In this document: piece after piece, positions 1-64,000 of the stretch | Layout of the letters: each line of letters starts with the position of its first letter | Numbering within the stretch: position 1 is the first letter of the stretch | NCBI GenBank assembly: GCA_017531985.1 | Contig: JAFXJY010000013.1 | Coordinates: 7,601-71,600, forward strand | Length of the DNA: 64,000 bases | Direction: 5' to 3' | Source: Bacteroidaceae bacterium | GTDB lineage: Bacteria > Bacteroidota > Bacteroidia > Bacteroidales > Barnesiellaceae_A | Translations under genes and position numbers: made by a program | Notes under the pieces: generated by a model | The model's input: the letters and a program-made list of their open reading frames with translations, nothing else | The model's database searches: none | Told to the model about the DNA's origin: nothing

Positions 1-235
1 GCTCAATGCACTACACAACAATCTGATGCAAGACTTTCGTCGAGCCTACCCATCATTCCAAGAAAAAGATTATCAACTCTATGCCTACTTGGCAGCCCAC
101 TTTTCGTCTACCACTATTGCCGTACTGCTGGGCAAAGAAAAATCGGTCATATACAACCGTATATCACGACTTAAACGCAGTATCAAAGAGAACAATAAGC
201 AGGAGTGTGAGCGATTTCTATCTATATTGCAATAA
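1..235 (+). CDS. C-terminal fragment of a regulator with a LuxR/sigma-70-region-4-like helix-turn-helix (5' end lies outside the window)
   Basis: The frame is open from base 2, with no stop before the first ATG at 26. The tail AHFSSTTIAVLLGKEKSVIYNRISRLKRSI resembles a LuxR-type HTH. Family assigned from motif memory only. Confidence 0.4.
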   Translation, partial: LNALHNNLMQDFRRAYPSFQEKDYQLYAYLAAHFSSTTIAVLLGKEKSVIYNRISRLKRSIKENNKQECERFLSILQ

Positions 236-249
236 TCACACACTATCGA

Positions 250-2583
250 CTACTCGACCGGGGCATTTAATCCATCTGTGACAACTGCCTCGGTCGCGTT
301 ATTTTCATCGTTGAGGTCATCCTGAGTCGGATGTTCTCCTACAACCGACATCTCCACCTTATAGCGAGTCTTACCCGATGAACCTATCACCTCGTCACGC
401 GATGGCGACACTATCTGTAATGTACCCTCAGGCATATTCAAGGCTCTACACCATTGCATCGTCATACCACGGTCACGCATCTCGACATTACGCATGAGCT
501 TATCCAAGGCAGTAGCTCCGTACAAGCGGTGCATCTTATCACTGAGTGAGCCCTCGACCGAAAGACCGCGAGCCACCAACAGCGAGTCGGCAAACTGCAT
601 AACAGCCTCACCCTTCAACGCAAGTTTTCGATAGGCATCGACATCTACCATATTGAGCGATGCAGCTCTTTCGGGGTTCATTGACAGATAATATTCGCGA
701 CGGAAATCATTCTCTACGATGGCTTGAATACCCTTTTCGTAATTTACCTCATGGATAAGACGCAAAGCCAACTCGGGCTTCTCGGCTATCACCCTCGATA
801 GTTTCTCTATCTTATCATACTGCTCAGGGGTAAATTGATGTTGCCATGCATCAAATTCTATCTCTTTCACCTCATCACTACTCAGACCCAATGCACCTGC
901 CAATAGGTCAAAGGGTGCAGCTGCTATCTTAACAAGCACATTGACCAAGGCTTGTACAATAATCTTACCATAGGAGAAATGGGGTGAATGAATATTGCCC
1001 GACACAGGAAGGTCTATATCGGCCTTCCCCTGACGGTCGGTCAGTACAACGATAGCCAGTTTTAGGGGTATCATACCATATTCGGCATCTATATCACTGC
1101 GTTTCTTATCGAGCGTAGGATGATACATAGACAACTTATTGGCACCCTTCAACTCACCATTCGAGATAATGTTCTGTCCGGTAAACGACAATTTACCATC
1201 GGTAATGGGATAGCCAAAGAATGACAATGAGTAGGGCGAAACATCTTTCAGATTGAAGTTATTAAGCGATATCATCAAGTCGTGTTCTTGTGTTTCGATA
1301 TTACCATCCCACTTGATACGCAAAGCACCTGTTTCTTGCAGTACCGAGAAGAGTTCGATACTATTCTGTCCCTGCATAGTAAAGTCGGGGGATTTAAATC
1401 TTATCTTACTCAGTCGCATCGTAAACGGCTCGGGCAGAGTATGATCGGTATATGTAAAGTTGCTGTTTTTCAGTTGCAAGTCGGTTATTGTCAAGTCAAG
1501 ACGCGGAGCTTCCTCCGTTTGTATCGTATCACTCGCTACTGCCGGCTCTACATCGACCTCCGTTGAAGGTTCATTACCCGAAGATGTCGACATCAATGAT
1601 GTAAAATTGTTGGTACCATCCTTATACACTTCAAATTGTGTCACCAATTCATCAACGGACAACTCTCGAAGTCTTATAACATAATCTTTTGCCACATTGA
1701 TATGTTCAATATCGGTCTTAAACTCTTTAAGCGAAAGCAACTGTACCCCCTCCACATCGTGTACGACAACACTATCCAACTTAATCGCTCCATCAAAGTC
1801 CGATGCCATGATATTCTCCACATTACCTTTGGCATGTAGGTCAACAGCCAACTTTCCTCGCACATCGCCCACATTAACCATGCCTTCCATAAAGGGCATC
1901 AATACGCCTAATGGATAGTCTGTTATGCGGCAATTCATATCATAATCCATCAATTGCTGGTCATACATAGCCTTCAATTCAAGATGACCTCCACGGGCAA
2001 AATCGAGATACAATTGTGCATCTGTTCCACTACCCGACAAGTCGATTTCAGGAATGTTCAGCTTTATGTGGTTCATTATCCAGTCAATATGCAATACATC
2101 ATCGGCATATCGTATCACTCCATTATCCAGCCCTATGTTACGCAACACAATACGCCAGTCACTCGGTGTCGTATCATTCTCGGCATTGCCTGAGGCTTTA
2201 TTGGCAAAGAACGTCAACATATCATCAAAATTCAACCCATTACCTTCTCGCAAGATTGTGGCATGAGGTGTAACGATATTGATAGAGTCGACTTCGATAC
2301 TCTTTCGCAATATACCCCACACTCGCATATCGGCATCGAGGTGTTCTATGGAGACAAACGTATCGACATCATTGGCCTCATATAGTACAAAATTATCCAC
2401 ATCAAGTCTACCCAACAACAACTTGATGTTGACATTCTCTACTGTAATACGACGTCCTACCAACTCTTTACTATGCTCCTCAATATACCATCGGGCAATG
2501 GGCGATATAATAAATGATAGTATCAATAACAATACAACTATAACGGCAACTATACAAAGTGTGATTTTGATTCCTCTTTTCAT
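250..2583 (-). CDS. DUF748/AsmA-like large envelope protein
   Basis: 777-aa ORF with one N-terminal TM helix. The N-terminal repeat region (VENVNIKLLLGRLDVDNFVLYE...) is typical of AsmA/DUF748 proteins. It lies directly downstream of the TAM genes on the same strand. Confidence 0.65.
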   Translation of the reverse strand: MKRGIKITLCIVAVIVVLLLILSFIISPIARWYIEEHSKELVGRRITVENVNIKLLLGRLDVDNFVLYEANDVDTFVSIEHLDADMRVWGILRKSIEVDSINIVTPHATILREGNGLNFDDMLTFFANKASGNAENDTTPSDWRIVLRNIGLDNGVIRYADDVLHIDWIMNHIKLNIPEIDLSGSGTDAQLYLDFARGGHLELKAMYDQQLMDYDMNCRITDYPLGVLMPFMEGMVNVGDVRGKLAVDLHAKGNVENIMASDFDGAIKLDSVVVHDVEGVQLLSLKEFKTDIEHINVAKDYVIRLRELSVDELVTQFEVYKDGTNNFTSLMSTSSGNEPSTEVDVEPAVASDTIQTEEAPRLDLTITDLQLKNSNFTYTDHTLPEPFTMRLSKIRFKSPDFTMQGQNSIELFSVLQETGALRIKWDGNIETQEHDLMISLNNFNLKDVSPYSLSFFGYPITDGKLSFTGQNIISNGELKGANKLSMYHPTLDKKRSDIDAEYGMIPLKLAIVVLTDRQGKADIDLPVSGNIHSPHFSYGKIIVQALVNVLVKIAAAPFDLLAGALGLSSDEVKEIEFDAWQHQFTPEQYDKIEKLSRVIAEKPELALRLIHEVNYEKGIQAIVENDFRREYYLSMNPERAASLNMVDVDAYRKLALKGEAVMQFADSLLVARGLSVEGSLSDKMHRLYGATALDKLMRNVEMRDRGMTMQWCRALNMPEGTLQIVSPSRDEVIGSSGKTRYKVEMSVVGEHPTQDDLNDENNATEAVVTDGLNAPVE

Positions 2584-2621
2584 TGTGTATGCTATGTATA
2601 ATAGAGATTTTAATATTTATG

Positions 2622-2730
2622 CCAACTTCTATAATTTGCACCGACCTATCATTCATTTGCCATCTGGGATATTTCTTTTGTTCACTTTAACCTATTGGCA
2701 ATCAATCGGAATCGATTTATAGAAGTTTCC
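2622..2730. repeat. Intergenic inverted pair of the AACTTCTATAA motif family
   Basis: gccAACTTCTATAAt at 2622-2634 and TTATAGAAGTTtcc at 2717-2730. The 11-nt cores are perfect reverse complements. Confidence 0.5.
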
Positions 2731-2852
2731 TTACAAAAAATTTGTGTAAAGTTAACAACTTTATTTGATTAAGATATTGCTATCAACTATAATTAACTAT
2801 TACCGTCATTCAAAAAAAATTCAGATAATTCTACTCTCCATCCGTTCCCTTA

Positions 2853-5168
2853 TCAGAAGGGGTATCCTATGGCCAGATGAAGACGAAGGTTTTTCCAGAA
2901 AGAACCATCTATATTATAATAGCCGGAAATACCCGTATCATAAGGGGCATGAATGGGAACACCCACATCGACACGCACAACAAGATAACCGGCAATATCA
3001 TAACGAAGACCTATGCCGGTACCCAAAGCAATATCTCTACCCAGCGAACGAAGCGTGAGCTTCCCTCCGGGACGAAGTGTATCATCTTTCAGCAACCATA
3101 TATTTCCGGCATCGACAAACGCGGCTCCTTGCAAGCCTCCCCAGATGGGGAAACGCAACTCGACATTGGCCTCAAACTTAAAATTTCCCGTTTGATCAAA
3201 GTAACCATTCTCGTCCGAAGCATCAGGACGGTAGCTTCCCGGACCTATCGAGCGAATAGTAAAAGCTCGTATGCTATTGGCTCCACCTATATAAAATTGT
3301 TCGCTATATGGCATCTCTGTCGCATTGCCATAGGCATATCCGGCTCCTAAATAGAGACGCGAGGCGATACTCATGTTGTGTGAAAAATAGTGATAATATT
3401 TTACCTCATTGGTAAGTTTTACAAATTGAGAAAACGGATTCCCGAATATTTTTTTCTCGCTCTTCACCCCACACAACGAATATATTCCATAGAAAATATT
3501 ACCTGCTTCCGAGGCACTTATCTGCCATATCCAGCGATTGTTGCGTTCCTTTTCATATCCGTTATCGTAGGTAAATGTGTACCCTATCATAGGGATGAAT
3601 TGGTCGCGAAAACTCAATGCAATAGCAGGATTTTCCTCCAAAGTCTTATCAAAGTCCTCGGTAGTATGCAACATCTTGGTATACCCCAACTTGAAAGGTG
3701 TAAAGTTGTGCAATGCCGTCGACGAAGTGTGAAATTCGTAGGCGAAAGATGTGTTGAACGAGACCATCCGGAAATAGTGAGGTCGGTTCATGATATTAGC
3801 CCCTAACTGGATACGGGTATTGGATTTCATTCGTCGTAAATGTCGACGTGGACGAGGTCCCAACAAACGAGGGAATGTAAGTGTTCCCGTGGCTCCAAAT
3901 TCGTATGAATTAAACAATGAGGCGTCGCTATTTTTTCCCGTCTGCCATTCATAACTACCGTTGAGCATAACAGATAATTGCTCGCCTCCGCCAAACAGAT
4001 TATTATGAGATATTCCCACTATAAGTCCCGGTCCTATATAACTATTAGACTTCGAGGCAACATTGGCTTCGACCATAAATCCAATAGGCAGTGCATATCT
4101 CAAATCAATATCCACGTCAATCGAATCGCGACCTTGCAACGAGTCGAGCGGGGTGACATCCATTACCATCGATCTATATATACCTAACGATGACAAGTTC
4201 TGCAATGATAAGTTTTGAGCCGATAACGAAAAGGTACGACCGGGACGCAAGGTTATATTACCGGGAAGGAGTCCTCGGCGTATTTTCAAGCCTTCATATC
4301 CACACACATCCATAAACCGATAGGGCAACGTATCGACCGGAGCTTCACCCTCGGGCGGATGCAAACGAACGGTTATCTTTCCGGTCTTGTAACTTCGCAA
4401 TGCATCGGTCGGTGCTGTGGGTGCTATCATCATCCGCAGGTCAACATATCCACTATTACGCATCGTATCTGCTTGATACAAAAGATATTCACTGCGAAAA
4501 TAGTAAAAGCCACTATCTCGCAGCAAGGCAGTAATTCGCTCTCGCTCGGCCACCAACGTATCGGCACAATAACGCTGTCCTTTATACAGCAGTGATTTAT
4601 CACGATGACGCTGTATCATATCGGACAAGGGAGTTGAGTCATTAGGAAAGGATATACTATCGAGCAGGTAGGGCTTGCCTGCCACAACATGGTAACTTAC
4701 AGAAGCCTTCTTGACATCTTTTTCATCATAATTAATATTATAATGAGCCGACGAACTGAAATATCCATTGTTAAATAATATATCCTTGGCCATGCCCACA
4801 CGCAAGTCGGGTCGAACAGTCTGTATCAACACCGGTTCCTTGGCAAAAATACCGTACAACCATCCTTTAACACTCTTGGGATTGGTCGTATACAGGTAAT
4901 TCCATGCCCACAGTTCCGTAGGTATGAATCGGAGGGAATTGGACGAAAATAATGCATTGTTGGGTGGCACTGAAAGACTTTTCTTCACCATGCTCTTTAC
5001 CTCGGGCTGCAATTTTTCTCCATCGATACTCTCTATCTTCATCTCCTTCACACCGGTATATAGAGTCTCGCCATCGCCCAGTCGTCGGGTTGTCGAACAA
5101 GAAATTGATACAACAGCCATCACAATAGCGACAGAAATTGACATGATTCTATATATTAGCCTTCTCAT
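2853..5168 (-). CDS. tamL: Omp85-family outer membrane protein, TamA/TamL-like (lipoprotein variant)
   Basis: 771 aa. The signal peptide ends in the lipobox VVSISC. The C-terminal Omp85 barrel ends in ...LHLAIGYPF. It overlaps the upstream tamB by 4 nt. Confidence 0.8.
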   Translation of the reverse strand: MRRLIYRIMSISVAIVMAVVSISCSTTRRLGDGETLYTGVKEMKIESIDGEKLQPEVKSMVKKSLSVPPNNALFSSNSLRFIPTELWAWNYLYTTNPKSVKGWLYGIFAKEPVLIQTVRPDLRVGMAKDILFNNGYFSSSAHYNINYDEKDVKKASVSYHVVAGKPYLLDSISFPNDSTPLSDMIQRHRDKSLLYKGQRYCADTLVAERERITALLRDSGFYYFRSEYLLYQADTMRNSGYVDLRMMIAPTAPTDALRSYKTGKITVRLHPPEGEAPVDTLPYRFMDVCGYEGLKIRRGLLPGNITLRPGRTFSLSAQNLSLQNLSSLGIYRSMVMDVTPLDSLQGRDSIDVDIDLRYALPIGFMVEANVASKSNSYIGPGLIVGISHNNLFGGGEQLSVMLNGSYEWQTGKNSDASLFNSYEFGATGTLTFPRLLGPRPRRHLRRMKSNTRIQLGANIMNRPHYFRMVSFNTSFAYEFHTSSTALHNFTPFKLGYTKMLHTTEDFDKTLEENPAIALSFRDQFIPMIGYTFTYDNGYEKERNNRWIWQISASEAGNIFYGIYSLCGVKSEKKIFGNPFSQFVKLTNEVKYYHYFSHNMSIASRLYLGAGYAYGNATEMPYSEQFYIGGANSIRAFTIRSIGPGSYRPDASDENGYFDQTGNFKFEANVELRFPIWGGLQGAAFVDAGNIWLLKDDTLRPGGKLTLRSLGRDIALGTGIGLRYDIAGYLVVRVDVGVPIHAPYDTGISGYYNIDGSFWKNLRLHLAIGYPF

Positions 5169-8100
5169 TCCTGCTCCTCCTTTACATCTTGCTCCTCAGT
5201 CGGTATCGCATTTATTACCCCATCGGTCGGTTGCGATGGTCTGTTTTCTTCTTTGGTCATAGGTCGCTTACGGAATAAGTCTAATAGCGATCCCACCTGT
5301 TTGCGATAAAGAAATCCGGCACCGGTCTGCGTAATTTCTCCCTCTATTATGCTTTCGTAGCCGGTCTGACGAAATACCTTTATATACATATTATCACGCT
5401 TGGTAAGACGATATTCCAACGATATATCATCAATCAAATTTTCTTTAAGATTTTGTGTTACATCCTGATTGGATGCATAACTACCTCCTACAACAACCTT
5501 CAACCTATTATCCAACAAGCTCTTAGAAAACTGATAGGAATAGTCGGTGCGTTGTGTTCCTGTACCATCGATACCATAATTATCTATTCCGAACGTAAGA
5601 TCGACACCGCGAAGAGTTCGTTGAGCCCAAGTATTCAACTCATATTCAAGAAACGTATTCAGCGGGTTATTTATCAACGAATTTTCGGCTGCCGAGGCTA
5701 AATTGTCGTATGAATTATACAAGAACATGTTCATTGCCTTCACCTCACGTTGTTCGGCCGTAAGACCCTGCAATTCGTTCTCAATAACAAGATCATCGGT
5801 GGTGGCAAGGTCAAAGGATATATCCATGTCCTTCAACGTATTAGATATCATAATGGAGACATCAAAGTCGACCAATCGCGAATCCTCTCCACTCTTCACC
5901 GTCGACCTCTGCGACTGTACTGCCTTAATGTTGAATGTTGGGTCGGCAATATTACCATTCCATGACACATAGCTGCCATCTTCGATATTAAATATCTTCT
6001 GTGAAATAAACGGTGGGGTATATCGCACAAATCCGCCTGTAAGCGTATAACGACCTGTCATCCGATTATCGCCCATAGCTGTCGAGGTGTACAACAGATT
6101 ACCACCACCCACCAAGTCGATACGATTACTTCCATCGAGTGAGAGATTAACACCAAGTTGTACGCCCTGATCTATGTCTATATCTACATTGGCCACCAAG
6201 TTGGCTCGACGTTGAGTATCCGACTCGGTATCAAGCATAGAGGTTGTATCGGAGAAAGTTACAAAACTTACCATTTCGGAATAATCGGTACTCGACAACG
6301 AACGATTACTCTGCATGACATAAGTGGCATTGGTACCCGACAGCAATGAAACATTGCCACTTACATTCAGATTGGCAAGTGTACCTCTCACCCGGGCATC
6401 CACATCTGTGTAGACTGTGCCATATATGATACCGGTACGATTTTCTGCTATATGAATAGGCTGAAAATTCCGAGCTTTAAAATCGAGGTTTATACCCACA
6501 TTGGTCAAACGTGAAAAGTCAATCACACCATCTATATTCAACGGTACATTGTTGGCACCTCTTATACCATATTGTAAAAAGGAGAGGCGACTATTCTTGA
6601 CAGGTATCTCGGTATTGTCAAGTGTAAGTGTGGCTCCTATCTTATCAAATGAGGTTGTTGCATCATCAAATCTTATAAAACCATTAATCGTCGGAGATGA
6701 CAGATGACCGGTAAGTGAGAGACGGCTATTCAGTTCTCCTGAAAATTTACCCATGTCATGGGGGAAAAATGCATTGGCTGCCTCTAACGGAAATTCGCTG
6801 ATAGTAATACTACCATTAATGCCGGGAGTCGGTTGTTGGTCGAGATATGCTACTACATCCAGCACATTATTTCCATCACGCAAGAGTGTTGCCCTTATAT
6901 TGTTTCCTCCTCGTGGCTCGATACTATAATCGACATCGGCATGAAATGTACCCACACGTCGATTATTGTACACATAGTCTATTACATCGAGCGTACCCGC
7001 AGCCTCTACGCCCTCCTCGGGCATATCAATATATACATTGGCCGACAGCAGTCCCGACATAGGTGTAACCAATGGCGACACCACAACCCAGTCGGCTATT
7101 TTAATATCTTGCATATCGATGTGTACTCCGTCGACATCTTTGTTGCGACGTTCCTCTGTCGAAACATATATGTGACTGTTTTCATACGACAATCGCACAT
7201 CGGCCAGTATGTCTCGTTGAGAATGAACATAAGTGAGAAAATTATCACTATTAAGCATCCATCGCTTATATCCAATGATGGGTTCCTGTGGTCCAAAAGT
7301 CAACCTGACTGTATCGGACTTAAAATCGACCTTACATCCAAACAAAAAACCGACATCGTCCTTGCGATTGCGTTGCAGGCAATACAATCTCGTGCTATTG
7401 CCCGATAGAAAACCTTCGACTCGCACATGAGCAAATTCATCCATGTTGCCGGGTCGATTAATCATAGCCAGACTATAATTCAACCTTGCATCCTTTTCAT
7501 GTGCATCAAACGTAATGGTATCCATCAACAAGCCCGATACCTCCATCCGATGTACATACGATGATATATTGAAAAGGGTATCATTCGACACATTACACTT
7601 TACATTGCCCACTCGGATGCCTATACTATTGAGATACTGTTGCAGAATATTATTACCGCTCAATCCTGCTGTAAACTCAAATGGCGGCAGTCCATGATGC
7701 AACTCATCCATGTTGAGACGCTGTTTCTGGAATATTGTATCGACAAACTGTGTGAGACGCTCCATGCCGGGTCGCAATTGTGTCAAGCCCACATCCGACG
7801 ACAGATTGACATCCATGTCGCCTGTACGCAGGTCAAGATAACTATATGTAATATCACTGGCCGCAATCAGTGTGATAGGTTGTGCATAGTAACGATGTTC
7901 ACCTATCCCCAGTAACAGGTCGTTTATCTCCACATCGGCTTGAACAATACTATCGATATTGGATAATACAACCTCGGCAACAATCTGCCCCGACACATCG
8001 AAAGGCTGTCGCATGAAATGCATGGCTGCCAAGTCGAGCTTTCCTATATTCCCATTAAGCCTCATCGACAAAAAATCCTTTTGATACTCACCATGCATCG

Positions 8101-9955
8101 ACACATCGACATGAGAAGAGGGCTGCCCACTGCGTAGCGAAGCCGCCCAATGTTGATCGGCTACATGAGCCATCACATCGACTCCACTATATAGATAGTT
8201 CTTATACTGCAACGTGTCGACCACGAGTTGAGCATCCAACATAAGAGCGGGATTCTCAATCGAAAAATACTGCCCCGAGAGGTTGAGTCGAGCCGATAAT
8301 AACCCTATCGAATCATTCGGCAGAAATTTATCAATAGGAAGATTTTGCACACTTGCTTGTGCTTCGTAACGCTCTTGCCGGGCATCATAAGCTACGGTCA
8401 TATCGACTGTACCTTCTTGCGTAGAAAGATGTGCAACTCCATTCAAGTCGCTCCCCGCCAACTGAGCATTTACATCTAATTCGATGGGGTGCATCACGAT
8501 GCGTTGCAAAAAGGAGGTATCGGGTATATAATTGGCAAGTGTTATATTGTCGGTAACTCCCAATCGACAAGACAACTCAACCACTCTACGATTCATATCG
8601 AACGGCATAGCCACAACTCCACTACCATCGAGCGTGAACACATCTTCTTGACCAATGCTTAACTCTTTCAATTTTATATCGTTAGCCATTCCTTCAATAG
8701 CTATTCGAGCCGAGAAACCATCACTACCATTTCGTGGCCGGATACTATCAGGATGTCCAATATACAACTGGGAAGCGTCGGGATAAATGCAAGCTATATC
8801 ACTGCACGATATAAATGCATCAGACGTCAAAGACACAAGAGCATCGGGGTTTTGATTGATTAGACTCATATCCACACCGGCATCGATATGCACTTGGCTC
8901 GACGTTGTAGCCAACGTAAAATCTCGCAATGCCACGTACCCACTATCATTCACATCCAGTTCACCATGTGCATCCTTGATACTCAGTCCCGAGCGTTCTT
9001 GCATCGAAAGTTTATCGAGAGTCAGTTGCAATGCACTACCTCTATTGAAAATATTACTCAACGACACATCCATATTTTCGACAACGATGTGTGAGAAATC
9101 GAGTCCCATGCCGGGCAAAGAATCGGATGTAATATAGGCAACTTGATTGTCCGACAAATCAACGTTCGCAAGTTGCACCACCCATGGCTGGGAAACGATA
9201 GTATCGGAACGAGAGTTGCTTCCATATTCAGCAACTTGTCGGTTGCGTGATACATACCGATATTCGCCATTTTCAATCTTCACTCGTTCTATGGCAACCT
9301 CCTGTCGCAATAAGGAGATGTCGCCCGACACCAATCGAGCCAGAGGGATAGTTACTTGCAATGTATCCATCACAGGAGGCATATACATAGAGTAATCGAC
9401 ATTCGACAGACGCATTTCTCCCACTTTTACATCCCAATCGATAGGTGTAGTTTCCTCAACTATTGTATCGGGATGAGCAATGTATTGAACCGCGATACGG
9501 GCTTCGTCAAGCGATATTCGATCTAAGCTAACTTCCTGCTCATTGAGTTTAACATTTCCACCTTTCAAGGTCACATTTCCCACATGGGCTTGCAACTGCA
9601 ACGTCGAATCGGGAGCCACGAAGTCCAACGCTACATCATCGAGATAAATACTACGAACGATTATAACTTTACGCAACAATGGGAATAGGGCAACATCAAG
9701 ACTCAACTCTTCGGTCACAAGCACCGTATCATTCTGCATCACAGCCACCACATCGTGCAGCCCCATTCGCAAGGGATATTGAAGAGAAAACGAACCCACT
9801 GACAACTGTATGGGAGTATTTTCCGACACCCACTCTTCGGCATACCTACATGCCCAGCGTTGCAGCGGTGGTACATATATAACCATTGGCAATAACAATA
9901 TCATCGCAATCAGAATCACGACACATCGTACAATATTTCTCTGCCAACGCTTCAT
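5165..9955 (-). CDS. tamB: Translocation and assembly module protein TamB
   Basis: 1596 aa with an N-terminal TM anchor, a very long beta-rich body and a C-terminal DUF490-like region. It is translationally coupled to the Omp85 gene. Confidence 0.85.
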   Translation of the reverse strand: MKRWQRNIVRCVVILIAMILLLPMVIYVPPLQRWACRYAEEWVSENTPIQLSVGSFSLQYPLRMGLHDVVAVMQNDTVLVTEELSLDVALFPLLRKVIIVRSIYLDDVALDFVAPDSTLQLQAHVGNVTLKGGNVKLNEQEVSLDRISLDEARIAVQYIAHPDTIVEETTPIDWDVKVGEMRLSNVDYSMYMPPVMDTLQVTIPLARLVSGDISLLRQEVAIERVKIENGEYRYVSRNRQVAEYGSNSRSDTIVSQPWVVQLANVDLSDNQVAYITSDSLPGMGLDFSHIVVENMDVSLSNIFNRGSALQLTLDKLSMQERSGLSIKDAHGELDVNDSGYVALRDFTLATTSSQVHIDAGVDMSLINQNPDALVSLTSDAFISCSDIACIYPDASQLYIGHPDSIRPRNGSDGFSARIAIEGMANDIKLKELSIGQEDVFTLDGSGVVAMPFDMNRRVVELSCRLGVTDNITLANYIPDTSFLQRIVMHPIELDVNAQLAGSDLNGVAHLSTQEGTVDMTVAYDARQERYEAQASVQNLPIDKFLPNDSIGLLSARLNLSGQYFSIENPALMLDAQLVVDTLQYKNYLYSGVDVMAHVADQHWAASLRSGQPSSHVDVSMHGEYQKDFLSMRLNGNIGKLDLAAMHFMRQPFDVSGQIVAEVVLSNIDSIVQADVEINDLLLGIGEHRYYAQPITLIAASDITYSYLDLRTGDMDVNLSSDVGLTQLRPGMERLTQFVDTIFQKQRLNMDELHHGLPPFEFTAGLSGNNILQQYLNSIGIRVGNVKCNVSNDTLFNISSYVHRMEVSGLLMDTITFDAHEKDARLNYSLAMINRPGNMDEFAHVRVEGFLSGNSTRLYCLQRNRKDDVGFLFGCKVDFKSDTVRLTFGPQEPIIGYKRWMLNSDNFLTYVHSQRDILADVRLSYENSHIYVSTEERRNKDVDGVHIDMQDIKIADWVVVSPLVTPMSGLLSANVYIDMPEEGVEAAGTLDVIDYVYNNRRVGTFHADVDYSIEPRGGNNIRATLLRDGNNVLDVVAYLDQQPTPGINGSITISEFPLEAANAFFPHDMGKFSGELNSRLSLTGHLSSPTINGFIRFDDATTSFDKIGATLTLDNTEIPVKNSRLSFLQYGIRGANNVPLNIDGVIDFSRLTNVGINLDFKARNFQPIHIAENRTGIIYGTVYTDVDARVRGTLANLNVSGNVSLLSGTNATYVMQSNRSLSSTDYSEMVSFVTFSDTTSMLDTESDTQRRANLVANVDIDIDQGVQLGVNLSLDGSNRIDLVGGGNLLYTSTAMGDNRMTGRYTLTGGFVRYTPPFISQKIFNIEDGSYVSWNGNIADPTFNIKAVQSQRSTVKSGEDSRLVDFDVSIMISNTLKDMDISFDLATTDDLVIENELQGLTAEQREVKAMNMFLYNSYDNLASAAENSLINNPLNTFLEYELNTWAQRTLRGVDLTFGIDNYGIDGTGTQRTDYSYQFSKSLLDNRLKVVVGGSYASNQDVTQNLKENLIDDISLEYRLTKRDNMYIKVFRQTGYESIIEGEITQTGAGFLYRKQVGSLLDLFRKRPMTKEENRPSQPTDGVINAIPTEEQDVKEEQE

Positions 9956-10072
9956 ACTCTCTTTTTACTATAATTAACCAGTATGCAAGACTCATTTCAT
10001 CTTATGGGATAAACATACCGACCGCTGTTTTGTTTTAACCAAAGTAGAACCTTTAATTTAGATGGTAAAAAT

Positions 10073-10537
10073 ATGAAAAAAAAGTGGATTATAACACTAT
10101 TATCGGCAATGTTTATATGCACAACAGGTTTTGTACATGCCGACAATCATGAAAAAGAGGTAAAAACCAAGGATTTACCTCACGGTATTCAACAATTTAT
10201 CAATTCTCATTTCTCCGGTACTTCCATCACCCGGGCATGTACTTCGGAGCGAGGCAAGCACAAAATTCAACTTACCAACGGATACGAGGTCGAGTTTGAT
10301 CACAATGGTAAGTGGGACGAAATCGACAACGAATTGCATGCAGCATTACCCTCTTCGGTAATATCATTATTACCCATCACGGCAGTCAATTACATGGCAC
10401 AGAACTACCCCAATCAAGCCATTTACAGCATCGATCGCGAAGATAACGGCTACGAAGTAAAGATACATGGAACTCAGATTCATGAACTCTTCTTCGACCG
10501 CAACGGCAACCTTCTTCGCCACGAAATGGAAGATTAG
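10073..10537 (+). CDS. PepSY-like (putative beta-lactamase-inhibitor-like) secreted protein
   Basis: Signal peptide plus two repeats of the pattern LP..IQQFI..HF...I......YEV.L.NG.E.EFD..G.W.EID. Confidence 0.65.
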   Translation: MKKKWIITLLSAMFICTTGFVHADNHEKEVKTKDLPHGIQQFINSHFSGTSITRACTSERGKHKIQLTNGYEVEFDHNGKWDEIDNELHAALPSSVISLLPITAVNYMAQNYPNQAIYSIDREDNGYEVKIHGTQIHELFFDRNGNLLRHEMED

Positions 10538-10558
10538 TACCCTCCCTTGGTGGAAAGC

Positions 10559-10594
10559 GACGTGTGCAGTTTTTTTCATACACACGTCGTTTTT
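10559..10594 (+). terminator. Rho-independent terminator after the PepSY-like gene
   Basis: GACGTGTG ... CACACGTC forms an 8-bp stem and is followed by GTTTTT. Confidence 0.6.
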
Positions 10595-10600
10595 GTATGT

Positions 10601-10710
10601 AAACTTCTATAATTCAAGTCTTAAAGAGAGCCAAAAAAAACATCAAGCAAACAAAAAGATTGTTTCCCTTAACGAATGAACTATTATCTGCGGAATATAT
10701 AGGAGTTCCC
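10601..10710. repeat. Intergenic inverted pair of the motif family
   Basis: AAACTTCTATAA at 10601-10612 and TATAGGAGTTCCC at 10698-10710. Confidence 0.4.
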
Positions 10711-10728
10711 GTATATTACTTCATAGCA

Positions 10729-11493
10729 TCATTCATGGAATGGCACTCTGACAGGCTCGCTACGCTGAGCAAATATGATACGGCTGCGACAAAGCGTATT
10801 TCCATCGTGACGCAATTCAAGCGAATGATCGCTATCAGTTGTCATCTCTCTATACACATCTATATCGATACCCGGACGAGCCTCGTGAGCATAAGCTATC
10901 TCGAATCGCGTAATGCGATTATTGTCATACCACTCAAAGGGATACTGATTGAGCAGATACTCAACATACCTTGCACTGTTGACATGTCTATTAAGGTCAA
11001 TATCACTATAACGCACCTTGAAAGAATCTATTTTTTCACCATTCTCTACACGCACACGAGTAGGCGGTTCGATGGGACAAGGACGATCGAGGACGAGGCT
11101 TCGCAACTCGTTAAGTTCCTCCATATTGGCTGTACGTCGAGCTTCAAGGTCAAGCACCAACCATATTGTACGCACATATCCACACACCTCTCCCTTACTA
11201 TCGAGAACAGCCATATTACGAGTTGAAAAGCGAGTATTATAATCCTCAATCCACGTCTCCAATGTATAATTCTCGTTAATAGCCGGAAAACGTTTCATCT
11301 CAATAGACAAGCGAGACAGAACCCATGCTGTACGTTTTTCTATCATTTTATCATATCCCACCCCCCACAACTCGGCATGCATCGACGCTACCTTAATGAT
11401 GCGTCCTACTAAAAAGGAGAGCGACATTTCCTGCTGTCCGTTACACTCTCCGGGAGTCAACGTAAAAGTTTTGGTAAATAATTTCTGTTTCAT
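10729..11493 (-). CDS. Acyl-[acyl-carrier-protein] thioesterase
   Basis: 254 aa. The double hot-dog pattern (WVLSRLSIEMKRFP...YTLETWIEDYN; later DIDLNRHVNSARYVEY) is typical of FatA/B-type acyl-ACP thioesterases. Confidence 0.8.
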   Translation of the reverse strand: MKQKLFTKTFTLTPGECNGQQEMSLSFLVGRIIKVASMHAELWGVGYDKMIEKRTAWVLSRLSIEMKRFPAINENYTLETWIEDYNTRFSTRNMAVLDSKGEVCGYVRTIWLVLDLEARRTANMEELNELRSLVLDRPCPIEPPTRVRVENGEKIDSFKVRYSDIDLNRHVNSARYVEYLLNQYPFEWYDNNRITRFEIAYAHEARPGIDIDVYREMTTDSDHSLELRHDGNTLCRSRIIFAQRSEPVRVPFHE

Positions 11494-11618
11494 ATCATAT
11501 AGTCTATTATTGCATTAAGGGAACATTTTTTCAACCGTTCTTATCCTATATTTTTCCTTAACCCAAATCGTGGCAAATATACAATTTTTTTTCACAATCA
11601 CACTTTTCACTCCTACAA

Positions 11619-11887
11619 GAGAACTCCTATAAATTGCTTTGTGATGATTGATGATTTTTTTCTTAAAGTGGATTTTAGACTCTGACCGAATGAGCATAGC
11701 TAGCTATGTGACTGAGATGAAAGATACTAATATGCGAGCGAGAAATATCCAACTCGCTTGAATATTTTTCACAGCGAGCGAAAGTATCTCCGCGGTTTAC
11801 CGCAAAGATACCAAGCAAGAACATCAGGAAAAAGAATATTTCCCTTAACAACCGAATAACGAATCTGTGGAATTGATAGAAGTTCCC
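11619..11887. repeat. Intergenic inverted pair of the motif family
   Basis: GAGAACTCCTATAAATT at 11619-11635 and GATAGAAGTTCCC at 11875-11887. A TTTCCCTTAAC submotif lies nearby at 11841-11851. Confidence 0.4.
11734..11788 (+). repeat. Short direct repeat in a divergent promoter region
   Basis: GCGAGCGAGAAATATC at 11734-11749 and GCGAGCGAAAGTATC at 11774-11788. Confidence 0.5.
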
Positions 11888-11940
11888 ATGAGTTATATCT
11901 TTTTAAACAGTTTATAAGATGCTACTCACAAAATTTGATA

Positions 11941-11948
11941 TATCTTTG
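11941..11948 (+). promoter_or_regulatory. Bacteroidetes -7 promoter box (TATCTTTG)
   Basis: Matches TAnnTTTG, 26 nt upstream of the ATG at 11974. Confidence 0.55.
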
Positions 11949-11973
11949 CATTTTGAGAGAAACAGATTATGAC

Positions 11974-14298
11974 ATGAACACCTCACGCAAGCACATATAC
12001 AACTACGCAGCAAGCATAATTCTTACGCTTGTAATGTGCTTAATGGTAGGTTGCAGTCCCACACGTCATGTACCCGAGGACGAATACCTGCTTGATCGTG
12101 TCAAGATAGTAACCGACAATAAAGACATCACATCGCAGACACTGAAAACTTATATCCAACAACATCCCAATTACCGGATACTTGGATTTATCCCTTTCAA
12201 ACTGAGCGTATACAACCTTTCGAGCAAAGACACAACCAATCGCATCAATCGTTGGCTACGCAATATCGGTGATGAACCGGTCATTTTCAGCCAAGAAGAC
12301 ATGGAGGCCTCTTGCTTACAACTAAGCAAAGCCCTCTCCAACATGGGATACATGCATGCTCATATTCATGCCGACACCACATCGCACAATCGGCGTATGC
12401 TTGTCACTTACAACATCAAGACCAACGAACCATTCTACATCGACACAATACTTTACGACATACCACATCACGCCATCGATAGCATTGTACACTCTCAACC
12501 CTCCTTCATCCAAGAAGGCATGCTACTCGACCGGTCGCTGCTCAGTCAAGAGCGAGATCGACTCACCTCGTTAATAAGAAAAGGGGGATACTATGCGTTC
12601 GGTAAAGAGATGATAACATTTAATGCCGACACCCTATCCACCACTCGTGCCGTAGACCTTACTATCAAGGTACTACCCATGCCCTCCACTCAAAGCGACG
12701 TTCCTCCATCTTATGACAATCATCAGGTCTATCGTATCAATGAAGTATTTTTCGTAACCGATCCATCGCTTACCAATATAGACCTTACAAGGGTAGATGT
12801 AAGCAATGCCGAACGATACAAAGACTTCAACATCGTATATGGCGACAATCGCTATCTGTCACCCGGAGCAATGGTAGAGAATTGCTTTATCGAACCCGGC
12901 GATCTTTACAACCCCGACATGGTAGAACGCACATACACCTCGTTCAGTCGACTCACTTATCTTCGCAACATCAATATCCGCTTTTTGCCTCACTCGACCG
13001 ACGAGGGCGAAAAACTCATAGACTGTTACATATTCCTCTCACCCGGTAAGTCTCAAAGTATCAGTGCCGAAATTGAAGGAACCAACTCAGAGGGCGACTT
13101 GGGTGTCGCAGCCCAACTCACTTACCAGCATCGCAATATATTCAAAGGGTCGGAGCTGTTGACTGCCGAAGTGCGAGGGGCTTACGAGAGCATATCGGGT
13201 ACTTTTCAAGGATTTATTAACGACCACTACACCGAATTGGGTGGACGCATCGGACTGAAAGTACCCAAACTACTGTTTCCTTTCTTCTCCTACGACCTGC
13301 GTCGACGAATACCGGCCACAACCGAATTTGACCTATCACTCAACTTTCAACAACGTCCCGAATATACTCGCATCATAGCCGGTGGCGGATGGCGATACAA
13401 TTGGTCGAGAGGTGAGCATCGTCATCGCCTTGACCTGTTCGACATCAACTATGTGTACCTACCACAATACATGGAAGGATTTTTTGAACAGATAGCACCT
13501 ACCAATCCGTTGTTACGTTACAGCTACGAAGATCACTTCATTATGAGTATCGGCTATAACTACTACACAAGCAATATTCCATCAAGTACCCCCCTGCAAC
13601 GCACCACGCTGAAAAATGCCTATACACTGCGTACATCCATCGAAACGGCAGGCAATATACTTTACGGAATATCCAATGCCATAGGCTCAACCAACGATGA
13701 CGGATACAAAATCTTCGGTATTCGATATTCACAATACGTCAAAGGTAACGTCGATTATAGCTTCTTGCACAATTTCAGTCATCGCCACTCGTTAGCTATA
13801 CACACCGGATTGGGTATAGGTATCCCTTATGGCAACTCAACAGTACTACCCTTCGAGAAACGCTTCTATTCGGGAGGTGCCAACAGCGTGCGAGGATGGT
13901 CGGTTCGCACACTGGGCCCCGGTAGTTACAACGGACAGAACAATATGAATAGCTTTATATATCAATGTGGAGATATACGGCTCGACCTGAGCGTCGAATA
14001 CCGAGCAAAATTATTCTGGAAAATCGAGTCGGCTCTTTTTATCGATGCCGGTAATATATGGACAATAGCCGACTATGAGACACAACCCGGAGGCGTATTC
14101 CGCTTTGATAAGTTCTACAAAGAAATAGCCATAGCCTACGGCTTAGGTTTACGATTGAATTTCGACTTTGTTGTTATCCGAGCCGATTTCGGTATGAAGG
14201 CTTACAACCCGGCAAAAGATGCCGTAAAATGGGCTATTGCCAACCCCATTTTCAGTCGTGACTTTGCTTGGCACTTGACCATCGGATACCCATTCTGA
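11974..14298 (+). CDS. Second Omp85-family (BamA/TamA/TamL-like) outer membrane lipoprotein
   Basis: The track ORF starts at TTG 11935, but the -7 box at 11941 favours ATG 11974 (MNTSRK...). It has a lipobox LMVGC, POTRA-like N-terminal region and an Omp85 barrel ending in HLTIGYPF, the same tail as the tamL-like gene. Confidence 0.8.
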   Translation: MNTSRKHIYNYAASIILTLVMCLMVGCSPTRHVPEDEYLLDRVKIVTDNKDITSQTLKTYIQQHPNYRILGFIPFKLSVYNLSSKDTTNRINRWLRNIGDEPVIFSQEDMEASCLQLSKALSNMGYMHAHIHADTTSHNRRMLVTYNIKTNEPFYIDTILYDIPHHAIDSIVHSQPSFIQEGMLLDRSLLSQERDRLTSLIRKGGYYAFGKEMITFNADTLSTTRAVDLTIKVLPMPSTQSDVPPSYDNHQVYRINEVFFVTDPSLTNIDLTRVDVSNAERYKDFNIVYGDNRYLSPGAMVENCFIEPGDLYNPDMVERTYTSFSRLTYLRNINIRFLPHSTDEGEKLIDCYIFLSPGKSQSISAEIEGTNSEGDLGVAAQLTYQHRNIFKGSELLTAEVRGAYESISGTFQGFINDHYTELGGRIGLKVPKLLFPFFSYDLRRRIPATTEFDLSLNFQQRPEYTRIIAGGGWRYNWSRGEHRHRLDLFDINYVYLPQYMEGFFEQIAPTNPLLRYSYEDHFIMSIGYNYYTSNIPSSTPLQRTTLKNAYTLRTSIETAGNILYGISNAIGSTNDDGYKIFGIRYSQYVKGNVDYSFLHNFSHRHSLAIHTGLGIGIPYGNSTVLPFEKRFYSGGANSVRGWSVRTLGPGSYNGQNNMNSFIYQCGDIRLDLSVEYRAKLFWKIESALFIDAGNIWTIADYETQPGGVFRFDKFYKEIAIAYGLGLRLNFDFVVIRADFGMKAYNPAKDAVKWAIANPIFSRDFAWHLTIGYPF

Positions 14299-14362
14299 TA
14301 AGTCAGAATATATATTTTTTAAAAAAACAGAGCAGCAAATTTTTAATATCAATAATATTTTG

Positions 14363-14370
14363 TACCTTTG
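14363..14370 (+). promoter_or_regulatory. -7 promoter box (TACCTTTG) for tRNA-Arg
   Basis: Matches TAnnTTTG, 17 nt upstream of the tRNA 5' end. Confidence 0.6.
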
Positions 14371-14386
14371 TGGCACTTTATAGGTT

Positions 14387-14460
14387 GGTTGAGTAGCTCA
14401 GCTGGATAGAGCAACAGCCTTCTAAGCTGTGGGTCCAGGGTTCGAATCCCTGCTCAATCA
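14387..14460 (+). tRNA. tRNA-Arg (anticodon TCT)
   Basis: I folded a 74-nt cloverleaf by hand. Acceptor is GGTTGAG/CTCAATC, D arm GCTC/GAGC, anticodon stem ACAGC/GCTGT with loop CTTCTAA, and T arm CAGGG-TTCGAAT-CCCTG. No CCA is encoded. Confidence 0.9.
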
Positions 14461-14469
14461 CTTCAACAT

Positions 14470-14503
14470 GGGTACGCTGAGATTTCGGCTTACCCTTTTT
14501 TTT
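14470..14503 (+). terminator. Rho-independent terminator after tRNA-Arg
   Basis: GGGTACGC...GCTTACCC forms a stem with one mismatch and is followed by T8. Confidence 0.65.
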
Positions 14504-14538
14504 ACCCCTCACAACACTGTGTGGATATATTTATTGAC

Positions 14539-15552
14539 ATGAAAAGATACAGAACATATCTATTATTCCTGCTCATTCCATTGTTGTGGAGTTGTAGCTC
14601 GGTACATCTATTGGAATTAGACACCATTCGCCCATCGAAAGTCCATTATCACATCAACAAGCCTCAGATGGTAGTTGTAAACAATAGCGAAGTACCCAAT
14701 GGTAGTGAGTATAGCCGGTATATTGATGAGAACGGCAAGTATTTTCGATTGTCATACAACGCTGACAGCATCCCCAATTATTTTGCCATGGAACTGGCAC
14801 AGCAACTATACAACAGCCAATACTTTGAAAGCGTCGAGGTATTGCTCACCGATAGCAATTATATCACAGGGAATAAAGGTATAGAGAGCCAACTGGCCGA
14901 TGAGTGGCTATCGCAATATCCTTACAGTGTTCACTTAGCTATCAATGACATACGTCCATGTGCAACTATGCACATCGAACCACTCGATGGTTACTTTGCT
15001 GCCAACTTTCGCATAGCTACATCGACTCAACTGCAATGCGTCATCCCGGGCGATACAATACACCCGATAGTCGTAACCGACACCGTAAGTTGGTCGGCAT
15101 ACGGCGAGACACCTCAATGGGCAAGAGAGGAATTACCCACATTCGAAGAGTGTATCTACGAAGCTATTGTTTCATTAGCCACTCGCACGAGTCAATATCT
15201 CGTCCCACATAATCACACGGTGGAGCGTTACATATTCGTAACGGGGCACTCTGCCATGCGTGATGCCTACCGTTATTGGGGGAAAGGGAAATATACCGAG
15301 GCTGCCTACATATGGGAATATGTCTACGAAAAAGGCAAAAACCGCGGACGCCGTGCCAAGGCTGCTGCCAACCTTGCCATATTTCATGAACTGAACGACA
15401 ATTACGAGAAAGCACTTGAATATGCCCACAAAGCTCTCACACTGTTTACCGACAATGGAGATGTAGTCGAGGCTGACTACATGACACATTATTGCAATGA
15501 CTTGGAACTACGAATAGAGGAAAATATTTCACTCAGTCATCAGAGTTGGTAA
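14539..15552 (+). CDS. Putative lipoprotein with a C-terminal TPR-like helical region
   Basis: The ATG at 14539 gives MKRYRTYLLFLLIPLLWSCSS, a lipobox. The C-terminal half is helical (YWGKGKYTEAAYIWEY..., ALEYAHKAL). I do not recognise a specific family. Confidence 0.55.
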   Translation: MKRYRTYLLFLLIPLLWSCSSVHLLELDTIRPSKVHYHINKPQMVVVNNSEVPNGSEYSRYIDENGKYFRLSYNADSIPNYFAMELAQQLYNSQYFESVEVLLTDSNYITGNKGIESQLADEWLSQYPYSVHLAINDIRPCATMHIEPLDGYFAANFRIATSTQLQCVIPGDTIHPIVVTDTVSWSAYGETPQWAREELPTFEECIYEAIVSLATRTSQYLVPHNHTVERYIFVTGHSAMRDAYRYWGKGKYTEAAYIWEYVYEKGKNRGRRAKAAANLAIFHELNDNYEKALEYAHKALTLFTDNGDVVEADYMTHYCNDLELRIEENISLSHQSW

Positions 15553-15558
15553 ACAGGA

Positions 15559-16320
15559 CTATTCTTTATTGGTAGTCTTACTGCTACGCTTACTGCGGTT
15601 GAAACTGCGATAATCATCAAGCTCTATCTCAATATCAGGCTCAATGAGAGTATCGCGAGGTTCGCACACAAATTTTATGTACTTTATACTCTTTCCTCGC
15701 TCGAGCCATTGCTGCTCATAGAATGTCTTGATACTCAATATATCATCATCGATACCCGAGTGATAGAGGTCGTCAGTATCGACCAACACCGGGAAATGAT
15801 TTTCTTGCACCATGGCATGAGTATAAGTATACAGAAAAGGACTGTCGCTTTTGAGATGAATGATACCATTCTCCGCAAGTATCTCGCGATATAACTCTAT
15901 CATTCGCGTCGATGTAAGTCGTTTTCGGGTCTTTTTCATCTGTGGGTCGGGAAATGTTATCCATATCTCCGACACTTCTCCGGGAGCAAAAAAGTGGGTT
16001 ATAAGTTCAATGTGCGTACGCAAGAAAGCCACATTATTTATACCCTCTTCTTGTGCTTGGCTGGCACCACTCCACATGCGGGCACCCTTAATGTCCACTC
16101 CTATAAAATTCTTATTGGGGTAACGTCGTGCCAACCCTACTGCATATTCTCCCTTGCCACATCCGAGTTCAAGCACTATGGGATTTTCATTGTGGAAGAA
16201 TGCTTCATTCCACTTACCTCTCATATCAAATCCCTTCTCTTTCAACACCGCAAAGGGATACTGGAAGACATGACTGTATGTCTCCATATCGGCAAATTTT
16301 TGCAATTTATTTTTGGCCAT
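15559..16320 (-). CDS. trmB: tRNA (guanine-N7)-methyltransferase
   Basis: It has the SAM-binding motif [11 protein letters not shown] plus FIGVDIKG and the ...FPDPQMKK motif typical of TrmB. Confidence 0.88.
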
Positions 16321-16336
16321 AGTTCTATATTCTATC

Positions 16337-17845
16337 TCAACAAATTACTCGGGCTACTTTGGTCACAGCTGTACGACCATCGGTTGTAGTCACTTGTAGT
16401 ACATATATATTAGCAGCAAAAGGATGAGTGTCGATAATCACCTCGTTGGCTCGCATGGTCTTGTGCGACAACAAGATACCCGACACATCGTACAGACGCA
16501 CATCACACAACTCTCGTTCGCTGGTGAGCACAAGATTATATTGCTCAAATACAGCTTCTACATCACAACACACCGTCACATCGTCAATCCCCGTAGTACC
16601 CACAATACTACCAAAGTCCTGCCATTGAGCCGTGCTTTCATATATGACAACACTCTCAGCCGCCACACTAAGCGTCTTATGCTCAACATCCATATTGGCA
16701 AATACCATCTCTCCCAGCTCGGCTGGTATCTCTCGAGGTGTGTCAAATGATGCAGCATTAATACATCCATCGAAGGCATGATCTCCTATATACGACACCG
16801 ATGCGGGCAATACAACACTGTCGACTGCTATATCATGATAGAAAGCATATCGACCTATTGTCTCCACTCCATCGGGGATAAATGTAACACTTTGCAAGTT
16901 GTCGCATCCTGCAAAAGAGAATGAGTCGATATATTCGAGAACGATAGGCAACTCGACTCTTTGTAAAGAATTGCAATAATAAAATGCTCCTACACCTATC
17001 GATTTAACGCTCTTGGGCAGAAGGACTTCGGTCACCGATTGACAGCCCGAGAATGTCCATGCAGGCAACTCTCTTAAAGTAGCATTTGTCACATCAATGC
17101 GTTGTAGCGAAGAACAAGCAGCCCACACACCCACACCCATCGATTCCACTTGTGGCATGGTTATATCGGTCAGTGCATTGCACCCGGCAAAGGCTGCATC
17201 ACCTATGATGGGCACTCGTTCAGGGAATATGAATGACATCAAGGATGTAGCACTTGCAAAGGCACGTTTTCCTATATAATGAAGCTGATGACATTTTGAC
17301 ACATCGACGTTCAAGAGTTGACTACATTTATCGAAGGCGTAATCACCTATATGTCGCAAAGTAGGAGAAAACATAAACCTTGTCAACTCAACACATCCGC
17401 TGAACGCATAATCACCTATCTCGGTAATATATTCACCACCTTCTATCGAAGTAAGTTGCTCACAACCGGCAAACGCACCCTCCCCTATAACTCTCACACC
17501 TTGGGGCAGGACTACTCGCTCGAGCGATGCAAAGCCGAAAAATGCCGAAGGGGGAATTGACTGAGCCTCGAAATGAGTATGATAGCCCATATATCGTTCA
17601 TCTCTACTATCATATCCATCCACCATACAACCCGACATATCAATAGATGTTATGTGCGAAGCGTTCTCGTTGATACAAGCAAAGTCTCGCACATCGACAC
17701 TACCACTTATCGTCAATGTCGTAAACGCATAATTGCCTGCCAAAGCATCTTCAAGACCTCCGGCGTTTATCTTCACCACCTTATCCTGTGCTTGTGCAAT
17801 CATCATCACACATAATAAGATGTATAAAACAGATATTTTTTTCAT
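16337..17845 (-). CDS. BspA-like leucine-rich-repeat surface protein with a T9SS C-terminal sorting domain
   Basis: Signal peptide, then many repeats of about 23 aa (I...AF..C..L..I.). The C-terminal segment of about 80 aa ends [23 protein letters not shown], which looks like a T9SS CTD. Confidence 0.75.
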
Positions 17846-17970
17846 AGATAATAAAATCCCTTGTTTGAGGGTGTAAAGGTAGTAATTTTTGTTGTAATAT
17901 CAACAAAAACATTCGCCCTTAGCCATAGATACATAAGCAGTAACCCCCAATGGAATATAAGAGGACATCA

Positions 17971-18675
17971 CTACACCCTACTGTCGATGCGTATAATGTT
18001 TTCCACCAAGAAAAGATCACGAATATCACTCTTGGCAACTTCTATATCGTCATAATTACTATTCTCACTACGAAGTATTACTTGCGATGGGTCGGGATGG
18101 CGGCGTACATACTTTACCATTCGATAGTCATCAAGCAGAACTACATATATCTGCCCCCAAAAAATAAGATTAGGATTACGAACCTCTCGAATGGCTATCA
18201 GGTCACCATTTCCTATTACCGGAGCCATACTGTCACCACTGACTCGCACAATACAACAATCAGGATGAATAGCCGGCATATTGATAGTTCCTATTACTTG
18301 CTCGTCGGCAAACATTCTCTCTCGTGCCATTCCACCCGCTGTTACGTCAAGATCGTACACTCTTGCTCCACCTATTGTACTTCCGGTCATATCCAAGTCA
18401 CCAACCGGAACTGTTACAGTGGGTAATTGGTTGTTTCTGGCATTTCTTTGCCACATATCGCCTTCGCCCGTCAAAAGCCACTCTTTCGACACACCCAACT
18501 CTACCACTACTTTGTTCAAGAGGGTATCCCCAAGGGGCAGTTTTCCTTTCATGTGTTTTGAGAAATTCGATGCATCCATACCTATACGCTCGGCAAAGGC
18601 TATCTGTTTTAACCCCATCGATTTCATCAACTCTTTGATACGTTCTATTCTTGCTTCGTTGCTCATACACCTCAT
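17971..18675 (-). CDS. XRE-HTH / S24 (LexA/CI-like) self-cleaving repressor
   Basis: The N-terminal HTH is GLKQIAFAERIGMDASNFSKHMKG. The C-terminal S24 peptidase motif is VSGDSMAP...GDLI with a downstream Lys. The start could instead be the ATG at 18666. Confidence 0.8.
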   Translation of the reverse strand: MRCMSNEARIERIKELMKSMGLKQIAFAERIGMDASNFSKHMKGKLPLGDTLLNKVVVELGVSKEWLLTGEGDMWQRNARNNQLPTVTVPVGDLDMTGSTIGGARVYDLDVTAGGMARERMFADEQVIGTINMPAIHPDCCIVRVSGDSMAPVIGNGDLIAIREVRNPNLIFWGQIYVVLLDDYRMVKYVRRHPDPSQVILRSENSNYDDIEVAKSDIRDLFLVENIIRIDSRV

Positions 18676-18719
18676 TTTAAAGGTAAATAAACCTCTCTAT
18701 AATGGTTAATTTACCATTG

Positions 18720-18727
18720 CAAAGGTA
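18720..18727 (-). promoter_or_regulatory. -7 promoter box (TACCTTTG on the minus strand)
   Basis: The plus strand reads CAAAGGTA, about 45 nt upstream of the S24 repressor ATG. Confidence 0.55.
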
Positions 18728-18809
18728 GAATTTATTGCGATATGAGGCGAGGATATAAAGATGTTTTAACAAATATTAGTCACAATTTATCCAACACACA
18801 CTATCTTTC

Positions 18810-19004
18810 TTACTCCTCGACATGCGAGCCATCGCAGAATATGCCCGACTTGCTACGCCCACAGCGACATATAAAGGTACGACGCTTGACAAGTACCGCT
18901 CCATCAGGCAATACTATTCGCACATGTCCCCCTATACGCAAGGGACCACATTCTATCACTTTAACTTCCACTTGTGGCACTATATGAACTACATTCTTAT
19001 CCAT
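18810..19004 (-). CDS. CDGSH iron-sulfur domain protein
   Basis: 64 aa containing CRCGRSKSGIFCDGSH, the CDGSH 2Fe-2S signature. Confidence 0.8.
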   Translation of the reverse strand: MDKNVVHIVPQVEVKVIECGPLRIGGHVRIVLPDGAVLVKRRTFICRCGRSKSGIFCDGSHVEE

Positions 19005-19106
19005 AACTTAGTTTTTTGTATTCAATATAAGAACAGACCCGGTATATATTTTGTTTACTACTCGCATGCCTTGGTAGCTGTTTTGGCTGTTTACAAAAAA
19101 TGTAAT

Positions 19107-19114
19107 ACCTTTGC
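19107..19114 (+). promoter_or_regulatory. -7 promoter box (TACCTTTG)
   Basis: Matches TAnnTTTG, 19 nt upstream of the ATG at 19133. Confidence 0.5.
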
Positions 19115-19132
19115 ATCGTATTCACATACTAT

Positions 19133-19747
19133 ATGACTGAGAAATACCATAAACATTCATTCGGCATCATATCACTCGTTCTTGCACTATTTATAGCAGG
19201 AATGATAGTTATATTTACCGCCTGCCACAACACTACAACGCCATTACCTCACGGATATTTTCGCATCGCTCCCTATCCATCTACCTACAAGTCTTACACT
19301 CTGGGCGACATAAACTTGCAAATAAACGATTCGGCTCGATGCACAACACCTGCTACACACACCCGCGATGGAGTACATTGGCTCAACATACAATACCCTC
19401 GATACAATGCTACAATATACCTTAGTTACATACCTCTGACGGGAAACCTCGACCAACTCATGAACGAAAGCATCGAGCTGGTATATCGACAGAACATTAA
19501 TACCGAACAAGTTGAAGCTTTTGCCTACGAAGATATTACAAAAAAGCTATATGCCACTCTCTACACCCTATCTCCCGAGAGTGCAACGCCGGTGCAGTTT
19601 ATCGTTACCGATAGCTCCGAGTACTTACTCCGTGGAGCTTTATATTTCGACACTCCGGTCAAGAGTGATAGCATTGCACCTTCGCTTCAATACATCGAAG
19701 ATGATATTATACAATTGATAGAAAGTATTCGACACAACACTTTATAG
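19133..19747 (+). CDS. gldD: Gliding-motility/T9SS-associated lipoprotein GldD
   Basis: It has a lipobox (IFTAC). The blocks WLNIQYPRYNATIYLSY, FIVTDSSEYLLRGALYF and DSIAPSLQYIEDDI match my recollection of GldD conserved blocks. Confidence 0.65.
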   Translation: MTEKYHKHSFGIISLVLALFIAGMIVIFTACHNTTTPLPHGYFRIAPYPSTYKSYTLGDINLQINDSARCTTPATHTRDGVHWLNIQYPRYNATIYLSYIPLTGNLDQLMNESIELVYRQNINTEQVEAFAYEDITKKLYATLYTLSPESATPVQFIVTDSSEYLLRGALYFDTPVKSDSIAPSLQYIEDDIIQLIESIRHNTL

Positions 19748-19753
19748 CCAATC

Positions 19754-20398
19754 ATGCCCCACATTGACACTTTCACTACCAATCAATCAGTTGTCATCGC
19801 TGTGTGGCAACTCACTGAGACTCTCCCACAACTACTGGAACAGTGGGGCGATACGCCCCTTCCCCTCAATTTTACGGAGATTACATCCGAGAGACGACAA
19901 TGCGAAATATTGGCTACAAGACTGTTGCTACGACACCATTATGGTCGAGACATAGAGTTGCATCATCATCCCAACGGTGCCCCCTACATCGATACCGAAA
20001 ACATCTCCATCAGCCACTGCAAGTCGCACATAGCCATTGCCATGCATCCCTCTCGACAAGTGGGAATAGACATTGAAACATTAGGACAAAGAGCTGTTCG
20101 TACAGCAACTCGCTTCCTATCGAGCATGGAATATGCAGCACTCCCCGACGAGACAACCTTGATAGAGGGTATAGAGGCACGCACCGCAACCCTACATATA
20201 GCATGGTCGGTCAAAGAAGCCGTATACAAAATATACCCTACCGCTGTCGAATTTCGCCGAGATATTATCCTACCTTCCTTAATGAGCATCCCCACAGGAA
20301 CAATTGAGGTAGATCTGCCCACGCTCAATACTACAACCACAGCACACTACACACTATACAATGGATGCTCTCTGGCATGGGCTTTACTTAATATATAA
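19754..20398 (+). CDS. 4'-phosphopantetheinyl transferase superfamily protein
   Basis: It carries the ISISH, VGIDIE and WSVKEAVYK motifs. Confidence 0.8.
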   Translation: MPHIDTFTTNQSVVIAVWQLTETLPQLLEQWGDTPLPLNFTEITSERRQCEILATRLLLRHHYGRDIELHHHPNGAPYIDTENISISHCKSHIAIAMHPSRQVGIDIETLGQRAVRTATRFLSSMEYAALPDETTLIEGIEARTATLHIAWSVKEAVYKIYPTAVEFRRDIILPSLMSIPTGTIEVDLPTLNTTTTAHYTLYNGCSLAWALLNI

Positions 20399-20401
20399 GA
20401 C

Positions 20402-21487
20402 TTACATCCTTAATATATACTTCAAGCTGGTTATCAGTTTCGATTTATCCGTCGCAATATTATCAAATTCAATTTGATCTATATCTGCGATATCGAGACG
20501 AATACTCTTGGCATATTGAGCATCGTCAAGCAAAATAGGAATAATGGTTTTATTTTGCTTGACAGCATAACCCAATTCCCTTATTACATTTATTGAAGAA
20601 TTAGAATTAACCGATGAAACAAATATTACTACTTTCGATGTATCAATTGCATCCACTATAAATTCCTTATAATTTTCCCCGCTATATATTCCATTTCTAT
20701 CAATCCAATAGCCAAAGGAATTATTATCTAATACCTCCAATATATTGTCAACTTTTTCTTTATCCTTTCTTGAATAGCTGATAAAAATCTGATGATCGTT
20801 TTTACCCTCCTGCGGTAAAACCACATCTCCTACACATGAAAGTTCTTCTTCCGAAAAAAGTGACTTGTTTTCATACACTGACCGCTGTTGAGTCAAGGCC
20901 GATTGAATAGCGAAATGCTCGAAAATATCGATATAATCCATTTCTCCCGAGACATCACATTGATCATAGAGATATAGTTCTATCTCAAATTGTTTATTCG
21001 TTTTATACAGATTCTCCGAAATAGTATCGGCCATTATCTCGGCAACCTTGGTTATAGGAAAATGTGCCGCACCTGCACCGATACAAGGGAAGGCAATGCT
21101 ATTGATATCCAACGCATGGAGGAGTTTGAAGCATTTATCGATGGAGTGTTGAAGTATATATTTCTGCATATCAGATACCCCATCTTTACTATCAACCTCC
21201 GATGTTGATAGTTTTTTTGATAAGGTTAGACAATGAAATATATACTTCTGATAAGTCAGTAACCCTGAGGTGGAAACAACAACATCGCCCAATTGTGCCG
21301 GCAATTTCTTTTGAGCATCAAGCTTAATAAACTCGCCACCTTTCATAAGGATACTCCGCGACACTCCCCCATCCATAGAGATACCTGTATCATCCGAACT
21401 AACCAAAACTTCGGACTTCGATTGCGTTATATCTCCAAACACAATCGTCAATGTAGAATTATTAAACCGATACTTACGAGGCTTCAT
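20402..21487 (-). CDS. Macrodomain-TIR domain fusion protein
   Basis: The N-terminal half looks like a macrodomain (FGDITQSKSEVLVSSDD, DGGVSRSI, AFPCIGAGAAHFP). The C-terminal half looks like TIR (IFISYSRKDKEKV, VVIFVSSVNSNSSINVIRELGYA). The sequence is AT-rich by eye. Confidence 0.78.
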   Translation of the reverse strand: MKPRKYRFNNSTLTIVFGDITQSKSEVLVSSDDTGISMDGGVSRSILMKGGEFIKLDAQKKLPAQLGDVVVSTSGLLTYQKYIFHCLTLSKKLSTSEVDSKDGVSDMQKYILQHSIDKCFKLLHALDINSIAFPCIGAGAAHFPITKVAEIMADTISENLYKTNKQFEIELYLYDQCDVSGEMDYIDIFEHFAIQSALTQQRSVYENKSLFSEEELSCVGDVVLPQEGKNDHQIFISYSRKDKEKVDNILEVLDNNSFGYWIDRNGIYSGENYKEFIVDAIDTSKVVIFVSSVNSNSSINVIRELGYAVKQNKTIIPILLDDAQYAKSIRLDIADIDQIEFDNIATDKSKLITSLKYILRM

Positions 21488-21494
21488 ACCTTCT

Positions 21495-21896
21495 CTATTT
21501 GGCTTCTAAGATAGGGAGATTTGCCTCTGTGGGTATGTATATAACCTTATCGGTAGCATTGTTCTGTTGACGCACCCACAGGTACTGTATGTAGGTGGGT
21601 GTAAGCGAGCCATTTTCTATTTTTATGGCTTCGGCAGCACCCTTGGCACGTTCCACCTCGGCTTGTGCATTGAGTTTTTCAGCTTCAAGATTGGCCTTAG
21701 CCTCCTCTATTTTAATGCGACGATTTTGTTCTGCTTTGGCAAACTCAGCACGACCGCTCATCTCCTGACTCCACACCGTATAGGTGGGTATCGCAAACAT
21801 AAAAAATGCTACGATGAGAGCCAATGTCAACACTATTGACCAATAAAACGATGCATGATAAGTTGTAGAGCCTTGTGAATGTGTGATGAATTTCAT
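21495..21896 (-). CDS. Small single-pass membrane protein with a coiled coil resembling an SPFH/prohibitin C-terminal tail
   Basis: 133 aa with one TM helix (FYWSIVLTLALIVAFFMFAI), then EFAKAEQNRRIKIEEAKANLEAEKLNAQAEVERAKGAAEAI and a tail ...VIYIPTEANLPILEA. Its stop is 7 nt before the Macro-TIR ATG. Confidence 0.5.
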   Translation of the reverse strand: MKFITHSQGSTTYHASFYWSIVLTLALIVAFFMFAIPTYTVWSQEMSGRAEFAKAEQNRRIKIEEAKANLEAEKLNAQAEVERAKGAAEAIKIENGSLTPTYIQYLWVRQQNNATDKVIYIPTEANLPILEAK

Positions 21897-21931
21897 AATT
21901 ATAAGATTAAAAGGTGAATATTTATAACCAT

Positions 21932-23149
21932 TTATCGCAACATATTGCTTACTCGCTTAACTGCTGCAATAAATGCATCAATTTCTTCAAATGTATTATA
22001 CACCGCAAAAGAAGCTCGCACCGTACCTTCTATTCCAAGTGCATGCATCAGCGGCTGGGCACAGTGATGACCGGTGCGTACGGCAATTCCCAACTTGTCG
22101 AGCAACATACCCATGTCATAATGGTGAATGTTGTCTACAAGAAATGATATAACGGGGGTTTTACGTTGAGCTGTACCATATATTTTGATACCATCAATGG
22201 TCATAAGCTGTGTTGTGGCATAATGTAACAACGCCTCTTCGTGCAATTGCATGGCTTCAAGTCCTACACTCTCCACCCAATCAAGAGCTGTCGCAAAGGC
22301 TGCACTTCCCACATAATCGGGAGTACCGGCCTCAAACTTATAGGGCAACTCGTTGAATGTGGTACGCTCAAACGATACTTGTGCAATCATCTCACCTCCT
22401 CCTTGATAAGGGGGCATGGAATCGAGCCACTTCTCTTTTCCGTATAATACTCCTATTCCGGTGGGGCCATACACCTTATGTGCCGAAAAGACATAGAAAT
22501 CGGCATCTAAGGCTTGTACATCGACCGATAGGTGCGGTATACCCTGAGCACCATCGACCAACACCGGCACATTGTGAGTGTGTGCATATGCGATTATTTC
22601 ATCTATGGGGTTGATAGTACCCAATACATTAGATGCTTGCATGACACATACCAGACGGGTCTTTTCATTGAACAGCGAACGGAATATCTCCATATTGAGT
22701 TCTCCTCGCTCGTCAATAGGCACCACTCGCAACTTTATATCTTTACGTTGTTGCAGTAACTGCCAAGGAACGATGTCGGAATGATGCTCCATCACTGTAA
22801 GTATCACTTCATCACCGTCGTTAAGATGTGCCTGGCCAAAGGAGTGAGCCACTAAGTTAATAGCCTCGGTCGTTCCGCGAGTGAATATTATTTCGTGACT
22901 GTACCGGGCATTGATATAACGCTGCACCTTTTTACGGGTATTTTCATGTGCCTCGGTCGCCTCCTGACTGAGGGTGTGTACTCCACGATGCACATTGGCA
23001 TTGACCCTACAATAGCTGTGGGCTATGCGGTCAATTACGCATTGCGGATGTTGCGATGTGGCTGCGTTATCGAGGTATATGAGCGGTTTACCATATATCT
23101 CGCGTTGCAAGATAGGGAATTGTGAACGTATGGCTGCAACATCAATCAT
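21932..23149 (-). CDS. sufS: Cysteine desulfurase SufS
   Basis: 405-aa class V aminotransferase with the PLP-Lys motif SAHKVYGPTGIGVLYG and a C-terminal RTGHHCAQP catalytic Cys loop. Confidence 0.9.
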   Translation of the reverse strand: MIDVAAIRSQFPILQREIYGKPLIYLDNAATSQHPQCVIDRIAHSYCRVNANVHRGVHTLSQEATEAHENTRKKVQRYINARYSHEIIFTRGTTEAINLVAHSFGQAHLNDGDEVILTVMEHHSDIVPWQLLQQRKDIKLRVVPIDERGELNMEIFRSLFNEKTRLVCVMQASNVLGTINPIDEIIAYAHTHNVPVLVDGAQGIPHLSVDVQALDADFYVFSAHKVYGPTGIGVLYGKEKWLDSMPPYQGGGEMIAQVSFERTTFNELPYKFEAGTPDYVGSAAFATALDWVESVGLEAMQLHEEALLHYATTQLMTIDGIKIYGTAQRKTPVISFLVDNIHHYDMGMLLDKLGIAVRTGHHCAQPLMHALGIEGTVRASFAVYNTFEEIDAFIAAVKRVSNMLR

Positions 23150-23157
23150 AACTCATA

Positions 23158-24507
23158 TTATTTGTGTGTGCGTATGGTACAGTGCTGACACTGCGATAAC
23201 TCACCTCTGAATCGTTTTTCAACCAACTGACGCAAACGGTCTTTGAGTGCATCAAGTCGTACATTTTCTATCACATCACTCATGAATGCAAATTGCAAAA
23301 GCAAGCGAGCTTCACTCTCCGCGATACCGCGTGTACGCATATAGAACAATGCTTGCTGATCGAGTTGTCCAACCGTTGCTCCATGACTGCATTTTACATC
23401 GTCGGCATAAATTTCGAGTTGAGGCTTGGTATACATATGTGCCGTAGGTGATGCACACAAGTTTTTATTGCTCTGATATGCCTCAGTCTTCTGCGAACCT
23501 TCTCGCACCAATATACGCCCGGCAAACGACCCTACTGCATTCTCGTCAAGGACAAACTTAAACAATTCATTACTGTTGCAATGAGCCTTGCGGTGATCGA
23601 TATGAGAATATACATCGACACTCTTCTCTCCATCTGCAATAGCCATTCCGCACAGTTGTGTTTCGCAACCCTCTCCGTCAAGTGCAATATAATAGTTATC
23701 GCGAGTTACTCCGTTGCGTAAGGTAATACCGTTGACAAGAACATTGGATGCAGCCTCTTGATGTACAAAGGTCGATGTCACACGCTTGACGCTCGTTGCA
23801 TTCTCTTCGAGGTTATAATAATCTACCACAGCTCCTTCTCCTGCCCATATTTCGGTTACTTGCGTTACAAGTTGGTCTATCCCATTCTCCTCGCTATGGT
23901 CACACACCAAGAGTTTGACATTAGCACCCTCTTCGGCCACAACAAGGATGCGACGATTGTGCATCATAGGCACATTGCCTCCTATAATATTGACCAACTG
24001 TATGGGGCGATCGAGTACTACATGACGGGGTACATAAAGAAAAAATCCATCTTGTGTCATCAGCGTATTGAGTGCCACCGTACCATCTTTCGACATGTCG
24101 GCTATCTTTCCATAATATCGTGACACAAGTTCAGGATAATCGATTGCCATATCACGAAGTGACCCTATCAACACCCCCTCGGGCAACTCTCTATTGCGTT
24201 CGTTGCGATAGAAATTATCGCCCACAAGAAAATAGAGTTGTGTCGACAAGTTGGGGACATCACAACGGAATGCTTCATGCGGTTGTGAGGGAAGTTCTAT
24301 GCGTGTAATGTTCAAACCATAGTCGGGGGCATACAGAGCCTCGATGTCGGTATGATGAAAATCCTCATGACGAGTGGTGGGCAATCCACATGTTTCCACC
24401 CATCGCAAGGCTTCGGAACGTAAAACATTCAACACCTCGGCCGAGTGGTGGTCTATCACTTCGCGTTGGGCTCGATAGAGGTCTATATATTGTTGTAGTG
24501 CTTGCAT
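23158..24507 (-). CDS. sufD: Fe-S cluster assembly protein SufD
   Basis: 449 aa. It sits between sufC and sufS and has the conserved C-terminal SHGATVGQLD...LFYMRTRGI. Confidence 0.85.
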   Translation of the reverse strand: MQALQQYIDLYRAQREVIDHHSAEVLNVLRSEALRWVETCGLPTTRHEDFHHTDIEALYAPDYGLNITRIELPSQPHEAFRCDVPNLSTQLYFLVGDNFYRNERNRELPEGVLIGSLRDMAIDYPELVSRYYGKIADMSKDGTVALNTLMTQDGFFLYVPRHVVLDRPIQLVNIIGGNVPMMHNRRILVVAEEGANVKLLVCDHSEENGIDQLVTQVTEIWAGEGAVVDYYNLEENATSVKRVTSTFVHQEAASNVLVNGITLRNGVTRDNYYIALDGEGCETQLCGMAIADGEKSVDVYSHIDHRKAHCNSNELFKFVLDENAVGSFAGRILVREGSQKTEAYQSNKNLCASPTAHMYTKPQLEIYADDVKCSHGATVGQLDQQALFYMRTRGIAESEARLLLQFAFMSDVIENVRLDALKDRLRQLVEKRFRGELSQCQHCTIRTHK

Positions 24508-24515
24508 ATCTTATA

Positions 24516-25271
24516 TTATATTTCGCCCAACTCTTTTTTTATCCAATCATAACCCTTCTCTTCAAGTTCGAGAGCCAACTCCGGTCCGCCCGACTTAACA
24601 ATGCGACCTTTATACAACACATGAACATAATCAGGTGCTATATAGTCAAGCAGACGTTGATAGTGCGTAATGACAATAGTTGCATTATTATCACTCTTCA
24701 ACTTATTAACACCTTCGGCAACTATACGAAGAGCATCTATATCAAGACCGCTGTCGGTCTCGTCAAGTATAGACAAACGAGGCTCGAGCATAGCCATTTG
24801 GAAGATTTCGTTACGTTTCTTCTCACCTCCCGAGAATCCTTCATTGACCGAACGGCTTGCCAACTTATTATCGAGCTCGACAATGGCACGTTTCTCACGC
24901 ATCAATTTCAAGAAGTCGGTTGCCGACATGGGTTCTTCGCCACGATACTTACGCAACTCGTTGATGGCAGCACGCATAAAGTTGACCATGCTGACGCCGG
25001 GAATTTCCACCGGATACTGAAAGCTAAGGAAAAGCCCCTCGTGCGAACGATCCTCGGGTGATAAAGACAATAAGTCTTTGCCATAAAATTCCACCTCGCC
25101 TTTGGTTACTTCATAAGCCGGATTTCCTGTAAGCACTGCCGAGAGTGTACTCTTACCCGAGCCATTAGGTCCCATGATAGCATGCACTTCTCCGGGACGG
25201 ACAGTTAGATTTATACCTTTCAATATCTCTTTGCCATTAATATTGGCATGGAGGTCTTCTATTCTTAACAT
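24516..25271 (-). CDS. sufC: Fe-S cluster assembly ATPase SufC
   Basis: Walker A is GPNGSGKST, the ABC signature is FSGGEKKR and Walker B is LSILDETDSGLD. Confidence 0.92.
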   Translation of the reverse strand: MLRIEDLHANINGKEILKGINLTVRPGEVHAIMGPNGSGKSTLSAVLTGNPAYEVTKGEVEFYGKDLLSLSPEDRSHEGLFLSFQYPVEIPGVSMVNFMRAAINELRKYRGEEPMSATDFLKLMREKRAIVELDNKLASRSVNEGFSGGEKKRNEIFQMAMLEPRLSILDETDSGLDIDALRIVAEGVNKLKSDNNATIVITHYQRLLDYIAPDYVHVLYKGRIVKSGGPELALELEEKGYDWIKKELGEI

Positions 25272-25375
25272 ATTGTTATCGCATTTATGTTTTTACTATA
25301 CAATAAATCCATTATCACAACCCATGATTCACTCGCAATGTTCGCAGATGGTGCATGGTAAAATGATAAATCGTA

Positions 25376-25383
25376 CAAAGATA
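25376..25383 (-). promoter_or_regulatory. -7 promoter box (TATCTTTG on the minus strand) upstream of sufC
   Basis: The plus strand reads CAAAGATA, about 105 nt upstream of the sufC ATG. Confidence 0.45.
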
Positions 25384-25463
25384 CACTTTTTCCTTAGTAT
25401 TATACATGCCCGATGTAAAAATTACAGCAAAGGATATTATCGGAGCATAATATTTTTATGCTG

Positions 25464-25973
25464 CTACGGTCGATAGCCCCCTTCCGAACTGATAGTTACA
25501 GCATCGGGATGCAGATGCAATATGCGTTGATTGCTACTCCCTCTAAATGGTAATGACGGGTCATACAAGCGTTGCACAAATGGTCCATCGACCAACGTAT
25601 CGATATATCGTAGGCAGTCGCGTGTAGTAGGATGAGCGAGCAGAGCCTCATAAGTAAATCCGGTGTAACACCATATATTCTGTTGTGTTCCACGCTTTAA
25701 CATTACCAACAATTCAAGCAATGCATCGGGATTATAGAAAGGATCACCACCCGACAGCGTAATGCCGTCGAGCAGTGTATCTTGATTTATCTCATCTATG
25801 ATGCGAGACAATATATCCTGTGTAAAAGGCTCACCGGCTTGCGGCGACCAACTTTCGGGATTATGGCACCCGGGACAGGCATGCCTGCACCCTGCCAAAT
25901 ATATGGCATACCGCAAGCCATAGCCATCGGCAATAGTCTCGGGAAAAACATTTATAATATTGAGTCCTTGCAT
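25464..25973 (-). CDS. nrdG: Anaerobic ribonucleoside-triphosphate reductase activating protein
   Basis: Radical-SAM cluster region GCRHACPGCHNPESW. It overlaps the nrdD stop by 22 nt. Confidence 0.88.
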   Translation of the reverse strand: MQGLNIINVFPETIADGYGLRYAIYLAGCRHACPGCHNPESWSPQAGEPFTQDILSRIIDEINQDTLLDGITLSGGDPFYNPDALLELLVMLKRGTQQNIWCYTGFTYEALLAHPTTRDCLRYIDTLVDGPFVQRLYDPSLPFRGSSNQRILHLHPDAVTISSEGGYRP

Positions 25974-28351
25974 TGGCTGTGTTTTACCCGGTCACGCTCT
26001 TCGGCTTGCTTGGCCGAATTCCATGTTTCGAGGCTACCGGTCAGATAACCGGTAATACGACGCATACGCAGGATGTCTTCTCCTTGACACACAGGACACT
26101 TACTATATATCACGCCTTTGTATCCACAGTGTCGGCATGTATCGATGGGATGATTGATAGAGCCATATCCCACGCCTTCATCCTGCATAACTTTGACAAT
26201 TTTGAGTATAACCACCACATTTTTCTTGGCCTCACCATCCAACTCGACGTAAGTAATATGCCCACCTCGGGTAATGGCATGGAAAGGTGCTTCTTTCTTG
26301 ATTTTTTCGACAATACCGATAGGCTCTTTGACATCGATATGGAACGAATTGACATAATAATCGCGGTCAGTCACTCCGGGAATTTCTCCGTAACGTTGAC
26401 GATCCATCTTGGTAAAGCGTCCCGACAAGCCTTCTGCCGGAGTTGCCAGCACCGAATAATTAAGTCCATAACGCAACTTATACTCTTCAACTACTGTATT
26501 CATCACCTGTATGGCATCGTAGAGTGTATTCCATGCCTCCTGACTGTGGGCATGACCCTCATCATAGATAGCTACCATAGCGTTGTGTCCGCCAATGAAA
26601 CCTATACCGAGAGTTCCCGACAAAAGAACATCTCCCACCTCATCATTTGGCGACAATTTCATACCCCCTTTCCACACATCGTTACCCATCATAAAGGGGA
26701 ATTGTCGGGCAAGAGCTGTCCGCTGATACTGATAACGCTCATATAGCTGTTCGGCTATCATGGCTGCCATTACACGCACTTTTTCGAGGAAGATAATACG
26801 AGCCTCCTTTCGAACGATATGCTTATCATCGTATGGATGTAACTCCTCGGCTTCACGACGAGCTTCTATGGCCAGTCGTGGCATATTCATCGAAGTAAAC
26901 GAAAGATTTCCTCGACCCCACGAACTCTTTATACCGTTGAGGTTCTCAAAAACACGAGTACGACAACCCATGGTAGCCACCTCGTAGCGGAAGCGGTCGG
27001 GGTCATCGGCTCGCCAATCTTCATGACGATTATAGTCTGTATCAAGAAAAAGGAAATTGGGGAACAAAGAGGTGGACGTCGTACGACATGCTTGCAGCAA
27101 GAGGTCGAAGTTGGGTGCTTCAAATTCCATCTTGCCAGCCAAGGCATCTTCAATATTTGCCAAGGCTCGTTGATAGTCACTCTCCGAGTATGATATACCC
27201 TCTTTAACCTTAAATATCTGAATAGGGAAAACCGGAACTTCACCTGTTCCGAGACCTTTTACTGTCGAAGCCAACAATTCACGAACTACCATACGACCTT
27301 CGGGTGAAGTGTCCGTTCCATAATTGATAGAACTAAAAACCACCTGATTACCACCTCGCGAGTGCATAGTATTAAGATTGTGTATAAGCCCCTCCATAGC
27401 TTGATGTGTATCCTTGCGAGTAGCCTCATAACTATGTTCCCACAATTTATGCAATTCTTCCTCCGAGAGATCTGGCAGATACTCTTTTACAATACCCATG
27501 ACCGCTTGCGTCTGTTCTTCATTCTCGGCAATGGTCGAAATGGCTCGAGCAAAAGGCTCTTTCAAAGCAAAATTTCCATCACTTCCCTTCAACTCGGCCA
27601 AGAATGTAACATTGTCGATAAGATGCTTTCGAAAACTCTTCAATACGCCGGGTGCCATGAAGTGATCAAATGCCGGAATGGATTGTCCGCCATGCTGTTC
27701 ATTCTGGTTGGTCTGGAAAATTATGGTCGCCAGAGTAGCATAACTCAATATCGATTGTGGTGGTCGTACAGTTCCATTCTTGGTGTGAAAACCTCGCGAA
27801 AAAATATCATCTAAATCGTACTGCGTACAAGTAGTCGTTTTAGTGGGATAATAATCAAGGTCATGTATGTGAATATCACCATTGCGGTGAGCCCTTGCAT
27901 ATCGAACTCCCACAAGATACTTATAGGCATAATCTTTGGTAACCTCCGAAGCAAAAGTCATCATCTGCCCGGCAGGCGTATGCGACGACATATTGGCATT
28001 GCTAAGGTTAATATCATTTTTTTCTACCGACACAATGCCATCCATCACCGCCTTCATCGATGTACGTTTATCACGTTCCTTCGTACGCCATTCACGATAT
28101 ATGATGTATCGCTTGGCAATATCGGGGTTTACACGCATCAGCTCACGCTCCACGAGATCTTGTATTTCCTCGACGGTAACTCGGTCGGTACTGATATTCT
28201 GCATCACACGCTCGGCCACTTGATTAATCGCTGCTTCATCATATGTATTACCGGCATGATACGCCTTCTCGATGGCTCGTTTTATTTTATCCAAAGAAAA
28301 GGGCTGAGTTGCTCCATCGCGTTTGATAATGGTAATGGGCTTCGTTTCCAT
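25952..28351 (-). CDS. nrdD: Anaerobic ribonucleoside-triphosphate reductase
   Basis: 799 aa with an N-terminal ATP-cone, a C-terminal Zn site CRHCGY...CPVCQG and the glycyl-radical tail RRITGYL. Confidence 0.92.
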   Translation of the reverse strand: METKPITIIKRDGATQPFSLDKIKRAIEKAYHAGNTYDEAAINQVAERVMQNISTDRVTVEEIQDLVERELMRVNPDIAKRYIIYREWRTKERDKRTSMKAVMDGIVSVEKNDINLSNANMSSHTPAGQMMTFASEVTKDYAYKYLVGVRYARAHRNGDIHIHDLDYYPTKTTTCTQYDLDDIFSRGFHTKNGTVRPPQSILSYATLATIIFQTNQNEQHGGQSIPAFDHFMAPGVLKSFRKHLIDNVTFLAELKGSDGNFALKEPFARAISTIAENEEQTQAVMGIVKEYLPDLSEEELHKLWEHSYEATRKDTHQAMEGLIHNLNTMHSRGGNQVVFSSINYGTDTSPEGRMVVRELLASTVKGLGTGEVPVFPIQIFKVKEGISYSESDYQRALANIEDALAGKMEFEAPNFDLLLQACRTTSTSLFPNFLFLDTDYNRHEDWRADDPDRFRYEVATMGCRTRVFENLNGIKSSWGRGNLSFTSMNMPRLAIEARREAEELHPYDDKHIVRKEARIIFLEKVRVMAAMIAEQLYERYQYQRTALARQFPFMMGNDVWKGGMKLSPNDEVGDVLLSGTLGIGFIGGHNAMVAIYDEGHAHSQEAWNTLYDAIQVMNTVVEEYKLRYGLNYSVLATPAEGLSGRFTKMDRQRYGEIPGVTDRDYYVNSFHIDVKEPIGIVEKIKKEAPFHAITRGGHITYVELDGEAKKNVVVILKIVKVMQDEGVGYGSINHPIDTCRHCGYKGVIYSKCPVCQGEDILRMRRITGYLTGSLETWNSAKQAEERDRVKHSQCKDSIL

Positions 28352-28475
28352 TGGTTATATCTTTATTAGTTTCTATCTATCGGCTACAAAAGAGACCCGA
28401 ACAGGACTCAAAATCGAGCGTAAAGGTATATCTTTTCTGCCAAATAACAGACATAAAAAAGTAGATATTTTTTCA

Positions 28476-28483
28476 CAAAAATA
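28476..28483 (-). promoter_or_regulatory. -7 promoter box (TATTTTTG on the minus strand) upstream of nrdD
   Basis: The plus strand reads CAAAAATA, about 125 nt upstream of the nrdD ATG. Confidence 0.45.
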
Positions 28484-28516
28484 GATTTCAACAATTGCTA
28501 AAATAAACTTTTTTGA

Positions 28517-28524
28517 TAACTTTG
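28517..28524 (+). promoter_or_regulatory. -7 promoter box (TAACTTTG) upstream of folK
   Basis: Matches TAnnTTTG and lies inside the TTG-started track ORF, which argues for the ATG at 28567. Confidence 0.55.
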
Positions 28525-28566
28525 CATCTAAAAATAAGCCCCACAAAGCATTTAAAAGACGATTTT

Positions 28567-29040
28567 ATGAAACTTTTTTACATCGGATTAGGTTCAAATA
28601 TAGGCGAACGAGAAGAATACATACAGCAAGCCATAGAATTGATAGGTCAACGTATAGGCACAATTGCCGCCCGTTCCACACTGCTTGAAACCATCGCCGA
28701 CGGATATACATCCGACCACCGTTTCCTCAACGCCGTAGTAGCCACAACCAGCAAGCTGACGCCTCACGAAGTACTCCATACACTGCAACAAATAGAGAGA
28801 GACATGGGATGCTTCACTCATCGCAATAGCGACGGCAGTTATTGCGACCGCACCATCGACTTAGACATTGTGGCATGCGGCAACCTGATATGCAACGACG
28901 AAGAACTAATACTCCCACACCCTCGCATGCATCAACGACCATTCGTCCTCATTCCCCTTTGCGAAATAGCCCCCGACTGGGAGCATCCCATCCTCCACCG
29001 CACAGCCTCTCAGCTATTACAGGAGACAACCATTGTTTGA
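28567..29040 (+). CDS. folK: 2-amino-4-hydroxy-6-hydroxymethyldihydropteridine diphosphokinase
   Basis: MKLFYIGLGSNIGE..., RTIDLDIV and LILPHPRMHQRPFVL are classic HPPK motifs. Confidence 0.88.
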   Translation: MKLFYIGLGSNIGEREEYIQQAIELIGQRIGTIAARSTLLETIADGYTSDHRFLNAVVATTSKLTPHEVLHTLQQIERDMGCFTHRNSDGSYCDRTIDLDIVACGNLICNDEELILPHPRMHQRPFVLIPLCEIAPDWEHPILHRTASQLLQETTIV

Positions 29041-29109
29041 AAAAAGAGTAATTTTCAGAACAATATTTTAAAAACTGTATAAAATTTTCTTATTGCCGAC
29101 AACTTATAC

Positions 29110-29117
29110 TATCTTTG
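29110..29117 (+). promoter_or_regulatory. -7 promoter box (TATCTTTG)
   Basis: Matches TAnnTTTG, about 50 nt upstream of the ATG at 29168. Confidence 0.55.
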
Positions 29118-29167
29118 CATTTTGGAACAATATTTTCAATCAGATAGTTTAAACCAATAGTCACAAT

Positions 29168-32100
29168 ATGAAACAGTACAATCTACTGAATACGTTGATG
29201 GGTTGGGTAGTCTTTGCCATTGCGGCCATCACCTACATCCTCACATTGGAACCGACAGCCAGTTTCTGGGACTGCGGAGAGTTTATTGCATCGGCCTACA
29301 AACTGGAAGTTGGACACCCACCGGGCAACCCCATATTTATGCTCACCGGTCGATTCTTTGCCAATTTTGCCTCCGACCCTTCACAAGTGGCATACATGCT
29401 CAATCTTATGTCGGCATTGCTTAGTGCCGGAACAATATTATTCCTCTTTTGGACAATTACCCACTTGGCCAAGAAACTGATAGTCCCCGACGAAAAGACA
29501 ATGACCTCGGCACGCATGATAACCATTCTGGCATGTGGCGTTGTAGGTGCATTGGCCTACACATGGAGCGACACATTCTGGTACTCGGCTGTCGAAGGAG
29601 AAGTTTATGCCTACTCCTCATTTTGCACAGCAGTTGTATTCTGGCTTATTCTCAAATGGGAAAGCGTAGCCGACGAGCCTCATTCCGAGAGGTATCTGAT
29701 ACTTATCGCCTACATCATGGGAGTCTCTATCGCCGTCCATTTGCTCAATTTGCTATGTATCCCTGCCATCGTATTGGTATATTATTATCGCAAATTTTCC
29801 AATATCAGTGCCAAAGGCTCATTGGTAGCATTATTAGTTTCATTCGGCATCATTGCCCTGCTTCTTTTCGGTATAGTACCGGGATTTGTCAAGGTAGCCG
29901 GATGGTTCGAGTTATTATGCGTTAACGTATTACATATGCCCTACAACACCGGTGTTGTAATATATTTCCTACTGACCATGAGCATCATAGGATGGACTAT
30001 TTTCGAGACATTCCGTCGCAACAATCAACTACGCACTCGCATACTTTTCCTATGCAGTGTAGCCCTGTCGGGAATGCCATTCCTGACCGACAATATATGG
30101 GTTGGTATCTTCTTGTGCATCGTCTTGGCAGGAGTTATCTATTATACAAGGGTATCATACAAGTTGATAAATACCGTAATGGCCGCCTTGTTGGTTATCC
30201 TCATCGGTTACTCATCTTACGCACTGATTCTTATCCGCTCCACTGCCAACACTCCTATGGACCAAAACTCTCCTGAGGACATTTTCACCCTTGCCAGCTA
30301 TCTCAACCGCGAGCAATACGGTGAAACTCCTTTATTTTACGGAAAGACCTATGTATCGAAAGTGAAGCGTATAAACGGTGAGGCTCAGACAAAGACCGGA
30401 AAGGCAATATATCAAAAGGCTATCAAAAGCAATCCCGAAGAACCTGATAGATATGTTGTAACCGGCAACAAAGAGAGTTACATCTATGATGATGCATCAC
30501 AAATGCTCTTCCCTCGCATGCACAGCGACAAACCCAACCACATAGCCGCTTACCGCGAATGGACAGGTGCATCGGCTGCCCAAAAGCCCACCTTCGCTCA
30601 GAACATACAATTCTTCCTCGATTACCAACTCAACCACATGTATTGGCGTTATTTCTTGTGGAACTTTGCAGGACGACAGAACGATATACAAGGACATGGT
30701 GAGGTCGACAAAGGCAACTGGATAACCGGCATCAATGCCATCGACAAATATCGCGTAGGAGATGCCTCTAATCTGCCCACCGAGATGGCCGAAAATCCCG
30801 GTCGCAACGTTTTCTATATGTTACCCCTTATATTAGGTATCATCGGATTGCTGTACCAAGCCTTCGCCGGAAAGCGTGGCATCGAGCAGTTCTGGGTAAC
30901 ATTCTTCCTCTTCTTCATGACGGGTATAGCCATTGTAATATACCTCAATCAAACACCTTACCAACCTCGTGAACGCGACTATGCTTATGCCGGCTCGTTC
31001 TACGCTTGGACAATATGGATAGGACTGGGAGTGGCTGCCATCATGCACGGATTGACTCTTCTATTCAAGAAGGCAAACATCAAGAACGAGCTAATCCCCG
31101 CCACATTGGCCTCACTTATATGCCTATGCGTCCCCTTGCAGATGGTGAGTCAAACATGGGATGACCATGACCGCTCGGGCAGATACATCGCACGAGACTT
31201 CGGCATGAATTACTTGTCGAGTGTCGAACCCAACGCTATCATTTTCACCAATGGCGACAACGACACATTCCCCTTATGGTATGCTCAGGAAGTAGAAGGC
31301 TATCGTACCGACGTGCGTGTATGTAATCTCTCATACTTCCAGACCGATTGGTACGCCGACCAGATGAAACGTCCGGCTTATGAATCGGAGTCTCTACCCA
31401 TCTCGGCATCACGAGATATTTATGCCCACGACAAGATGGCATACGCCTATATATTACCGATAAATGATAAATTGGAACTTTCGGCCGGTGATGCCTTGCA
31501 ATTCTTATACAGCAAGGACCCCCGCACCAAGAATACTCAATACGGTGAGATCAATCACATTCCTTCCAACAAGATCTTTATTCCGGTCGACTCGGCATCA
31601 GCTGTTGCCAACGCCGGTGTTCCCGCCGGATACGAAAGCGAGATAGTAAGCCGCATAGAACCCAACTTGCATGGCAAGAATGGTCTATACTTCTACGAAA
31701 TAGCTTCGCTCGACATGATAAACAGCAATATCGTAAATGGATGGAAACGCCCCATATACTATGCTGTAACAGTATCTAATGACCTTTATCTTGGCTTGCA
31801 AGACTACTTCGTACTTACCGGATTGGCTCAACGCATCGTTCCCTTGAAATCAAACGTTTGCGGTGGTGTCGACACCGAACGAATGTACGATAACATGATG
31901 AACAAGTTCCGATGGGGTGGCCTCGACACTGCGACTCCCGAAAATCCTATCTATCTTGATGAAAACATTCGTCGCATGTGTCAAACTACTCGTGTAATGT
32001 TCTCTCAACTGATTGGTCAACTGATTGTCGAAGGCAAGACCGATAAAGCACTTGCCGCCCTCAACATGGCTAATGAGAAGATACCTGCTTGGCTTGTACC

Positions 32101-32371
32101 CTACGAAAGTTTAGCCATACAGATGGCCAACTTCTATATCCAATTGGGAGAAAAAGAGAAAGCCGCCGAGATATTAAATGCCGAACTCAATCGCAGCATT
32201 GAATACCTCGCATGGTACAGCACATTGACATCATCGCAACTTCGTTCTGTTGCCGACTACGAGATGCATTACTATGTATTGCAAGCCGGCTTGGATATTT
32301 TCCAAGAAAACGGCATGACAACCGAGGCCGAAAGAATATATGCTCAATGCCAAGCTAACGGCCTTATTTAA
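29168..32371 (+). CDS. DUF2723-family polytopic membrane glycosyltransferase (TMEM260/protein O-mannosyltransferase-like)
   Basis: 1067 aa. The N-terminus is ...[28 protein letters not shown], followed by about 10 or more TM helices and a C-terminal helical (TPR-like) domain. Confidence 0.75.
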   Translation: [1067 protein letters not shown]

Positions 32372-32415
32372 TAACCGATCACAATGCATTTAGGCATACC
32401 AAAGGGTATGCCTAA

Positions 32416-33048
32416 ATGTTTCTGCTACAAGATAGTTCTATGTTTATCGAGCAACCTCCATTCTTATACAGAATGTATTTCTCCGAGGCTTTGTGGCGTA
32501 TACCGCAAAGAGAGAAGACTGTATATCTCACATTCGATGACGGCCCCATTCCACAAGTCACACCTTGGGTATTGGATACCTTGGAACAATACAAGGTGCA
32601 TGGAACATTCTTCTGCACAGGAGACAATGTAGCACGCAACCCCAGATTGTTCGACGAACTGCGAGCCGCAGGACATCAAGTAGGCAATCACACTATGAGT
32701 CATGTACAAGGTATCAAGATGTCGACTCCCGACTATCTTCGCAACATCGAAAAAGCACACGACCTCATACAGAGTCCGTTGTTCCGTCCACCTCATGGCT
32801 TTATGAAGCCGAGTCAATTTGCCGCCATCAAAGAACACTTTACGACCGTTATGTGGGATGTAGTCACTCGCGATTACAGTCGCAATCTTAATGGCGAACA
32901 AGTATTTCACAACGTCCGACAATATACTCGCAACGGATCAATTATCGTATTTCACGACTCCATTAAAGCCAAACACAACTTGCAATACGCCCTACCACGA
33001 GCTATCGAGTGGTTACAAGAGAAAGGATACCGATTTGACACACTGTGA
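32416..33048 (+). CDS. Polysaccharide deacetylase (NodB homology) family protein
   Basis: It carries the YLTFDDGP, HGTFFCTG, GHQVGNHTMSH and RPPHG motifs. The start could instead be the ATG at 32440. Confidence 0.82.
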   Translation: MFLLQDSSMFIEQPPFLYRMYFSEALWRIPQREKTVYLTFDDGPIPQVTPWVLDTLEQYKVHGTFFCTGDNVARNPRLFDELRAAGHQVGNHTMSHVQGIKMSTPDYLRNIEKAHDLIQSPLFRPPHGFMKPSQFAAIKEHFTTVMWDVVTRDYSRNLNGEQVFHNVRQYTRNGSIIVFHDSIKAKHNLQYALPRAIEWLQEKGYRFDTL

Positions 33049-33967
33049 CATAGACAACCTCATTCATGACGAAGCCCTGCGATTGGGGTTCTCGGCCTGT
33101 GGATTTGCCTCGGTCGAGGATGTCGATGCAAGAGTTTATACCCACTGGCAACGCTGGATTGAGCAAGGCAAGCATGCCGACATGCAGTACATGGAACGCC
33201 ACTGCGACATTCGTCGCAACCCACAGGGTCTGCTTCCACAAGCACGCACCGTTATATCGGTAGCACTTAACTACTCTCCCCCCGAGATGCTACCTCGCGA
33301 ACATCCTCAATTTGCCCGCTATGCCTATGGGGAAGACTATCACACCATCATGCGGGACTTATTACAGCAGTTAGTTCAATTCATACAGTCGCTATCACCC
33401 TGCGACTGCCGCATCTGCTGCGACACAGCTCCCATCTTTGAGCGATATTGGGCTACAAAAGCCGGTATAGGCTTCATAGGTCGTAACAGCCAACTTATCA
33501 TACCACACCAAGGAAGCTACTTTTTTATAGGAGAAATACTGACAACACTCGCACTCACCCCATCAACACCCCTCAATATCAATTGCGGAAGTTGTCGTCG
33601 TTGCATCGATGCTTGTCCCATGAGTGCAATAGCCGATGATGGCTCGATAGATGCCCGTCGCTGCATCTCCTGTCAGACCATCGAAAATCGAGGTGAATTA
33701 CCGAAAACCGTCACCGAACAATTGGGACGACGCATATACGGTTGCGACACATGTCAAGAAGTGTGCCCACACAATCGTCATACACAACCTACCGCCATCA
33801 AACGCCTCTTTCCCCTTCCTCAACTCAAAGAACTATCCTACGACCGCTTGAAGAATCTCTCAAAAGAAGAGTTCGACACTATCTTTCGACACTCGGCTGT
33901 AAAAAGAGCCAAATATGCGGGACTCATGCGTAACTGGTCAGCCCTCAACCCCGAACTCTTTGAGTAA
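33035..33967 (+). CDS. queG: tRNA epoxyqueuosine(34) reductase
   Basis: It has the ferredoxin motif CGSCRRCIDACP, plus CISC and CDTCQEVCPHN. The N-terminus of homologues begins near ...LIHDEALRLGF. The track start at 32891 would overlap the deacetylase gene by 158 nt, so the in-frame TTG at 33035 is a more plausible start. The exact start is uncertain. Confidence 0.78.
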   Translation: MTHCDIDNLIHDEALRLGFSACGFASVEDVDARVYTHWQRWIEQGKHADMQYMERHCDIRRNPQGLLPQARTVISVALNYSPPEMLPREHPQFARYAYGEDYHTIMRDLLQQLVQFIQSLSPCDCRICCDTAPIFERYWATKAGIGFIGRNSQLIIPHQGSYFFIGEILTTLALTPSTPLNINCGSCRRCIDACPMSAIADDGSIDARRCISCQTIENRGELPKTVTEQLGRRIYGCDTCQEVCPHNRHTQPTAIKRLFPLPQLKELSYDRLKNLSKEEFDTIFRHSAVKRAKYAGLMRNWSALNPELFE

Positions 33968-34123
33968 TCTTTTCCACAATTCACCATCACCATACGAACA
34001 AAAGTTCACAGCAGATAGATAAAAACAGATAAAAAAGAGTTTTGATTCACATTTTCACCTCATTTCGATGGTTTATTCGCTTTAAATCATTAACTTCGCC
34101 CACTGAACTGATAAAATAACGAT

Positions 34124-34603
34124 ATGACATATAACTTTGGGATCACACTTGATGAGTTGTACCGTGCCGTAGGGCATGAAGTATATGAACAATGCATCGA
34201 AAACAAGGCATTGGCACGAATCGATGAACGCGGACTGTTTCCCGCACCTTATACCCTGCAAGACTATAAGACAGCAGGCAGGGCTCGCGGACAGAATTTT
34301 GCCTCATTACAATTGGCTTGTGAAATTATTGACGGCGAAGGCAATGTAGTATCGCGTGAAGGATTTGTTTCATTTGCCGAAATGAACGTAGAGATATGCG
34401 ATTTGTTGAACGAATTTCCCGAAGGACATTTTACCCACGTCGTTATACAGTTAGTAGCCTTTGTCAACATTTATCAAACAATGAAAGACAGCTACTACGA
34501 AGCTCGTGTAGTGTCAAACGTGATAGATATGCCCCTTGATGGAACAGCCAAACGCATCATGCGTATCGATACACAACGTCTGCTATATCCCCCCAAAAAG
34601 TAA
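34124..34603 (+). CDS. Hypothetical cytoplasmic protein, family not recognised
   Basis: 159-aa ORF with composition like its neighbours, followed by a strong terminator. It has no signal peptide or TM helix. Confidence 0.5.
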   Translation: MTYNFGITLDELYRAVGHEVYEQCIENKALARIDERGLFPAPYTLQDYKTAGRARGQNFASLQLACEIIDGEGNVVSREGFVSFAEMNVEICDLLNEFPEGHFTHVVIQLVAFVNIYQTMKDSYYEARVVSNVIDMPLDGTAKRIMRIDTQRLLYPPKK

Positions 34604-34666
34604 CCCAAACAGGACGGGAATCTACCCCTTTATCATTCTTATCTCTATATAAGTAACAAAATGAGG

Positions 34667-34695
34667 CTGTGCCAAAATTCTGAATTTTGGCACAG
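34667..34695. terminator. Bidirectional rho-independent terminator between convergent genes
   Basis: CTGTGCCAAAATT / AATTTTGGCACAG form a perfect 13-bp stem with a 3-nt loop and T-rich flanks. Confidence 0.8.
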
Positions 34696-34740
34696 TTTCT
34701 TTTATACTAAGCAGCCATTATCCCCTTACATCATCGACAT

Positions 34741-35589
34741 TTATTCAATATTCAAGCCATTTTCGCAGGCAATAAAACGAGCTACCCCATCTTCAATATT
34801 CGATGCAATAATATCGGTAGAATAATCTTTCAGCTCCTCCACAGCATTTTCAACAGCATAGGCACGCTGTGCGATGTCAAACATGGGTATATCATTAAGA
34901 TTATCACCAAATGCGACAATCTCACTTACATCCAGCTTAACAGCAAGTTGTTCTATGGCATCGGCCTTCGATGTTCCCGATGGGTATATTTCAAGATAAC
35001 CAAGCTCTGGCAAGAGGCTGTCGCGATACAAATAACTACAATGACCTTCAATACACGATATTGCATCGTATATTGCTTCCAGTCGCTCATACACATCCAT
35101 GAAAAAAATCAATATAGTCTCCTTGCGAGCCGATAAAGAGCCTCTAACCTCAACGTACCGCTTGTAGGGAGTACCCTTGCGTTGACTGATAAAAAACCGC
35201 TGACGATTACTAAGAGGACGACGATAAGCCACATGCAACAATCCGTTGTCAATATAATAGACCATGGGCGAGGAGCCTGTTTGGGAAATTACATCCATGA
35301 GGCAAGCCGAGACATCTATATCGAACGATGAAACCGACAAATATTTATCGCGAGCAATATCGTAAGTCAAAGCACCGGTCATCAATACCACAGGTAAGTT
35401 GAGTCGCACCTCGTTCATCAACTTGACAACAGTAGCAGGCGTTCGAGCCGTTGCTATGGTAAAACAGATACCATTATCGATAAGCCTATTGAGTGTACGA
35501 GCCGTCAAAGCCGATATCCGCGACTTCTCATTGAGCAATGTGCCATCCAAGTCACTTACATACAAGGTATTAAATTTCCTCTGCGACAT
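34741..35589 (-). CDS. Cof-type HAD-IIB family hydrolase
   Basis: The N-terminal motif is YVSDLDGTLL, TIATAR follows, and the C-terminal motif is AFGDNLNDIPMF. Confidence 0.85.
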   Translation of the reverse strand: MSQRKFNTLYVSDLDGTLLNEKSRISALTARTLNRLIDNGICFTIATARTPATVVKLMNEVRLNLPVVLMTGALTYDIARDKYLSVSSFDIDVSACLMDVISQTGSSPMVYYIDNGLLHVAYRRPLSNRQRFFISQRKGTPYKRYVEVRGSLSARKETILIFFMDVYERLEAIYDAISCIEGHCSYLYRDSLLPELGYLEIYPSGTSKADAIEQLAVKLDVSEIVAFGDNLNDIPMFDIAQRAYAVENAVEELKDYSTDIIASNIEDGVARFIACENGLNIE

Positions 35590-35598
35590 ATACTTAAA

Positions 35599-35868
35599 GG
35601 GAACTTCTATAAATTACACAGATTAATGATTCATTAGTTATCGGAAACAATCTTGGGGTTTGCTATAATTTATTATTGAATATCTGCAACACACAGCAAC
35701 ATGGACAAACAAGCCGTCTCCACTTGCCGGCACATTGTATATGATTTCTTCTTGGCATCTCAGGTCTCGACATCGATCACATAGCTCGCCGTGCTACCGC
35801 GGTTACACTCCAAAATCCGGGACACCCGAAAATCTACCTCTGTATGAAAGTAGTTCATAGAAATTCCC
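35599..35868. repeat. Intergenic element bounded by an inverted motif pair, with a conserved 55-nt module at its left end
   Basis: GGGAACTTCTATAAATT at 35599-35615 and CATAGAAATTCCC at 35856-35868. Bases 35599-35655 are about 85 percent identical to 58414-58470. Confidence 0.5.
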
Positions 35869-35874
35869 TTAAAC

Positions 35875-35899
35875 AAAAAGACCTGCTCTTGGCAGGCCT
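35875..35899 (-). terminator. Rho-independent terminator of the tRNA-Asn pair
   Basis: On the minus strand AGGCCTGC-CAAGA-GCAGGTCT (one G-U pair) is followed by TTTTT. Confidence 0.65.
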
Positions 35900-35904
35900 C
35901 TTCG

Positions 35905-35978
35905 CTCTTCAGGTTGGACTTGAACCAACGACCCTCTGATTAACAGTCAGATGCTCTAACCGACTGAGCTACTGAAGA
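35905..35978 (-). tRNA. tRNA-Asn (anticodon GTT), copy 1
   Basis: 74-nt cloverleaf on the minus strand: TCTTCAG acceptor, anticodon loop CTGTTAA and T loop TTCAAGT. Confidence 0.9.
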
Positions 35979-36000
35979 ATAAATACTATTAAGAAACTGG

Positions 36001-36074
36001 CTCTTCAGGTTGGACTTGAACCAACGACCCTCTGATTAACAGTCAGATGCTCTAACCGACTGAGCTACTGAAGA
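36001..36074 (-). tRNA. tRNA-Asn (anticodon GTT), copy 2
   Basis: Identical in sequence to copy 1 and separated from it by a 22-nt spacer. Confidence 0.9.
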
Positions 36075-36098
36075 AGATTTCTACCCCGAAAGGCGATG

Positions 36099-36106
36099 CA
36101 AAGGTA
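36099..36106 (-). promoter_or_regulatory. -7 promoter box (TACCTTTG on the minus strand) for the tRNA-Asn pair
   Basis: The plus strand reads CAAAGGTA, 25 nt upstream of the tRNA 5' end. Confidence 0.6.
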
Positions 36107-36440
36107 ATACCTTTTTATTTATTGTGCAATACTTTGGTATATTTTTTTTACTCACAAATGTAAAAAAGAGAAAAAAGAGGAAATAACTACTTGCAAGCAC
36201 CCCCGATAATAGAAGAAGCTCGCACAACCCCATTCAATACATAACACACTTATTGTCAATTATATAAACAATCATCATTGTCATTTTTTAGGCAATATTG
36301 CCTCTACCCATTACATAGCTTGCTGTACGCCTGCGGTCAGATATACCGACTTGATAGAAGTTCTCTAAAACAAATAACGTTAAATTATACCATATAACAT
36401 GATTATTATGTATCTTCGCACTAACTAATATATACATATA

Positions 36441-38084
36441 ATGAAACGTCTCGTCGCCTTACTTCTTGTCGGTGTTACAATACTTGCATACGCCAATGAC
36501 CGTAAAATGTTTGCATACTCACAAAGTATCGAAACTTTTTCAAGTATACTCAAAGAATTGAACATCCACTATGTCGACTCCATCGACATAGACAAAGCCA
36601 CCCACACAGGAATATCGGCCATGCTGGCACAACTGGATCCCTACACAATATATTTTAATGAACAGGAGGCTAAGCAATTTGAGGAACAAAGCAGTGGCGA
36701 ATATGCCGGAGTGGGTTGCACCATCATGCAGCGAGAAGATGGGGTGTATATATCGGAACCCTTTGAAAACACGCCTGCACAAGAGAGCAATATTCGTGCC
36801 GGAGATAAGATTGTCATGATTGACAACGATACCGTACTAAATATGAAAAGTGATGAAGTGAGCAATCGCATGCGAGGACTTCCCAACACATCGCTACGAA
36901 TGGTATTGCAACGTCAAGGCTGCGACTCTCTCATCAATGTAAACATTACTCGACGCATCATACAACGCAACCCGGTGGTTTACTACGGAACACTATGCGA
37001 TAGCATAGGCTACATTCTATTGGAGACTTTCTCACAACAAGCAGCCGATGAGGTGCGTAAAGCCTTTATATCACTTCGCGAGGAGCATAACATCACAGCT
37101 CTGATACTCGACCTCCGAGGTAATGGTGGCGGATTGGTACATGAAGCCATCGAGATTATCAGTATGTTTGTTCCTCGTGGCACTTCGGTACTGGAATTAC
37201 GCAGTAAAATTAAACAGGACAACTACACATATAAAACAGAGCACCAGCCCATCGACACCGATATTCCACTGGCCATTCTTACTGACGAATACACAGCCTC
37301 GGCATCCGAGGTCGTAGCAGGAGCATTACAAGACCTTGATAGAGCCATCATAGTCGGCGAACGCTCGTTCGGTAAAGGACTTGTACAGCAAATCTACCCT
37401 CTGCCCTACGACCGTAAGATTAAGGTAACAATATCATACTACTATATCCCCAGTGGTCGCTCCATCCAAGCCATTGACTACACAAGCCGCAATAATAACG
37501 GACGTGCCATTAGAATACCCGATTCTCTAACCAACGAATTTACAACCTTAGGAGGTCGCATTGTGCGTGACGGCGGAGGCATTACACCCGACATCACAAT
37601 TAAAGCCGACACGATGAGTAACTTGCATTATTACCTATTCACCGGTCATCACATCTTTGACTTTGCAACCCAATATGCCACCAAGCACGATACAATCGCT
37701 CCCGCACACGAATTTGTACTGACCGATGCCGACTACAATGATTTCAAAGAATTTATACAGAATCGAGATTTTAAGTACGATAAGATGAGCGGCAAGATTC
37801 TCGACGACCTCCGCAATGCCATGACATTCGAAGGCTACATGGATGAGACCAGTACCCAGCTCATCAACAACCTTTCGCAACTATTGGAGCATAACATCTA
37901 CCGAGACCTCGACACATTCCGTCGGGAAATAGAACGCTCTCTTACACAAGAGATTGTTCAACGATACTATTATCAACGAGGCAATGTCATTATAGGTCTC
38001 CGTAATGAGCCTGTTACGGACGCTGCCATCAAAATTCTACTCTCCCCACAAGCCTACCAAGAGATATTATCGCCTAAGAAATAG
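36441..38084 (+). CDS. S41-family carboxy-terminal processing peptidase with a PDZ domain
   Basis: Signal peptide, a PDZ-like region (GDKIVMIDND), LILDLRGNGGG, the catalytic Ser in TASASEVVAG and the Lys in SFGKGLVQ. Confidence 0.88.
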   Translation: MKRLVALLLVGVTILAYANDRKMFAYSQSIETFSSILKELNIHYVDSIDIDKATHTGISAMLAQLDPYTIYFNEQEAKQFEEQSSGEYAGVGCTIMQREDGVYISEPFENTPAQESNIRAGDKIVMIDNDTVLNMKSDEVSNRMRGLPNTSLRMVLQRQGCDSLINVNITRRIIQRNPVVYYGTLCDSIGYILLETFSQQAADEVRKAFISLREEHNITALILDLRGNGGGLVHEAIEIISMFVPRGTSVLELRSKIKQDNYTYKTEHQPIDTDIPLAILTDEYTASASEVVAGALQDLDRAIIVGERSFGKGLVQQIYPLPYDRKIKVTISYYYIPSGRSIQAIDYTSRNNNGRAIRIPDSLTNEFTTLGGRIVRDGGGITPDITIKADTMSNLHYYLFTGHHIFDFATQYATKHDTIAPAHEFVLTDADYNDFKEFIQNRDFKYDKMSGKILDDLRNAMTFEGYMDETSTQLINNLSQLLEHNIYRDLDTFRREIERSLTQEIVQRYYYQRGNVIIGLRNEPVTDAAIKILLSPQAYQEILSPKK

Positions 38085-38147
38085 AAGGACGTGCGTTTTT
38101 ATTGACATTTTCGTCCTAAAAAATTTGGCAGATAATAAATAAGTTTA

Positions 38148-38155
38148 TACATTTG
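38148..38155 (+). promoter_or_regulatory. -7 promoter box (TACATTTG) upstream of the PadR operon
   Basis: Matches TAnnTTTG, about 50 nt upstream of the ATG at 38207. Confidence 0.5.
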
Positions 38156-38206
38156 TATCGGCTACCGATATAACGCATGGCGATATAACGAAATACGATA
38201 TAGAAG

Positions 38207-38527
38207 ATGCAAGAAAACAACAACATAGCTTTGACCGAAGCAGTATATTACATACTCTTGTCAGTAATCAAGCCCAATCATGGTTATGGCATCATGCAAG
38301 TAACCGGAGAATTGACCCACGGTCGGTTAATAATATCGGCCGGCACACTATACGGTGCATTAAACACGCTACTGGAACGCGGATGGATCAAACTACTGAT
38401 AACAGCCGATAATAGTCGTCGCAAAGAGTATGTAATAACAGAAGAGGGTCGACAAATACTGCAAGCCGAGTTGAAACGTCTGCACGAATTAGTTGACAAT
38501 GGTCATAAAATTTTGGACAGCATTTAA
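38207..38527 (+). CDS. PadR-family transcriptional regulator
   Basis: 106-aa winged HTH with HGYGIMQ...SAGTLYGALNTLLERGWI. Confidence 0.85.
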   Translation: MQENNNIALTEAVYYILLSVIKPNHGYGIMQVTGELTHGRLIISAGTLYGALNTLLERGWIKLLITADNSRRKEYVITEEGRQILQAELKRLHELVDNGHKILDSI

Positions 38528-38564
38528 GTATAATACAAGTCACACATTACAAATAAAGAAGATT

Positions 38565-39143
38565 ATGAAAAAACATTGTTTTGGATTCTACACAATTGCC
38601 GACTACGAGCGAGAGCAGAAGTGGCTCAACGATATGAGTCGTGGAGGATGGAACATGGTAAATACATGCGGTATTATATACACCTTTGAGAAAGGCTCAC
38701 CGGGAGAGTACATCTACAAACTCGATCTCCCGGACGAAAGCATGACCGAAGGTGAAGTTGAGCAATATTACAAGTTTCTCGAAGAGTGTGGCATAGAAGT
38801 AGTGTGTCGCTATAAGTCATGGCGTTATCTGCGAAAGAAAGCATCGCAAGGAGCTTTTGAGACCCGAGACAACACCTTTGCACAACTCGTCATGGTCAAC
38901 AAAGCATATGGTTTGTCAATGAGGATAATCAACACCTTCTTGGTAATATTTTCCATTCTCATAATTATCACAGGAGCAGCTACTGCATTGTCGTATGGAC
39001 CTTTTGCACAATTTATGGAAGGCTTTATAACCGGAATTTCATCATCGGCTATAATCGCCATCACCCTTATCTTTGTTCCTATTACACGCAGGCTGAGAAT
39101 GCGGATGAATCAACTGATTGAAGAGATACGGATTAAGTACTAA
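38565..39143 (+). CDS. DUF2812-like membrane protein, the usual PadR partner
   Basis: The ATG at 38565 (MKKHCFGFYTIADYEREQKWLNDMSRGGW) avoids overlap with padR. It has two C-terminal TM helices. Confidence 0.65.
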   Translation: MKKHCFGFYTIADYEREQKWLNDMSRGGWNMVNTCGIIYTFEKGSPGEYIYKLDLPDESMTEGEVEQYYKFLEECGIEVVCRYKSWRYLRKKASQGAFETRDNTFAQLVMVNKAYGLSMRIINTFLVIFSILIIITGAATALSYGPFAQFMEGFITGISSSAIIAITLIFVPITRRLRMRMNQLIEEIRIKY

Positions 39144-39172
39144 GAAATTACCACTGCACAATAAAAAGTACT

Positions 39173-39207
39173 AATGGTTGCGAAATGTTTAATCTTTCGC
39201 AACCATT
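39173..39207. terminator. Bidirectional terminator between convergent genes
   Basis: AATGGTTGCGAAA / TTTCGCAACCATT form a perfect 13-bp stem with a 9-nt loop. Confidence 0.75.
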
Positions 39208-39239
39208 ATTCGACAAGCCGGTCATGAGTTATCAATCTC

Positions 39240-39881
39240 TTACAACATATACCCCAACGACACACCCAGTGTAAACGTGTTGTTACGAGTGGTCTGGTTG
39301 AGATACGAAGCCTGACGGGTTATGTCGGGCAGGAAAGAAAAGTTAACACCCAGACTTATATATTCAAAATCATATACCAGACCCAATTCGGTCTTGACAC
39401 CAAACATCACATCACGTTGAAAGAAAGGAACATCAGCAGAAGCATATTCCATGTTAAGATTATCACTCATACGGGCATTTAGCGGTATATCCAATTTCGG
39501 ACCGACGCCTATATAAGCATGAAATCGACCAAACGGCACTCTGGCACGGAATGTGGTATTGATGTGAAAATTATCACGACGCATGTGCCAGTCGAGAATA
39601 TCGGAATGAACGCCTTGTTCATTGGTTAAATAGATGTGATCAGTTCCACCGGTAGCCATATAACCTACCTGACTCGACAAATAAAAGTATTCATGTTCGA
39701 GCCAGTCAATACCCAAGAGTGCTGAAAATCCGGTATTGTTACCTGTAAACTGATGCAACGGAGTATCATCCTGCATTGATGAAAATGCAGCTCCCGCATC
39801 CAACTTAATCACCTGTGCCACAGTCGACATTACCGTCAACAACACACCTACAATTGATAATGATATTCGTTTCATACGCAT
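39240..39881 (-). CDS. Small outer-membrane beta-barrel protein
   Basis: Signal peptide, alternating hydrophobic beta-strand pattern and an aromatic-rich C-terminus (...LGVSLGYML). Confidence 0.6.
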   Translation of the reverse strand: MRMKRISLSIVGVLLTVMSTVAQVIKLDAGAAFSSMQDDTPLHQFTGNNTGFSALLGIDWLEHEYFYLSSQVGYMATGGTDHIYLTNEQGVHSDILDWHMRRDNFHINTTFRARVPFGRFHAYIGVGPKLDIPLNARMSDNLNMEYASADVPFFQRDVMFGVKTELGLVYDFEYISLGVNFSFLPDITRQASYLNQTTRNNTFTLGVSLGYML

Positions 39882-39891
39882 GTGTTTTTAG

Positions 39892-39909
39892 GAAACTTCT
39901 AAAAGTTTC
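39892..39909. repeat. 18-nt near-perfect palindrome related to the motif family
   Basis: GAAACTTCTAAAAGTTTC has one mismatch at the centre and lies 11 nt upstream of the start of the barrel gene. Confidence 0.5.
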
Positions 39910-40000
39910 ATAGTACATAGACTTTTTCGTTGCAGAAATACCCTTATGGATTCCTCAACTTTATAACGCTGCTTTTGAAAGAATATTATATCATTGGAAG

Positions 40001-42847
40001 CTACCTCTTCACAATACGCAATACATCATTTCCACAACGTACAATATAAATACCTTGCTGCAAATGACCTACCTCGACATTGTTATACCCCGAGGCCACC
40101 CTCACACCCTGCAAGTTGTACACCTCTATGCATTCACTATCGGTGCTTTTTATCAAATTGCCGGCATAGACAAGTGCGTGAGTCACAGGCAAAATATGAT
40201 GACTGGTAGAGTGCTTCAACATCAGTGCATAGAATCGTATGGCACTATTTCCTGAGTAGATATAGTAAGTACCATCACTCGTCAATGTGCATTCTATCAT
40301 GTCGCTCGACGTGCGACTCACTTCGCTCACACCATCATATATGACTACTTCACGACCTTTCTCACCGGCATTGCTGTATACGATGACTCTATCTCCGGCT
40401 TGGGCTGTCAGACTCAACGACTGACTGCCGGTACTTCCACCACCTCCTGTATCGTAGCAGTGATTAAAGACACTGCCATCATCAAACGTTTTTTCGGCTT
40501 GTGCAAAACGTGCCTTAGTGCCATATATAACCGTCAATCCATCGTATGTAAAGGTCGATGTAAACTCCTCGGGGATAACTCCAGCCGATGCCCAGTTGTC
40601 AAATATCCACGAGTGTGTTGTTGCATCTGGCTCATCCGGTACAATGGGTGCAGCACTCATTTCAATGCGATAGTAACGCAAGCCCTCACTTCCTCGCACC
40701 GTAATGCTTGTTACACCCGAAGGTATGGTGTATGACGCAGAGGTCGAAGTGGTCGAAGCGGTTTCACCTATCGGCAGCTCATCGACAAGTAACTGACGAG
40801 TTCCCTTACTATTGCTCGTGTGTGAGAACGTAAATGTAAGTTTCTGTCCCTCCTGCACCGGAATATTCATGCTCAATGCTCCTTGAATGTAACCGCTACC
40901 CGAGGTAGAGGGATTGATGCGAACATCGTTGGTAAACGCAATAGCTTCCGTCTCTACAAAACCCAACTCGGTTGCTTGTTCAAAAGTATGCTCATATCTT
41001 CCATCGCCCAATCCACTCCATATATCGTCATTTTCACTCAGTTTATTGCGACTGGCAGTACTCCATGTTGTGAAATCCCAGGTCTTGCCATCGGCAAACT
41101 GGCTATCGGCTTGCGTAAGTTCGAGTGTATAATAGGCTATTGTACCGTCCTCGGCTGTTACAGTAAAAGTTGCATCGGCAGGAAGCTCTGCTATATCGGG
41201 TATCATCATGTCACTGACGACAGCTGCCGCAAAACGTGGCACTGCAACAACTTGTATGGCTGTCGCACTCGAAGGTAATCGGTAGGCATAGAGATCATGC
41301 GACAATTTAGTAGCCTTAGCCCCGTTAACTGTAAGTTTGGCGAGCGACGTATCACTACTCAATTCCCGCGTAATATGCACGGTATAAGTAAGAGTTGCAC
41401 TACCATCGACCGATGTAACTATAATAGCAGCATCGGCAGGAAGCTCTGATATATCAGTAGGAGCATCTATCAATACGTCTGCTCGAATGTTCGATGTTGA
41501 TGTCGTTATCTGTATATCGGCAGCATCGGCAGGAAGCTCTACATAATAATTGTAAACACCCTCCTCAACAATCATGACAATATCATTTACCATAAAACTT
41601 ACCAGTGTTGCATCCGAGGGATCGGAACTGGTACTTGCACCTATGGTCAGAGGGTCACTTAAAGTAGCACCCGCACCCGTATTGACATGAGTCAGCGTAG
41701 CCGGGACATCAAGAGCCGGATACACAGTATATCGATAGGGAACATTTACAGTTCCTTTGTTGGTAGCCGTAAAGTCCTCGACAAAAACATTGCCACTGAA
41801 ATTATAGGCTTTACTACCACTCTCCGAGAAGATTTTCTTAACACCCTTCTCGAAATAATTATTTTCAATAAGAAACTCACTATTCTTGCGAGCATTAATT
41901 CCCGCCGAGTTACCGGGACAATTGTAATAATTATTAATCAAGTGAATCGTGCCAAAACGAGCCATAGGCATGCGTTGATCGCATCCCTCCCCCCAAATGT
42001 TATTAGCCCAAGTTATGTTTAAGTTATTCTCACCCTGAGCCGAGGCACTGTCACTTCCTCCCACAAGATTACTATTCATGTGGTCGTAGGCACGCTCGGT
42101 ATAAGAGAAGGTACACCACGAGATTGTTACGAAATCGCTCTTGACCGTTACATCAAGGTTACCATCAATACCATCGGTCAGATCGCAGTGATCGACCCAT
42201 ATATGATGAGAACCATTTATGATCGACACCAAGTCATCACCACCCACATCGATGGGACCGGGACCTACAAGTTGCATATTGCGAAGTATTATATTCTCAC
42301 ACCCCGAGATATAAAAAATACCGGCATCACGATACGCCTCATCGGGGTCATTCAGCAAGTTGATAAGAGTCTGGCGTGTACCATATTCTCGCTCCTCGCC
42401 CACGCTTTGACCATTGCTCAGCGTACCCCCTCCTCCGGTCGAACTCATATCCTTGACACCGGCCTTATCGAGAGCAGCTATTATCTCTTCGGTTACATAA
42501 AATTCGGTGCATAGACGTGCATTATTGACACCTACAATAGTCTTGTTACTCAAATCTTTCAATTCCATTGTTGCCGATACAACGAAGTCGCCGTTGACAC
42601 CATCAAGAATAATCACATCATTATTCTTGATAGCATTAACAATGGTCGAACGCATATCTCCTCCTGTACTGACAAGCGTCACACTACTACCATCACCTCC
42701 ACCCACAAGGTCATAATCATCACCCGAGGTCATAGATGAACAGACAGCCCACCCCATAGGGGCATTGGCATCATACTCCGACAACTGTGCATGAGCCGAC
42801 AAAATAGCAGCACATACTATCAATAAAGATATATAGAATTGTTTCAT
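40001..42847 (-). CDS. Secreted pectate lyase (PL1-like) with repeated beta-sandwich domains and a T9SS C-terminal sorting domain
   Basis: Signal peptide. The parallel beta-helix region is ...SHHIWVDHCDLTDGIDGNLDVT...NIWGEGCDQRMPMARFG. Three ...ELPADA... repeat modules follow. The C-terminus is EVYNLQGVRV...GIYIVRCGNDVLRIVKR. Confidence 0.78.
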   Translation of the reverse strand: MKQFYISLLIVCAAILSAHAQLSEYDANAPMGWAVCSSMTSGDDYDLVGGGDGSSVTLVSTGGDMRSTIVNAIKNNDVIILDGVNGDFVVSATMELKDLSNKTIVGVNNARLCTEFYVTEEIIAALDKAGVKDMSSTGGGGTLSNGQSVGEEREYGTRQTLINLLNDPDEAYRDAGIFYISGCENIILRNMQLVGPGPIDVGGDDLVSIINGSHHIWVDHCDLTDGIDGNLDVTVKSDFVTISWCTFSYTERAYDHMNSNLVGGSDSASAQGENNLNITWANNIWGEGCDQRMPMARFGTIHLINNYYNCPGNSAGINARKNSEFLIENNYFEKGVKKIFSESGSKAYNFSGNVFVEDFTATNKGTVNVPYRYTVYPALDVPATLTHVNTGAGATLSDPLTIGASTSSDPSDATLVSFMVNDIVMIVEEGVYNYYVELPADAADIQITTSTSNIRADVLIDAPTDISELPADAAIIVTSVDGSATLTYTVHITRELSSDTSLAKLTVNGAKATKLSHDLYAYRLPSSATAIQVVAVPRFAAAVVSDMMIPDIAELPADATFTVTAEDGTIAYYTLELTQADSQFADGKTWDFTTWSTASRNKLSENDDIWSGLGDGRYEHTFEQATELGFVETEAIAFTNDVRINPSTSGSGYIQGALSMNIPVQEGQKLTFTFSHTSNSKGTRQLLVDELPIGETASTTSTSASYTIPSGVTSITVRGSEGLRYYRIEMSAAPIVPDEPDATTHSWIFDNWASAGVIPEEFTSTFTYDGLTVIYGTKARFAQAEKTFDDGSVFNHCYDTGGGGSTGSQSLSLTAQAGDRVIVYSNAGEKGREVVIYDGVSEVSRTSSDMIECTLTSDGTYYIYSGNSAIRFYALMLKHSTSHHILPVTHALVYAGNLIKSTDSECIEVYNLQGVRVASGYNNVEVGHLQQGIYIVRCGNDVLRIVKR

Positions 42848-42894
42848 AACCGATTAAAAGATAACGTTTCTTACCATCAAATTATATCATGGCA

Positions 42895-42902
42895 CAAAGT
42901 TA
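42895..42902 (-). promoter_or_regulatory. -7 promoter box (TAACTTTG on the minus strand)
   Basis: The plus strand reads CAAAGTTA, about 50 nt upstream of the pectate lyase ATG. Confidence 0.5.
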
Positions 42903-42977
42903 TCATATTGAATAAGATAGTAGTTGTAACATTTTGTCCGATTTAGCAACAAAAGTTACAAACGAAGTGGTTAACGG

Positions 42978-43634
42978 TTATTTACGACCAAAATCGGCAG
43001 GTATTTCACCCCACGAATCGGTCTCCCACTTGATAATTTCGGTGCTATACTCATTATTATGCAACCAAGCCTCGGCTCTCTCTATCAGGTCAAAGATAGG
43101 AGCATTAACCTCATTGCGAGAGAGCTGCGTCTTGCACTTCTTCTGCTTAACCCATAACATAGCATTGCGACTATCGCTATAAATGGGCATGTTATTACCC
43201 ATCTTTTTGAGCAAAGCAAGTCCATGCACAAGAGCCAAAAATTCACCTATATTGTTGGTTCCTTGCTCCAAGGGACCTATCTTGAATACCTCGACCCCAG
43301 TTGCCACATACACACCACGATACTCCATCCTGCCGGGATTGCCGCTACAAGCAGCATCCACAGCCAAGCTATTATTGATAATGGCCGAACGAGGTACTTT
43401 ATTTGTAGCAGTATGAGAATCAGCTATCGATTGCCTATAATCGCTCAACTGCTTGAGAATGCCCAAATGTTCCGATGGAGAACCTCGGAAAGCCTCAACC
43501 GCCTCAATTTGCGAATCGAAAGCCTTGTATTTGGCTCCCTTATAACCTTCGACCTGCAAACGGCACTCTTCCCACGAGTCGTACACCCCGGGTGAATAGC
43601 CTTCCCATACTACATAATATTTGGTTTTCCTCAT
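42978..43634 (-). CDS. rnhA: Ribonuclease HI with an N-terminal hybrid-binding (Cauli_VI-like) domain
   Basis: YYVVWEGYSPGVYDSWEECRLQVEGYKGAKYKAF is followed by the RNase H core (VDAACSGNPG, NNIGEFLAL, IYSDS). The -7 box at 43660-43667 excludes the ATG at 43655 and favours 43634. Confidence 0.85.
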   Translation of the reverse strand: MRKTKYYVVWEGYSPGVYDSWEECRLQVEGYKGAKYKAFDSQIEAVEAFRGSPSEHLGILKQLSDYRQSIADSHTATNKVPRSAIINNSLAVDAACSGNPGRMEYRGVYVATGVEVFKIGPLEQGTNNIGEFLALVHGLALLKKMGNNMPIYSDSRNAMLWVKQKKCKTQLSRNEVNAPIFDLIERAEAWLHNNEYSTEIIKWETDSWGEIPADFGRK

Positions 43635-43659
43635 CGACTTATATTTTACGGACAATGTG

Positions 43660-43667
43660 CAAAAATA
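43660..43667 (-). promoter_or_regulatory. -7 promoter box (TATTTTTG on the minus strand)
   Basis: The plus strand reads CAAAAATA, upstream of rnhA. Confidence 0.5.
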
Positions 43668-43690
43668 CTTTTTTTTCTCGAAATTTTATG

Positions 43691-43698
43691 TAAGTTTG
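43691..43698 (+). promoter_or_regulatory. -7 promoter box (TAAGTTTG) upstream of aroK
   Basis: Matches TAnnTTTG, 25 nt upstream of the ATG at 43723. Confidence 0.55.
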
Positions 43699-43722
43699 CA
43701 CCAAGAATAAAAAAATTGTAAT

Positions 43723-44259
43723 ATGAACCGCCCTATTTTTCTGATAGGTTTTATGGCAGCAGGCAAGACCTCATTAGGTCGATATGCCGCCCGACGAATG
43801 GGTCGAGAATTTATCGACCTCGACTATTATATCGAATCTCGGTTTCGCAAGAACATCAGTCAGCTATTTTCCGAGCGAGGCGAGACCGGTTTCCGCGAAA
43901 TAGAACGAAACATGCTACATGAAGTGGGTGAATTTAACAATGTCTTGATTGCCACCGGCGGTGGTACTCCCTGCTTCTTCGACAACATGACCTACATGAA
44001 TGAGCGGGGTATTACTATATTCCTAACATGCTCGGTCGATGTGATATGTCACCGATTACTCGTCGCTAAGATACGACGCCCGTTGGTCGAAAAATGTTCG
44101 CCCGACAAGTTACCATCATTGATAAACGACATGCTAAAAGACCGATTACCCTTCTACACACAAGCCCAATACGAGTTCACCGCCGACGAATATGACAAGG
44201 CAGCAGCCTTGGCATTGGCCACAGAACAGTTGCAAGAGATAATAAAACAGCAGGTATAA
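43723..44259 (+). CDS. aroK: Shikimate kinase
   Basis: Walker A is GFMAAGKTSLG. FIDLD and ATGGG motifs are present. Confidence 0.9.
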   Translation: MNRPIFLIGFMAAGKTSLGRYAARRMGREFIDLDYYIESRFRKNISQLFSERGETGFREIERNMLHEVGEFNNVLIATGGGTPCFFDNMTYMNERGITIFLTCSVDVICHRLLVAKIRRPLVEKCSPDKLPSLINDMLKDRLPFYTQAQYEFTADEYDKAAALALATEQLQEIIKQQV

Positions 44260-44431
44260 TTTCGGCGGCGAAATAATCCACCCCAAACACTCCTTAAAGA
44301 GTAGGAATAGTATTATATCGTTGCAAAGTAATGTATAAAGAGGTGATAAGGTTGGTGCATCGGCACATTATTTTTAGGTAATTATATACAATTCTACACT
44401 AAATAAATTTGTGTTTGTGTAAAATTCTTCT

Positions 44432-44439
44432 TATCTTTG
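44432..44439 (+). promoter_or_regulatory. -7 promoter box (TATCTTTG)
   Basis: Matches TAnnTTTG, 22 nt upstream of the ATG at 44461. Confidence 0.5.
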
Positions 44440-44460
44440 TTCTATAAATAAGAAAGAACG

Positions 44461-45378
44461 ATGATAACAAAGAAATTCAAATCCGTTTTAGAACTATTTG
44501 AGGTATTCTCAACAGAACAAGCCTGTATAGACCATTTGGAACAATTACGTTGGAATGGCAACGTGGTAAGTCCATTTGATTGTACTTCAAAAGTCTATAA
44601 GTGCAAAGATAATAAATATCGTTGTAAAAACACAGGAAAATACTTTAATGTTAAGACAAATACTTTATTTGATAATACTAAAATCCCGTTGCGTAAGTGG
44701 TTTGCTGCTATATGGCTTGTAACTTGTCATAAAAAGGGTGTTTCTTCTCTTCAATTAAGCAGAGATATTGATGTTACACAAAAAACAGCTTGGTTTATGC
44801 TACAACGTATTCGCAACTGTTTCGGCATCGAGAATAATAACGACCTAACTAATACCGTTGAACTTGATGAAACGTATGTTGGTGGCAAGAATAAAAATCG
44901 ACACAACAATAAGAAAATAGAAAATTCACAAGGACGTAGCACAAAGGATAAAACACCCGTATTCGGTATGGTTGAACGAAAGGGTAAACTTAATGCAAAG
45001 GTCGTTACCGATACCAAATGCGAAACCCTAACAAAAGAAACCATCAAATTTGTAAAGGATGCTTTGATTTGCACTGATGAATGGTGGGTTTATAATTCCA
45101 TTAAAAAACTATTCAAACGACACGAGATTGTAAATCATAAGTGTAACGAATATGTGCGTGGCGATGTTTACACCAATACTATCGAAGGTTTTTGGTCGTT
45201 GCTAAAACGTGGTATTATAGGTATATACTATTTTACCTCTAAACAACACTTGCAACGCTATGTTGATGAGTTTGTTTTTAGGTACAATACTCGCAACTAT
45301 TCCGAATGTGGAAGATTTAATTTACTTTTGCAAAATACTGAACATCGTCTAACATATAAAGAATTGATATATGGATAA
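44461..45378 (+). CDS. IS1595-family (ISXO2-like) DDE transposase
   Basis: FSTEQACIDHLEQLRWNG..., IPLRKWFAAIW, ELDETYVGGK, CTDEWWVY and NTIEGFWSLLKR are the family blocks, and the DDE residues appear present. Confidence 0.82.
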   Translation: MITKKFKSVLELFEVFSTEQACIDHLEQLRWNGNVVSPFDCTSKVYKCKDNKYRCKNTGKYFNVKTNTLFDNTKIPLRKWFAAIWLVTCHKKGVSSLQLSRDIDVTQKTAWFMLQRIRNCFGIENNNDLTNTVELDETYVGGKNKNRHNNKKIENSQGRSTKDKTPVFGMVERKGKLNAKVVTDTKCETLTKETIKFVKDALICTDEWWVYNSIKKLFKRHEIVNHKCNEYVRGDVYTNTIEGFWSLLKRGIIGIYYFTSKQHLQRYVDEFVFRYNTRNYSECGRFNLLLQNTEHRLTYKELIYG

Positions 45379-46504
45379 CTATTTGGAAAAATCTCAAAAT
45401 TTCCTATTCTACTCGGATAATGACGGAAAAATAAATGTGCAAGTGATTGTGGATAGTGCTAAAGAAACTATTTGGACTACACAAAAGGGTATGGCAGAAA
45501 TATTTGGTGTAGGTATTCCTGCTATTAGTAAGCATCTATCTAATATTTTCGAGGAGAAAGAACTGCTTGAAAATTCAGTTATTTCCAAAATGGAAACAAC
45601 TGCGACAGACGGGAAAAAATATATAACTACATTCTACACCCTTGATGCCATAATTGCTGTTGGTTATCGTGTAAATAGTTATCAAGCAACCCAATTTAGA
45701 ATATGGGCAACACGCATATTAAAGGAGTATATGATAAAAGGTTTTGCATTAGATGACGACAGATTAAAGCAAGGCAAACATTTATTTGGTAAAGATTTTT
45801 TCAAAGAACTTATTGAACGAATCCAAGAAATTCGTGCTTCAGAAAGAATGTTCTATGAAAAAATTACTGATATATTCAAAGATTGTAGTATTGACTATGA
45901 CCCCAATTCACCAATTGCAAAAGAATTTTATGCTTCAATGCAAAATAAATTTCATTATGCTTCCCACCAACATACTGCACCTGAAATTATATATGAACGT
46001 GCGGATTCCACAAAACCATATATGGGATTAACAAGTTGGAAAAATCAAAAAAGTGGAGGAAAAATTTATAAATCAGATGTAACAATAGCCAAGAACTATT
46101 TAAAAGAAGATGAAATAAAGGCGTTAAATAAACTCGTAAATATGTTTCTTGACCATGCAGAACGATTAGCTGAAAAAGGGAAAGGGACTTACACTATGGC
46201 TGATTGGGTAAAAAGATTAGATATGTTCTTAAACTTTAACGAATATCCTATTCTTACAAATGCTGGTAAAGTGAAACGTGATGTTGCAAATCGATTCGCT
46301 GAATCCGAATATAAGAAGTTTAGAGTAATACAAGATAGGGAATATAAATCAGATTTCAACAAATTAATCGAAGCCAGCCATAACGGGTTACCCAATGAAT
46401 GCGATAAGAATGATGGAAGCAACTTATCACCTTTAGACCAATCACTAAACATAGCCCTTAACTACAACCCAAACAAAGATAAAAACCAAGAGCCGACTGA
46501 ATAA
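45371..46504 (+). CDS. RhuM-family protein
   Basis: DGKINVQV....ETIWTTQKGMAEIFGV, YTLDAIIAVGYRVNS.QATQFRIWATRILKEY and IQEIRASERMFYEKITDIF are characteristic RhuM blocks. It overlaps the transposase stop by 8 nt. Confidence 0.82.
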   Translation: MDNYLEKSQNFLFYSDNDGKINVQVIVDSAKETIWTTQKGMAEIFGVGIPAISKHLSNIFEEKELLENSVISKMETTATDGKKYITTFYTLDAIIAVGYRVNSYQATQFRIWATRILKEYMIKGFALDDDRLKQGKHLFGKDFFKELIERIQEIRASERMFYEKITDIFKDCSIDYDPNSPIAKEFYASMQNKFHYASHQHTAPEIIYERADSTKPYMGLTSWKNQKSGGKIYKSDVTIAKNYLKEDEIKALNKLVNMFLDHAERLAEKGKGTYTMADWVKRLDMFLNFNEYPILTNAGKVKRDVANRFAESEYKKFRVIQDREYKSDFNKLIEASHNGLPNECDKNDGSNLSPLDQSLNIALNYNPNKDKNQEPTE

Positions 46505-46516
46505 ATCGGCTCTTGG
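46486..46516. terminator. Bidirectional terminator spanning the rhuM stop codon
   Basis: CCAAGAGCCGA / TCGGCTCTTGG form a perfect 11-bp stem. An A5 run precedes it on the plus strand, which reads as a T-run on the minus strand. Confidence 0.7.
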
Positions 46517-46543
46517 TACATAATACGATTAAGTATTTTTGTT

Positions 46544-46912
46544 TTACTCAAAGTCATAATCTTTTTCTAATAAGGCACTTTGATAACGAGCATTTTTAAC
46601 AAGGGTTCTATATCCTTTTATGATTGGTAGCAAAATAAGGTTTTCTATTGCTACAACTAATGATACTATAAAGATAATAGGAATTACGTCGTTATATGGT
46701 TCAACAAAAGCACCTACAAAAGTTACAAATGCTAATATTAAACTTATAATACTAAACACAAAGCATAATTTAGATAGTATGGTTAAACCATATATACCCG
46801 AACCATCGTAATTAACTTTGATTTTTTCTTTAGTACCATCAATGTTTTTTTGACTTTCTTTCTCACTCATAATAGTTTGTTCTTCTTTGTTTGTAAATAC
46901 ATCTTGTTCCAT
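46544..46912 (-). CDS. Small membrane protein with two TM helices, family unknown
   Basis: The ATG at 46912 (MEQDVF...) avoids overlap with the upstream gene. The two hydrophobic helices are LCFVFSIISLILAFVTFVGAF and IPIIFIVSLVVAIENLILLPII. The alternative track start is 46957. Confidence 0.5.
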   Translation of the reverse strand: MEQDVFTNKEEQTIMSEKESQKNIDGTKEKIKVNYDGSGIYGLTILSKLCFVFSIISLILAFVTFVGAFVEPYNDVIPIIFIVSLVVAIENLILLPIIKGYRTLVKNARYQSALLEKDYDFE

Positions 46913-46922
46913 AATAATAATT

Positions 46923-47255
46923 TTAATCCCAACCGTTTTCATTGAAATATTCGTCAATCATATCTAAGTCTCTTTTTTGTTCTTGTGAACCTTGATAGTG
47001 TATTTGTTTATCTCCTTCAGGAGATGTATAGCCACCACCTTGCATATATTCCCTTCTCGCATTTCTTTCTATATCTGCTGCACCATCCATACCTGCGTCA
47101 CGTAAATTTTGTTCTCTATCGATAGATTCCCAATAGTTCTCATCTTCAACATATCTTGAAGAAGAACTACTATAATTGCTATCGCAACTAATACAAGAAT
47201 TAAAGGAAATGCAACACAAAATGGCTACACTAGCTGACAGTAAAATTTTTTGCAT
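46923..47255 (-). CDS. Small lipoprotein, family unknown
   Basis: The ATG at 47255 gives MQKILLSASVAILCCISFNSC, a signal peptide with a lipobox. The longer track ORF would run through a hairpin followed by a T-run at 47315-47342. Confidence 0.5.
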   Translation of the reverse strand: MQKILLSASVAILCCISFNSCISCDSNYSSSSSRYVEDENYWESIDREQNLRDAGMDGAADIERNARREYMQGGGYTSPEGDKQIHYQGSQEQKRDLDMIDEYFNENGWD

Positions 47256-47313
47256 AATAATTTGTTTTATAGTTTGTGCAATATTGCCTTTGTTTGTTGT
47301 GGCAGTAACTACA

Positions 47314-47513
47314 CAAAAAAACGTAGGGCTACTACCGTACGTCATCAAGGCTCACCACAAGCCAACCTACAAACGGAGTGTCCCTACGAATATCGCAGGT
47401 ACTCAACAGTAGGTATTATGCTCGTGTTCATTCGAGGTGGTGATTCTGATGACGTTGAGCAAATATTTTCAAAAGGTCTGCAATAGAGCTTCGCTTATTG
47501 CGTTGCAAATATA
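47314..47513 (-). promoter_or_regulatory. Candidate structured leader or attenuator (or an sRNA of about 185 nt) upstream of the lipoprotein operon
   Basis: On the minus strand there is a -7 box TATATTTG (47506-47513) and a hairpin followed by U7 (47315-47342). The upstream heptamer CGUAGGG (47382-47388) is perfectly complementary to the hairpin's 3' arm. A 9-bp long-range pairing links 47339-47347 with 47447-47455. Confidence 0.35.
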
Positions 47514-47515
47514 GC
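47496..47515 (+). repeat. Direct repeat copy 1 flanking the PanA cassette
   Basis: The sequence is TATTGCGTTGCAAATATAGC. Confidence 0.55.
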
Positions 47516-47577
47516 ACAAATTATTAAACCAAAGTGTTAAAATATAGTCCAAGTTTTGTATGTATATATTTAGTTAG

Positions 47578-47585
47578 TACTTTTG
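47578..47585 (+). promoter_or_regulatory. -7 promoter box (TACTTTTG)
   Basis: Matches TAnnTTTG, 21 nt upstream of the ATG at 47606. Confidence 0.5.
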
Positions 47586-47605
47586 TGTATTAAAATAATG
47601 TGTAT

Positions 47606-48124
47606 ATGAAAACTAATTTGGGAATAAATGACATAGCAGATTTTGTGTTATTATACTGCTTTGAAAACGAAATTTCAATAAGTCCATTGAAATTACAGAA
47701 GTTATTGTATTATATACAGGCTTGGCATTTAGTGTACTTTGATAAACAATTATTGTTTGAAGAAAAGCCCCAAGCTTGGGTAAATGGTCCCGTATATCCA
47801 ACTATATATAATAGATTTAAGGGTATATTAAGATATTCCGAGTTAAACAAAGAAAATACCGGTTTGTCATCAACAACATTAGAGGATAAACAGCAAATAT
47901 TGGATTTAGACAAAGAACAATATGAGTTTTTAGACTCAATATTCCATCACTATGGTATGATGGAACACGATAGACTTGTTTTTTTGACACACGCAGAATT
48001 ACCTTGGAGTGAAAAACGGGATGGGCTAATGCCTTTTGAGCCATCCGATAACGAAATTTCATTTGAAACGATGTTTAATTATTACAATCAAAGAATGATT
48101 AAAAACAGGGAAAAGAAACAATGA
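47606..48124 (+). CDS. Panacea/DUF4065 (SocA/GepA-like) domain protein, putative PanA-type antitoxin
   Basis: The motifs are SPLKLQKLLYYIQAWHLVYFDKQLLFEEKPQAWVNGPVYPTIYNRF and, later, LTHAELPWSE. The track start at 47600 is GTG, so I prefer the ATG at 47606. Confidence 0.8.
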   Translation: MKTNLGINDIADFVLLYCFENEISISPLKLQKLLYYIQAWHLVYFDKQLLFEEKPQAWVNGPVYPTIYNRFKGILRYSELNKENTGLSSTTLEDKQQILDLDKEQYEFLDSIFHHYGMMEHDRLVFLTHAELPWSEKRDGLMPFEPSDNEISFETMFNYYNQRMIKNREKKQ

Positions 48125-48642
48125 GTTTTGGTGGAATCGACTATGATGCAGATGAGTTAAATGAATTGCATCGCAGATATGAAATAGGAGATAGAATCAT
48201 TAATAATGACATTTATATATCAAAAACAATATCACCAGTAATATGCTATAGCCATATAGATTTATCAGGAAGCGAATATTCATTTAATAAAGTTGAATTT
48301 AAGGAAGATGTCTGTTTATATTTAGAAAAGATTAAGGCTTTGTGCGACAATTCTATTGATGAATTATCAAGTAAAGACTCAAAAAGAGAATGGCATTTGT
48401 TTCCAACCAGAGGGAAAAAAATTATAACTGAATTAAAAAGACATTTTAACGTCAAAAAAATAGACCAAGATAGAGTTCCCGAAATTTATCATTTTGCATT
48501 ATATACAGACCAAGATAAAGCTGATAAAGAAACGGGGAAACGTTCTCCAAGAATACATTTTATTGTGGGAAATCATGGTATGCTATACCCTCTATTCTAC
48601 GACCCATACCACGAAATAAATTCTATGCCAGAAAACAGGTAG
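48121..48642 (+). CDS. Unknown 173-aa protein coupled to the Panacea gene, candidate toxin
   Basis: Its ATG overlaps the upstream stop (ATGA). It has no TM helix or signal peptide, and I recognise no family. Confidence 0.5.
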   Translation: MSFGGIDYDADELNELHRRYEIGDRIINNDIYISKTISPVICYSHIDLSGSEYSFNKVEFKEDVCLYLEKIKALCDNSIDELSSKDSKREWHLFPTRGKKIITELKRHFNVKKIDQDRVPEIYHFALYTDQDKADKETGKRSPRIHFIVGNHGMLYPLFYDPYHEINSMPENR

Positions 48643-48645
48643 TTG

Positions 48646-48666
48646 TATTGCGTTAGCAAACATAGC
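48646..48666 (+). repeat. Direct repeat copy 2 flanking the PanA cassette
   Basis: TATTGCGTTAGCAAACATAGC differs from copy 1 by a 1-nt indel and one substitution. Confidence 0.55.
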
Positions 48667-48701
48667 CTCTGTGTAAACTCGTATATAATTACCTGTTTTT
48701 A

Positions 48702-49571
48702 TTAATCTCTCTTATCGATACCCCACATCAGTTTGTTACGCAACGTCTTGGAGAATGTGTGATTATAACCTTTCACTACTTTAATACCAAAGTCGGCCTT
48801 ACGCAAGGTAACACACTCACCGGCACGCAGTTGTACCGAACGCCCATCGCAACTGAGCATAAACTTTCCGGTACGGCAAGTTACTTGCAGGGTTATTACC
48901 ACATCATCGTTGACAACCAAGGGTCGCACCGTAAAACTATGAGGAGCGACAGGAGCAAGCACCCAATTGGCAGCTTGTGGCACAAGAATAGGCCCTCCGG
49001 CACTCAGTGCATAAGCCGTTGAACCGGTGGGAGTAGCTATGACGAGTCCATCGGCTTGATAAGTATTGAAATACTCATCATTGATAGTAGTCTTTATCGA
49101 TATCATCGAAGCACTATCTTGTTTAAGCACAGCTACTTCATTGAGAGCATACGGCCACAACTCGGGACTGCCATCTATCTCGACATGCAACACAGAACGT
49201 TTCTCTACCTTATAATTCCCTTGCAATATCACATCCAAAGCCTCACCGGCTTCACTACCCGACAAGTCGGCCAAGAAACCTAAATGTCCGGTATTTATGC
49301 CCAAGATGGGAATACCTTTATTACCCACGCAAGCAGCCGTGTACAAGAAAGTACCATCGCCACCAATGCTCAGTGCCATGTCGGCAACGAAATTGTTATC
49401 ACATATAGGCGTAGAGAGAGGAAGTTGTAAACAGCTATCTTTCGACAGCATATCGAGAAACAATGCATCGACACACACTTCGCAACCGCGATTGCAAAGC
49501 GTATCGAACAATTGCTGCACAATCGTCCGATAGTTACTATCATACTGCTTACCGAAAATAGCTATCTTCAT
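48702..49571 (-). CDS. nadK: NAD+ kinase
   Basis: It has the GGDGTFL motif, NTGHLGFL and the ATPTGSTAYALSAGGPI block. Confidence 0.9.
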   Translation of the reverse strand: MKIAIFGKQYDSNYRTIVQQLFDTLCNRGCEVCVDALFLDMLSKDSCLQLPLSTPICDNNFVADMALSIGGDGTFLYTAACVGNKGIPILGINTGHLGFLADLSGSEAGEALDVILQGNYKVEKRSVLHVEIDGSPELWPYALNEVAVLKQDSASMISIKTTINDEYFNTYQADGLVIATPTGSTAYALSAGGPILVPQAANWVLAPVAPHSFTVRPLVVNDDVVITLQVTCRTGKFMLSCDGRSVQLRAGECVTLRKADFGIKVVKGYNHTFSKTLRNKLMWGIDKRD

Positions 49572-49616
49572 AACCTGCTATTATTATTCTTTGCCTTTTA
49601 GTATTCAATCACGATA

Positions 49617-49624
49617 CAAATGTA
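49617..49624 (-). promoter_or_regulatory. -7 promoter box (TACATTTG on the minus strand) upstream of nadK
   Basis: The plus strand reads CAAATGTA, about 46 nt upstream of the ATG. Confidence 0.5.
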
Positions 49625-49698
49625 GATGTTTTCCCTCAAACATCAAATATAGGCAATATTTTTTTGAATAATAGAGCCGAATTTTACAAAAGTCGTTG

Positions 49699-49706
49699 TA
49701 TTTTTG
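49699..49706 (+). promoter_or_regulatory. -7 promoter box (TATTTTTG) upstream of pdxJ
   Basis: Matches TAnnTTTG, about 60 nt upstream of the ATG at 49766. Confidence 0.5.
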
Positions 49707-49765
49707 CAGATAGAATTGACGAGAAGAGAAAGCAAGTTCTCACGTGATGATAAAAAACGATAAGT

Positions 49766-50479
49766 ATGACTAAATTAAGTGTAAATATCAATAAAATCGC
49801 TACTTTGCGAAATGCTCGTGGTGGCAATGTTCCCAATGTACTGAAAGTAGCTCTTGATTGTGAGACATTTGGTGCCGATGGCATTACAGTGCATCCACGT
49901 CCCGATGAACGACACATTCGCTATGCCGACGTGTTTGCTCTGCGACCGGCATTGCGTACCGAATTTAACATCGAAGGCAACCCCACCCCCGAATTTATCA
50001 ACCTTGTTATGCAAGTACGCCCGGCACAGGTCACTCTTGTACCCGATGCCCCCGATGCCCTAACCTCTAATGCCGGTTGGGATACACGCACACACTTTGA
50101 CTTTCTTGTCAAGGTAATAGACGATTTCAAGTCGGCAGGGATACGCACATCGATATTTGTAGGTACCGATTTAGAACTTATTTCCATAGCAGCACAAACA
50201 GGAACTGACCGCGTGGAACTCTACACCGAGCCTTATGCCACGTTATTCCCCAAGGACCCTATTGCAGCAGTTGCCCCCTTCGCAGCAGCTGCCGAGCATG
50301 CCCACAAACAAGGATTGGGAGTAAATGCCGGTCATGATCTAAGCCTCGAAAATCTTAAATACTTCCACGAGAACGTCCCATACCTCAGCGAAGTTTCAAT
50401 AGGTCATGCTCTCATTGCCGATGCTCTATACTTAGGACTCGAAACTACAATCGCTCGTTATAAAGAATGTCTCAAATAA
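49766..50479 (+). CDS. pdxJ: Pyridoxine 5'-phosphate synthase
   Basis: [29 protein letters not shown] and VNAGHDL match PdxJ. Confidence 0.92.
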
Positions 50480-50491
50480 TAGTCAAATAAT

Positions 50492-51226
50492 ATGTTAAAC
50501 ATAATTCTCTCTACCCTACCGCAAGTGTCGGTCGACTCGACCTTGGTCGATACGTTGGTCACAACAACACAAGCTCTGAATACAACCACACCCGAAGTTC
50601 CCGAAGAGTTGAACTTGTGGTCGCTTATGCTCAAAGGTGGATTTTTCATGATACCGCTCCTACTGCTATCGATACTCTCCATCTACATATTTGTTGAGCG
50701 ACTTCTCGTTATACAACGAGCCGGACGTGAAGATAACACCTTCATGGAACGTATCAAAGACTACATACACGAAGGAGAGATAGAGACTGCCCTGAAATTG
50801 TGCAAGAAAACCGATACTCCTGCCGCAAGGCTTATTGCCAAAGGTATATCGCGACTGGGACGTCCCATGAATGACGTATTGGTTGCCATAGAAAATGTAG
50901 GAAATATCGAGATAGCACGTCTCGAAAAGGGTTTCCCGTGGTTAGCTACCACTGCCGCCGGAGCACCCATGATAGGATTCTTGGGTACTGTTACCGGCAT
51001 GGTCAATGCCTTCTATAACATGGCATCGGCTGGTAATAATGCCGATATAACAACCTTGTCGAGTGGTATATATGAAGCTCTCGTAACCACTATTGCCGGT
51101 CTTGTGGTAGGTGTCATAGCACTATTTGCCTACAATTACTTGGTGGCTCGCGTCGATGGCGTCGTGAACCAATTGGAGACCAAGACAATGGAATTTATGG
51201 ACTTGTTGAACGAGCCTGCCGAATAA
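50492..51226 (+). CDS. exbB: MotA/TolQ/ExbB proton-channel family protein
   Basis: Three TM helices and the conserved ...APMIGFLGTVTGMVNAF... block. Confidence 0.88.
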   Translation: MLNIILSTLPQVSVDSTLVDTLVTTTQALNTTTPEVPEELNLWSLMLKGGFFMIPLLLLSILSIYIFVERLLVIQRAGREDNTFMERIKDYIHEGEIETALKLCKKTDTPAARLIAKGISRLGRPMNDVLVAIENVGNIEIARLEKGFPWLATTAAGAPMIGFLGTVTGMVNAFYNMASAGNNADITTLSSGIYEALVTTIAGLVVGVIALFAYNYLVARVDGVVNQLETKTMEFMDLLNEPAE

Positions 51227-51236
51227 TCATACTACT

Positions 51237-51653
51237 ATGGCTATCAAAAGAAGACACCGAGTAAACCCCAATTTCAGCATGGCCTCCATGACCGATGTGA
51301 TATTCTTGTTACTAATATTTTTTATGGTAACATCAACGGTCGTGTTTCCCAATGCCATCAAAGTGAACCTTCCCGAGAGCAGCCAACAAGCTGCCGCCAA
51401 GCCTCTTTCTCGCGTTACCATCGATGCCAATCTCAACTATTATGTAGCCTTTGGCAACGAGAGAGAACAAGCTGTCGATAATATAGAGAGTCTTGTCGGT
51501 TTCTTGCTGAAAACTCGTGAAAGAGAACCTGAAATGTTTGTTGCCATATATGCCGACGCATCTGTTCCTTACGGCGAAGTGGTCAAGATATTGGATCTTG
51601 CCAACAAGCACGACCTTAAAATGGTATTGGCTACATCACCACAAAAAGAGTGA
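51237..51653 (+). CDS. exbD: ExbD/TolR biopolymer transport protein
   Basis: The N-terminal MTDVIFLLLIFFMVT TM helix and the overall size match ExbD. Confidence 0.88.
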   Translation: MAIKRRHRVNPNFSMASMTDVIFLLLIFFMVTSTVVFPNAIKVNLPESSQQAAAKPLSRVTIDANLNYYVAFGNEREQAVDNIESLVGFLLKTREREPEMFVAIYADASVPYGEVVKILDLANKHDLKMVLATSPQKE

Positions 51654-52423
51654 ACGCAATGACTCCTAAGCAGCACAATAGAATAATAGCCTTGACGTGT
51701 ACCATCGCGGTACATGCGTTGATACTTTTGCTATTGGCCACTATCGTGCTGACACGCCAACCTATAACACCCGACGTAAACAGTGGCGTATATGTACAAA
51801 TAGGCAATATCGACGAAGCAGCCGGTACTTTTGAGCCTTATGCTCCACAAGTCTCACCCGAACAATACTCTGTCAAAGAAAATATTGCGACAAACGTGAC
51901 GGAACAAGTCATCACACAAAATACCGAAGAGAGCATTGTCATGGATAGTATAACCAACCATGAAAAGGCTGAAATGGAGAAGATGATAGCTCAACAACAA
52001 GCACAACAAGAGACTCAAGCCTTAATAAGTTCAACCATGCAGAATGCATTCGGTGCAGGAAGCGATAACGAGGGTAGTCGCGGAGATGCATCACAAGGAA
52101 CCGGTGTGCAGGGAAGCATCTCGGGAAATTCACCGACCGGTATTGCACAAGGTAATACGGGTTGGGGTGGATTCAGCCTCAACGGTCGCAGATGCCTCAA
52201 CCTACCCAAACCATCGTACCGCAGCAACGACGAAGGTAAGGTAGTAGTAGACATAACTGTCGATAAAAACGGAAATGTGGTAGCAGCCTCGATTAAGGCA
52301 GGCAGTAATACAAGCGAAACATTGCGTAGTGCAGCACTTGCCGCTGCCAAGAAAGCCCGATTTGACAAGTCGGAGAATAGCGTACAGAAAGGTACTATAA
52401 CCTACTACTTCAAGCAACGATAA
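51650..52423 (+). CDS. tonB: Energy transducer TonB
   Basis: N-terminal TM anchor, a low-complexity linker and a C-terminal TonB domain (EGKVVVDITVDKNGNVVAA...). It overlaps exbD by 4 nt. Confidence 0.8.
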   Translation: MNAMTPKQHNRIIALTCTIAVHALILLLLATIVLTRQPITPDVNSGVYVQIGNIDEAAGTFEPYAPQVSPEQYSVKENIATNVTEQVITQNTEESIVMDSITNHEKAEMEKMIAQQQAQQETQALISSTMQNAFGAGSDNEGSRGDASQGTGVQGSISGNSPTGIAQGNTGWGGFSLNGRRCLNLPKPSYRSNDEGKVVVDITVDKNGNVVAASIKAGSNTSETLRSAALAAAKKARFDKSENSVQKGTITYYFKQR

Positions 52424-52425
52424 TC

Positions 52426-53565
52426 CTATTCATTTATCCATCGGTTTATACTATCGCATATTTGTGGAAATTCTTCACTATATGTGCGGTCGGTAACGGT
52501 GTTGTATTGCTCTTTCAATATTGCTACATCGGGAGCTATATTGCCTTCTAATGCGTATCTGCGTTGTAATTCGCAAGCAAAATTATCATCAACAAAATTG
52601 GGTAATCCGGTTGTGATGCGTAGTTGTGCAAAGGGGGTGTAATATACCATACCGGTAAAAAAATCGCAGTATCGCAAAGGTGTTGCTATGGGGATAAAAT
52701 CGAAATTATCTGCCCCAAAAGGTGTGTTGGTGAGGTCAAAACCAATATCTGACTTATGTGTCGCGGCAAAGGCAGCGTCCCATATACCGTTTTTTATGGC
52801 TGTAAATTCTCCGCGAGGAGATAGTGCAAAAGAGTTGATAAAAACGTTGGCAACTCTATTGCCATATCTATCTTTGATATGCCGTCCTGCATTGTCTCTA
52901 TTGGCAATATCGCGTGTAAAGGCATGACGGTAGTTGAGTATAACGAGAGCTTTGCCCGTAGTGCTATAATGATGATAGTTGCAAAAGTTTTCGGCCAATA
53001 TAGCATCTCGGTGTATGGCATCGGTGCATATATTGCGACGTATTATGTCATATTCGGTGGCTTTATCCCAATTAACACCCTTCTCAAGCCCGTAAATTTC
53101 TATCATATCTTCTTCGGCAAGTCGGCTGTTGATGTCATGAACACCTCGTAGCAGAAGACTATAATTGCTCTTTTCCCACAGTCCTGCACCGTAGATGTTG
53201 CGATGAAAATGTAGAACATTCTGTGCCACCTCGTCGGGGGTAAGTGTGGCATTGTGCAAGAATGCATTGATGCTGTCGTTGTACTCGGTATTGCCTATCT
53301 CAAAGTATGCTACACCTACTTCATCGATAAACCGTTTGTCGGCCAATATATCGAGAATAAGTTCATATTGAGTCATTTCGCGGTGATCACGCTCGCATAG
53401 AATGACGATGTCATATTGCGAGAAAAGTCCGAGTATATAATCTTTGGCCGAGCTGTGTTTTTCTTGTAGAAAGGTGGTGTATGCCTCAATATGCAAGTTA
53501 GAGTTTTGAGTATAAGCGTTGTAAGCGACGAGTGCAAATATTAGTGTAATGTAAAATTGTTTCAT
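52426..53565 (-). CDS. Hypothetical secreted protein, family not recognised
   Basis: The ATG at 53565 gives MKQFYITLIFALVAYNAYTQ, a signal peptide. The track start at 53616 is TTG. Confidence 0.55.
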   Translation of the reverse strand: MKQFYITLIFALVAYNAYTQNSNLHIEAYTTFLQEKHSSAKDYILGLFSQYDIVILCERDHREMTQYELILDILADKRFIDEVGVAYFEIGNTEYNDSINAFLHNATLTPDEVAQNVLHFHRNIYGAGLWEKSNYSLLLRGVHDINSRLAEEDMIEIYGLEKGVNWDKATEYDIIRRNICTDAIHRDAILAENFCNYHHYSTTGKALVILNYRHAFTRDIANRDNAGRHIKDRYGNRVANVFINSFALSPRGEFTAIKNGIWDAAFAATHKSDIGFDLTNTPFGADNFDFIPIATPLRYCDFFTGMVYYTPFAQLRITTGLPNFVDDNFACELQRRYALEGNIAPDVAILKEQYNTVTDRTYSEEFPQICDSINRWINE

Positions 53566-53602
53566 AGCGATGCGTTTTTTGTGTATTAGACGCATCGCTA
53601 TG
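53563..53602 (-). promoter_or_regulatory. Perfect 12-bp hairpin whose 3' arm contains the start codon of the downstream gene
   Basis: On the minus strand CAUAGCGAUGCG, a 16-nt loop, then CGCAUCGCUAUG. The final AUG is the start codon at 53565. Confidence 0.55.
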
Positions 53603-53628
53603 ACAAATGGTTGCAATCTTATTATTCT

Positions 53629-54972
53629 TTATCGCTCGAAGAGGAGCAATTCTCCACGACAGCTGTCGTTGATAGTACCGTTTTCGTATGCCACAACACC
53701 ATTGACAAGGGTGTGAGTGACAGTGTGAGGATAGGTGTGTCCCTCCATGGGCGACCAACCGCAACGCGACAATATATTGTCGGTAGTGACGGTATGAGGT
53801 TGCTTGGGGTCAATGATGGCTATATCGGCATAGTAGCCTTCGCGTAAGTAGCCTCGTTTAGACACACCAAAGAGCGAAGCCGGAGCGTGGCACATCTTCT
53901 CTATGACTTGAGTGCGAGTGAAATGTCCCTTTGTGGCAAGCTCGAGCATGGTGAGCAAAGAGAATTGTACAAACGGACCGCCTGATGCAGCCTTGAGGCA
54001 CGAGCCTTGTTTCTCACGGAGCAGGTGTGGAGCATGGTCGGTAGCCACGACATCGAGACGATTGGTTGCAACTGCTTCCAATAAGGCTCGACGGTCGGCA
54101 CAAGTCTTGATAGCGGGATTCCATTTGATGCGATTACCGTAGGTGGCATAGTCGTTATCGTCAAACCATAGGTGGTGTACGCATACCTCACCGGTGATAC
54201 GTTTCTCGGTCAAAGGGAGGTCTTGCAATAGTGTGAGTTCGCGTGCGGTAGAGAGGTGTAAGATGTGTAGGCGAGCATTGTGTCGGGTAGCCAATTCAAC
54301 GGCTTTGGCCGATGAGCGATAACAAGCCTCGGCATTGCGTATCATGGGGTGGAAGTATATAGGCATATCTTCGCCAAACATGGCTATATATCGGGCACGA
54401 TTGGCTTGTATAACTTCCTCCTCCTCGCAGTGAGTGGCTATCAGGGTGGGAGCCTCGGCAAATATCTTTTCGAGAGTTGCCCCTCTATCAACCAGCATGT
54501 TGCCGGTAGAAGAACCCATAAACAACTTGATACCACATATGTGGGTATAGTCGAGCGAGGTTATCAAGTCGGCATTGTTGTTGGTAGCTCCTATATAGAA
54601 TGAATAGTTGGCAATAGATGTTTCGCGAGCTTGTTGCTGTTTCCATTCCAGTGCCTCAATGGTAGTTGTTGCGGGGCTGGTGTTTGGCATATCCATGTAC
54701 GAGGTGACACCTCCGGCTACGGCAGCCCGACTCTCGGTAGCTATATCGGCTTTGTGGGTAAGACCCGGCTCGCGGAAGTGTACTTGGTCGTCGATAACAC
54801 CCGGAATAACCCAATGGCCTGTAGCATCGATGGTGCGGTCGGCCATGGCCAATATACTTGTATCGAGATTGCCCTCTATAATGTGTGTGATGATATTGTT
54901 GTCGATAATAATACTACCGACAAACTCTCGACCCTCGTTGATGATAAGGCCGCTGTGAATAATAGTTTGCAT
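53629..54972 (-). CDS. pyrC: Dihydroorotase (amidohydrolase family)
   Basis: [23 protein letters not shown]. The ATG at 54972 ([12 protein letters not shown]...) fits homologue N-termini and leaves 4 nt after the upstream stop. Confidence 0.82.
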
Positions 54973-54976
54973 GATA

Positions 54977-55741
54977 TTATTGTTTTTTCTGCGGATACTT
55001 GCGGAAGAGACTACCCCATTTGAGTCTGATGACACCAAATACGGCCTCGCTGAAGATGCCTCCGCTCATTTTGCTCTCGCCGAGTACGCGATTGATAAAG
55101 ATGATGGGAACCTCTTGTATGTTGAAGCCACACATCTTGGCTGTGAATTTCATCTCTATCTGGAATGCATATCCTTTGAAACGTATCTTGTCCAACTCTA
55201 TGGTCTCCAATACTTCGCGACGGTAGCATACAAATCCGGCAGTGGTATCGTGTATTTTCAGTCCGGTTACGATGCGAACATACTTCGAGGCATAATAAGA
55301 CATAATCACACGTCCCATAGGCCAGTTGACCACATTGACTCCTGTCACATACCGCGAACCTATCGCTACATCGGCTCCATTATCGCGACAAGCTGCTTTC
55401 AGTCGCAACAGGTCGGCAGGATTGTGCGAGAAGTCGGCATCCATCTCAAATATATAATCATATTTATGCTCAATAGCCCACTTAAATCCGGTTATATAGG
55501 CCGTTCCTAAACCTAACTTTCCACTGCGTTCGAGCAAATGTAGACGACCGGGAAATTCACCTTGCAATTCCTTTACGATAACAGCTGTTCCATCAGGCGA
55601 ATTATCGTCTATCACCAATATATCGAACATCTCGGGCAGATTAAACACTGCTCGAATGATATTTTCTATATTCTCTTTCTCATTGTAGGTGGGTATAAGC
55701 ACCACACTGTCATGAACTATGGGGAGATGTTCTTGTGACAT
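54977..55741 (-). CDS. Polyprenol-monophosphomannose synthase (Dpm1-like GT2)
   Basis: [31 protein letters not shown]. Confidence 0.85.
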
Positions 55742-55774
55742 ATATTTATAGAATTATCGATTTCAATTATAATA

Positions 55775-55883
55775 GGGGACTTCTACACATTCCATAGATT
55801 AATAATACGTTGATTACCGGAAACATTCTGCTTCGCTTTTACTTATTATTGTAACCATAACAAATCAACCGATAGAAGTTCCC
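55775..55883. repeat. Intergenic element bounded by an inverted motif pair, third copy of the 55-nt module
   Basis: GGGGACTTCTAC at 55775-55786 and GATAGAAGTTCCC at 55871-55883. Inside, GATTAATAAT...CCGGAAACATTC aligns with the copies at 35599 and 58414. Confidence 0.5.
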
Positions 55884-55952
55884 TATACGGAATGGAGAGT
55901 GAACGAAATAATGCTTTCCTAAATTATCCTTCACTTCACACCCTATATTGCA

Positions 55953-55960
55953 CAAATATA
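55953..55960 (-). promoter_or_regulatory. -7 promoter box (TATATTTG on the minus strand)
   Basis: The plus strand reads CAAATATA. If this promoter is used, the inverted-repeat element at 55775-55883 lies in the 5' UTR of the GT2-pyrC transcript. Confidence 0.45.
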
Positions 55961-56102
55961 GAGATAATTTTGATTACAATAATACACAGGAGGAATAAAA
56001 TTATATTTTGTCACAATTTTTTACATCCCGATACCATTTTCCTATAAGCGGTCATCAGCTATCACTCGGTATTTGTTTTTGACATACACACAGAAGGTTT
56101 AC

Positions 56103-56134
56103 AAAAAAGGGCGTGTCAACTCAATGACACACCC
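56103..56134 (-). terminator. Rho-independent terminator of the ferredoxin gene
   Basis: On the minus strand GGGTGTGTCA...TGACACGCCC is followed by TTTTTT. Confidence 0.7.
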
Positions 56135-56166
56135 ATCTTCATGTCGTTTGTCGACGTGCTTGGGGA

Positions 56167-56334
56167 TTAGCCCTCTACGATAGCATCGTTGGGACATACA
56201 CCGGCACAAGTACCGCAATCGAGGCATTGATCGGGATCGATTTTGTAGATATCACCTTCCGAAATTGCTCCTACGGGGCATTCACCGATACAAGAACCGC
56301 AAGCAACGCAGTTGTCTGTAATAACGTAAGCCAT
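56167..56334 (-). CDS. 2x[4Fe-4S] ferredoxin, 55 aa, not in the supplied ORF track
   Basis: My own translation is MAYVITDNCVACGSCIGECPVGAISEGDIYKIDPDQCLDCGTCAGVCPNDAIVEG. It contains two CxxCxxCxxxCP motifs. Confidence 0.85.
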   Translation of the reverse strand: MAYVITDNCVACGSCIGECPVGAISEGDIYKIDPDQCLDCGTCAGVCPNDAIVEG

Positions 56335-56380
56335 GGTTTAAATTTTTTAAATGTATAAATATTAGGTTATATAACTCCGA

Positions 56381-56388
56381 CAAAGGTA
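56381..56388 (-). promoter_or_regulatory. -7 promoter box (TACCTTTG on the minus strand) upstream of the ferredoxin gene
   Basis: The plus strand reads CAAAGGTA, 47 nt upstream of the ATG. Confidence 0.55.
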
Positions 56389-56437
56389 AGATACTTTTTT
56401 GCTTCTACAAAATAAATAGTCGTATTTTTACACAGAA

Positions 56438-56467
56438 AATGCGGTTGCTTTTTCTTGCAACCGCATT
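56438..56467 (-). terminator. Rho-independent terminator of the Thr/Tyr-rich protein gene
   Basis: AATGCGGTTGC / GCAACCGCATT form an 11-bp stem, followed on the minus strand by a U-rich tail. Confidence 0.7.
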
Positions 56468-56515
56468 TAATTTCAACATTATCAGCTACTAAATCAGTCT
56501 TATTTAATAAGTGTC

Positions 56516-57661
56516 TTAATAGGGGTAGTACTGTCCTACTACGCGATAACCAATCCCACCATATAGAGCCACCTCATAATAGTAATATCCATTGTAGTAG
56601 TAGGCAGGATATCCATTGTAGTACACATAACTTACTCCGTAATTGGGAAGATAAGGCACGACCATTCCCATCAATGGTGCTACTACCTGGAAGTGTGTAC
56701 CATAATTACGATAGTAAGTTCCATCGTAATAGTAGTAGAACTTGTTGTTGTATATCAATGTTTCATATCCAACGGGCAACGACAACAGCGAAAGTCCTAA
56801 GGGTGCTGCTACGACCTGATATACTCCATTGACCAGCGTATGATAACAGCAGTCGTAAAAGTAGTAGGTAAGACCACCCAATGTGTAGTGATGGGCATGT
56901 GGTGGCGGAGGTGTGTGAAGATGATAATCCAAAGGACAGCCATGACCATGTGGAGGTGGTACGAAGTTGTATCCACGCGGTGGACGATGGTTGGGATGAT
57001 AACCGGCAGGGGGAGGTGTGCGATGATCGTACTGTACATGCGGCTTCTCTTGATAGGGGCGGTTATCTCTCGATGCATGATGATTATCGGTTACCATCGA
57101 CGACTGACCGGCATTGGATGTGGGCCGATTATTGCGTTCGACTATCGTAGCATTACTATTACCTATGGTCGAACCACGACGATTGGCGGTCGCACTTGTA
57201 CTCGATGTAGTTGTAGTTGTCGTGATCGTTTCGCGACGGCCGGTAGTTGTGGTAGTAGAACTCGGCTTATTGGTGGGGGTTGTAGTCGTACCTCGACGAT
57301 TGGTAATAGTCGTAGTTGACTTGGTGTTTGTAGTAGGCGTTGCATCACGACGTGTGGTTGTAACATTAGGTGTTACATTCTTTTGCGTTGAGGTGCTACG
57401 ATTATTGGTTGTCGTTGACACTGTCGATGAATTACGACGAGTAGTGGTCGTTGTTGTGCTACTGCCGGAGACAGTAGTACGATTGGTACTCTGTCGTACA
57501 GTTGAGCCACTACCGTTTCCGGTACTCTCTCCACCACGACTATTGGTGGTGGTGGCACGCGATGAATTTTCGCTTCTGTTGCCTCGCTGTGCATCGGCTA
57601 TATTTATTGTCCCTAAGGCAAGTATCAGGGCGAGGCTTAATGTTAGTATTCTCTGTCTCAT
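56516..57661 (-). CDS. Secreted low-complexity protein: a Thr/Ser/Arg/Asn-rich N-terminal half, a His/Pro-rich linker and a Tyr-rich C-terminal domain
   Basis: Signal peptide MRQRILTLSLALILALGTINIADA, then about 170 aa of T-runs punctuated by RR, then PPPHGHG/HTPPPPHAHH, then FYYYYDGTYYRNYG...YYYNGYYYYE. It has its own terminator. Confidence 0.6.
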   Translation of the reverse strand: MRQRILTLSLALILALGTINIADAQRGNRSENSSRATTTNSRGGESTGNGSGSTVRQSTNRTTVSGSSTTTTTTRRNSSTVSTTTNNRSTSTQKNVTPNVTTTRRDATPTTNTKSTTTITNRRGTTTTPTNKPSSTTTTTGRRETITTTTTTSSTSATANRRGSTIGNSNATIVERNNRPTSNAGQSSMVTDNHHASRDNRPYQEKPHVQYDHRTPPPAGYHPNHRPPRGYNFVPPPHGHGCPLDYHLHTPPPPHAHHYTLGGLTYYFYDCCYHTLVNGVYQVVAAPLGLSLLSLPVGYETLIYNNKFYYYYDGTYYRNYGTHFQVVAPLMGMVVPYLPNYGVSYVYYNGYPAYYYNGYYYYEVALYGGIGYRVVGQYYPY

Positions 57662-57835
57662 AGCTTCATGTATTAAGTTGGTAATACAATGTTCTTTTCA
57701 TTAAGACTAATGGATAATAAAAAAGTTTAAGGGAACTTCTCTATATATACTACAAAAAGACCGATGCACTCAACACCCATCGAGTACACCGGCTGCAATA
57801 CTAAACGGTATAAAATTCAAAACAGATTCTAAATT

Positions 57836-58396
57836 CTATACTGTAAGAATTTCTTTCTCCTTGGCTGCAAATAACTCATCGATGCGTTTCATCATGCGGT
57901 CATGCAACTTCTGTACCTCATTCTCACCGTCTTTCGATACATCTTCGGGCATTCCATTCTTAACGGCTTTCTTCAACCCTTCGATTGCATCTCGGCGTGC
58001 GTTGCGAATGCTCACCTTGGCATTCTCTACTTCGTTTTTCGATTGTTTTACAAGGGCTTTGCGACGCTCTTCGGTCAATGGTGGAATAGAAATGCGTATA
58101 ACCTCACCATTGTTCTCGGGGGTAATACCCAACTCCGAGTCAATAATAGCCTTCTCTATTATGCGGAACATCGACTTCTCCCACGGTGTGATTACAATGG
58201 TGCGTGCATCGGGCACCTGCACATTGGCAGCACCACTAATGGGCATCATCGAGCCATAATAATCGACACGAATATTATCTAGTAATTTAGGACTGGCCTT
58301 TCCGGCACGAATGTGAGCAAGTGTTTCGTCCAAAAATTCCACTGTTTGCTCCATTTTTTTCTCGGCTGCATCGAGATAAGTTTTTACATCTTCCAT
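57836..58396 (-). CDS. frr: Ribosome recycling factor
   Basis: 186 aa. The pattern ...[24 protein letters not shown]...ITPWEK...[19 protein letters not shown] is canonical for Frr. Confidence 0.95.
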
Positions 58397-58413
58397 ATAT
58401 TATTTCTATTTAT

Positions 58414-58610
58414 GGGAACTTCTATAAGCTCCACTGATTAATAATTCATTAGTTATAGGAAACTTTCGGTCTGTCAGTCTTGGCTTTTTTTCTTGGTATA
58501 TTCCCATTCCTACCTTCATCACACCATTTGCGATGTCTTGGGGGTCATAATCCATATCTACTCAATGAAAAAATGCATTAATCATAACAACACAATAGAT
58601 ATAAGTTCCC
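58414..58610. repeat. Element bounded by an inverted motif pair that fills the pyrH-frr spacer, second copy of the 55-nt module
   Basis: GGGAACTTCTATAA at 58414-58427 and GATATAAGTTCCC at 58598-58610. Confidence 0.5.
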
Positions 58611-58624
58611 TTCGATTTTGCTTA

Positions 58625-59335
58625 TCAATATACATAAGTTCCGATGGACTCACCCATCATAACTTTTCGCAGATTACCCACCGTATCCATGTCAAACACA
58701 ATGATGGGCAGATTGTTCTCTTTGCACAACGTTGTAGCTGTGAGATCCATCACTTTAAGCCCACGAGTATATATCTCATCGTAGCTAATACTGTCAAACT
58801 TGGTAGCTGTGGGGTCTTTCTCGGGATCGGCTGTATAGATGCCATCTACACGCGTTCCCTTCAACATCACATCGGCTTCTATCTCAATACCTCGCAAGGC
58901 CGAACCTGTATCGGTGGTAAAGAAAGGATTGCCTGTTCCACACGACATAATGGCTATTTCGCCCCGTTGCATTGCGTCGATGGCTCGCCACTTGCTGTAA
59001 TGCTCGCCGATGGGATGCATGTCAATAGCGGTAAATACCCGCGACTTCTGACCCTCTCCCTCCAAGGCCGAACTTAATGCAAGGCTGTTGATGACAGTTG
59101 CCAACATACCCATTTGGTCGCCCTTTACTCGATCAAATCCTTTGGTAGCACCGCTCAGACCGCGAAATATATTACCGCCTCCGATAACGATACCTATTTC
59201 TACTCCCATATCGGCAATCTCCTTGATTTGCTTAGCATACTCTCCGACACGCTTGGCATCTATTCCATATTGTTGGTCGCCCATCAATGACTCGCCACTG
59301 AGTTTGAGCAATATTCGTTTAAATTTTCTCTCCAT
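58625..59335 (-). CDS. pyrH: UMP kinase
   Basis: KRILLKLSGE..., VIGGGNIFRG, GTGNPFFTTD. Confidence 0.95.
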   Translation of the reverse strand: MERKFKRILLKLSGESLMGDQQYGIDAKRVGEYAKQIKEIADMGVEIGIVIGGGNIFRGLSGATKGFDRVKGDQMGMLATVINSLALSSALEGEGQKSRVFTAIDMHPIGEHYSKWRAIDAMQRGEIAIMSCGTGNPFFTTDTGSALRGIEIEADVMLKGTRVDGIYTADPEKDPTATKFDSISYDEIYTRGLKVMDLTATTLCKENNLPIIVFDMDTVGNLRKVMMGESIGTYVY

Positions 59336-59414
59336 GATTATCTCTGTTTACTACCACAAATATAAAATGAATCCATTTATGATGCAAATAAAACTATGAT
59401 TTTTATATAGGTAG

Positions 59415-59594
59415 GTTCTATAAATTAGGTTGAGTTGATTTTGAAGCTTATTGTGTGGAGATTTCCAATTTCTTATAAAGGCACAATGCGAGCATTGTAA
59501 CTAAGTGAAAATTAGAAATATACTACAATAAATTCAAAAGAGACCGAAATAGGAGCTACCGACAACTATCAATTTATCTACTAATTTATAGAAC
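59415..59594. repeat. Perfect 14-nt inverted repeat pair, a variant of the motif family
   Basis: GTTCTATAAATTAG at 59415-59428 and CTAATTTATAGAAC at 59581-59594. Confidence 0.55.
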
Positions 59595-59709
59595 ATGCCT
59601 ATAATTTATGTTGCATAACAAATTCATCGTATTATATTTTGCTCCTGATGGTTTTCTGAAATTGTATGTTATAAAATCCAAAACGCTCGCTGTTGTGCAA
59701 TTTTATTTT

Positions 59710-59717
59710 TATTTTTG
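59710..59717 (+). promoter_or_regulatory. -7 promoter box (TATTTTTG)
   Basis: Matches TAnnTTTG, 25 nt upstream of the ATG at 59742. Confidence 0.5.
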
Positions 59718-59741
59718 TAAAATATTCCTCAAACGAATGAC

Positions 59742-60623
59742 ATGAAAAGATTTCTAAATATTATACTGGCGGCTTGCATTTCTATCACAGCCACTGCAAC
59801 AAGTTACGAACGACTGGCTGCTCGCATGAACGACCACTTCGAGCATGCCGAGTGGTTGGAGGTTCTACAAGAGACTGATGCCATGATTAAGATAAATCCT
59901 ATCGATGCCGACCCTTATGCCGCAGCTCTGATTGCGGCTCAGTTTCTCAACGACCTCCCAGCCGAAAATAAGTATCTCAGTCAGTCACAATACAATCGGG
60001 TACACATCGACTCATTATTGCAACATGTATATGTAAGGACCAAGCATCTACACAATGCCAAAGTGTATGAAGACCTACTGCTCAACCTGAAAGCCAACAA
60101 CAAGGGACTGGCAAGAGTCTTTAATATCTATCTACTCGATTTTTACTCTTTCGCTCGAAAGACGCATGAAACTATTGCGATAGCTGACGAACTACTTAAA
60201 AGCACACCCGAAAACCTACGTTTCAGAAAATTGAAAGCCGATGCCCTCTTTTATCAAGGCGACTCAGAGGAAGCAATAAAGATGTATGAAAGTATCATAC
60301 AGAGCGACCCTACCGACTACGATGTAATGACCATCCTATCGGCTTATTACACTACCCAAGCCGATAAATGTATAGAACAACTTTATAATGAGTACACCTC
60401 CACCCCTACCCCCGACAACGCATATTATACCAGGCAGATGCAAGTTATTATGGACTCGCTTGTTACCCCATCACTCATCCTACTGCATCAAGCCGATAGC
60501 ATAAGACCATCGGAATATATCAAGAAAGAGATAACAAGAATGCAAAACATCACATGCCATCCGCCTTTACACCCATCTACACGACGCAGCTCAATATTAG
60601 ATATCCTGAAAAAGGAAGATTAA
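59742..60623 (+). CDS. Secreted TPR-like helical repeat protein
   Basis: Signal peptide and helical repeats (e.g. ADALFYQGDSEEAIKMYESIIQSDPTDYD). Confidence 0.55.
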   Translation: MKRFLNIILAACISITATATSYERLAARMNDHFEHAEWLEVLQETDAMIKINPIDADPYAAALIAAQFLNDLPAENKYLSQSQYNRVHIDSLLQHVYVRTKHLHNAKVYEDLLLNLKANNKGLARVFNIYLLDFYSFARKTHETIAIADELLKSTPENLRFRKLKADALFYQGDSEEAIKMYESIIQSDPTDYDVMTILSAYYTTQADKCIEQLYNEYTSTPTPDNAYYTRQMQVIMDSLVTPSLILLHQADSIRPSEYIKKEITRMQNITCHPPLHPSTRRSSILDILKKED

Positions 60624-60645
60624 AACCGACTCATAAATGGTCGAT

Positions 60646-61392
60646 CTACGTCTTAATTACAAAAGCGACCTCCTTAAATGCATAACTTCGAGCGACCCCC
60701 TCTTGATCTTGCAAGACAAGATATCCATCAGCTCCCACTTCCTTGATAACTGCTTCAAATTCGCCCTTAGCATCACGATATGTATGAAAACCTTCACGAC
60801 GATAGAGAACCGAAGCATAATCACTCTGTAACCGTTCTCTATCACAATAGCACATGGCATATCGAACCGAAGTGGCCATTAATATCTCTGATAGAATGAC
60901 ATCAAGATTATATTGTTCGCTTGTTATTTGAGTAAGTGAAATCGGATTAGGAGCATCACTTACAAACCGTTGTTGATTGATATTTAGTCCTATCCCCACT
61001 ATCGTTCTATCAATGTGTTGTCCGGACAAACTATGTTCTATGAGTATACCGGCTATCTTGCTGTCGCGATAATATATATCGTTAGGCCATTTAACAGAAA
61101 AGCCATCGGCATAACTCGACAACACATCAACCACAGCCAAAGCCGCTGCTTGCGACAAAATAAACTGTTCGGAAGGATGCACACCATGAGGTCGCAACAA
61201 GTAACTAAATGTTAAATTTTCACCCGGAGCTGCCTCCCACGAATTACCACGCTGCCCACGACCGGCCGACTGCGTGTGTGTCACCACAACACACCCTTGC
61301 GGCAACCTATCGGTATTATCCAACTCACTTATATAAGTGTTTGTCGATGTGGTCTCCGACAATTTTACTATATGCCATTCAAATTTTTCCAT
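60646..61392 (-). CDS. birA: Biotin--[acetyl-CoA-carboxylase] ligase
   Basis: GRGQRGNSW, KWPNDIYY and KIAGILIE are present. It has no N-terminal HTH, so it looks like a group I ligase. Confidence 0.88.
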   Translation of the reverse strand: MEKFEWHIVKLSETTSTNTYISELDNTDRLPQGCVVVTHTQSAGRGQRGNSWEAAPGENLTFSYLLRPHGVHPSEQFILSQAAALAVVDVLSSYADGFSVKWPNDIYYRDSKIAGILIEHSLSGQHIDRTIVGIGLNINQQRFVSDAPNPISLTQITSEQYNLDVILSEILMATSVRYAMCYCDRERLQSDYASVLYRREGFHTYRDAKGEFEAVIKEVGADGYLVLQDQEGVARSYAFKEVAFVIKT

Positions 61393-61754
61393 TCTTCCAG
61401 TAGTTTTGCTATACGTTCGCGTTGAGTACGATTAAGTTTCTTAACCACCTCACAATATGAATGTAATATCCACTCTCGCACAAGACTTCCTTTGAGCGAT
61501 GGTGTAATGTGTATCGTATTCCAATATTTCTTGTTACAATGATAACCGGGGACAACCTCGCTATATGCATCTCGCAACACAAGTGCATAATCGGGATCAC
61601 ACTTGACATTAACCATCAATTCGACGCGGTCGAGACTTGTAAAGAGAAACATCTTTCCCTCTACCTTAAAGACCAAAGTTGTTTCGTCAAATGGAAAACA
61701 TTCGGTAACCAACGGTAACGACAAACAATATTCCCTTAAACACTCTATATCCAT
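61368..61754 (-). CDS. MmcQ/YjbR-family protein
   Basis: ...YCLSLPLVTECFPFDETTLVFKVEGKMF...PGYHCNKKYWNTI. Confidence 0.78.
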   Translation of the reverse strand: MDIECLREYCLSLPLVTECFPFDETTLVFKVEGKMFLFTSLDRVELMVNVKCDPDYALVLRDAYSEVVPGYHCNKKYWNTIHITPSLKGSLVREWILHSYCEVVKKLNRTQRERIAKLLEEWKNLNGI

Positions 61755-61757
61755 AGG

Positions 61758-62126
61758 CTACATATTCAAAGGTGGTATAAATGCATCCTCTATATGTTCA
61801 ATCTCGAAAGGAGGTTCTTTTCCCACTATCGATATAACATCAAATCTTACATCTACATCAAGATCAAACATCCTGACATAAGCCTCAGCAGCTCGCACCA
61901 GATTTCGCATCTTCTTTTCGGTTACAGCCTCTTCGGGGTATGCCCAGTCGACATTACTTCGTGTTTTCACTTCTACAATTACCATTTCGTTGTTATGAAA
62001 AGCTACAACATCAAGTTCATGCCTACCGCTCACCCAATTGACATCGCGAACAATATATCCTCGATTTATAAGATATTCTACGGCATATTCCTCACCGCTT
62101 TTTCCCAATTGATTGTGCTGTGCCAT
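61758..62126 (-). CDS. YraN-family (UPF0102) endonuclease-like protein
   Basis: GKSGEEYAVEYLINRGY...ELDVVAF...VIVEVKTR. The -7 box at 62149-62156 favours the ATG at 62126 over the track start at 62174. Confidence 0.8.
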   Translation of the reverse strand: MAQHNQLGKSGEEYAVEYLINRGYIVRDVNWVSGRHELDVVAFHNNEMVIVEVKTRSNVDWAYPEEAVTEKKMRNLVRAAEAYVRMFDLDVDVRFDVISIVGKEPPFEIEHIEDAFIPPLNM

Positions 62127-62148
62127 GACCGGTTTATTTTTATTTGCA

Positions 62149-62156
62149 CAAAAATA
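62149..62156 (-). promoter_or_regulatory. -7 promoter box (TATTTTTG on the minus strand)
   Basis: The plus strand reads CAAAAATA, 23 nt upstream of the ATG at 62126. Confidence 0.5.
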
Positions 62157-62235
62157 CATAAATACATCGTTCAATATTGATTTTTTATCAACTATTTATT
62201 TCCTTTGCCCATACTAACCATAAAATTGACTATTT

Positions 62236-62946
62236 ATGATGCAAAACAACAAAGGTATTATTGCCTCCATGATTATTGCCGTGGGACTCTTTCTACTGGG
62301 CTACTGTGTCCGAATGGGATTACAAAACGGGCTAAGTGATGAACGTTATGTAACCGTTCGTGGACTTTCCGAACGTATCGTTCCGGCCGACAAAGTTGTA
62401 TGGCCACTCGTATATAAAGAAGTTGGCAACGATTTGAAACAATTGGCCAATCAAGTCAATAACAAAAACAAAATCATTGTCGATTATCTGTTGTCGAAAG
62501 GCATCACTCAGAACGAAATATCAGTATCAGCCCCCGAAATAATAGACTTACAGGCCGAACGATATGTCAACCAAAACGTGCCTTTCCGCTACAACCTTCG
62601 CTCCATCATTACCGTATCATCACAGCAGGTCGAACTCGTTCGCAATCTCATTAACGAACAAGGCGAACTACTCGACCGCGGCGTAGCAATCGTTTCGGGG
62701 GAATACGATACTAACATCGACTACCAATTTACTGGACTGAACGAACTTAAACCCGATATGATAGCCGAAGCAACTCGCAATGCCCGCCACGCAGCCGAGC
62801 AGTTTGCTCAAGACTCTAATAGTAAACTGGGAAAAATAAAAACGGCCTCACAAGGTCAATTCTCTATTACCAATCGCGACCAATACACACCCTATCTCAA
62901 AAACGTTCGCGTCGTTACATCGGTTGTATATTATCTCAAAGACTAA
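62236..62946 (+). CDS. SIMPL (DUF541) domain protein
   Basis: N-terminal TM or signal segment, the size and the ...ATRNARHAAEQFAQDSNSKLGKIKTASQG block are typical of SIMPL proteins. Confidence 0.75.
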   Translation: MMQNNKGIIASMIIAVGLFLLGYCVRMGLQNGLSDERYVTVRGLSERIVPADKVVWPLVYKEVGNDLKQLANQVNNKNKIIVDYLLSKGITQNEISVSAPEIIDLQAERYVNQNVPFRYNLRSIITVSSQQVELVRNLINEQGELLDRGVAIVSGEYDTNIDYQFTGLNELKPDMIAEATRNARHAAEQFAQDSNSKLGKIKTASQGQFSITNRDQYTPYLKNVRVVTSVVYYLKD

Positions 62947-62949
62947 GCG

Positions 62950-63447
62950 ATGATTGAACAAGAAATTAATATCAAAGCAACATTGCAAAGACTTTTCACA
63001 CTCATTTCTCGCATGGGATATGAGTGTGAAGTCATTGACAAAGATGAACTTTTCGTCTTTACAGCTTCAACAACTTCTCTCTATGGAGAAGATATAACAA
63101 TCAACATCAATGTAACAGCCAATGGCGACAACAAACATATAGGAAAAGGCAATTACATCGCCTTCGAAGTTTTCTCACCATACAATCCCACCGACAAAGA
63201 CGATGAACTTCAAATCTCATACTACATCATGCAACTATTAACCGAAGTCGACCTCACAACGATACAATATGTTCCACAGACTCAACAAATTCTCATATCA
63301 CGCGTCGATTGTATTTCGCCCGAGCTAAGCGACCATCACATCATTCAACACATCATAAAACCTGTTATAAACGAATTTCTTCACATCTTCAATATCATAG
63401 AGAGTACTCCGCAAAATGGATATTCTACACCCCAATATCTGAACTAA
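62950..63447 (+). CDS. Hypothetical cytoplasmic protein, possibly YbjN-like
   Basis: 165-aa ORF starting 3 nt after the SIMPL gene. Its resemblance to YbjN-type chaperone-like proteins is weak. Confidence 0.4.
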   Translation: MIEQEINIKATLQRLFTLISRMGYECEVIDKDELFVFTASTTSLYGEDITININVTANGDNKHIGKGNYIAFEVFSPYNPTDKDDELQISYYIMQLLTEVDLTTIQYVPQTQQILISRVDCISPELSDHHIIQHIIKPVINEFLHIFNIIESTPQNGYSTPQYLN

Positions 63448-63648
63448 AAATTATAAACAAATAACAAAAGCAACGTTTCTAAACACGACAACATCATCAA
63501 ACCTAAAATTATTGCACACCCTTAATTATAACATTGATATATATATCTATATAATTGCTAACTTTACAGCCTTGCAGGCTGCTTTTCAAGTCATCTACAC
63601 TCTTTTATTCAAAATATCTTATTGTTACATTTCAAACTATTTTAAACT

Positions 63649-64000
63649 ATGCAAAAGTGTAGATATAAATTCACAGGTGAGTATTTCCGACGTTTTTTAC
63701 AGCAGAATAGTAAAACATATCATACAGCTGCCAAGGAACTATCTATTAACAAAAATACTATTGGCAATTTCGTTCGGGGTGGTAACACGACAATTGCAGT
63801 CCTGCTTCGCATTGCCAATAGATATAGCATTCCGATAGAAGAGTTCTTTGAGGATTCTGACATTTCTGTTGCTAAAACATACGATGACTCTCTTTTCGAA
63901 ATGCCCCTCCGCAATAACATAATGCTTCATTCCAATAATGAGCATTCTATACATTATTCCGAAATATCGCAAAGCGATAGACTTATCATCACAAGATTAA
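63649..64000 (+). CDS. XRE-type HTH protein, 3' end outside the window, not in the ORF track
   Basis: My own translation from the ATG at 63649 is MQKCRYKFTGEYFRRFLQQNSKTYHTAAKELSINKNTIGNFVRGGNTTIAVLLRIANRYSIPIEEFF... The frame stays open to the window end. Confidence 0.55.
   Translation, partial: MQKCRYKFTGEYFRRFLQQNSKTYHTAAKELSINKNTIGNFVRGGNTTIAVLLRIANRYSIPIEEFFEDSDISVAKTYDDSLFEMPLRNNIMLHSNNEHSIHYSEISQSDRLIITRL

Follow-up and report, generated by a model that had tools for sequence, protein, structure and literature searches.

The recurrent intergenic motif GGGAACTTCTATAA serves as the terminal inverted repeat in one family of dispersed repeats (family 1), and the inverted pair at 59410-59599 represents a related family that is better preserved (family 2). 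We consider it likely, with a probability of about 0.85, that the elements bounded by these repeats are MITEs, that is, miniature, non-coding and non-autonomous transposable elements in the intergenic DNA of an uncultured Bacteroidales from the ruminant gut. They can be placed among MITE-like non-autonomous transposons because the sites of four of them are empty in relatives, they carry target duplications, and family 2 is present in multiple copies. The kind of element is ordinary; what is odd is its habit of lying in a fixed orientation just upstream of start codons.

Across the window (the whole stretch of DNA analyzed, 64,000 nucleotides), GGGAACTTCTATAA has 14 matches at no more than 2 mismatches, against 0.37 ± 0.60 expected from 100 dinucleotide-preserving shuffles (shuffle maximum, 2), and the recurrence first proposed by a reading of the sequence only is therefore real. 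All seven paired copies listed in that reading are present within 1-3 nt of the positions given, and its impression that the copies avoid coding sequence is borne out by 13 of the 14 matches, where intergenic sequence (the part of the window outside a curated gene list) amounts to 9.96%. The lone coding match, a motif-like 14-mer at 18034-18047 (plus strand; motif search and gene list) within an S24-peptidase/HTH gene, is probably a chance occurrence outside the family. Among the single copies that had been proposed, those at 36352-36365, 39891-39909 and 57731-57745 do represent single arms, but the sequence at 18689-18703 (AAACCTCTCTATAA) has merely a weak, gapped likeness to the motif. The linked submotif TTAAGGGAA is found, as described earlier, at 10664, 11840, 35864 and 57727; the site given as 11511 should read 11515, the sequence at 35594 is instead TTAAAGGGAA, and an additional site, absent from the earlier list, lies at 61731.

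Family 1 is represented in the window by six full copies of 109-270 nt and by relics, with the consensus end GGGAACTTCTATAAATTCCACAGATTAAT.... Likeness beyond the 14-mer had been overlooked earlier; when the bounded elements are aligned, as the sequence-only reading had proposed, a shared module of ~85 nt is recovered in six (nhmmer E values of 6e-15 to 4e-20). This module lies at one end of every copy, in the short form (~110 nt) as in the long form (197-270 nt). The interiors of long forms are also alike (z of 5.6 for elements C and D, 4.8 for C and F), and in each of the six elements 11-17 of 18 arm positions are paired.

Element A (2621-2730, plus strand, short form, 110 nt; profile E 6e-15; flanks TTAT/TTAC, 3/4 identical) separates the stop of an Omp85-family gene from the start of an AsmA/DUF748 gene, with 37 nt between its module end and the ATG at 2583. 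Element B (10599-10710, minus strand, short form, 112 nt; profile E 5e-18) has perfect ATAC/ATAC flanks and separates convergent PepSY-like and acyl-ACP thioesterase genes, and element C (11619-11887, minus strand, long form, 269 nt; profile E 8e-19; target duplication 2/4) occupies the divergent spacer between the thioesterase gene and an Omp85-family gene, with conserved flanks GATATAAC and TTGTA. Element D (35599-35868, plus strand, long form, 270 nt; profile E 4e-20; flanks TTAAA/TTAAA) is located between tRNA-Asn and a HAD hydrolase gene; its module end and the ATG at 35589 are 9 nt apart. Element E (55775-55883, plus strand, short form, 109 nt; profile E 8e-17; flanks AATA/TATA, 3/4) belongs to the 5' region of the gene for a GT2 glycosyltransferase; 33 nt separate its module end from the ATG at 55741, and farther upstream, at 55953-55960, is a TAnnTTTG box (TATATTTG). 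Element F (58414-58610, plus strand, 197 nt; profile E 5e-19; target duplication 2/4) fills the pyrH-frr gap, leaving 14 nt to the pyrH stop on one side and 17 nt to the frr ATG on the other.

Relics of the family include a truncated copy at 36290-36365 (minus strand; local alignment to C, z 4.3-4.7), which retains an inner box, ACATAGCTTGC..CGGTCAGA, and one arm upstream of an S41 peptidase gene, and two solo arms on the plus strand, GGAAACTTCTAAAAGTTTC at 39891-39909 (motif search; the ATG at 39881 lies 9 nt downstream) and TTAAGGGAACTTCTCTATA at 57727-57745 (between the frr terminator and a DUF6515 gene). A further family-1 copy is found in L009. Family 1 is old and decaying: its modules are ~61% identical among themselves, its arms have mutated independently of each other, and its relics include truncated as well as solo arms. 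Its copies are fixed in every same-species contig examined, with no sign of recent movement.

The inverted pair at 59415 and 59581, previously taken for a variant of the motif, is real, but it is a 23-nt inverted repeat, 91% complementary, that belongs to family 2. This copy, element G (59410-59599, plus strand, 190 nt; flanks TATA/TATA; profile E 1e-42), has the inverted repeats GGTAGGTTCTATAAATTAG and GGCATGTTCTATAAATTAG and lies between the pyrH promoter and a TPR gene. The family-2 inverted repeat is GGGAGGTTCTATAAATTAGG, with the end given as GGGAGGTTCTATAAATTAGGTCGAG; the two families have the core TTCTATAAATT in common and are identical at 15 of their first 17 bases, and a profile search found no significant homology between them beyond this ~17-nt end. 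Family 2 occurs at 73 loci in metagenome contigs, and in all 50 complete copies, most of them 184-200 nt long, were scored for flanks and gene context. Read depth over element G is 270-870 compared with a baseline of 20-35, an excess of 8-35x.

Evidence for insertion comes from orthologous intergenic regions of relatives with 85-97% identical anchor proteins, in which the sites of B, C, F and G are empty. The pyrH-frr gap that holds element F is 228 nt here, compared with 23-30 nt in L010, L011, L012 and L015 and 18-25 nt in contigs from three metagenome runs, and in L013 and L014 the called pyrH and frr genes overlap. At the site of B the spacer is 72-84 nt in L089-L092 versus 191 nt here, with one ATAC at the empty site and ATAC on both sides of the filled one; at the site of C the same relatives have 124-199 nt versus about 480 nt here. 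Element G is missing upstream of pyrH in L015, L010 and L011. No family-1 module and no family-2 end is present in about 126 kb from relatives, and both are restricted to one lineage. Perfect 4-bp target duplications flank 25 of the 50 family-2 copies and 7 more match at 3/4 positions, where mismatched partners used as a control give 7.6%; the duplicated sequences are AT-rich and variable (TTAA, TATA, TTTA, TAAA, TTAT, GTAA and others). Those of family 1 are mostly degenerate (A and E 3/4, F and C 2/4), and that of D suits 5 bp rather than 4. The elements contain no ORF of at least 100 aa within their 109-270 nt, and the indels of the copies ignore reading frame. Together with the terminal inverted repeats and homology over the whole element, the empty sites and target duplications uphold the earlier suggestion of a REP/MITE-like family, as a MITE and not as a REP.

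In both families one particular end lies 2-40 nt upstream of start codons. The right end of family 2 falls no more than 55 nt before the ATG of a long ORF in 26 of 50 copies, whereas the left end does so in 5 of 50; in about 17-20 copies the right end is 2-16 nt before a genuine start codon, and in all seven divergent regions (7/7) it is nearer the right-hand gene. The same rule describes elements A, D, E and F, the copy in L009 and the solo arms at 39891 and 57731 in family 1. Such a placement bias is not predicted for a purely selfish, neutral MITE.

The two families differ in what their arms suggest about RNA. Long-range RNA stems, one of the possibilities raised from the sequence, find no support in family 1 (GGGAAC): arms of the same element pair at 79.6% of positions, compared with 80.7% for arms swapped between elements, and there are no consistent compensatory changes, which speaks against both selection for an RNA stem and paired operators there. 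Neither strand of family 1 folds consistently better, and no inner structure shared by its short forms was found. There is more to the idea in the related GTTCTATAAATTAG family, which shows strong covariation and a preference for the sense strand. Family-2 copies adopt a rod-like fold with many compensatory changes, in which 96.6% of cells are paired compared with 88.6% in shuffles and double changes occur in 23 of 50 pairs (0/500 shuffles reach any measure), counts that are inflated by subfamily structure because they are of sequences and not of events. Over 41 aligned copies, pairing in the 19-nt terminal stem reaches 98.5% of cells; the sense strand is the more stable in 40/40 copies, with consensus energies of -45.4 kcal/mol for it and -29.5 kcal/mol for the other strand; the inner helices contain 79 G-U against 12 A-C cells, with G-U concentrated on one strand; and the alignment includes an invariant unpaired box, CAAAAGCGACCGAAAT. 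A metatranscriptome contig, without strand information, covers 58445-58610, inside element F. Rfam covariance models run over the whole window bring only three tRNAs to the gathering score, and nothing relevant appears between 55700 and 59760 at E values up to 1.

Could the elements primarily be functional mobile RNA modules? In that case they would fold into a rod in the 5' leader or intercistronic region, where the rod would govern how the message is processed (e.g., through RNase III cutting the ~19-bp terminal stem), how stable it is or how its translation begins. Such a role is compatible with a MITE origin and says that the elements are retained because of their RNA. The covariation, one-strand G-U concentration and uniform sense-strand stability of family 2, the start-codon placement in both families, the invariant box and the RNA contig within F all speak for it, but family 1 shows neither arm covariation nor strand preference nor a common short-form structure, the downstream genes share no function, and some copies are located between convergent genes (B) or on the downstream side of genes. 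Moreover, quasi-palindrome repair can imitate compensatory change, subfamilies can inflate it, the elements match nothing in Rfam, and the RNA contigs are directionless; we therefore hold this explanation to be possible but doubtful. Somewhat less probable, and in our view unlikely, is a more specific form in which the elements are mobile, sense-oriented RNA leader modules, kept mainly in places where they occupy an operon gap or have one end directly against a start codon, and their conserved rod with its CAAAAGCGACCGAAAT bulge would act on the downstream message, perhaps as a cistron-uncoupling processing site or as a translation control. To our knowledge, Bacteroidota do not rely on Shine-Dalgarno pairing, and on this account the modules would offer such a phylum a portable rewiring of post-transcriptional control.

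The remaining explanations have much less in their favor. REP/REPIN elements, moved by a RAYT (an IS200/IS605-like tyrosine transposase) acting on single-stranded hairpins, would also be intergenic, palindromic and multi-copy, and foldback structures with compensatory changes, like the one conserved in family 2, have been reported for REPINs. IS200/IS605-type insertion makes no target-site duplications, however, while the elements have 4-bp ones; their target is variable and not a fixed tetranucleotide; at 110-270 nt with an asymmetric interior they do not resemble 20-40-nt palindromes; and none of the 20 window ORFs scanned is RAYT-like, all of which makes this very improbable. A slightly poorer prospect is that the motif is the binding site of a transcription factor or alternative sigma factor, with the site pairs marking a regulon, perhaps of cell-envelope genes. 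Envelope-related neighbors (two Omp85-family genes, an AsmA/TamB-like gene, an S41 protease and GT2) would suit this, as would the GGAACTT in the motif, which we take to resemble the -35 box of sigma-E-type promoters, but the gene-proximal arm points away from the gene, and Frr, the HAD hydrolase and the tRNA neighborhood are unlike an envelope regulon. The operator pairs suggested earlier are unsupported on the same grounds as the regulon: arms are anywhere from 95 to 256 nt apart, the interior is homologous among copies (about 85 nt flanking the site), and the entire unit is missing from relatives whose orthologous genes are wholly without sites. Least probable of all are invertons, in which a recombinase would flip a promoter-bearing segment to give phase variation, as in Bacteroides capsule loci. 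Inverted repeats 95-256 nt apart beside gene starts in a Bacteroidales genome bring these to mind, and the arm GGAAnTT-N4-AAnTTCC is quasi-palindromic (14/18 positions equal their own reverse complement). Yet a single orientation is seen in 8/8 same-species contigs and in the contigs of four DNA runs over E-F-G (assemblies drop rare variants), no contig has an opposite-strand joint at family-1 arms, and reading the sequences by eye reveals no canonical TAnnTTTG promoter within the arm-bounded segments. B lies between convergent genes and F inside the housekeeping pyrH-frr pair, 6-7 elements per 64 kb is far denser than known invertons, and the whole unit, arms included, is missing from relatives and flanked by target duplications.

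As MITEs, the elements would be mobilized by a transposase encoded elsewhere, which would bind both ends, excise the element and paste it into a short AT-rich target, giving rise to the 4-bp duplication. With less certainty, they would then be carried one way round in mRNA leaders and operon gaps, where family 2 at least would fold as a sense-strand RNA. The start-codon placement and the sense-strand fold of family 2 suggest that they may act in mRNA leaders, and their position in leaders and operon gaps, taken with that fold, that, in the manner of Correia/NEMIS and ERIC elements, they probably influence how the message of the downstream gene is processed, how stable it is or how it is translated; of this we are also less sure. 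Taken as plain MITEs, their value is mainly for annotation: they explain unusually long spacers (pyrH-frr, 228 nt versus 18-30 nt), are repeats at which metagenome assemblies break, point to a lineage-specific burst within an uncultured ruminant-gut Bacteroidales and may be found at the junctions of rearrangements. Of greater interest is where they lie: in both families, one defined end is a few bases before genuine start codons. If this and the family-2 fold are functional, the elements would constitute a natural mobile leader cassette in Bacteroidota and a handle on how translation initiation or operon processing tolerates or exploits a ~19-bp stem at the initiation region.

Like other bacterial MITEs, such as MITEAba12 of Acinetobacter and those of Porphyromonas gingivalis, these elements are short and non-coding, end in inverted repeats flanked by target-site duplications, are scattered between genes in many copies whose presence varies among relatives, and include short forms resembling internal-deletion derivatives of longer ones. 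They differ in that a parent insertion sequence was not found here and in that one end is biased to just upstream of start codons; the element sequences have no match in Rfam or in the plasmid sequence collection or literature searched. The Correia elements (NEMIS/CREE) of Neisseria are often co-transcribed, with ends that form a long RNA stem cleaved by RNase III (PMC3049150; PMC2229807). These too are MITE-like, 100-200 nt long with inverted-repeat ends, and can alter the expression of an adjacent gene, but their sequence is unrelated, their target is TA as opposed to a 4-bp AT-rich duplication, and the host phylum here is Bacteroidota. ERIC/IRU elements of enterobacteria are palindromic repeats transcribed within operons, with an orientation-dependent effect on mRNA (PMC3049150); they are about 127 nt long, with another sequence and TA targets, and any orientation effect in our elements is deduced from copy distribution alone.

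A limited search turned up no autonomous element with ends like these: no transposase adjoins any of the 73 family-2 ends, and tblastn run against the fetched loci detected none of the IS5 or IS1595 type. One possible relative of such a parent is IS5 of E. coli, whose 16-bp ends start with GG (GGAAGGTGCGAATAAG, read from NC_000913) and agree with the family-2 end at 10/16 positions and with the family-1 end at 8/16, a resemblance that we offer as a lead. IS5 makes 4-bp duplications at the target YTAR, which differs from the TTAA, TATA, TTTA, TAAA, TTAT, GTAA and other duplications seen here. The sole transposase in the window, of the IS1595 family (44461-45378), belongs to an island with different inverted repeats.

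The sequence-only reading drew attention to a recurrent intergenic motif, arranged mostly as inverted pairs, and this description holds when examined statistically. The 14-mer GGGAACTTCTATAA has 14 matches in the window at up to 2 mismatches, whereas dinucleotide-preserving shuffles give an expectation of 0.37 and a maximum of 2. Thirteen of these 14 matches lie in the 9.96% of the window beyond the gene list, in keeping with the remark that the copies noticed lay outside confident coding regions, and the lone coding match, at 18034, is probably due to chance. All seven pairs are present where they had been placed. Of the single copies, those at 36352, 39891 and 57731 are also real, whereas the one proposed at 18689 bears only a weak resemblance to the motif.

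When six of the pairs are aligned, each oriented by the arm with the better conservation, it is apparent that a module of ~85 nt (GGGAACTTCTATAAATTCCACAGATTAATAATTCATTAGTTAnnGGAAACATTCTTTTTGTTTGC) is common to all of them. These elements, which carry the 14-mer as a terminal inverted repeat, constitute family 1 and occur as short forms of ~110 nt (A, 2621-2730; B, 10599-10710; E, 55775-55883) and long forms of 197-270 nt (C, 11619-11887; D, 35599-35868; F, 58414-58610), the interiors of the long forms being weakly similar (z 5.6 for C-D and 4.8 for C-F). A module profile search recovers exactly six copies, A to F, with E-values of 6e-15 to 4e-20, and matches elsewhere are short arm-like pieces only; the mean pairwise identity of the module is 61%. 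The arm at 36352 carries an inner box also found in element C, and is therefore a truncated copy. Tandem identical tRNA-Asn(GTT) genes (35904-35978 and 35998-36074; 96 nt start to start) have element D on one side and a truncated family-1 copy on the other.

The seventh pair, element G (59410-59599), has 23-nt arms and lacks the family-1 module; its end GGTAGGTTCTATAAATTAG has the core TTCTATAAATT in common with family 1. G is the window's copy of a related repeat family, family 2. In four DNA metagenome runs G is covered at a depth of 270-870, the baseline being 20-35, and G-like copies, ~85% identical, lie on many different contigs. Scanning metagenome contigs with the family-2 end sequence yielded 73 loci, about 50 of which hold complete copies, mostly of 184-200 nt. 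The family-2 consensus end GGGAGGTTCTATAAATTAGGTCGAG agrees with that of family 1 in 15 of the first 17 bases, and homology between the families beyond the ends is not significant (best E 0.34). A 26-nt family-1 pattern has one match in 185,579 GTDB species representatives, in a Bacteroidaceae MAG from sheep rectum (locus L009), and no match in JGI metagenomes. Neither the family-1 module nor the family-2 end is present in ~126 kb from relatives, and the 10 kb past the window's left edge in the same species holds no additional family-1 copy. Family-2 ends were not found in viral contigs, where four matches to a family-1 17-mer come without the module and look like chance, and BLAST of D and G against plasmids gave no match. 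Rfam has no match to the elements at gathering score across the whole window and nothing relevant over 55.7-59.8 kb even with an E-value limit of 1, and a literature string search for the motifs returned chance primer matches only; the sequences of both families are undescribed.

Comparison with relatives, which are 'Bacteroidaceae bacterium' MAGs, reveals empty sites. The pyrH-frr spacer, which holds element F, is 228 nt in the window and 23-30 nt in four fetched loci from relatives (L010, L011, L012 and L015; Frr 90-97% identical), and in two others (L013/L014; Frr 96%) the called pyrH and frr genes overlap. In three runs, contigs from related organisms join position 58397 to 58622-58625 with 18-25 nt between. 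At element B, the thioesterase and PepSY stops are 191 nt apart here and 72-84 nt apart in loci L089-L092; the filled site reads TATAC, then B, then ATACAAAAACG, and the empty site in L089 has one ATAC followed by the same terminator hairpin. The divergent spacer with element C is ~480 nt here and 124-199 nt in relatives, with conservation of both the flanks (GATATAAC ... TTGTA) and the promoter box of the Omp85 gene, TATCTTTG. In L015, L010 and L011 the sequence before the pyrH promoter lacks element G. No related-species contig spans the site of element A, because the region is rearranged in relatives.

The block after the Omp85 gene (window 250-2853: AsmA-like ... Cob adenosyltransferase, DUF2807) differs in arrangement or orientation in L089 and L091. 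One junction of this block holds element A, and a decayed family-2-like relic (L098:20410-20518), accompanied by tRNA genes, lies near the other. At window positions 2741-2749 two contigs of run X12 meet, with ~9 nt in common followed by unlike sequence, which suggests that a different repeated element inserted immediately beside A in a strain-specific manner. Compared with window 57650-58660, L012 (Frr 97% identical) is identical downstream of frr, solo arm included, lacks element F and differs at the pyrH 3' end, which would place a recombination junction between F-bearing and F-lacking lineages within frr.

Target duplications accompany both families. Identical 4-mers flank 25 of 50 complete family-2 copies (TTAA 6, TATA 5, TTTA 4, TAAA 3, TTAT 2, and others) and 3 of 4 positions match in 7 more, compared with 7.6% matching when flanks are paired between different copies; G itself is flanked by TATA/TATA. 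Among the family-1 elements the duplication is perfect at B (ATAC/ATAC), fits 5 bp at D (TTAAA/TTAAA), retains 3 of 4 positions at A (TTAT/TTAC) and E (AATA/TATA), and 2 of 4 at F (CGAA/ATAA) and C (TCAT/TTGT), a decay that fits the age of the family. As the elements are small and without coding capacity, and have terminal inverted repeats, target duplications, dispersed copies and empty sites in relatives, which are the defining features of MITEs, we conclude that they are very probably MITEs; the sequence-only reading had listed a REP/MITE-like family among its options. As insertions of a mobile type, with inverted ends and duplications of 4 bp, they are confined to a single lineage, in which they are fixed. 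The closest known kind is bacterial MITEs in general and, in behaviour, the Correia/NEMIS and ERIC elements.

Movement would have been by cut and paste, with a transposase supplied in trans and recognising GGGA..TTCTATAAATT. The usual feature that is missing is a parent element, as no transposase lies beside any end; ORFs adjoining unusual family-2 ends proved to be housekeeping genes, and tblastn of IS5 InsH and the window's IS1595-type transposase against the fetched loci found no transposase. The sole transposase in the window, of the IS1595 family (44461-45378), lies in a 4.3-kb low-GC island, which is bounded by different 24-nt inverted repeats (44376-44399 and 48671-48694; AGGTAATTATATACAATTCTACAC / GTGTAAACTCGTATATAATTACCT). 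This island (44376-48694; GC 0.32-0.35) has the appearance of a transposon that carries passenger genes and inserted between aroK and the NAD kinase gene. It includes a RhuM-family gene (45371-46504), two small ORFs of no known kind, and a gene resembling SocA/Panacea antitoxins (47600-48124), which has a partner of 173 aa. The family-2 end agrees with the ends of E. coli IS5 (GGAAGGTGCGAATAAG) in 10 of 16 positions, and IS5 produces 4-bp duplications; judged by its ends, IS5 may be a relative of the parent, as a lead only.

Long-range RNA stems and operator pairs had been raised as alternatives to a MITE-like family. For family 1 the stem is not supported by the pairing of its arms, which reaches 79.6% within elements and 80.7% with partners swapped; 411 of 500 arm-swap shuffles are at least as high as the real pairing, and each one-arm departure from the consensus is uncompensated. 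No inner structure common to the family-1 short forms was found, and neither strand is consistently the more stable. The operator reading is not supported by the comparison with relatives, whose orthologous promoters lack the sites; in addition, arm spacing varies and the neighbouring genes (AsmA-like, two Omp85-family, HAD hydrolase, S41 protease, GT2, DUF6515 and Frr) have no common theme. A sigma-E-like -35 element (GGAACTT) was likewise rejected, as the gene-proximal arm is directed away from the gene and relatives are without the sites. Inspection by eye of the gene-proximal end in both families showed no outward Bacteroidetes promoter (TTTG...TAnnTTTG), and a generic sigma-70 scan gave background level. 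It is highly improbable that the pairs are invertons: all eight same-species contigs show a single orientation, as do the contig sets at A and E-F-G (assembled contigs, in which rare flipped forms could be missed), there are copies between convergent genes and within the pyrH-frr gap, and the arms belong to the inserted unit.

The MITE identity does not account for everything, as neither the placement of the copies nor the structure of family 2 is predicted by a plain selfish MITE. In family 2, an ORF of 100 codons or more has its ATG 2-55 nt after the right end (...ACTAATTTATAGAACATCCC) in 26 of 50 copies (at 16 nt or less in 17 of the 50), compared with 5 of 50 for the left end by the same criterion; because only the left end served as the anchor of the scan, gene orientation could not be biased. 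Many of these starts are recognisable as true, e.g. MDITILGIESSCD and MFIVLEGLDGAGK. Examples of copies with the right end before a start are L027:8841-9219 and those in L067, L036 and L053. Several copies exactly fill an operon gap, with 0-17 nt between the upstream stop and the left end and 2-16 nt between the right end and the ATG, and in all seven divergent regions the element lies 5-36 nt from the right-hand gene and 98-398 nt from the left-hand gene. Family 1 is placed similarly: in A, D, E and F the module end is separated from the downstream ATG by 9-37 nt, and in the sheep-rectum locus by 15 nt, and the solo arms at 39891 and 57731 have the same orientation towards their genes. Bacteroidetes-type -7 boxes (TATCTTTG, TACCTTTG, TATATTTG) at 11942-11949, 18720-18727, 55953-55960 and 59352-59359, conserved in relatives where checked, place E downstream of its gene's promoter and C and G upstream of theirs. 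The box at 11942-11949 also means that the annotated Omp85 TTG start at 11935 is too early; the gene likely starts at the ATG near 11975.

Forty-one family-2 copies fold as a rod of 50 pairs, 23 of which have changes on both sides (counted as sequences, not events). Paired cells amount to 96.6% against 88.6% in shuffles, and the covariation score, which counts variants common to subfamilies, is 0.269 against 0.120, with slid controls at 0.14 or less, a compensation signal that templated repair in quasi-palindromes can mimic; none of 500 shuffles reaches any of five structure measures. The inner helices contain 79 G-U cells and 12 A-C cells. With the structure predicted on the favoured strand, the strand sense to the right-hand gene is the more stable in 40 of 40 copies, and the consensus energy is -45.4 kcal/mol for this strand against -29.5 kcal/mol for the other. 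On its 3' side the rod has an unpaired bulge of 55 nt, which contains a box, CAAAAGCGACCGAAAT, that is nearly invariant (alignment columns 133-148; 59529-59544 in G). One metatranscriptome contig, which carries no strand information, lies inside element F. We tentatively suggest, with a probability of about 0.3, that copies may survive best when sense-oriented within a leader or an operon gap, where they would act as RNA. The terminal stem of ~19 bp would take in 20 nt before the start codon, and its cleavage could be one way for the downstream gene to remain translated; in Correia elements, RNase III cleaves the terminal stem (PMC3049150, PMC2229807). The hugging of start codons and the sense-strand fold are the parts that deserve follow-up.

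The window is DNA of an uncultured Bacteroidales of the gut, and the same species is present in many ruminant and other gut metagenomes; its Frr is ~80% identical to Muribaculaceae sequences. A separate set of repeats, of ~258 nt and 78-89% identical, lies at window 41143-41540 in a 948-aa pectate-lyase-like gene and probably represents repeated protein domains.

Follow-up and report, generated by a model that had tools for sequence, protein, structure and literature searches.

A Macro-TIR fusion protein at a synteny breakpoint in Bacteroidales, a candidate ligand-gated NADase effector

The Macro-TIR gene and its genomic setting

The stretch of DNA analyzed here (the window, 64 kb) contains a gene for a 361-aa protein in which a Macro domain is fused to a TIR domain (hereafter Macro-TIR), preceded on the same strand by a sufC-sufD-sufS block with a gene for a 133-aa protein at its end, and bounded on the other side by a convergent gene for an unrelated 4'-phosphopantetheinyl transferase (PPTase) (Table 1). 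The 361-aa and 133-aa ORFs exist as described in the original prediction, and the intervals reported there were reproduced: 35 nt between sufS and the 133-aa ORF, 7 nt between the stop of that ORF and the Macro-TIR ATG, and 3 nt separating the stop codons of the convergent Macro-TIR and PPTase genes (20399-20401).

Table 1. Features of the Macro-TIR locus, in window coordinates
Feature	Position	Strand	Basis and remarks
PPTase gene	19754..20398	plus, convergent	Pfam ACPS, E 6.6e-10; bounds the locus, unrelated
Macro-TIR gene	20402-21487	minus	361 aa; ORF list, Pfam Macro and TIR_2; intact, full length relative to the family
TIR domain	20453..20794 (about aa 232-345)	minus	FISYSRKD, WID..G..G.N BB-loop region, E304; GC 0.30
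Helical linker (aa 182-211), then low-confidence segment (aa 208-229)	20798..20944	minus	AF2 model
Macro domain	20948..21466 (about aa 8-180)	minus	Pfam, PDB sequence and profile matches, fold search, family alignment
Synteny breakpoint	21494..21499	none	blastn; four related species are collinear with the window up to the stop codon of the 133-aa gene
Gene for 133-aa single-pass membrane/coiled-coil protein	21495..21896	minus	closes the conserved sufC-sufD-sufS block
sufS	21932-23149	minus	Pfam, gene calls
sufD	23158-24507	minus	Pfam, gene calls
sufC	24516-25271	minus	Pfam, gene calls
sufC-sufD-sufS, whole	21932..25271	minus	Pfam, gene calls

At this site, Macro-TIR stands out by its composition and is specific to its lineage. 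The TIR-encoding part had been described as visibly AT-rich, which was borne out by a GC content of 0.303 (GC3 0.28), with 0.363 for the whole gene, against a mean of 0.436 (sd 0.043) over 47 genes of the window. The genes neighboring Macro-TIR are conserved at 85-96%, compared with 67% for the nearest relative of Macro-TIR itself. Nucleotide collinearity with four related species (77-78% identity in blastn) extends up to the breakpoint, and beyond it these species, all of which lack Macro-TIR at this position, carry dtd-MazG-DeoC, a convergent Na/H exchanger or, in two of them, a convergent NrdG-NrdD pair. An empty site, at which the 133-aa gene and the PPTase gene would face each other with nothing in between, was seen in no sampled relative, and none has the downstream PPTase-GldD context, so that we describe Macro-TIR as a lineage-specific gene at a breakpoint, which is not proven to be a simple insertion. 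No flanking pair of target-site duplications or inverted repeats was detected around the gene. An 11-nt direct repeat, CTTAATATATA, has both of its copies at the 3' junction.

The sole Bacteroidetes-type TAnnTTTG motif on this strand lies at 25383, upstream of sufC; the motif is absent from the spacer between sufS and the 133-aa gene and from a stretch of 313 nt leading up to the Macro-TIR start codon. Judging by this arrangement, read-through transcription from the suf operon probably covers Macro-TIR. Counts of predicted terminators and sigma-70 promoters were at or below those in shuffled sequence and are uninformative for a Bacteroidetes genome.

The original prediction coupled Macro-TIR to the 133-aa protein in a candidate self-contained module. 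Such a pair could be a Thoeris-type membrane effector or serve ADP-ribose/NAD housekeeping tied to Fe-S assembly. The two genes lie on the same strand 7 nt apart and are, for that reason, probably co-transcribed. However, the distribution of the genes contradicts such a module, which was tested through the closest relatives of the small gene, 80 metagenome loci and the flanks of 19 Macro-TIR loci. The 133-aa gene follows sufCDS in the four related species, each time without Macro-TIR downstream; Macro-TIR was found downstream of it in none of the 54 more distant metagenome loci with enough downstream sequence; and none of the 19 fetched loci of Macro-TIR homologs carries the 133-aa gene in its flanks. 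Conservation is sharply unequal, the nearest relatives being 91-95% identical for the 133-aa protein versus 67% for Macro-TIR, and collinearity breaks exactly between the two genes. We consider a two-gene module very improbable; the 133-aa gene, which belongs to a family of more than 6500 database clusters and has no PADLOC match, is adjacent to Macro-TIR and is not its partner, and the tight 7-nt junction is here no evidence of a functional pair, a lesson for annotation.

The 133-aa protein has, as expected from the original prediction, one transmembrane segment (hydrophobic residues 17-39) and a single long helix (aa 15-96 in the AF2 model). Its suggested likeness to the tail of SPFH/prohibitin proteins fared less well: the coiled coil of prohibitin-2 was matched at an insignificant E of 2.3, and one database record names a homolog 'Prohibitin-2'. 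Neither the SPFH domain (PF01145) nor any other Pfam family was found at E up to 1, and a profile of the family retrieved nothing from the PDB. With the Pfam, PDB sequence and PDB profile searches negative or insignificant, an SPFH identity was rejected. The same family profile matches phrog_11227, annotated 'protease', at E 2.5e-38.

Domains and conserved residues of Macro-TIR

Profile searches identified the two halves of the protein much as the original prediction had described them. The N-terminal half matches the Macro family (PF01661, aa 34-152, E 9.4e-14, 51.8 bits versus a cut-off of 22). In the AF2 model the Macro fold begins at residue 4, and a fold search with this model retrieved macro domains at E of about 1e-11 with a target-normalised TM score of 0.75-0.82. 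The closest relatives by sequence and fold are macrodomains of the MacroD and macroH2A types (20-25% identity, E 1e-9 to 1e-14), including OiMacroD of Oceanobacillus iheyensis, YmdB, Af1521, TTHA0132, PARP14 macro 2, PARP9 and macroH2A1.1. No macro structure from a Thoeris system is present among the PDB sequence matches listed for Macro-TIR.

Both ADPR-binding loops of the Macro fold are retained, loop 1 as M-D-G-G-V-S (aa 38-43) and loop 2 as FPCIGAGAAHFP (aa 133-144), and all 67 aligned family sequences share G40, G41, S43, P134, G137, G139 and A141. The catalytic residues of MacroD hydrolases, in contrast, namely the Asn of NAAN and the Asp of GGGVD, are absent. SSDD (aa 30-33) stands in place of NAAN, D33 aligns with Asn30 and S43 with Asp40 of OiMacroD, and these replacements are characteristic of the family (Asp at position 33 in 66/67 sequences, Ser at position 43 in 67/67). 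NCBIfam equivalogs of the macrodomain scored 28.0 to 54.9 bits, far under their cut-offs of 200 bits or more (for example, 54.9 versus 252). Asp occupies the adenine-contacting position 19 in 53 of the 67 sequences, and among the top structural matches are macroH2A1.1 and PARP14 macro 2, two non-catalytic domains classed as binders by Shi et al. 2024 (PMC11204291). Given the invariant phosphate loops, the mostly conserved Asp at position 19, the replaced MacroD Asn and Asp, and the non-catalytic structural matches, the Macro domain looks like a binder rather than a MacroD-type hydrolase. Loss of the MacroD Asn and Asp is no proof of lost catalysis, and the invariant S43, together with D32 and D33, might constitute a hydrolytic site of a non-canonical kind.

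The linker that follows contains a conserved FFExFA helix, which is common to Macro-DUF4062 and Macro-CHAT relatives. The C-terminal half matches TIR_2 (PF13676, aa 234-343, E 2.5e-19, 70.4 bits versus a cut-off of 28) and PF01582 (29.9 bits versus 21.3). The Glu that the original prediction had placed at the catalytic site is E304 (codon 20576-20578), within VIRELGY; it is invariant in 67/67 family sequences, as are FISYSRxD and WID..G..G.N, and its aligned counterpart in SPARTA TIR-APAZ is the Glu of the LKEL motif. We take its position, on the alpha-C helix, to be that of the catalytic E77 of TIR NADases. By fold, profile and the conserved Glu, the domain belongs to the TIR NADase superfamily and is predicted to cleave NAD+. 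The fusion is genuine and intact, and its TIR domain looks catalytically competent.

The solved TIR structures closest to the profile of the Macro-TIR family are TIR-STING (E 4.4e-5), Cat1 (2e-4) and SARM1/TIR-1 (2e-4), as well as TIR-APAZ, all of them effector TIRs under the control of a sensor that is fused or bound to them. Matches to signal-producing TIRs were also obtained: Pfam ThsB_TIR above its cut-off (24.6 bits versus 21.2), PADLOC ThsB models over only about 90 aa (best E 3.6e-8), and a partial match to NCBIfam ThcB4. PADLOC SAVED_TIR and Pfam CAP12-PCTIR_TIR matched the domain in part. The ThsB matches mean that the TIR could instead generate a signal, and one can envisage, as the original prediction did in part with its producer plus sensor/eraser, a producer with a built-in eraser or editor, in which a ThsB-like TIR would make an ADPR-derived messenger and the Macro domain in cis would hydrolyze, trim or sequester the product, setting a threshold or converting it. 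The sequence neighbors of the Macro domain do include true hydrolases (OiMacroD, YmdB and Af1521), S43, D32 and D33 are polar, conserved and possibly catalytic, and proteins with a TIR-Macro-TIR architecture exist (P0247 and P0281). We nevertheless regard such a producer as unlikely, considering the missing MacroD Asn and Asp, the effector type of the nearest solved TIRs, and the lack of a conserved downstream effector gene adjoining family members or of any such gene in the window. Furthermore, this Macro subtype (SSDD..MGGGVS..FPAIGAG..FFExFA) carries at its C-terminal end not only TIR_2 but, in other proteins, DUF4062 or a CHAT protease, which is hard to square with editing the product of its own TIR. 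A swappable effector behind one Macro subtype is the pattern known from the sensor domains SAVED, CARF and SLOG.

A Bacteroidales family in TIR-rich arrays

Relatives of Macro-TIR were found in Bacteroidales only, at 57-67% identity to the protein in the window, and just 10 full-length matches, all from Bacteroidales, were obtained from 185,579 species representative genomes. This narrow distribution, together with the low GC, the weaker conservation than that of neighboring genes and the absence from four relatives, suggests that Macro-TIR is accessory in character.

The relatives typically belong to arrays of genes that run in one direction and include many further TIR genes: 12 of 13 independent homolog loci contain one to five further TIR genes, often directly adjacent and on the same strand. 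Among 95 neighboring proteins, TIR_2 was detected in 27 and ThsB_TIR in 11, and other domains encountered were TPR, WD40, nSTAND1, AAA_16, RyR, Pkinase, CHAT, Sel1, trypsin and vWA. The family loci have no single partner gene in common, as all-versus-all clustering of the neighbors yielded small recurrent modules present in at most three loci, and no PPTase homolog occurs near Macro-TIR relatives in the fetched loci. PADLOC, run on Macro-TIR and these 95 neighbors, identified no complete known defense system, with matches at the level of domains (TIR, PD-T4-6 kinase-type and TPR).

These neighborhoods resemble the multi-TIR and STAND-TPR-WD40 conflict systems known from multicellular and gut bacteria, which combine effectors and adaptors (Kaur et al. 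2020, 2021; PMC7159879, PMC8195603); the searched text of those papers mentions no Macro-TIR component, and the copy in the window lies outside any such array. The embedding of the family among TIR proteins with STAND, TPR and WD40 modules would suit a non-enzymatic adaptor, whose TIR would serve mainly for homotypic TIR-TIR assembly with its neighbors and recruit the Macro domain to a signalosome for reading ADP-ribosylated proteins. However, a Glu that is invariant at the catalytic site speaks for an enzyme, and TIR partners are lacking in the window; we find this role distinctly unlikely.

Within the window, Macro-TIR is surrounded by housekeeping genes rather than a defense island, and no other TIR gene or recognizable signal generator was found across the 64 kb. 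Being the only TIR gene there, in contrast to the TIR neighbors of 12 of 13 relatives, and having a low GC content and a location at a synteny breakpoint, it might be an orphan remnant, a piece of a multi-TIR array captured at a rearrangement and stranded without function because its partners are missing. This seems rather improbable, as the ORF is intact, all 71 invariant residues of the family are kept, and the 10 departures from the family consensus over 172 conserved columns are mostly conservative and mid-range for the family. Moreover, the identical arrangement recurs in a contig from a separate sample (L096, 99.1% nucleotide identity), and partners could be located outside the window.

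The original prediction also considered that Macro-TIR might be an anti-defense or ADPR-detoxifying enzyme. Such an enzyme, from a phage or other mobile element, would destroy ADPR-based immune signals of the host. Macro domains are common in viruses as counter-defense (PMC9503650), and the low GC content of the gene is in line with a foreign source. However, no full-length homolog was found in 50,697 phage records (tblastn), IMG/VR or the plasmids of PLSDB; the only match in the phage records covers the Macro domain alone, at 27% identity. A phage or plasmid origin was rejected on these searches. No integrase or phage genes adjoin Macro-TIR, and a TIR with a catalytic Glu would be unexpected in a signal sponge. 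The anti-defense alternative found no support and appears extremely improbable.

Relation to known systems and proposed function

The original prediction did not assign the Macro-TIR architecture to any named system, and this stands: none was found, PADLOC returning domain-level matches only, and terms for the architecture retrieved no paper in the literature searched, a set that excludes Burroughs et al. 2015 (NAR). The label 'Thoeris-like' holds as an analogy of logic but not as membership. Thoeris combines a TIR protein (ThsB) with a separate, co-occurring effector gene, and the sole same-strand neighbor of Macro-TIR, the 133-aa gene, does not co-occur with it. Curated ThsA and ThsB models found no match at family threshold, with no PADLOC ThsA hit and 32.7 bits versus 220 for the NCBIfam type III ThcB4 model.

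A close parallel is type II Thoeris, in which the Macro domain of the effector (TM-Macro ThsA, renamed ThsC) reads an ADPR conjugate produced by a TIR, for instance His-ADPR, ADPR or imidazole adenine dinucleotide (IAD) (PMC11204291; bioRxiv 10.64898/2025.12.03.692087). As in the loci of the Macro-TIR family, one Macro gene stands there among several diverse TIR genes. Macro-TIR differs in that Macro and TIR form one chain, the effector is the TIR, and no separate ThsB gene is present in the window. It also lacks the N-terminal transmembrane helices of type II Thoeris, with no hydrophobic helix anywhere in its 361 aa; the transmembrane helix nearby belongs to the separate, unlinked 133-aa gene. 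The type I effector ThsA (SIR2-SLOG) follows the same logic, a nucleotide-sensing domain gating an NAD+-depleting one, although the domains themselves are unrelated (SLOG versus Macro, SIR2 versus TIR).

A small-molecule sensor and a TIR with a catalytic Glu are likewise joined in one polypeptide in TIR-SAVED (Cap12) and TIR-STING of CBASS, Cat1 (CARF-TIR) of type III CRISPR and SARM1 (ARM-SAM-TIR), to which the TIR of Macro-TIR is similar at the superfamily level only. The sensor here, however, is Macro rather than SAVED, STING, CARF or ARM, and there is no cyclase or CRISPR partner; no SAVED, STING or cNMP-binding sensor, as in CBASS or Pycsar, was detected in the protein, and no cyclase gene adjoins it in the window or in the fetched homolog loci.

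We tentatively propose that Macro-TIR belongs to an uncharacterized Bacteroidales family of NADase effectors gated by a ligand, analogous to TIR-SAVED, TIR-STING and the Thoeris effectors, a plausible reading, though one short of probable. The Macro domain would act as a receptor of ADP-ribose or of an ADP-ribose-derived small molecule and not as a hydrolase of the MacroD type. Ligand binding would induce oligomerization of the TIR domain, which, once assembled, would cleave NAD+ via E304, and the resulting depletion of NAD+ would lead to abortive infection by arresting or killing the infected cell. The signal could come, in most genomes, from the neighboring TIR genes, as in Thoeris, where a single thsA is surrounded by several different thsB copies in more than 50% of the loci (Ka et al. 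2020, PMC7272460). The copy in the window, solitary right behind the sufCDS-133aa block, is probably transcribed by read-through. We infer that the protein senses a ligand, acts as an NADase and has a role in immunity from the domains and their conserved residues, the binder-like Macro domain, the swappable effector, the nearest solved TIRs, the TIR-rich contexts and the accessory character of the gene. The lack of a second TIR or signal generator in the 64 kb, the lack of a partner conserved across family loci and the housekeeping neighbors in the window argue against this reading.

More speculatively, it is possible, if somewhat doubtful, that Macro domains of the SSDD/GGGVS type are the receptors of an undescribed Thoeris-like network in gut and rumen Bacteroidales, in which an ADPR-derived messenger, made by several neighboring sensor TIR proteins, would be read by interchangeable Macro-TIR, Macro-DUF4062 and Macro-CHAT effectors, with outputs such as NAD+ depletion (Macro-TIR) and proteolysis (Macro-CHAT). 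A stand-alone Macro-TIR could then amplify its own signal, the ADPR released by the TIR acting on its own Macro domain, and serve as a one-protein trigger of abortive infection. The hypothesis is directly testable given the compact family (about 360 aa), the mutant targets E304, G40/G41 and D19, and the natural effector swaps.

If these proposals are correct, Macro would join SAVED, STING, CARF and SLOG as a direct gate of a TIR NADase, with a CHAT protease and DUF4062 under its control as well. Thoeris-type ADPR signaling would thereby gain another class of effectors and reach into Bacteroidales, a group that is dominant in the gut and rumen yet poorly sampled and in which few defense systems have been tested.

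Locus and domain architecture

The original prediction placed the Macro-TIR gene and the 133-aa gene correctly, including the gaps of 7 nt from the 133-aa stop codon to the Macro-TIR ATG, 3 nt between the convergent stop codons of Macro-TIR and the 4'-phosphopantetheinyl transferase (PPTase) gene, and 35 nt between the 133-aa ORF and sufS. The GC content of Macro-TIR is 0.363 over the whole gene and 0.303 (GC3 0.28) in the TIR-coding third, against a mean of 0.436 (sd 0.043) for 47 genes of the window, which bears out the predicted AT richness of that part. The junction with the 133-aa gene is real and not an assembly artefact, because a 99.1% identical contig from a second sample has the same gene arrangement. 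The Bacteroidetes-type motif TAnnTTTG is absent from the 313 nt upstream of Macro-TIR and present upstream of sufC; thus, the gene is probably expressed by read-through. An exact 11-nt direct repeat, CTTAATATATA (20387-20397 and 20409-20419, 22 nt apart), spans the convergent stop codons; it is no flanking duplication of the Macro-TIR gene and may reflect chance in AT-rich sequence.

Features of the window discussed in the text
Feature	Position	Strand or orientation	Remark
tRNA-Arg(TCT) gene	14387-14461		Rfam
PPTase gene	19754-20398	convergent to Macro-TIR
Macro-TIR gene	20402-21487	minus	361-aa ORF
133-aa gene	21495-21896	minus	ORF
sufC-sufD-sufS-133aa block	21495-25271
sufS	21932-23149
Two tandem tRNA-Asn(GTT) genes	35904-36074		Rfam
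Accessory islet	44461-48642		GC 0.31-0.34
IS1595-family transposase	44461-45378		in low-GC islet
RhuM-family gene	45371-46504		in low-GC islet
SocA/Panacea antitoxin-domain gene	47600-48124		overlaps 173-aa ORF
173-aa ORF	48121-48642		no Pfam match

Both predicted halves of the protein are supported by Pfam profiles well over their curated cut-offs (Macro, aa 34-152, E 9.4e-14; TIR_2, aa 234-343, E 2.5e-19), with weaker matches to PF01582 and ThsB_TIR, and by an AlphaFold2 model built from 67 relatives (mean pLDDT 76), which divides into a Macro fold (aa 4-173), a long helix (aa 182-211) with a disordered stretch after it, and a flavodoxin-like TIR (aa 234-358). In a Foldseek comparison with the PDB, the model matched macro domains at E about 1e-11, among them macroH2A1.1, the Oceanobacillus iheyensis macrodomain (OiMacroD), PARP14 and PARP9. 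Both ADP-ribose-binding loops, M-x-G-G-[VIL]-S and P-C-I-G-A-G-x-A, are invariant in the 67-member family alignment, the positions of the OiMacroD catalytic residues N30/D40 are taken by Asp33 and an invariant Ser43, and all scores against NCBIfam macro equivalogs are far under threshold. Given these retained loops, replaced MacroD Asn and Asp, and low equivalog scores, the sequence of the domain looks like that of an ADP-ribose binder and not like that of a canonical hydrolase, although a non-canonical catalytic site is conceivable.

In the TIR half, the motifs FISYSRxD and WID..G..G.N are invariant, as is the Glu of VIRELGY (E304, codon 20576-20578), which aligns with the LKEL-motif Glu of the SPARTA TIR-APAZ protein. 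A non-enzymatic TIR adaptor would have to accommodate this invariant Glu, and we consider it quite unlikely. Of 172 conserved columns, just 10 differ between the window protein and the family consensus, a mid-range value for the family, and the gene is therefore not decaying; that Macro-TIR is a stranded component without function, a reading compatible with the lack of a second TIR gene in the 64-kb window, appears rather unlikely.

The 133-aa neighbour and the synteny breakpoint

The 133-aa protein, originally proposed as a membrane partner, matches phrog_11227 (E 2.5e-38) and nothing in Pfam or PADLOC. Its hydrophobic segment (aa 17-39) and predicted long helix (aa 15-96) were correctly recognized; farther along come a second predicted helix (aa 100-112) and a tail that is strongly conserved; the suggested likeness to prohibitin tails is not significant. 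The family is very large (>6500 clusters), with closest relatives 91-95% identical; the Macro-TIR search gave 807 matches, the closest non-self one being only 67% identical.

The 133-aa gene is kept after sufC-sufD-sufS in four related species, whose sufS is 82-88% identical, and is never followed there by Macro-TIR, its downstream neighbours being dtd-MazG-DeoC (one species), convergent NrdG-NrdD (two) or a convergent Na/H exchanger (one). Collinearity with related species (77-78% nucleotide identity) ends at 21494-21499, the stop codon of the 133-aa gene. A further 80 metagenome loci are more distant (67-84% identity); 54 of them had enough downstream sequence, and none of these 54 had Macro-TIR downstream or sufS upstream of the 133-aa homologue. 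Furthermore, no homologues of the 133-aa protein, sufS, PPTase or GldD were found in 19 fetched Macro-TIR homologue loci. Across these loci the two genes do not co-occur, and both the membrane partner and the self-contained module were rejected; for all the proximity of the genes here, we regard a two-gene module as highly improbable.

No sufB adjoins the sufC-sufD-sufS-133aa block (also in loci L001, L097, L101 and L185), and in five species a synteny breakpoint lies on either side of it; two relatives have NrdG-NrdD downstream of it, but in the window these genes lie upstream of sufC. Across the 133-aa family (loci L105-L184), the coiled coil and C-terminal part, AEFAKAEQNRRIKIEEAKANLEAEKLNAQAE...YIQYLWVRQQ...IYIPTEANLPILEA, are almost invariant behind a variable TM helix, and the homologues at 67-84% identity occupy many non-suf contexts, including some prophage-like arrays of small ORFs. 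Elsewhere in the window, the SocA/Panacea gene and the 173-aa ORF probably form a toxin-antitoxin pair, and the three tRNA genes are the only Rfam matches. A RhuM homologue is located directly downstream of Macro-TIR in locus L018.

Distribution and neighbourhoods of the Macro-TIR family

A search of 185,579 species representative genomes recovered full-length relatives from only 10. All of these are Bacteroidales, mostly MAGs from rumen and gut that carry the label Prevotellaceae or Bacteroidaceae, together with Prevotella sp. HCN-7019. Phage records, IMG/VR and plasmids yielded no full-length copy, and a phage-type anti-defence enzyme seems scarcely credible.

In 12 of 13 independent loci, 1-5 further TIR genes flank Macro-TIR, often as its immediate neighbours and in the same orientation. 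Among 95 neighbouring proteins, Pfam detected TIR_2 in 27 and ThsB_TIR in 11, along with TPR, WD40, Sel1, nSTAND1, AAA_16, RyR and Pkinase; vWA, MORN, TerB, ADP-ribosylglycohydrolase-phosphatase, Tubulin_2, transglutaminase, trypsin and TPR-CHAT occur in individual loci. Comparison of neighbours revealed no partner gene conserved across the loci, and PADLOC reported domains only, with no complete system. Three loci from three species (L013, L021, L024) share a four-gene module upstream of Macro-TIR, encoding an approximately 750-aa protein, a 184-aa DUF1492-like protein, a RyR-domain protein and a PrsW-like protease, which may be a distinct conflict system recruiting TIR genes. In a buffalo-rumen MAG (L023, 10001-10765), the homologue, inside a six-TIR-gene array, stops after the Macro half (254 aa) although tblastn similarity runs on into the TIR region; the copy has probably undergone a frameshift.

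When 1.84 billion representative proteins were searched exhaustively with a profile, 409 matched at E <= 1e-30, about 50 of them full-length Macro-TIR clusters. This Macro subtype (SSDD..MGGGVS..FPAIGAG..FFExFA) is found as well with DUF4062 or a CHAT protease replacing TIR, or separated from TIR by longer linkers, and the Macro-TIR core gains N-terminal TIR, FHA, protein kinase, N6-methylase, metallopeptidase-like or ECF-sigma additions. A constant ligand-binding domain preceding interchangeable toxic domains is the hallmark of CBASS, type III CRISPR and Thoeris sensor-effectors. Seven very large proteins from the search (P0275, P0288, P0289, P0294-P0296, P0307; 1400-2300 aa) contain 5-7 tandem TIR domains akin to that of Macro-TIR.

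Possible function and relation to known systems

The solved TIRs closest to the family profile belong to sensor-gated effectors (TIR-STING, Cat1, SARM1/TIR-1, TIR-APAZ). We tentatively propose that Macro-TIR is a ligand-gated effector with a putative NADase activity and a presumed role in immunity. The Macro domain would bind ADP-ribose or an ADPR-derived messenger, promoting self-association of the TIR, which would then cleave NAD+ through E304 and cause growth arrest or death of the infected cell. In typical arrays, the surrounding TIR proteins would be candidate signal producers, by analogy with Thoeris loci, where one thsA gene lies amid several diverse thsB genes (PMC7272460). The main rival, a ThsB-like signal-producing TIR whose product is trimmed or sequestered in cis by the Macro domain, sits less easily with the effector-type TIR relatives and is in our judgement unlikely.

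Functionally closest to Macro-TIR are TIR-SAVED, TIR-STING, Cat1 and SARM1, which share the plan of sensor plus TIR; the Thoeris effectors SLOG-SIR2 and TM-Macro also resemble it. However, Macro-TIR belongs to none of these groups. It has no transmembrane segment, no ThsA model match (PADLOC) and no separate co-occurring effector or ThsB gene; the label 'Thoeris-like' holds for resemblance and not for membership. All curated family scores are under threshold (PADLOC, NCBIfam), in agreement with the original view that the architecture cannot be assigned to a named system. The main text of a recent systematic survey with 29 putative Thoeris types mentions Macro only as the type II effector domain, and the survey explicitly sets stand-alone TIR proteins aside (bioRxiv 10.64898/2025.12.03.692087); 'Macro-TIR' or variants appeared as a term in none of the literature searched.

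The window copy is an orphan: it directly follows the gene that closes the sufCDS-133aa block and stands alone at a synteny breakpoint, possibly as a sensor-gated TIR effector. The family-level picture is the most valuable: Macro-TIR, Macro-DUF4062 and Macro-CHAT in multi-TIR arrays of Bacteroidales.

Follow-up and report, generated by a model that had tools for sequence, protein, structure and literature searches.

A Panacea-partnered gene pair of predicted toxin cluster T1, apparently carried by an IS1595-family element in a Bacteroidaceae bacterium

We have analysed a window of 64,000 nucleotides (the whole stretch of DNA under study, i.e., positions 7,601 to 71,600 of contig JAFXJY010000013.1 in assembly GCA_017531985.1), which holds a pair of overlapping genes, panA and panT, within a predicted mobile element (Table 1). 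In the tetranucleotide ATGA at 48121–48124, the TGA stop of PanA and the ATG of its partner overlap by 4 nt, as a previous sequence-only reading had described, and the peptide strings which it had given for both open reading frames (ORFs) are indeed found in the translations.

Table 1 Features of the PanA-partner locus and of the element around it (window coordinates).
Feature	Position	Strand	Description
IS1595-family element	44376–48694		4.3 kb, low GC, 24-nt terminal inverted repeats
Left terminal inverted repeat	44376–44399	+	AGGTAATTATATACAATTCTACAC, 24 nt, 88% complementary to 48671–48694
IS1595-family DDE transposase	44461–45378	+	305 aa; PF12762 146 bits; NF033547 205 bits (cutoff 75)
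RhuM-family passenger	45371–46504	+	PF13310 341 bits; PADLOC candidate defence family PDC-S05, E=8.5e-140
Two small passenger ORFs	46544–47348	-	Opposite strand; no Pfam matches
Promoter-like site of the pair	47555–47585	+	-33 TTTG (47555–47558), 19-nt spacer, -7 TACTTTTG (47578–47585)
panA	47606–48124	+	172-aa antitoxin-type protein, stand-alone Panacea (DUF4065), acidic (pI 5.25)
panT (putative)	48121–48642	+	173-aa partner, Bacteroidales branch of PanT cluster T1
Right terminal inverted repeat	48671–48694	-	29 nt past the stop codon of PanT; that of NAD kinase follows after 8 nt

The first product of the pair is clearly a Panacea protein. The PF13274 model matches residues 30–134 with 72.6 bits (gathering cutoff 25.7, E=6.5e-20), which confirms the DUF4065/Panacea identity suggested previously, and PHROG 1281 matches as well (E=6.5e-35). 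Neither an N-terminal HTH nor a PAD1 domain is present in PanA. The start is the ATG at 47606, with a further in-frame GTG at 47600. The Panacea domain is common to PanA and the antitoxin of SocAB, the type VI toxin-antitoxin system of Caulobacter with the founding DUF4065 antitoxin. However, the NCBIfam SocA_antitoxin model, aligned over residues 10–135, gives only 65 bits, which is far under its equivalog cutoff of 190; moreover, the partner is unrelated to SocB, and PanA shows no sign of ClpXP-adaptor action. In front of the pair, the sequence-only reading had proposed a promoter of its own from a -7 box at 47578. The full site is an exact match to the Bacteroidota consensus TTTG-N19-TAnnTTTG, 21 nt 5' of the PanA ATG, and is promoter-like as a consensus match only. 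The window has seven such sites where 1.38 would be expected, and this number was not attained in any shuffled sequence. An intrinsic terminator was looked for 3' of the partner, and none was found.

No recognisable domain is present in the 173-aa partner. It has no match in Pfam, NCBIfam or PHROGs, its best match in the PADLOC scan is at chance level only (E=0.014), PDB sequence searches are empty, be it with the protein itself, with its full or C-terminal profile or with the profile of the related phage Emek family (see below), and tblastn against 50,697 phage records gave nothing. The statement that the protein carries no nameable motif thus holds, and so does the one that it lacks a TM helix, as Kyte-Doolittle hydropathy over 19 residues does not rise above 0.75. 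The protein is acidic overall, with a pI of 5.9 (median of the family, 5.3), and consists of an acidic N-terminal half (residues 1–87, pI 4.4) followed by a basic C-terminal half (residues 88–173, pI 9.4). According to the family alignment, the conserved residues are H92, H124-F-A-L-Y, P143-R144 and D161-P-Y-H-E165, while the acidic half has conserved motifs of its own (Y43, F55, Q57, F60, D63 and Y67). The homologues of the partner form 45 clusters, with 218 representatives at E<1e-3, and the AF2 model is a confident single domain (pLDDT 89.4).

The two genes are inherited together. Intact PanA-partner pairs are found in 50 of the 59 GTDB species-level loci, always on the same strand and in the order PanA then partner, with a gap that is mostly -4 and in some cases -1, -8, -11 or +2. 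Every intact partner relative with upstream sequence available has a PanA directly upstream. The co-occurrence of the homologues with DUF4065 genes, on which the earlier proposal had been made to depend, is borne out. In addition, the PanA and partner distances are strongly correlated (Mantel r=0.85, n=51), and none of 2000 permutations equalled this value. When six unrelated contexts were compared, the conserved part was the pair alone, no operon of more than three genes was conserved around it, and the flanking genes differed, being those of a prophage, of IS1595 islets or of a polysaccharide locus. We are almost certain, on this basis, that the pair is a real cognate PanA-partner module. 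Among the 59 loci, there are four in which PanA is intact and the partner truncated or frameshifted, while the reverse is never observed. Such one-sided decay is what a partner that does harm in the absence of PanA should show, and we consider that the partner probably inhibits growth in its native host.

Kurata et al. (2022, PNAS, PMC8832971) have surveyed PanAT pairs and grouped the predicted toxins into clusters. One member of our family, from Prevotella falsenii (locus L043; 8e-55 against the family HMM), is exactly WP_024998564.1, which is listed in Dataset S1 of that study as a predicted PanT of cluster T1, and the gap of 2 nt between PanA and partner is the same in L043 and in the T1 entry. 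The family profile also matches the family of another T1 member, YP_006560566.1 of Salmonella phage Emek (hhalign probability 95.7%, E=1e-8). D161 is conserved in 100% of 164 superfamily sequences and is the sole residue universal across T1; conservation of Y163 and H164 does not extend to the Emek branch. Judged from these sequence relationships, the partner is a member of the published T1 cluster of predicted toxins. The proposal of an undescribed family, i.e., a new PanA-associated toxin, must thus be given up, since a family member and the Emek protein had already been placed in T1 and three T1 members had already been assayed.

Of those three, one was toxic in E. coli and two were not (PMC8832971). 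The toxic one comes from C. cadaveris and was not rescued by its own PanA, and T1 carries the label 'mRNase' in the same table (PMC8832971 SI Table S1). Overall, 8 of the 25 PanTs assayed were non-toxic, for which, according to the authors, host mismatch in E. coli may be the explanation, and the PanTs cover many unrelated folds (PMC8832971). That dataset, examined for an HHpred assignment of T1, gave only scattered CDD matches (UBA_like, FGAM_synt, DUF2400) and no RelE-type text. The architecture of our pair is that of T1, i.e., a stand-alone Panacea protein first and an overlapping downstream partner of ~140–175 aa without known domain. The branch described here differs from the rest in that it is centred on Bacteroidales, is ~30 aa longer and has the C-terminal signature SPRIYF-x-G-x-NG-x-IYPLFFDPYHEINP, whereas the Emek branch ends with MVGYR...VLWxDRxFxLYxH.

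The C-terminal stretch of the partner had been described as faintly reminiscent of RelE/ParE-fold toxins, and a Foldseek search with a predicted structure had been suggested. We have modelled a second family member, 39% identical to the partner (pLDDT 90.4), and compared both models with 350,542 PDB chains. With both models, the first-ranked chain is 6af4_C, the HigB toxin of S. pneumoniae (E of 0.17 and 0.57, TM 0.43–0.47, probability no more than 0.47), and the V. cholerae HigB2 and ParE toxins are present in the fold lists of both from the same non-significant searches; the identities of these PDB toxin chains were confirmed from PMC7984235. The likeness therefore persists as a weak one, seen in two independent models, but no PDB match reaches E<0.001 for either model and TM stays below 0.5 throughout. 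The viral predicted structures (BFVD) gave no significant match for the partner, and the RelE, HigB (PF05015), ParE, YoeB, YafQ and Gp49 models in Pfam/NCBIfam match neither the partner nor 43 family members at E up to 5.

At the motif level, we aligned the family by hhalign with P. vulgaris HigB, the sequence of which was verified against 4mct_B. R144, D161, Y163 and H164 pair with R73, D90, Y91 and H92 of HigB at a marginal P of 0.065–0.081, the hhalign comparisons with HigB ranging from 0.065 to 0.17. In HigB, activity depends critically on several residues, D90, Y91 and H92 among them (PMC5027501). However, column-shuffled HigB profiles equal the real score in 6 of 150 cases with the full profile and in 31 of 150 with the C-terminal profile, so this motif alignment is not clearly above the controls. 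The merged T1 superfamily profile brings no improvement against HigB, and the Emek family compared with the HigB profile gives nothing. The HigB score is not robust in the column-shuffle null, and we do not class the partner as a RelE/ParE member.

The partner shares with the HigB/YoeB/RelE mRNases a modelled alpha/beta architecture (helices, then an antiparallel sheet), a position 3' of the antitoxin and, as in HigB, a basic character, here of the C-terminal half. Its C-terminal hairpin R-I-x-F...G-x-x-G...D-(P)-Y-H also resembles WRITFQFINGDAYILNYEDYH of P. vulgaris HigB. On the other hand, RelE/ParE toxins are small and basic, whereas the partner as a whole is acidic, basic in its C-terminal half alone and, at 173 aa, nearly double the usual 85–120 aa of RelE-type toxins, and has an acidic N-terminal half. 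It also differs from HigB, RelE and YoeB in that it has no family HMM match, fold scores below significance and a motif alignment not clearly above shuffled controls, and its antitoxin is a Panacea protein instead of HigA, RelB or YefM. Overall, that the toxin is an RNase with a RelE/HigB-like fold is a tentative assignment, to which we give somewhat less than an even chance.

The surroundings of the pair are those of a small transposon, on which the sequence-only reading was silent. The tip of the element reads AGGTAATTATATAC, and the identical 14-nt tips occur twice in the window, at the two terminal repeats and nowhere else, where the expectation is 0.03. The GC content of the element is 32% versus 45%; the left repeat coincides with the GC drop, and the two repeats with the low-GC block. 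In this gut Bacteroidales genome, the element is flanked by the genes for shikimate kinase and NAD kinase. Inside it, the RhuM-family ORF overlaps the transposase stop by 8 nt, and the small ORFs on the opposite strand, the calls of which were taken from identical contigs (L069, offset 45120), encode a 122-aa product with a hydrophobic C-terminal half (46544–46912) and a 110-aa product with a lipoprotein-like N-terminus, ...SFNSC (46923–47255). Lipoprotein ORFs analogous to the passenger stand upstream of PanA in loci L016 and L010.

IS1595 transposases also adjoin the pair in loci L010, L016, L045, L060, L061 and L075. In L016, related repeat tips enclose PanAT together with the transposase; candidate inverted repeats in L075 were unconvincing. 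A 23-nt near-repeat flanking the PanAT cassette was likewise rejected, as it was not above chance at two edits and did not recur consistently in other loci. Elements of the IS1595 family generate a direct target-site duplication of 8 bp. The flanks of the present element, TTATTTTT and GTTTTTAT, show no clean duplication; a search for the empty site via the identical NAD kinase gene returned occupied sites alone, and no empty one, among 24 contigs; and no second copy of the element was found, the left repeat giving one unrelated 25-nt match in metagenomes. From its repeats and gene content, the pair is apparently the cargo of an IS1595-family 'transporter IS', a kind of element treated by Siguier et al. 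(2009, as cited in PMC3129680), and such carriage, which is not described for the published T1 pairs, is new here. It resembles the toxin-antitoxin passengers of Tn3-family transposons (Lima-Mendez et al. 2020, PMC7157771) in that a TA-type pair lies within terminal inverted repeats with a transposase and other passengers. It differs from them in that the element belongs to the IS1595 family, the TA pair is PanAT, and mobility is only predicted, with no target duplication or empty site found.

Based on the above analyses, the reading that we favour, and which we regard as evenly poised between right and wrong, is that a PanA-PanT module of toxin-antitoxin type, belonging to T1 and carried as IS1595 cargo, works as follows. 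The single promoter would drive transcription of both genes, and the ATGA overlap would couple their translation. Stand-alone Panacea proteins neutralise their toxins directly (PMC10440598); by analogy with these published cases, PanA would bind the 173-aa PanT and hold it inactive. Were PanA to be lost, titrated or triggered, as might happen upon phage infection or when the element is lost, PanT would be set free and stop growth, most likely through RNA cleavage that blocks translation. The cleavage would be performed by an alpha/beta core distantly like that of RelE/HigB, within the basic C-terminal half, with an active site formed by the invariant Asp161 together with His92, Arg144, Tyr163 and His164.

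Two kinds of doubt attach to this scheme, one about the chemistry and one about toxicity itself. The pair may be a genuine PanAT pair with a toxin unrelated in fold and chemistry to RelE/HigB (for instance a nuclease of another kind, an enzyme that modifies nucleotides or proteins, or an inhibitor acting stoichiometrically), the HigB likeness being convergent or due to chance. Such a toxin would fit the non-significance of all the structure matches, the failure of the HigB profile link to beat shuffled controls, the single universal Asp161, the larger size with a conserved acidic half bearing its own motifs, and the many folds among PanTs (PMC8832971). Yet two members modelled independently have the same RelE-superfamily toxins as their best PDB matches, the conserved His, Arg, Asp and Tyr with the basic C-terminal half suit an RNase, and Kurata et al. 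have labelled T1 'mRNase', so we judge it a serious but somewhat unlikely alternative. More unlikely still is the bolder picture in which T1 represents a new toxin fold and chemistry built on one universal aspartate and is no relative of RelE, the acidic N-terminal half is regulatory or mimics the target, and the pair is an addiction or defence cassette that IS1595-family transposons of gut Bacteroidales have captured repeatedly as a means of ensuring that they are retained.

If the partner does not arrest growth, the conserved pair would serve mobile elements as an accessory module of two components without toxicity, for example a Panacea 'sensor' with an invader-specific effector, or a maintenance or regulatory pair of phages or transposons without self-toxicity. 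The two non-toxic T1 members out of three, the 8 of 25 PanTs overall, the proposal that Panacea is mainly a sensor (PMC10440598), and the frequent, moron-like occurrence among prophage genes are consistent with it. However, the partner was lost four times with PanA intact and PanA never with the partner intact, toxicity is on record for one T1 member, the pair is built like a classic type II system, with the antitoxin in front, an overlap of 4 bp and strict co-inheritance, and non-toxicity in E. coli may, according to the authors, reflect host mismatch; we therefore hold this explanation to be improbable. That the two genes are neighbours by chance, or that the 173-aa ORF does not represent a genuine gene, is effectively refuted by the 218 representative homologues, the confident single-domain models (pLDDT 89–90), the PanA upstream of all intact copies and the co-evolution of the two proteins (r=0.85).

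Among the PanA-partnered clusters, T1 is the largest, and no domain is assigned to it. The pair described here does not amount to a new class of system. If its PanT is toxic, it extends T1, of all the clusters of Panacea-partnered toxins the most widespread and the least understood, by a Bacteroidales branch, and it offers concrete candidate residues for mutation, i.e., D161, H92, R144, Y163 and H164. In gut Bacteroidales, prophages and IS1595-family elements carry the pair, which is relevant to the persistence of small transposons and prophages in gut bacteria and to the defence against phages that they may give their hosts.

The two ORFs, PanA and its partner PanT, lie where the sequence-only reading had placed them and share, as it had claimed, the ATGA at 48121-48124; the strings it had quoted from PanA are present in the 172-aa protein. 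Its assignment of PanA to DUF4065/Panacea is borne out as well, since residues 30-134 score 72.6 bits with Pfam SocA_Panacea (PF13274), whose cutoff is 25.7. NCBIfam SocA_antitoxin also aligns to PanA, but its score is far below that model's equivalog cutoff. The partner had been described as having neither a transmembrane helix nor a nameable motif. Accordingly, no hydrophobic segment is present, no match was found in Pfam, NCBIfam, PHROGs or a PDB sequence search, and PADLOC returned only a chance-level match. Overall, the interpretation is partly supported: the PanA-partner module with its domain-less partner is real, but the family is not new: the partner is a predicted toxin of a published cluster, T1.

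Features of the gene pair, the surrounding islet and the promoter-like sites
Feature	Position	Strand	Remarks
panA ORF	47606-48124	+	172 aa; ATG at 47606, in-frame GTG at 47600
Partner (PanT) ORF	48121-48642	+	173 aa
Partner model, helices	residues 10-16, 28-36, 58-76, 79-85, 99-108		AlphaFold2
Partner model, strands	residues 122-126, 144-149, 154-161		AlphaFold2; plus two short bridges
Inverted repeats	44376-44399 and 48671-48694		24 nt, 88% complementary; bracket low-GC block
IS1595-family transposase	44461-45378		inside islet
RhuM-family gene	45371-46504		PADLOC candidate defence family PDC-S05, E=8.5e-140; 8-nt overlap with transposase stop
Two small ORFs	inside islet	opposite	
PanA and PanT	inside islet		passengers
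Further TTTG-N18-22-TAnnTTTG	19082-19113, 38124-38155, 44408-44439		exact match; consensus only
Further TTTG-N18-22-TAnnTTTG	49617-49647, 56381-56411, 59357-59388	-	exact match; consensus only

Homologues of the partner, all ~160-175 aa and unannotated, form 45 clusters in a set of 5.8 billion proteins, and searching 1.84 billion representatives with a profile gave 218 at E<1e-3. Scanning one genome per GTDB species yielded 59 loci, almost entirely from Bacteroidales (Muribaculaceae, Prevotella, Bacteroidaceae, Rikenellaceae), with one from Mucilaginibacter. The intactness of both genes was scored with HMMs. PanA followed by the partner on the same strand is intact at 50 of the 59 loci, mostly with a 4-bp overlap, and an intact partner without PanA occurs at none, so that the co-occurrence with DUF4065 genes is upheld. 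At four loci PanA is intact while the partner is truncated or frameshifted (L053, L064, L065, L066), at four others both genes are degraded (L028, L061, L063, L067), and one lies at a contig edge. Such one-sided decay is what toxin-antitoxin polarity predicts, although the number is small (four events). In addition, the pairwise distances of PanA track those of the partner (r=0.85, 51 pairs), a correlation that 0/2000 permutations reached. The neighbours of the pair are wholly different from lineage to lineage, including prophage portal, tail and RecT regions, a polysaccharide locus and IS1595-flanked islets. A pair that stays together and co-diverges while its neighbours differ bears the mark of a two-gene module that moves autonomously. 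Some MAGs assigned to Paenibacillus, Lachnospiraceae and Flexilinea (L041, L042, L047, L051) also hold family members, the rest of the family being from Bacteroidota; these are probably binning contamination or recent transfer.

The claim of an undescribed family has to be withdrawn. One of the 59 loci, L043, is from Prevotella falsenii DSM 22864, with a PanA-partner gap of 2 nt. For the same strain, Dataset S1 of Kurata et al. 2022 lists PanA WP_036885121.1 and PanT WP_024998564.1, the latter in cluster T1 with order A|T and gap 2 (PMC8832971), and an exact-sequence look-up has identified the L043 partner as WP_024998564.1. T1 itself is large and spans several phyla; its members are 'hypothetical proteins', to which the Dataset S1 table assigns no consistent domain (PMC8832971). 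To test homology within T1, a second member was taken, YP_006560566.1 from Salmonella phage vB_SemP_Emek (L081:15152-15637). Its relatives, which form 180 clusters in Proteobacteria, Acidobacteria and Cyanobacteria, were aligned, and their profile was compared with that of the partner family. The hhalign probability is 95.7% (E=1e-8, 109 columns, window-protein residues 33-168), by which profile evidence the window protein is a Bacteroidales branch of T1. A new family is therefore ruled out by the published predicted PanT cluster (PMC8832971).

Three T1 members, all labelled 'mRNase' by prediction, were assayed in E. coli by Kurata et al.: that of C. cadaveris was toxic and its cognate PanA gave no rescue, and those of the E. 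coli MOD1 prophage and phage Emek were non-toxic (PMC8832971). In the Emek pair (L081:14764-15637), the T1 gene has an annotated TTG start and overlaps PanA by 62 nt. Comparison with relatives suggests that translation really begins at an ATG 22 codons further on, for a protein of 139 aa; this may bear on the published lack of toxicity if it was the longer version that had been cloned.

What kind of toxin the partner may be was approached by structure. The AlphaFold2 model built on the family alignment is a confident single-domain alpha/beta protein (pLDDT 89.4, pTM 0.85). The structural search proposed in the sequence-only reading ranks RelE/ParE toxins best for two models, but no PDB or viral structure matches at E<0.001. 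The best PDB match is S. pneumoniae HigB (6af4 chains C, G, A), below significance at E=0.17 with TM 0.43-0.47, and V. cholerae HigB2 (5jaa_D) and M. tuberculosis ParE1 (8c24_B) also rank high; the matched chains are toxins, not HTH antitoxins (PMC7984235). A second, independent model of a 39% identical member (P0022, pLDDT 90.4) again places 6af4_C at the top (E=0.57), with HigB2 and two ParE entries among its matches. The RelE/ParE-superfamily signal in these models is reproducible, yet below significance.

At the sequence level, the C-terminal family signature SPRIYF-x-G-x-NG-x-IYPLFFDPYH can be aligned to P. vulgaris HigB NWRITFQFINGDAYILNYEDYH (sequence confirmed against 4mct_B), where this marginal alignment (hhalign P 0.065-0.081) pairs R144, D161, Y163 and H164 with HigB R73, D90, Y91 and H92. 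Column-shuffled HigB profiles attain the observed score in 6/150 cases for the full profile and 31/150 for the C-terminal profile, and merging the T1 profile brought no improvement against HigB. Across 164 T1 sequences Asp161 is the only invariant residue (F125 90%, P143 89%), and Y163 and H164 are not conserved in the Emek branch. The basic C half (residues 88-173, pI 9.4; family median 9.2) is a further likeness to HigB (pI 8.0-8.9), whereas the whole partner is acidic (pI 5.9), with an N half (residues 1-87) of pI 4.4 (family median 4.5). This charge split is conserved across the family. Since the hhalign P is marginal, shuffled controls reach the score and only Asp161 is invariant, a RelE/HigB-like mRNase is kept as the leading but somewhat doubtful hypothesis, not as established membership.

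The IS1595 setting of the pair had not been noticed by the sequence-only reading. GC drops from ~45% to ~32% over exactly 44.3-48.7 kb, between shikimate kinase and NAD kinase genes. The 14-nt tips of the inverted repeats, AGGTAATTATATAC, are identical and occur nowhere else in the window (0.03 expected). The islet 44376-48694 has the look of a 'transporter IS' of the IS1595 family, a concept of Siguier et al. 2009 (cited in PMC3129680), whose passengers would be RhuM, the two small ORFs and PanAT. From the overlap of the two genes, RhuM and the transposase are probably co-transcribed; on related contigs RhuM is in two pieces (149 + 218 aa in L068) or is reduced to 342 aa (L082). IS1595 transposases also adjoin the pair in L010, L016, L045, L060, L061 and L075. 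In L016 the transposase, PanA, PanT and lipoprotein ORFs all lie between related tips (2002-2015 and 5732-5745), and the cargo has the opposite orientation to that in the window. No clean target duplication was found at the islet flanks, no additional copies in an inverted-repeat search of metagenomes, and no empty site among 24 contigs with identical NAD kinase, all of which carry the islet. TA pairs are known inside Tn3-family transposons (PMC7157771), which the islet resembles in having a TA-type pair within the element and differs from in the element being IS1595-family; our literature search found no report of TA pairs in IS1595 elements.

A ~23-nt near-repeat, TTATTGCGTT(A)GCAAA(T/C)ATAGC, flanks the PanAT cassette alone (47495-47517 and 48645-48667), with a weaker, partial third copy left of the element (44313-44327). 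Its reverse complement includes a TAnnTTTG box; at two edits it is not above chance, and it shows no consistent recurrence across other loci. Elsewhere in the window, a tandem pair of tRNA-Asn(GTT) genes, separated by 20 nt, is found at 35904-36074 (-).

The -7 box claimed at 47578 is real and belongs to a complete Bacteroidota promoter consensus, TTTG-N19-TACTTTTG, at 47555-47585, one of 7 matches within the window against 1.4 expected. The six others may help annotation of transcription units; 44408-44439 lies shortly 5' of the transposase start, and 49617-49647 (-) shortly 5' of the NAD kinase start.

Stand-alone Panacea antitoxins directly bind and neutralise toxins, and the domain may be a sensor (PMC10440598); PanAT pairs show type II behaviour (PMC8832971). 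In the window, the promoter at 47555-47585 would drive both panA and panT, whose translation would be coupled, and PanT would be sequestered by PanA. Freed PanT would cause growth arrest, most likely via RNA cleavage by the basic C-terminal sheet with D161, and the pair may help to keep the element that carries it in the cell, defend against phage, or do both.
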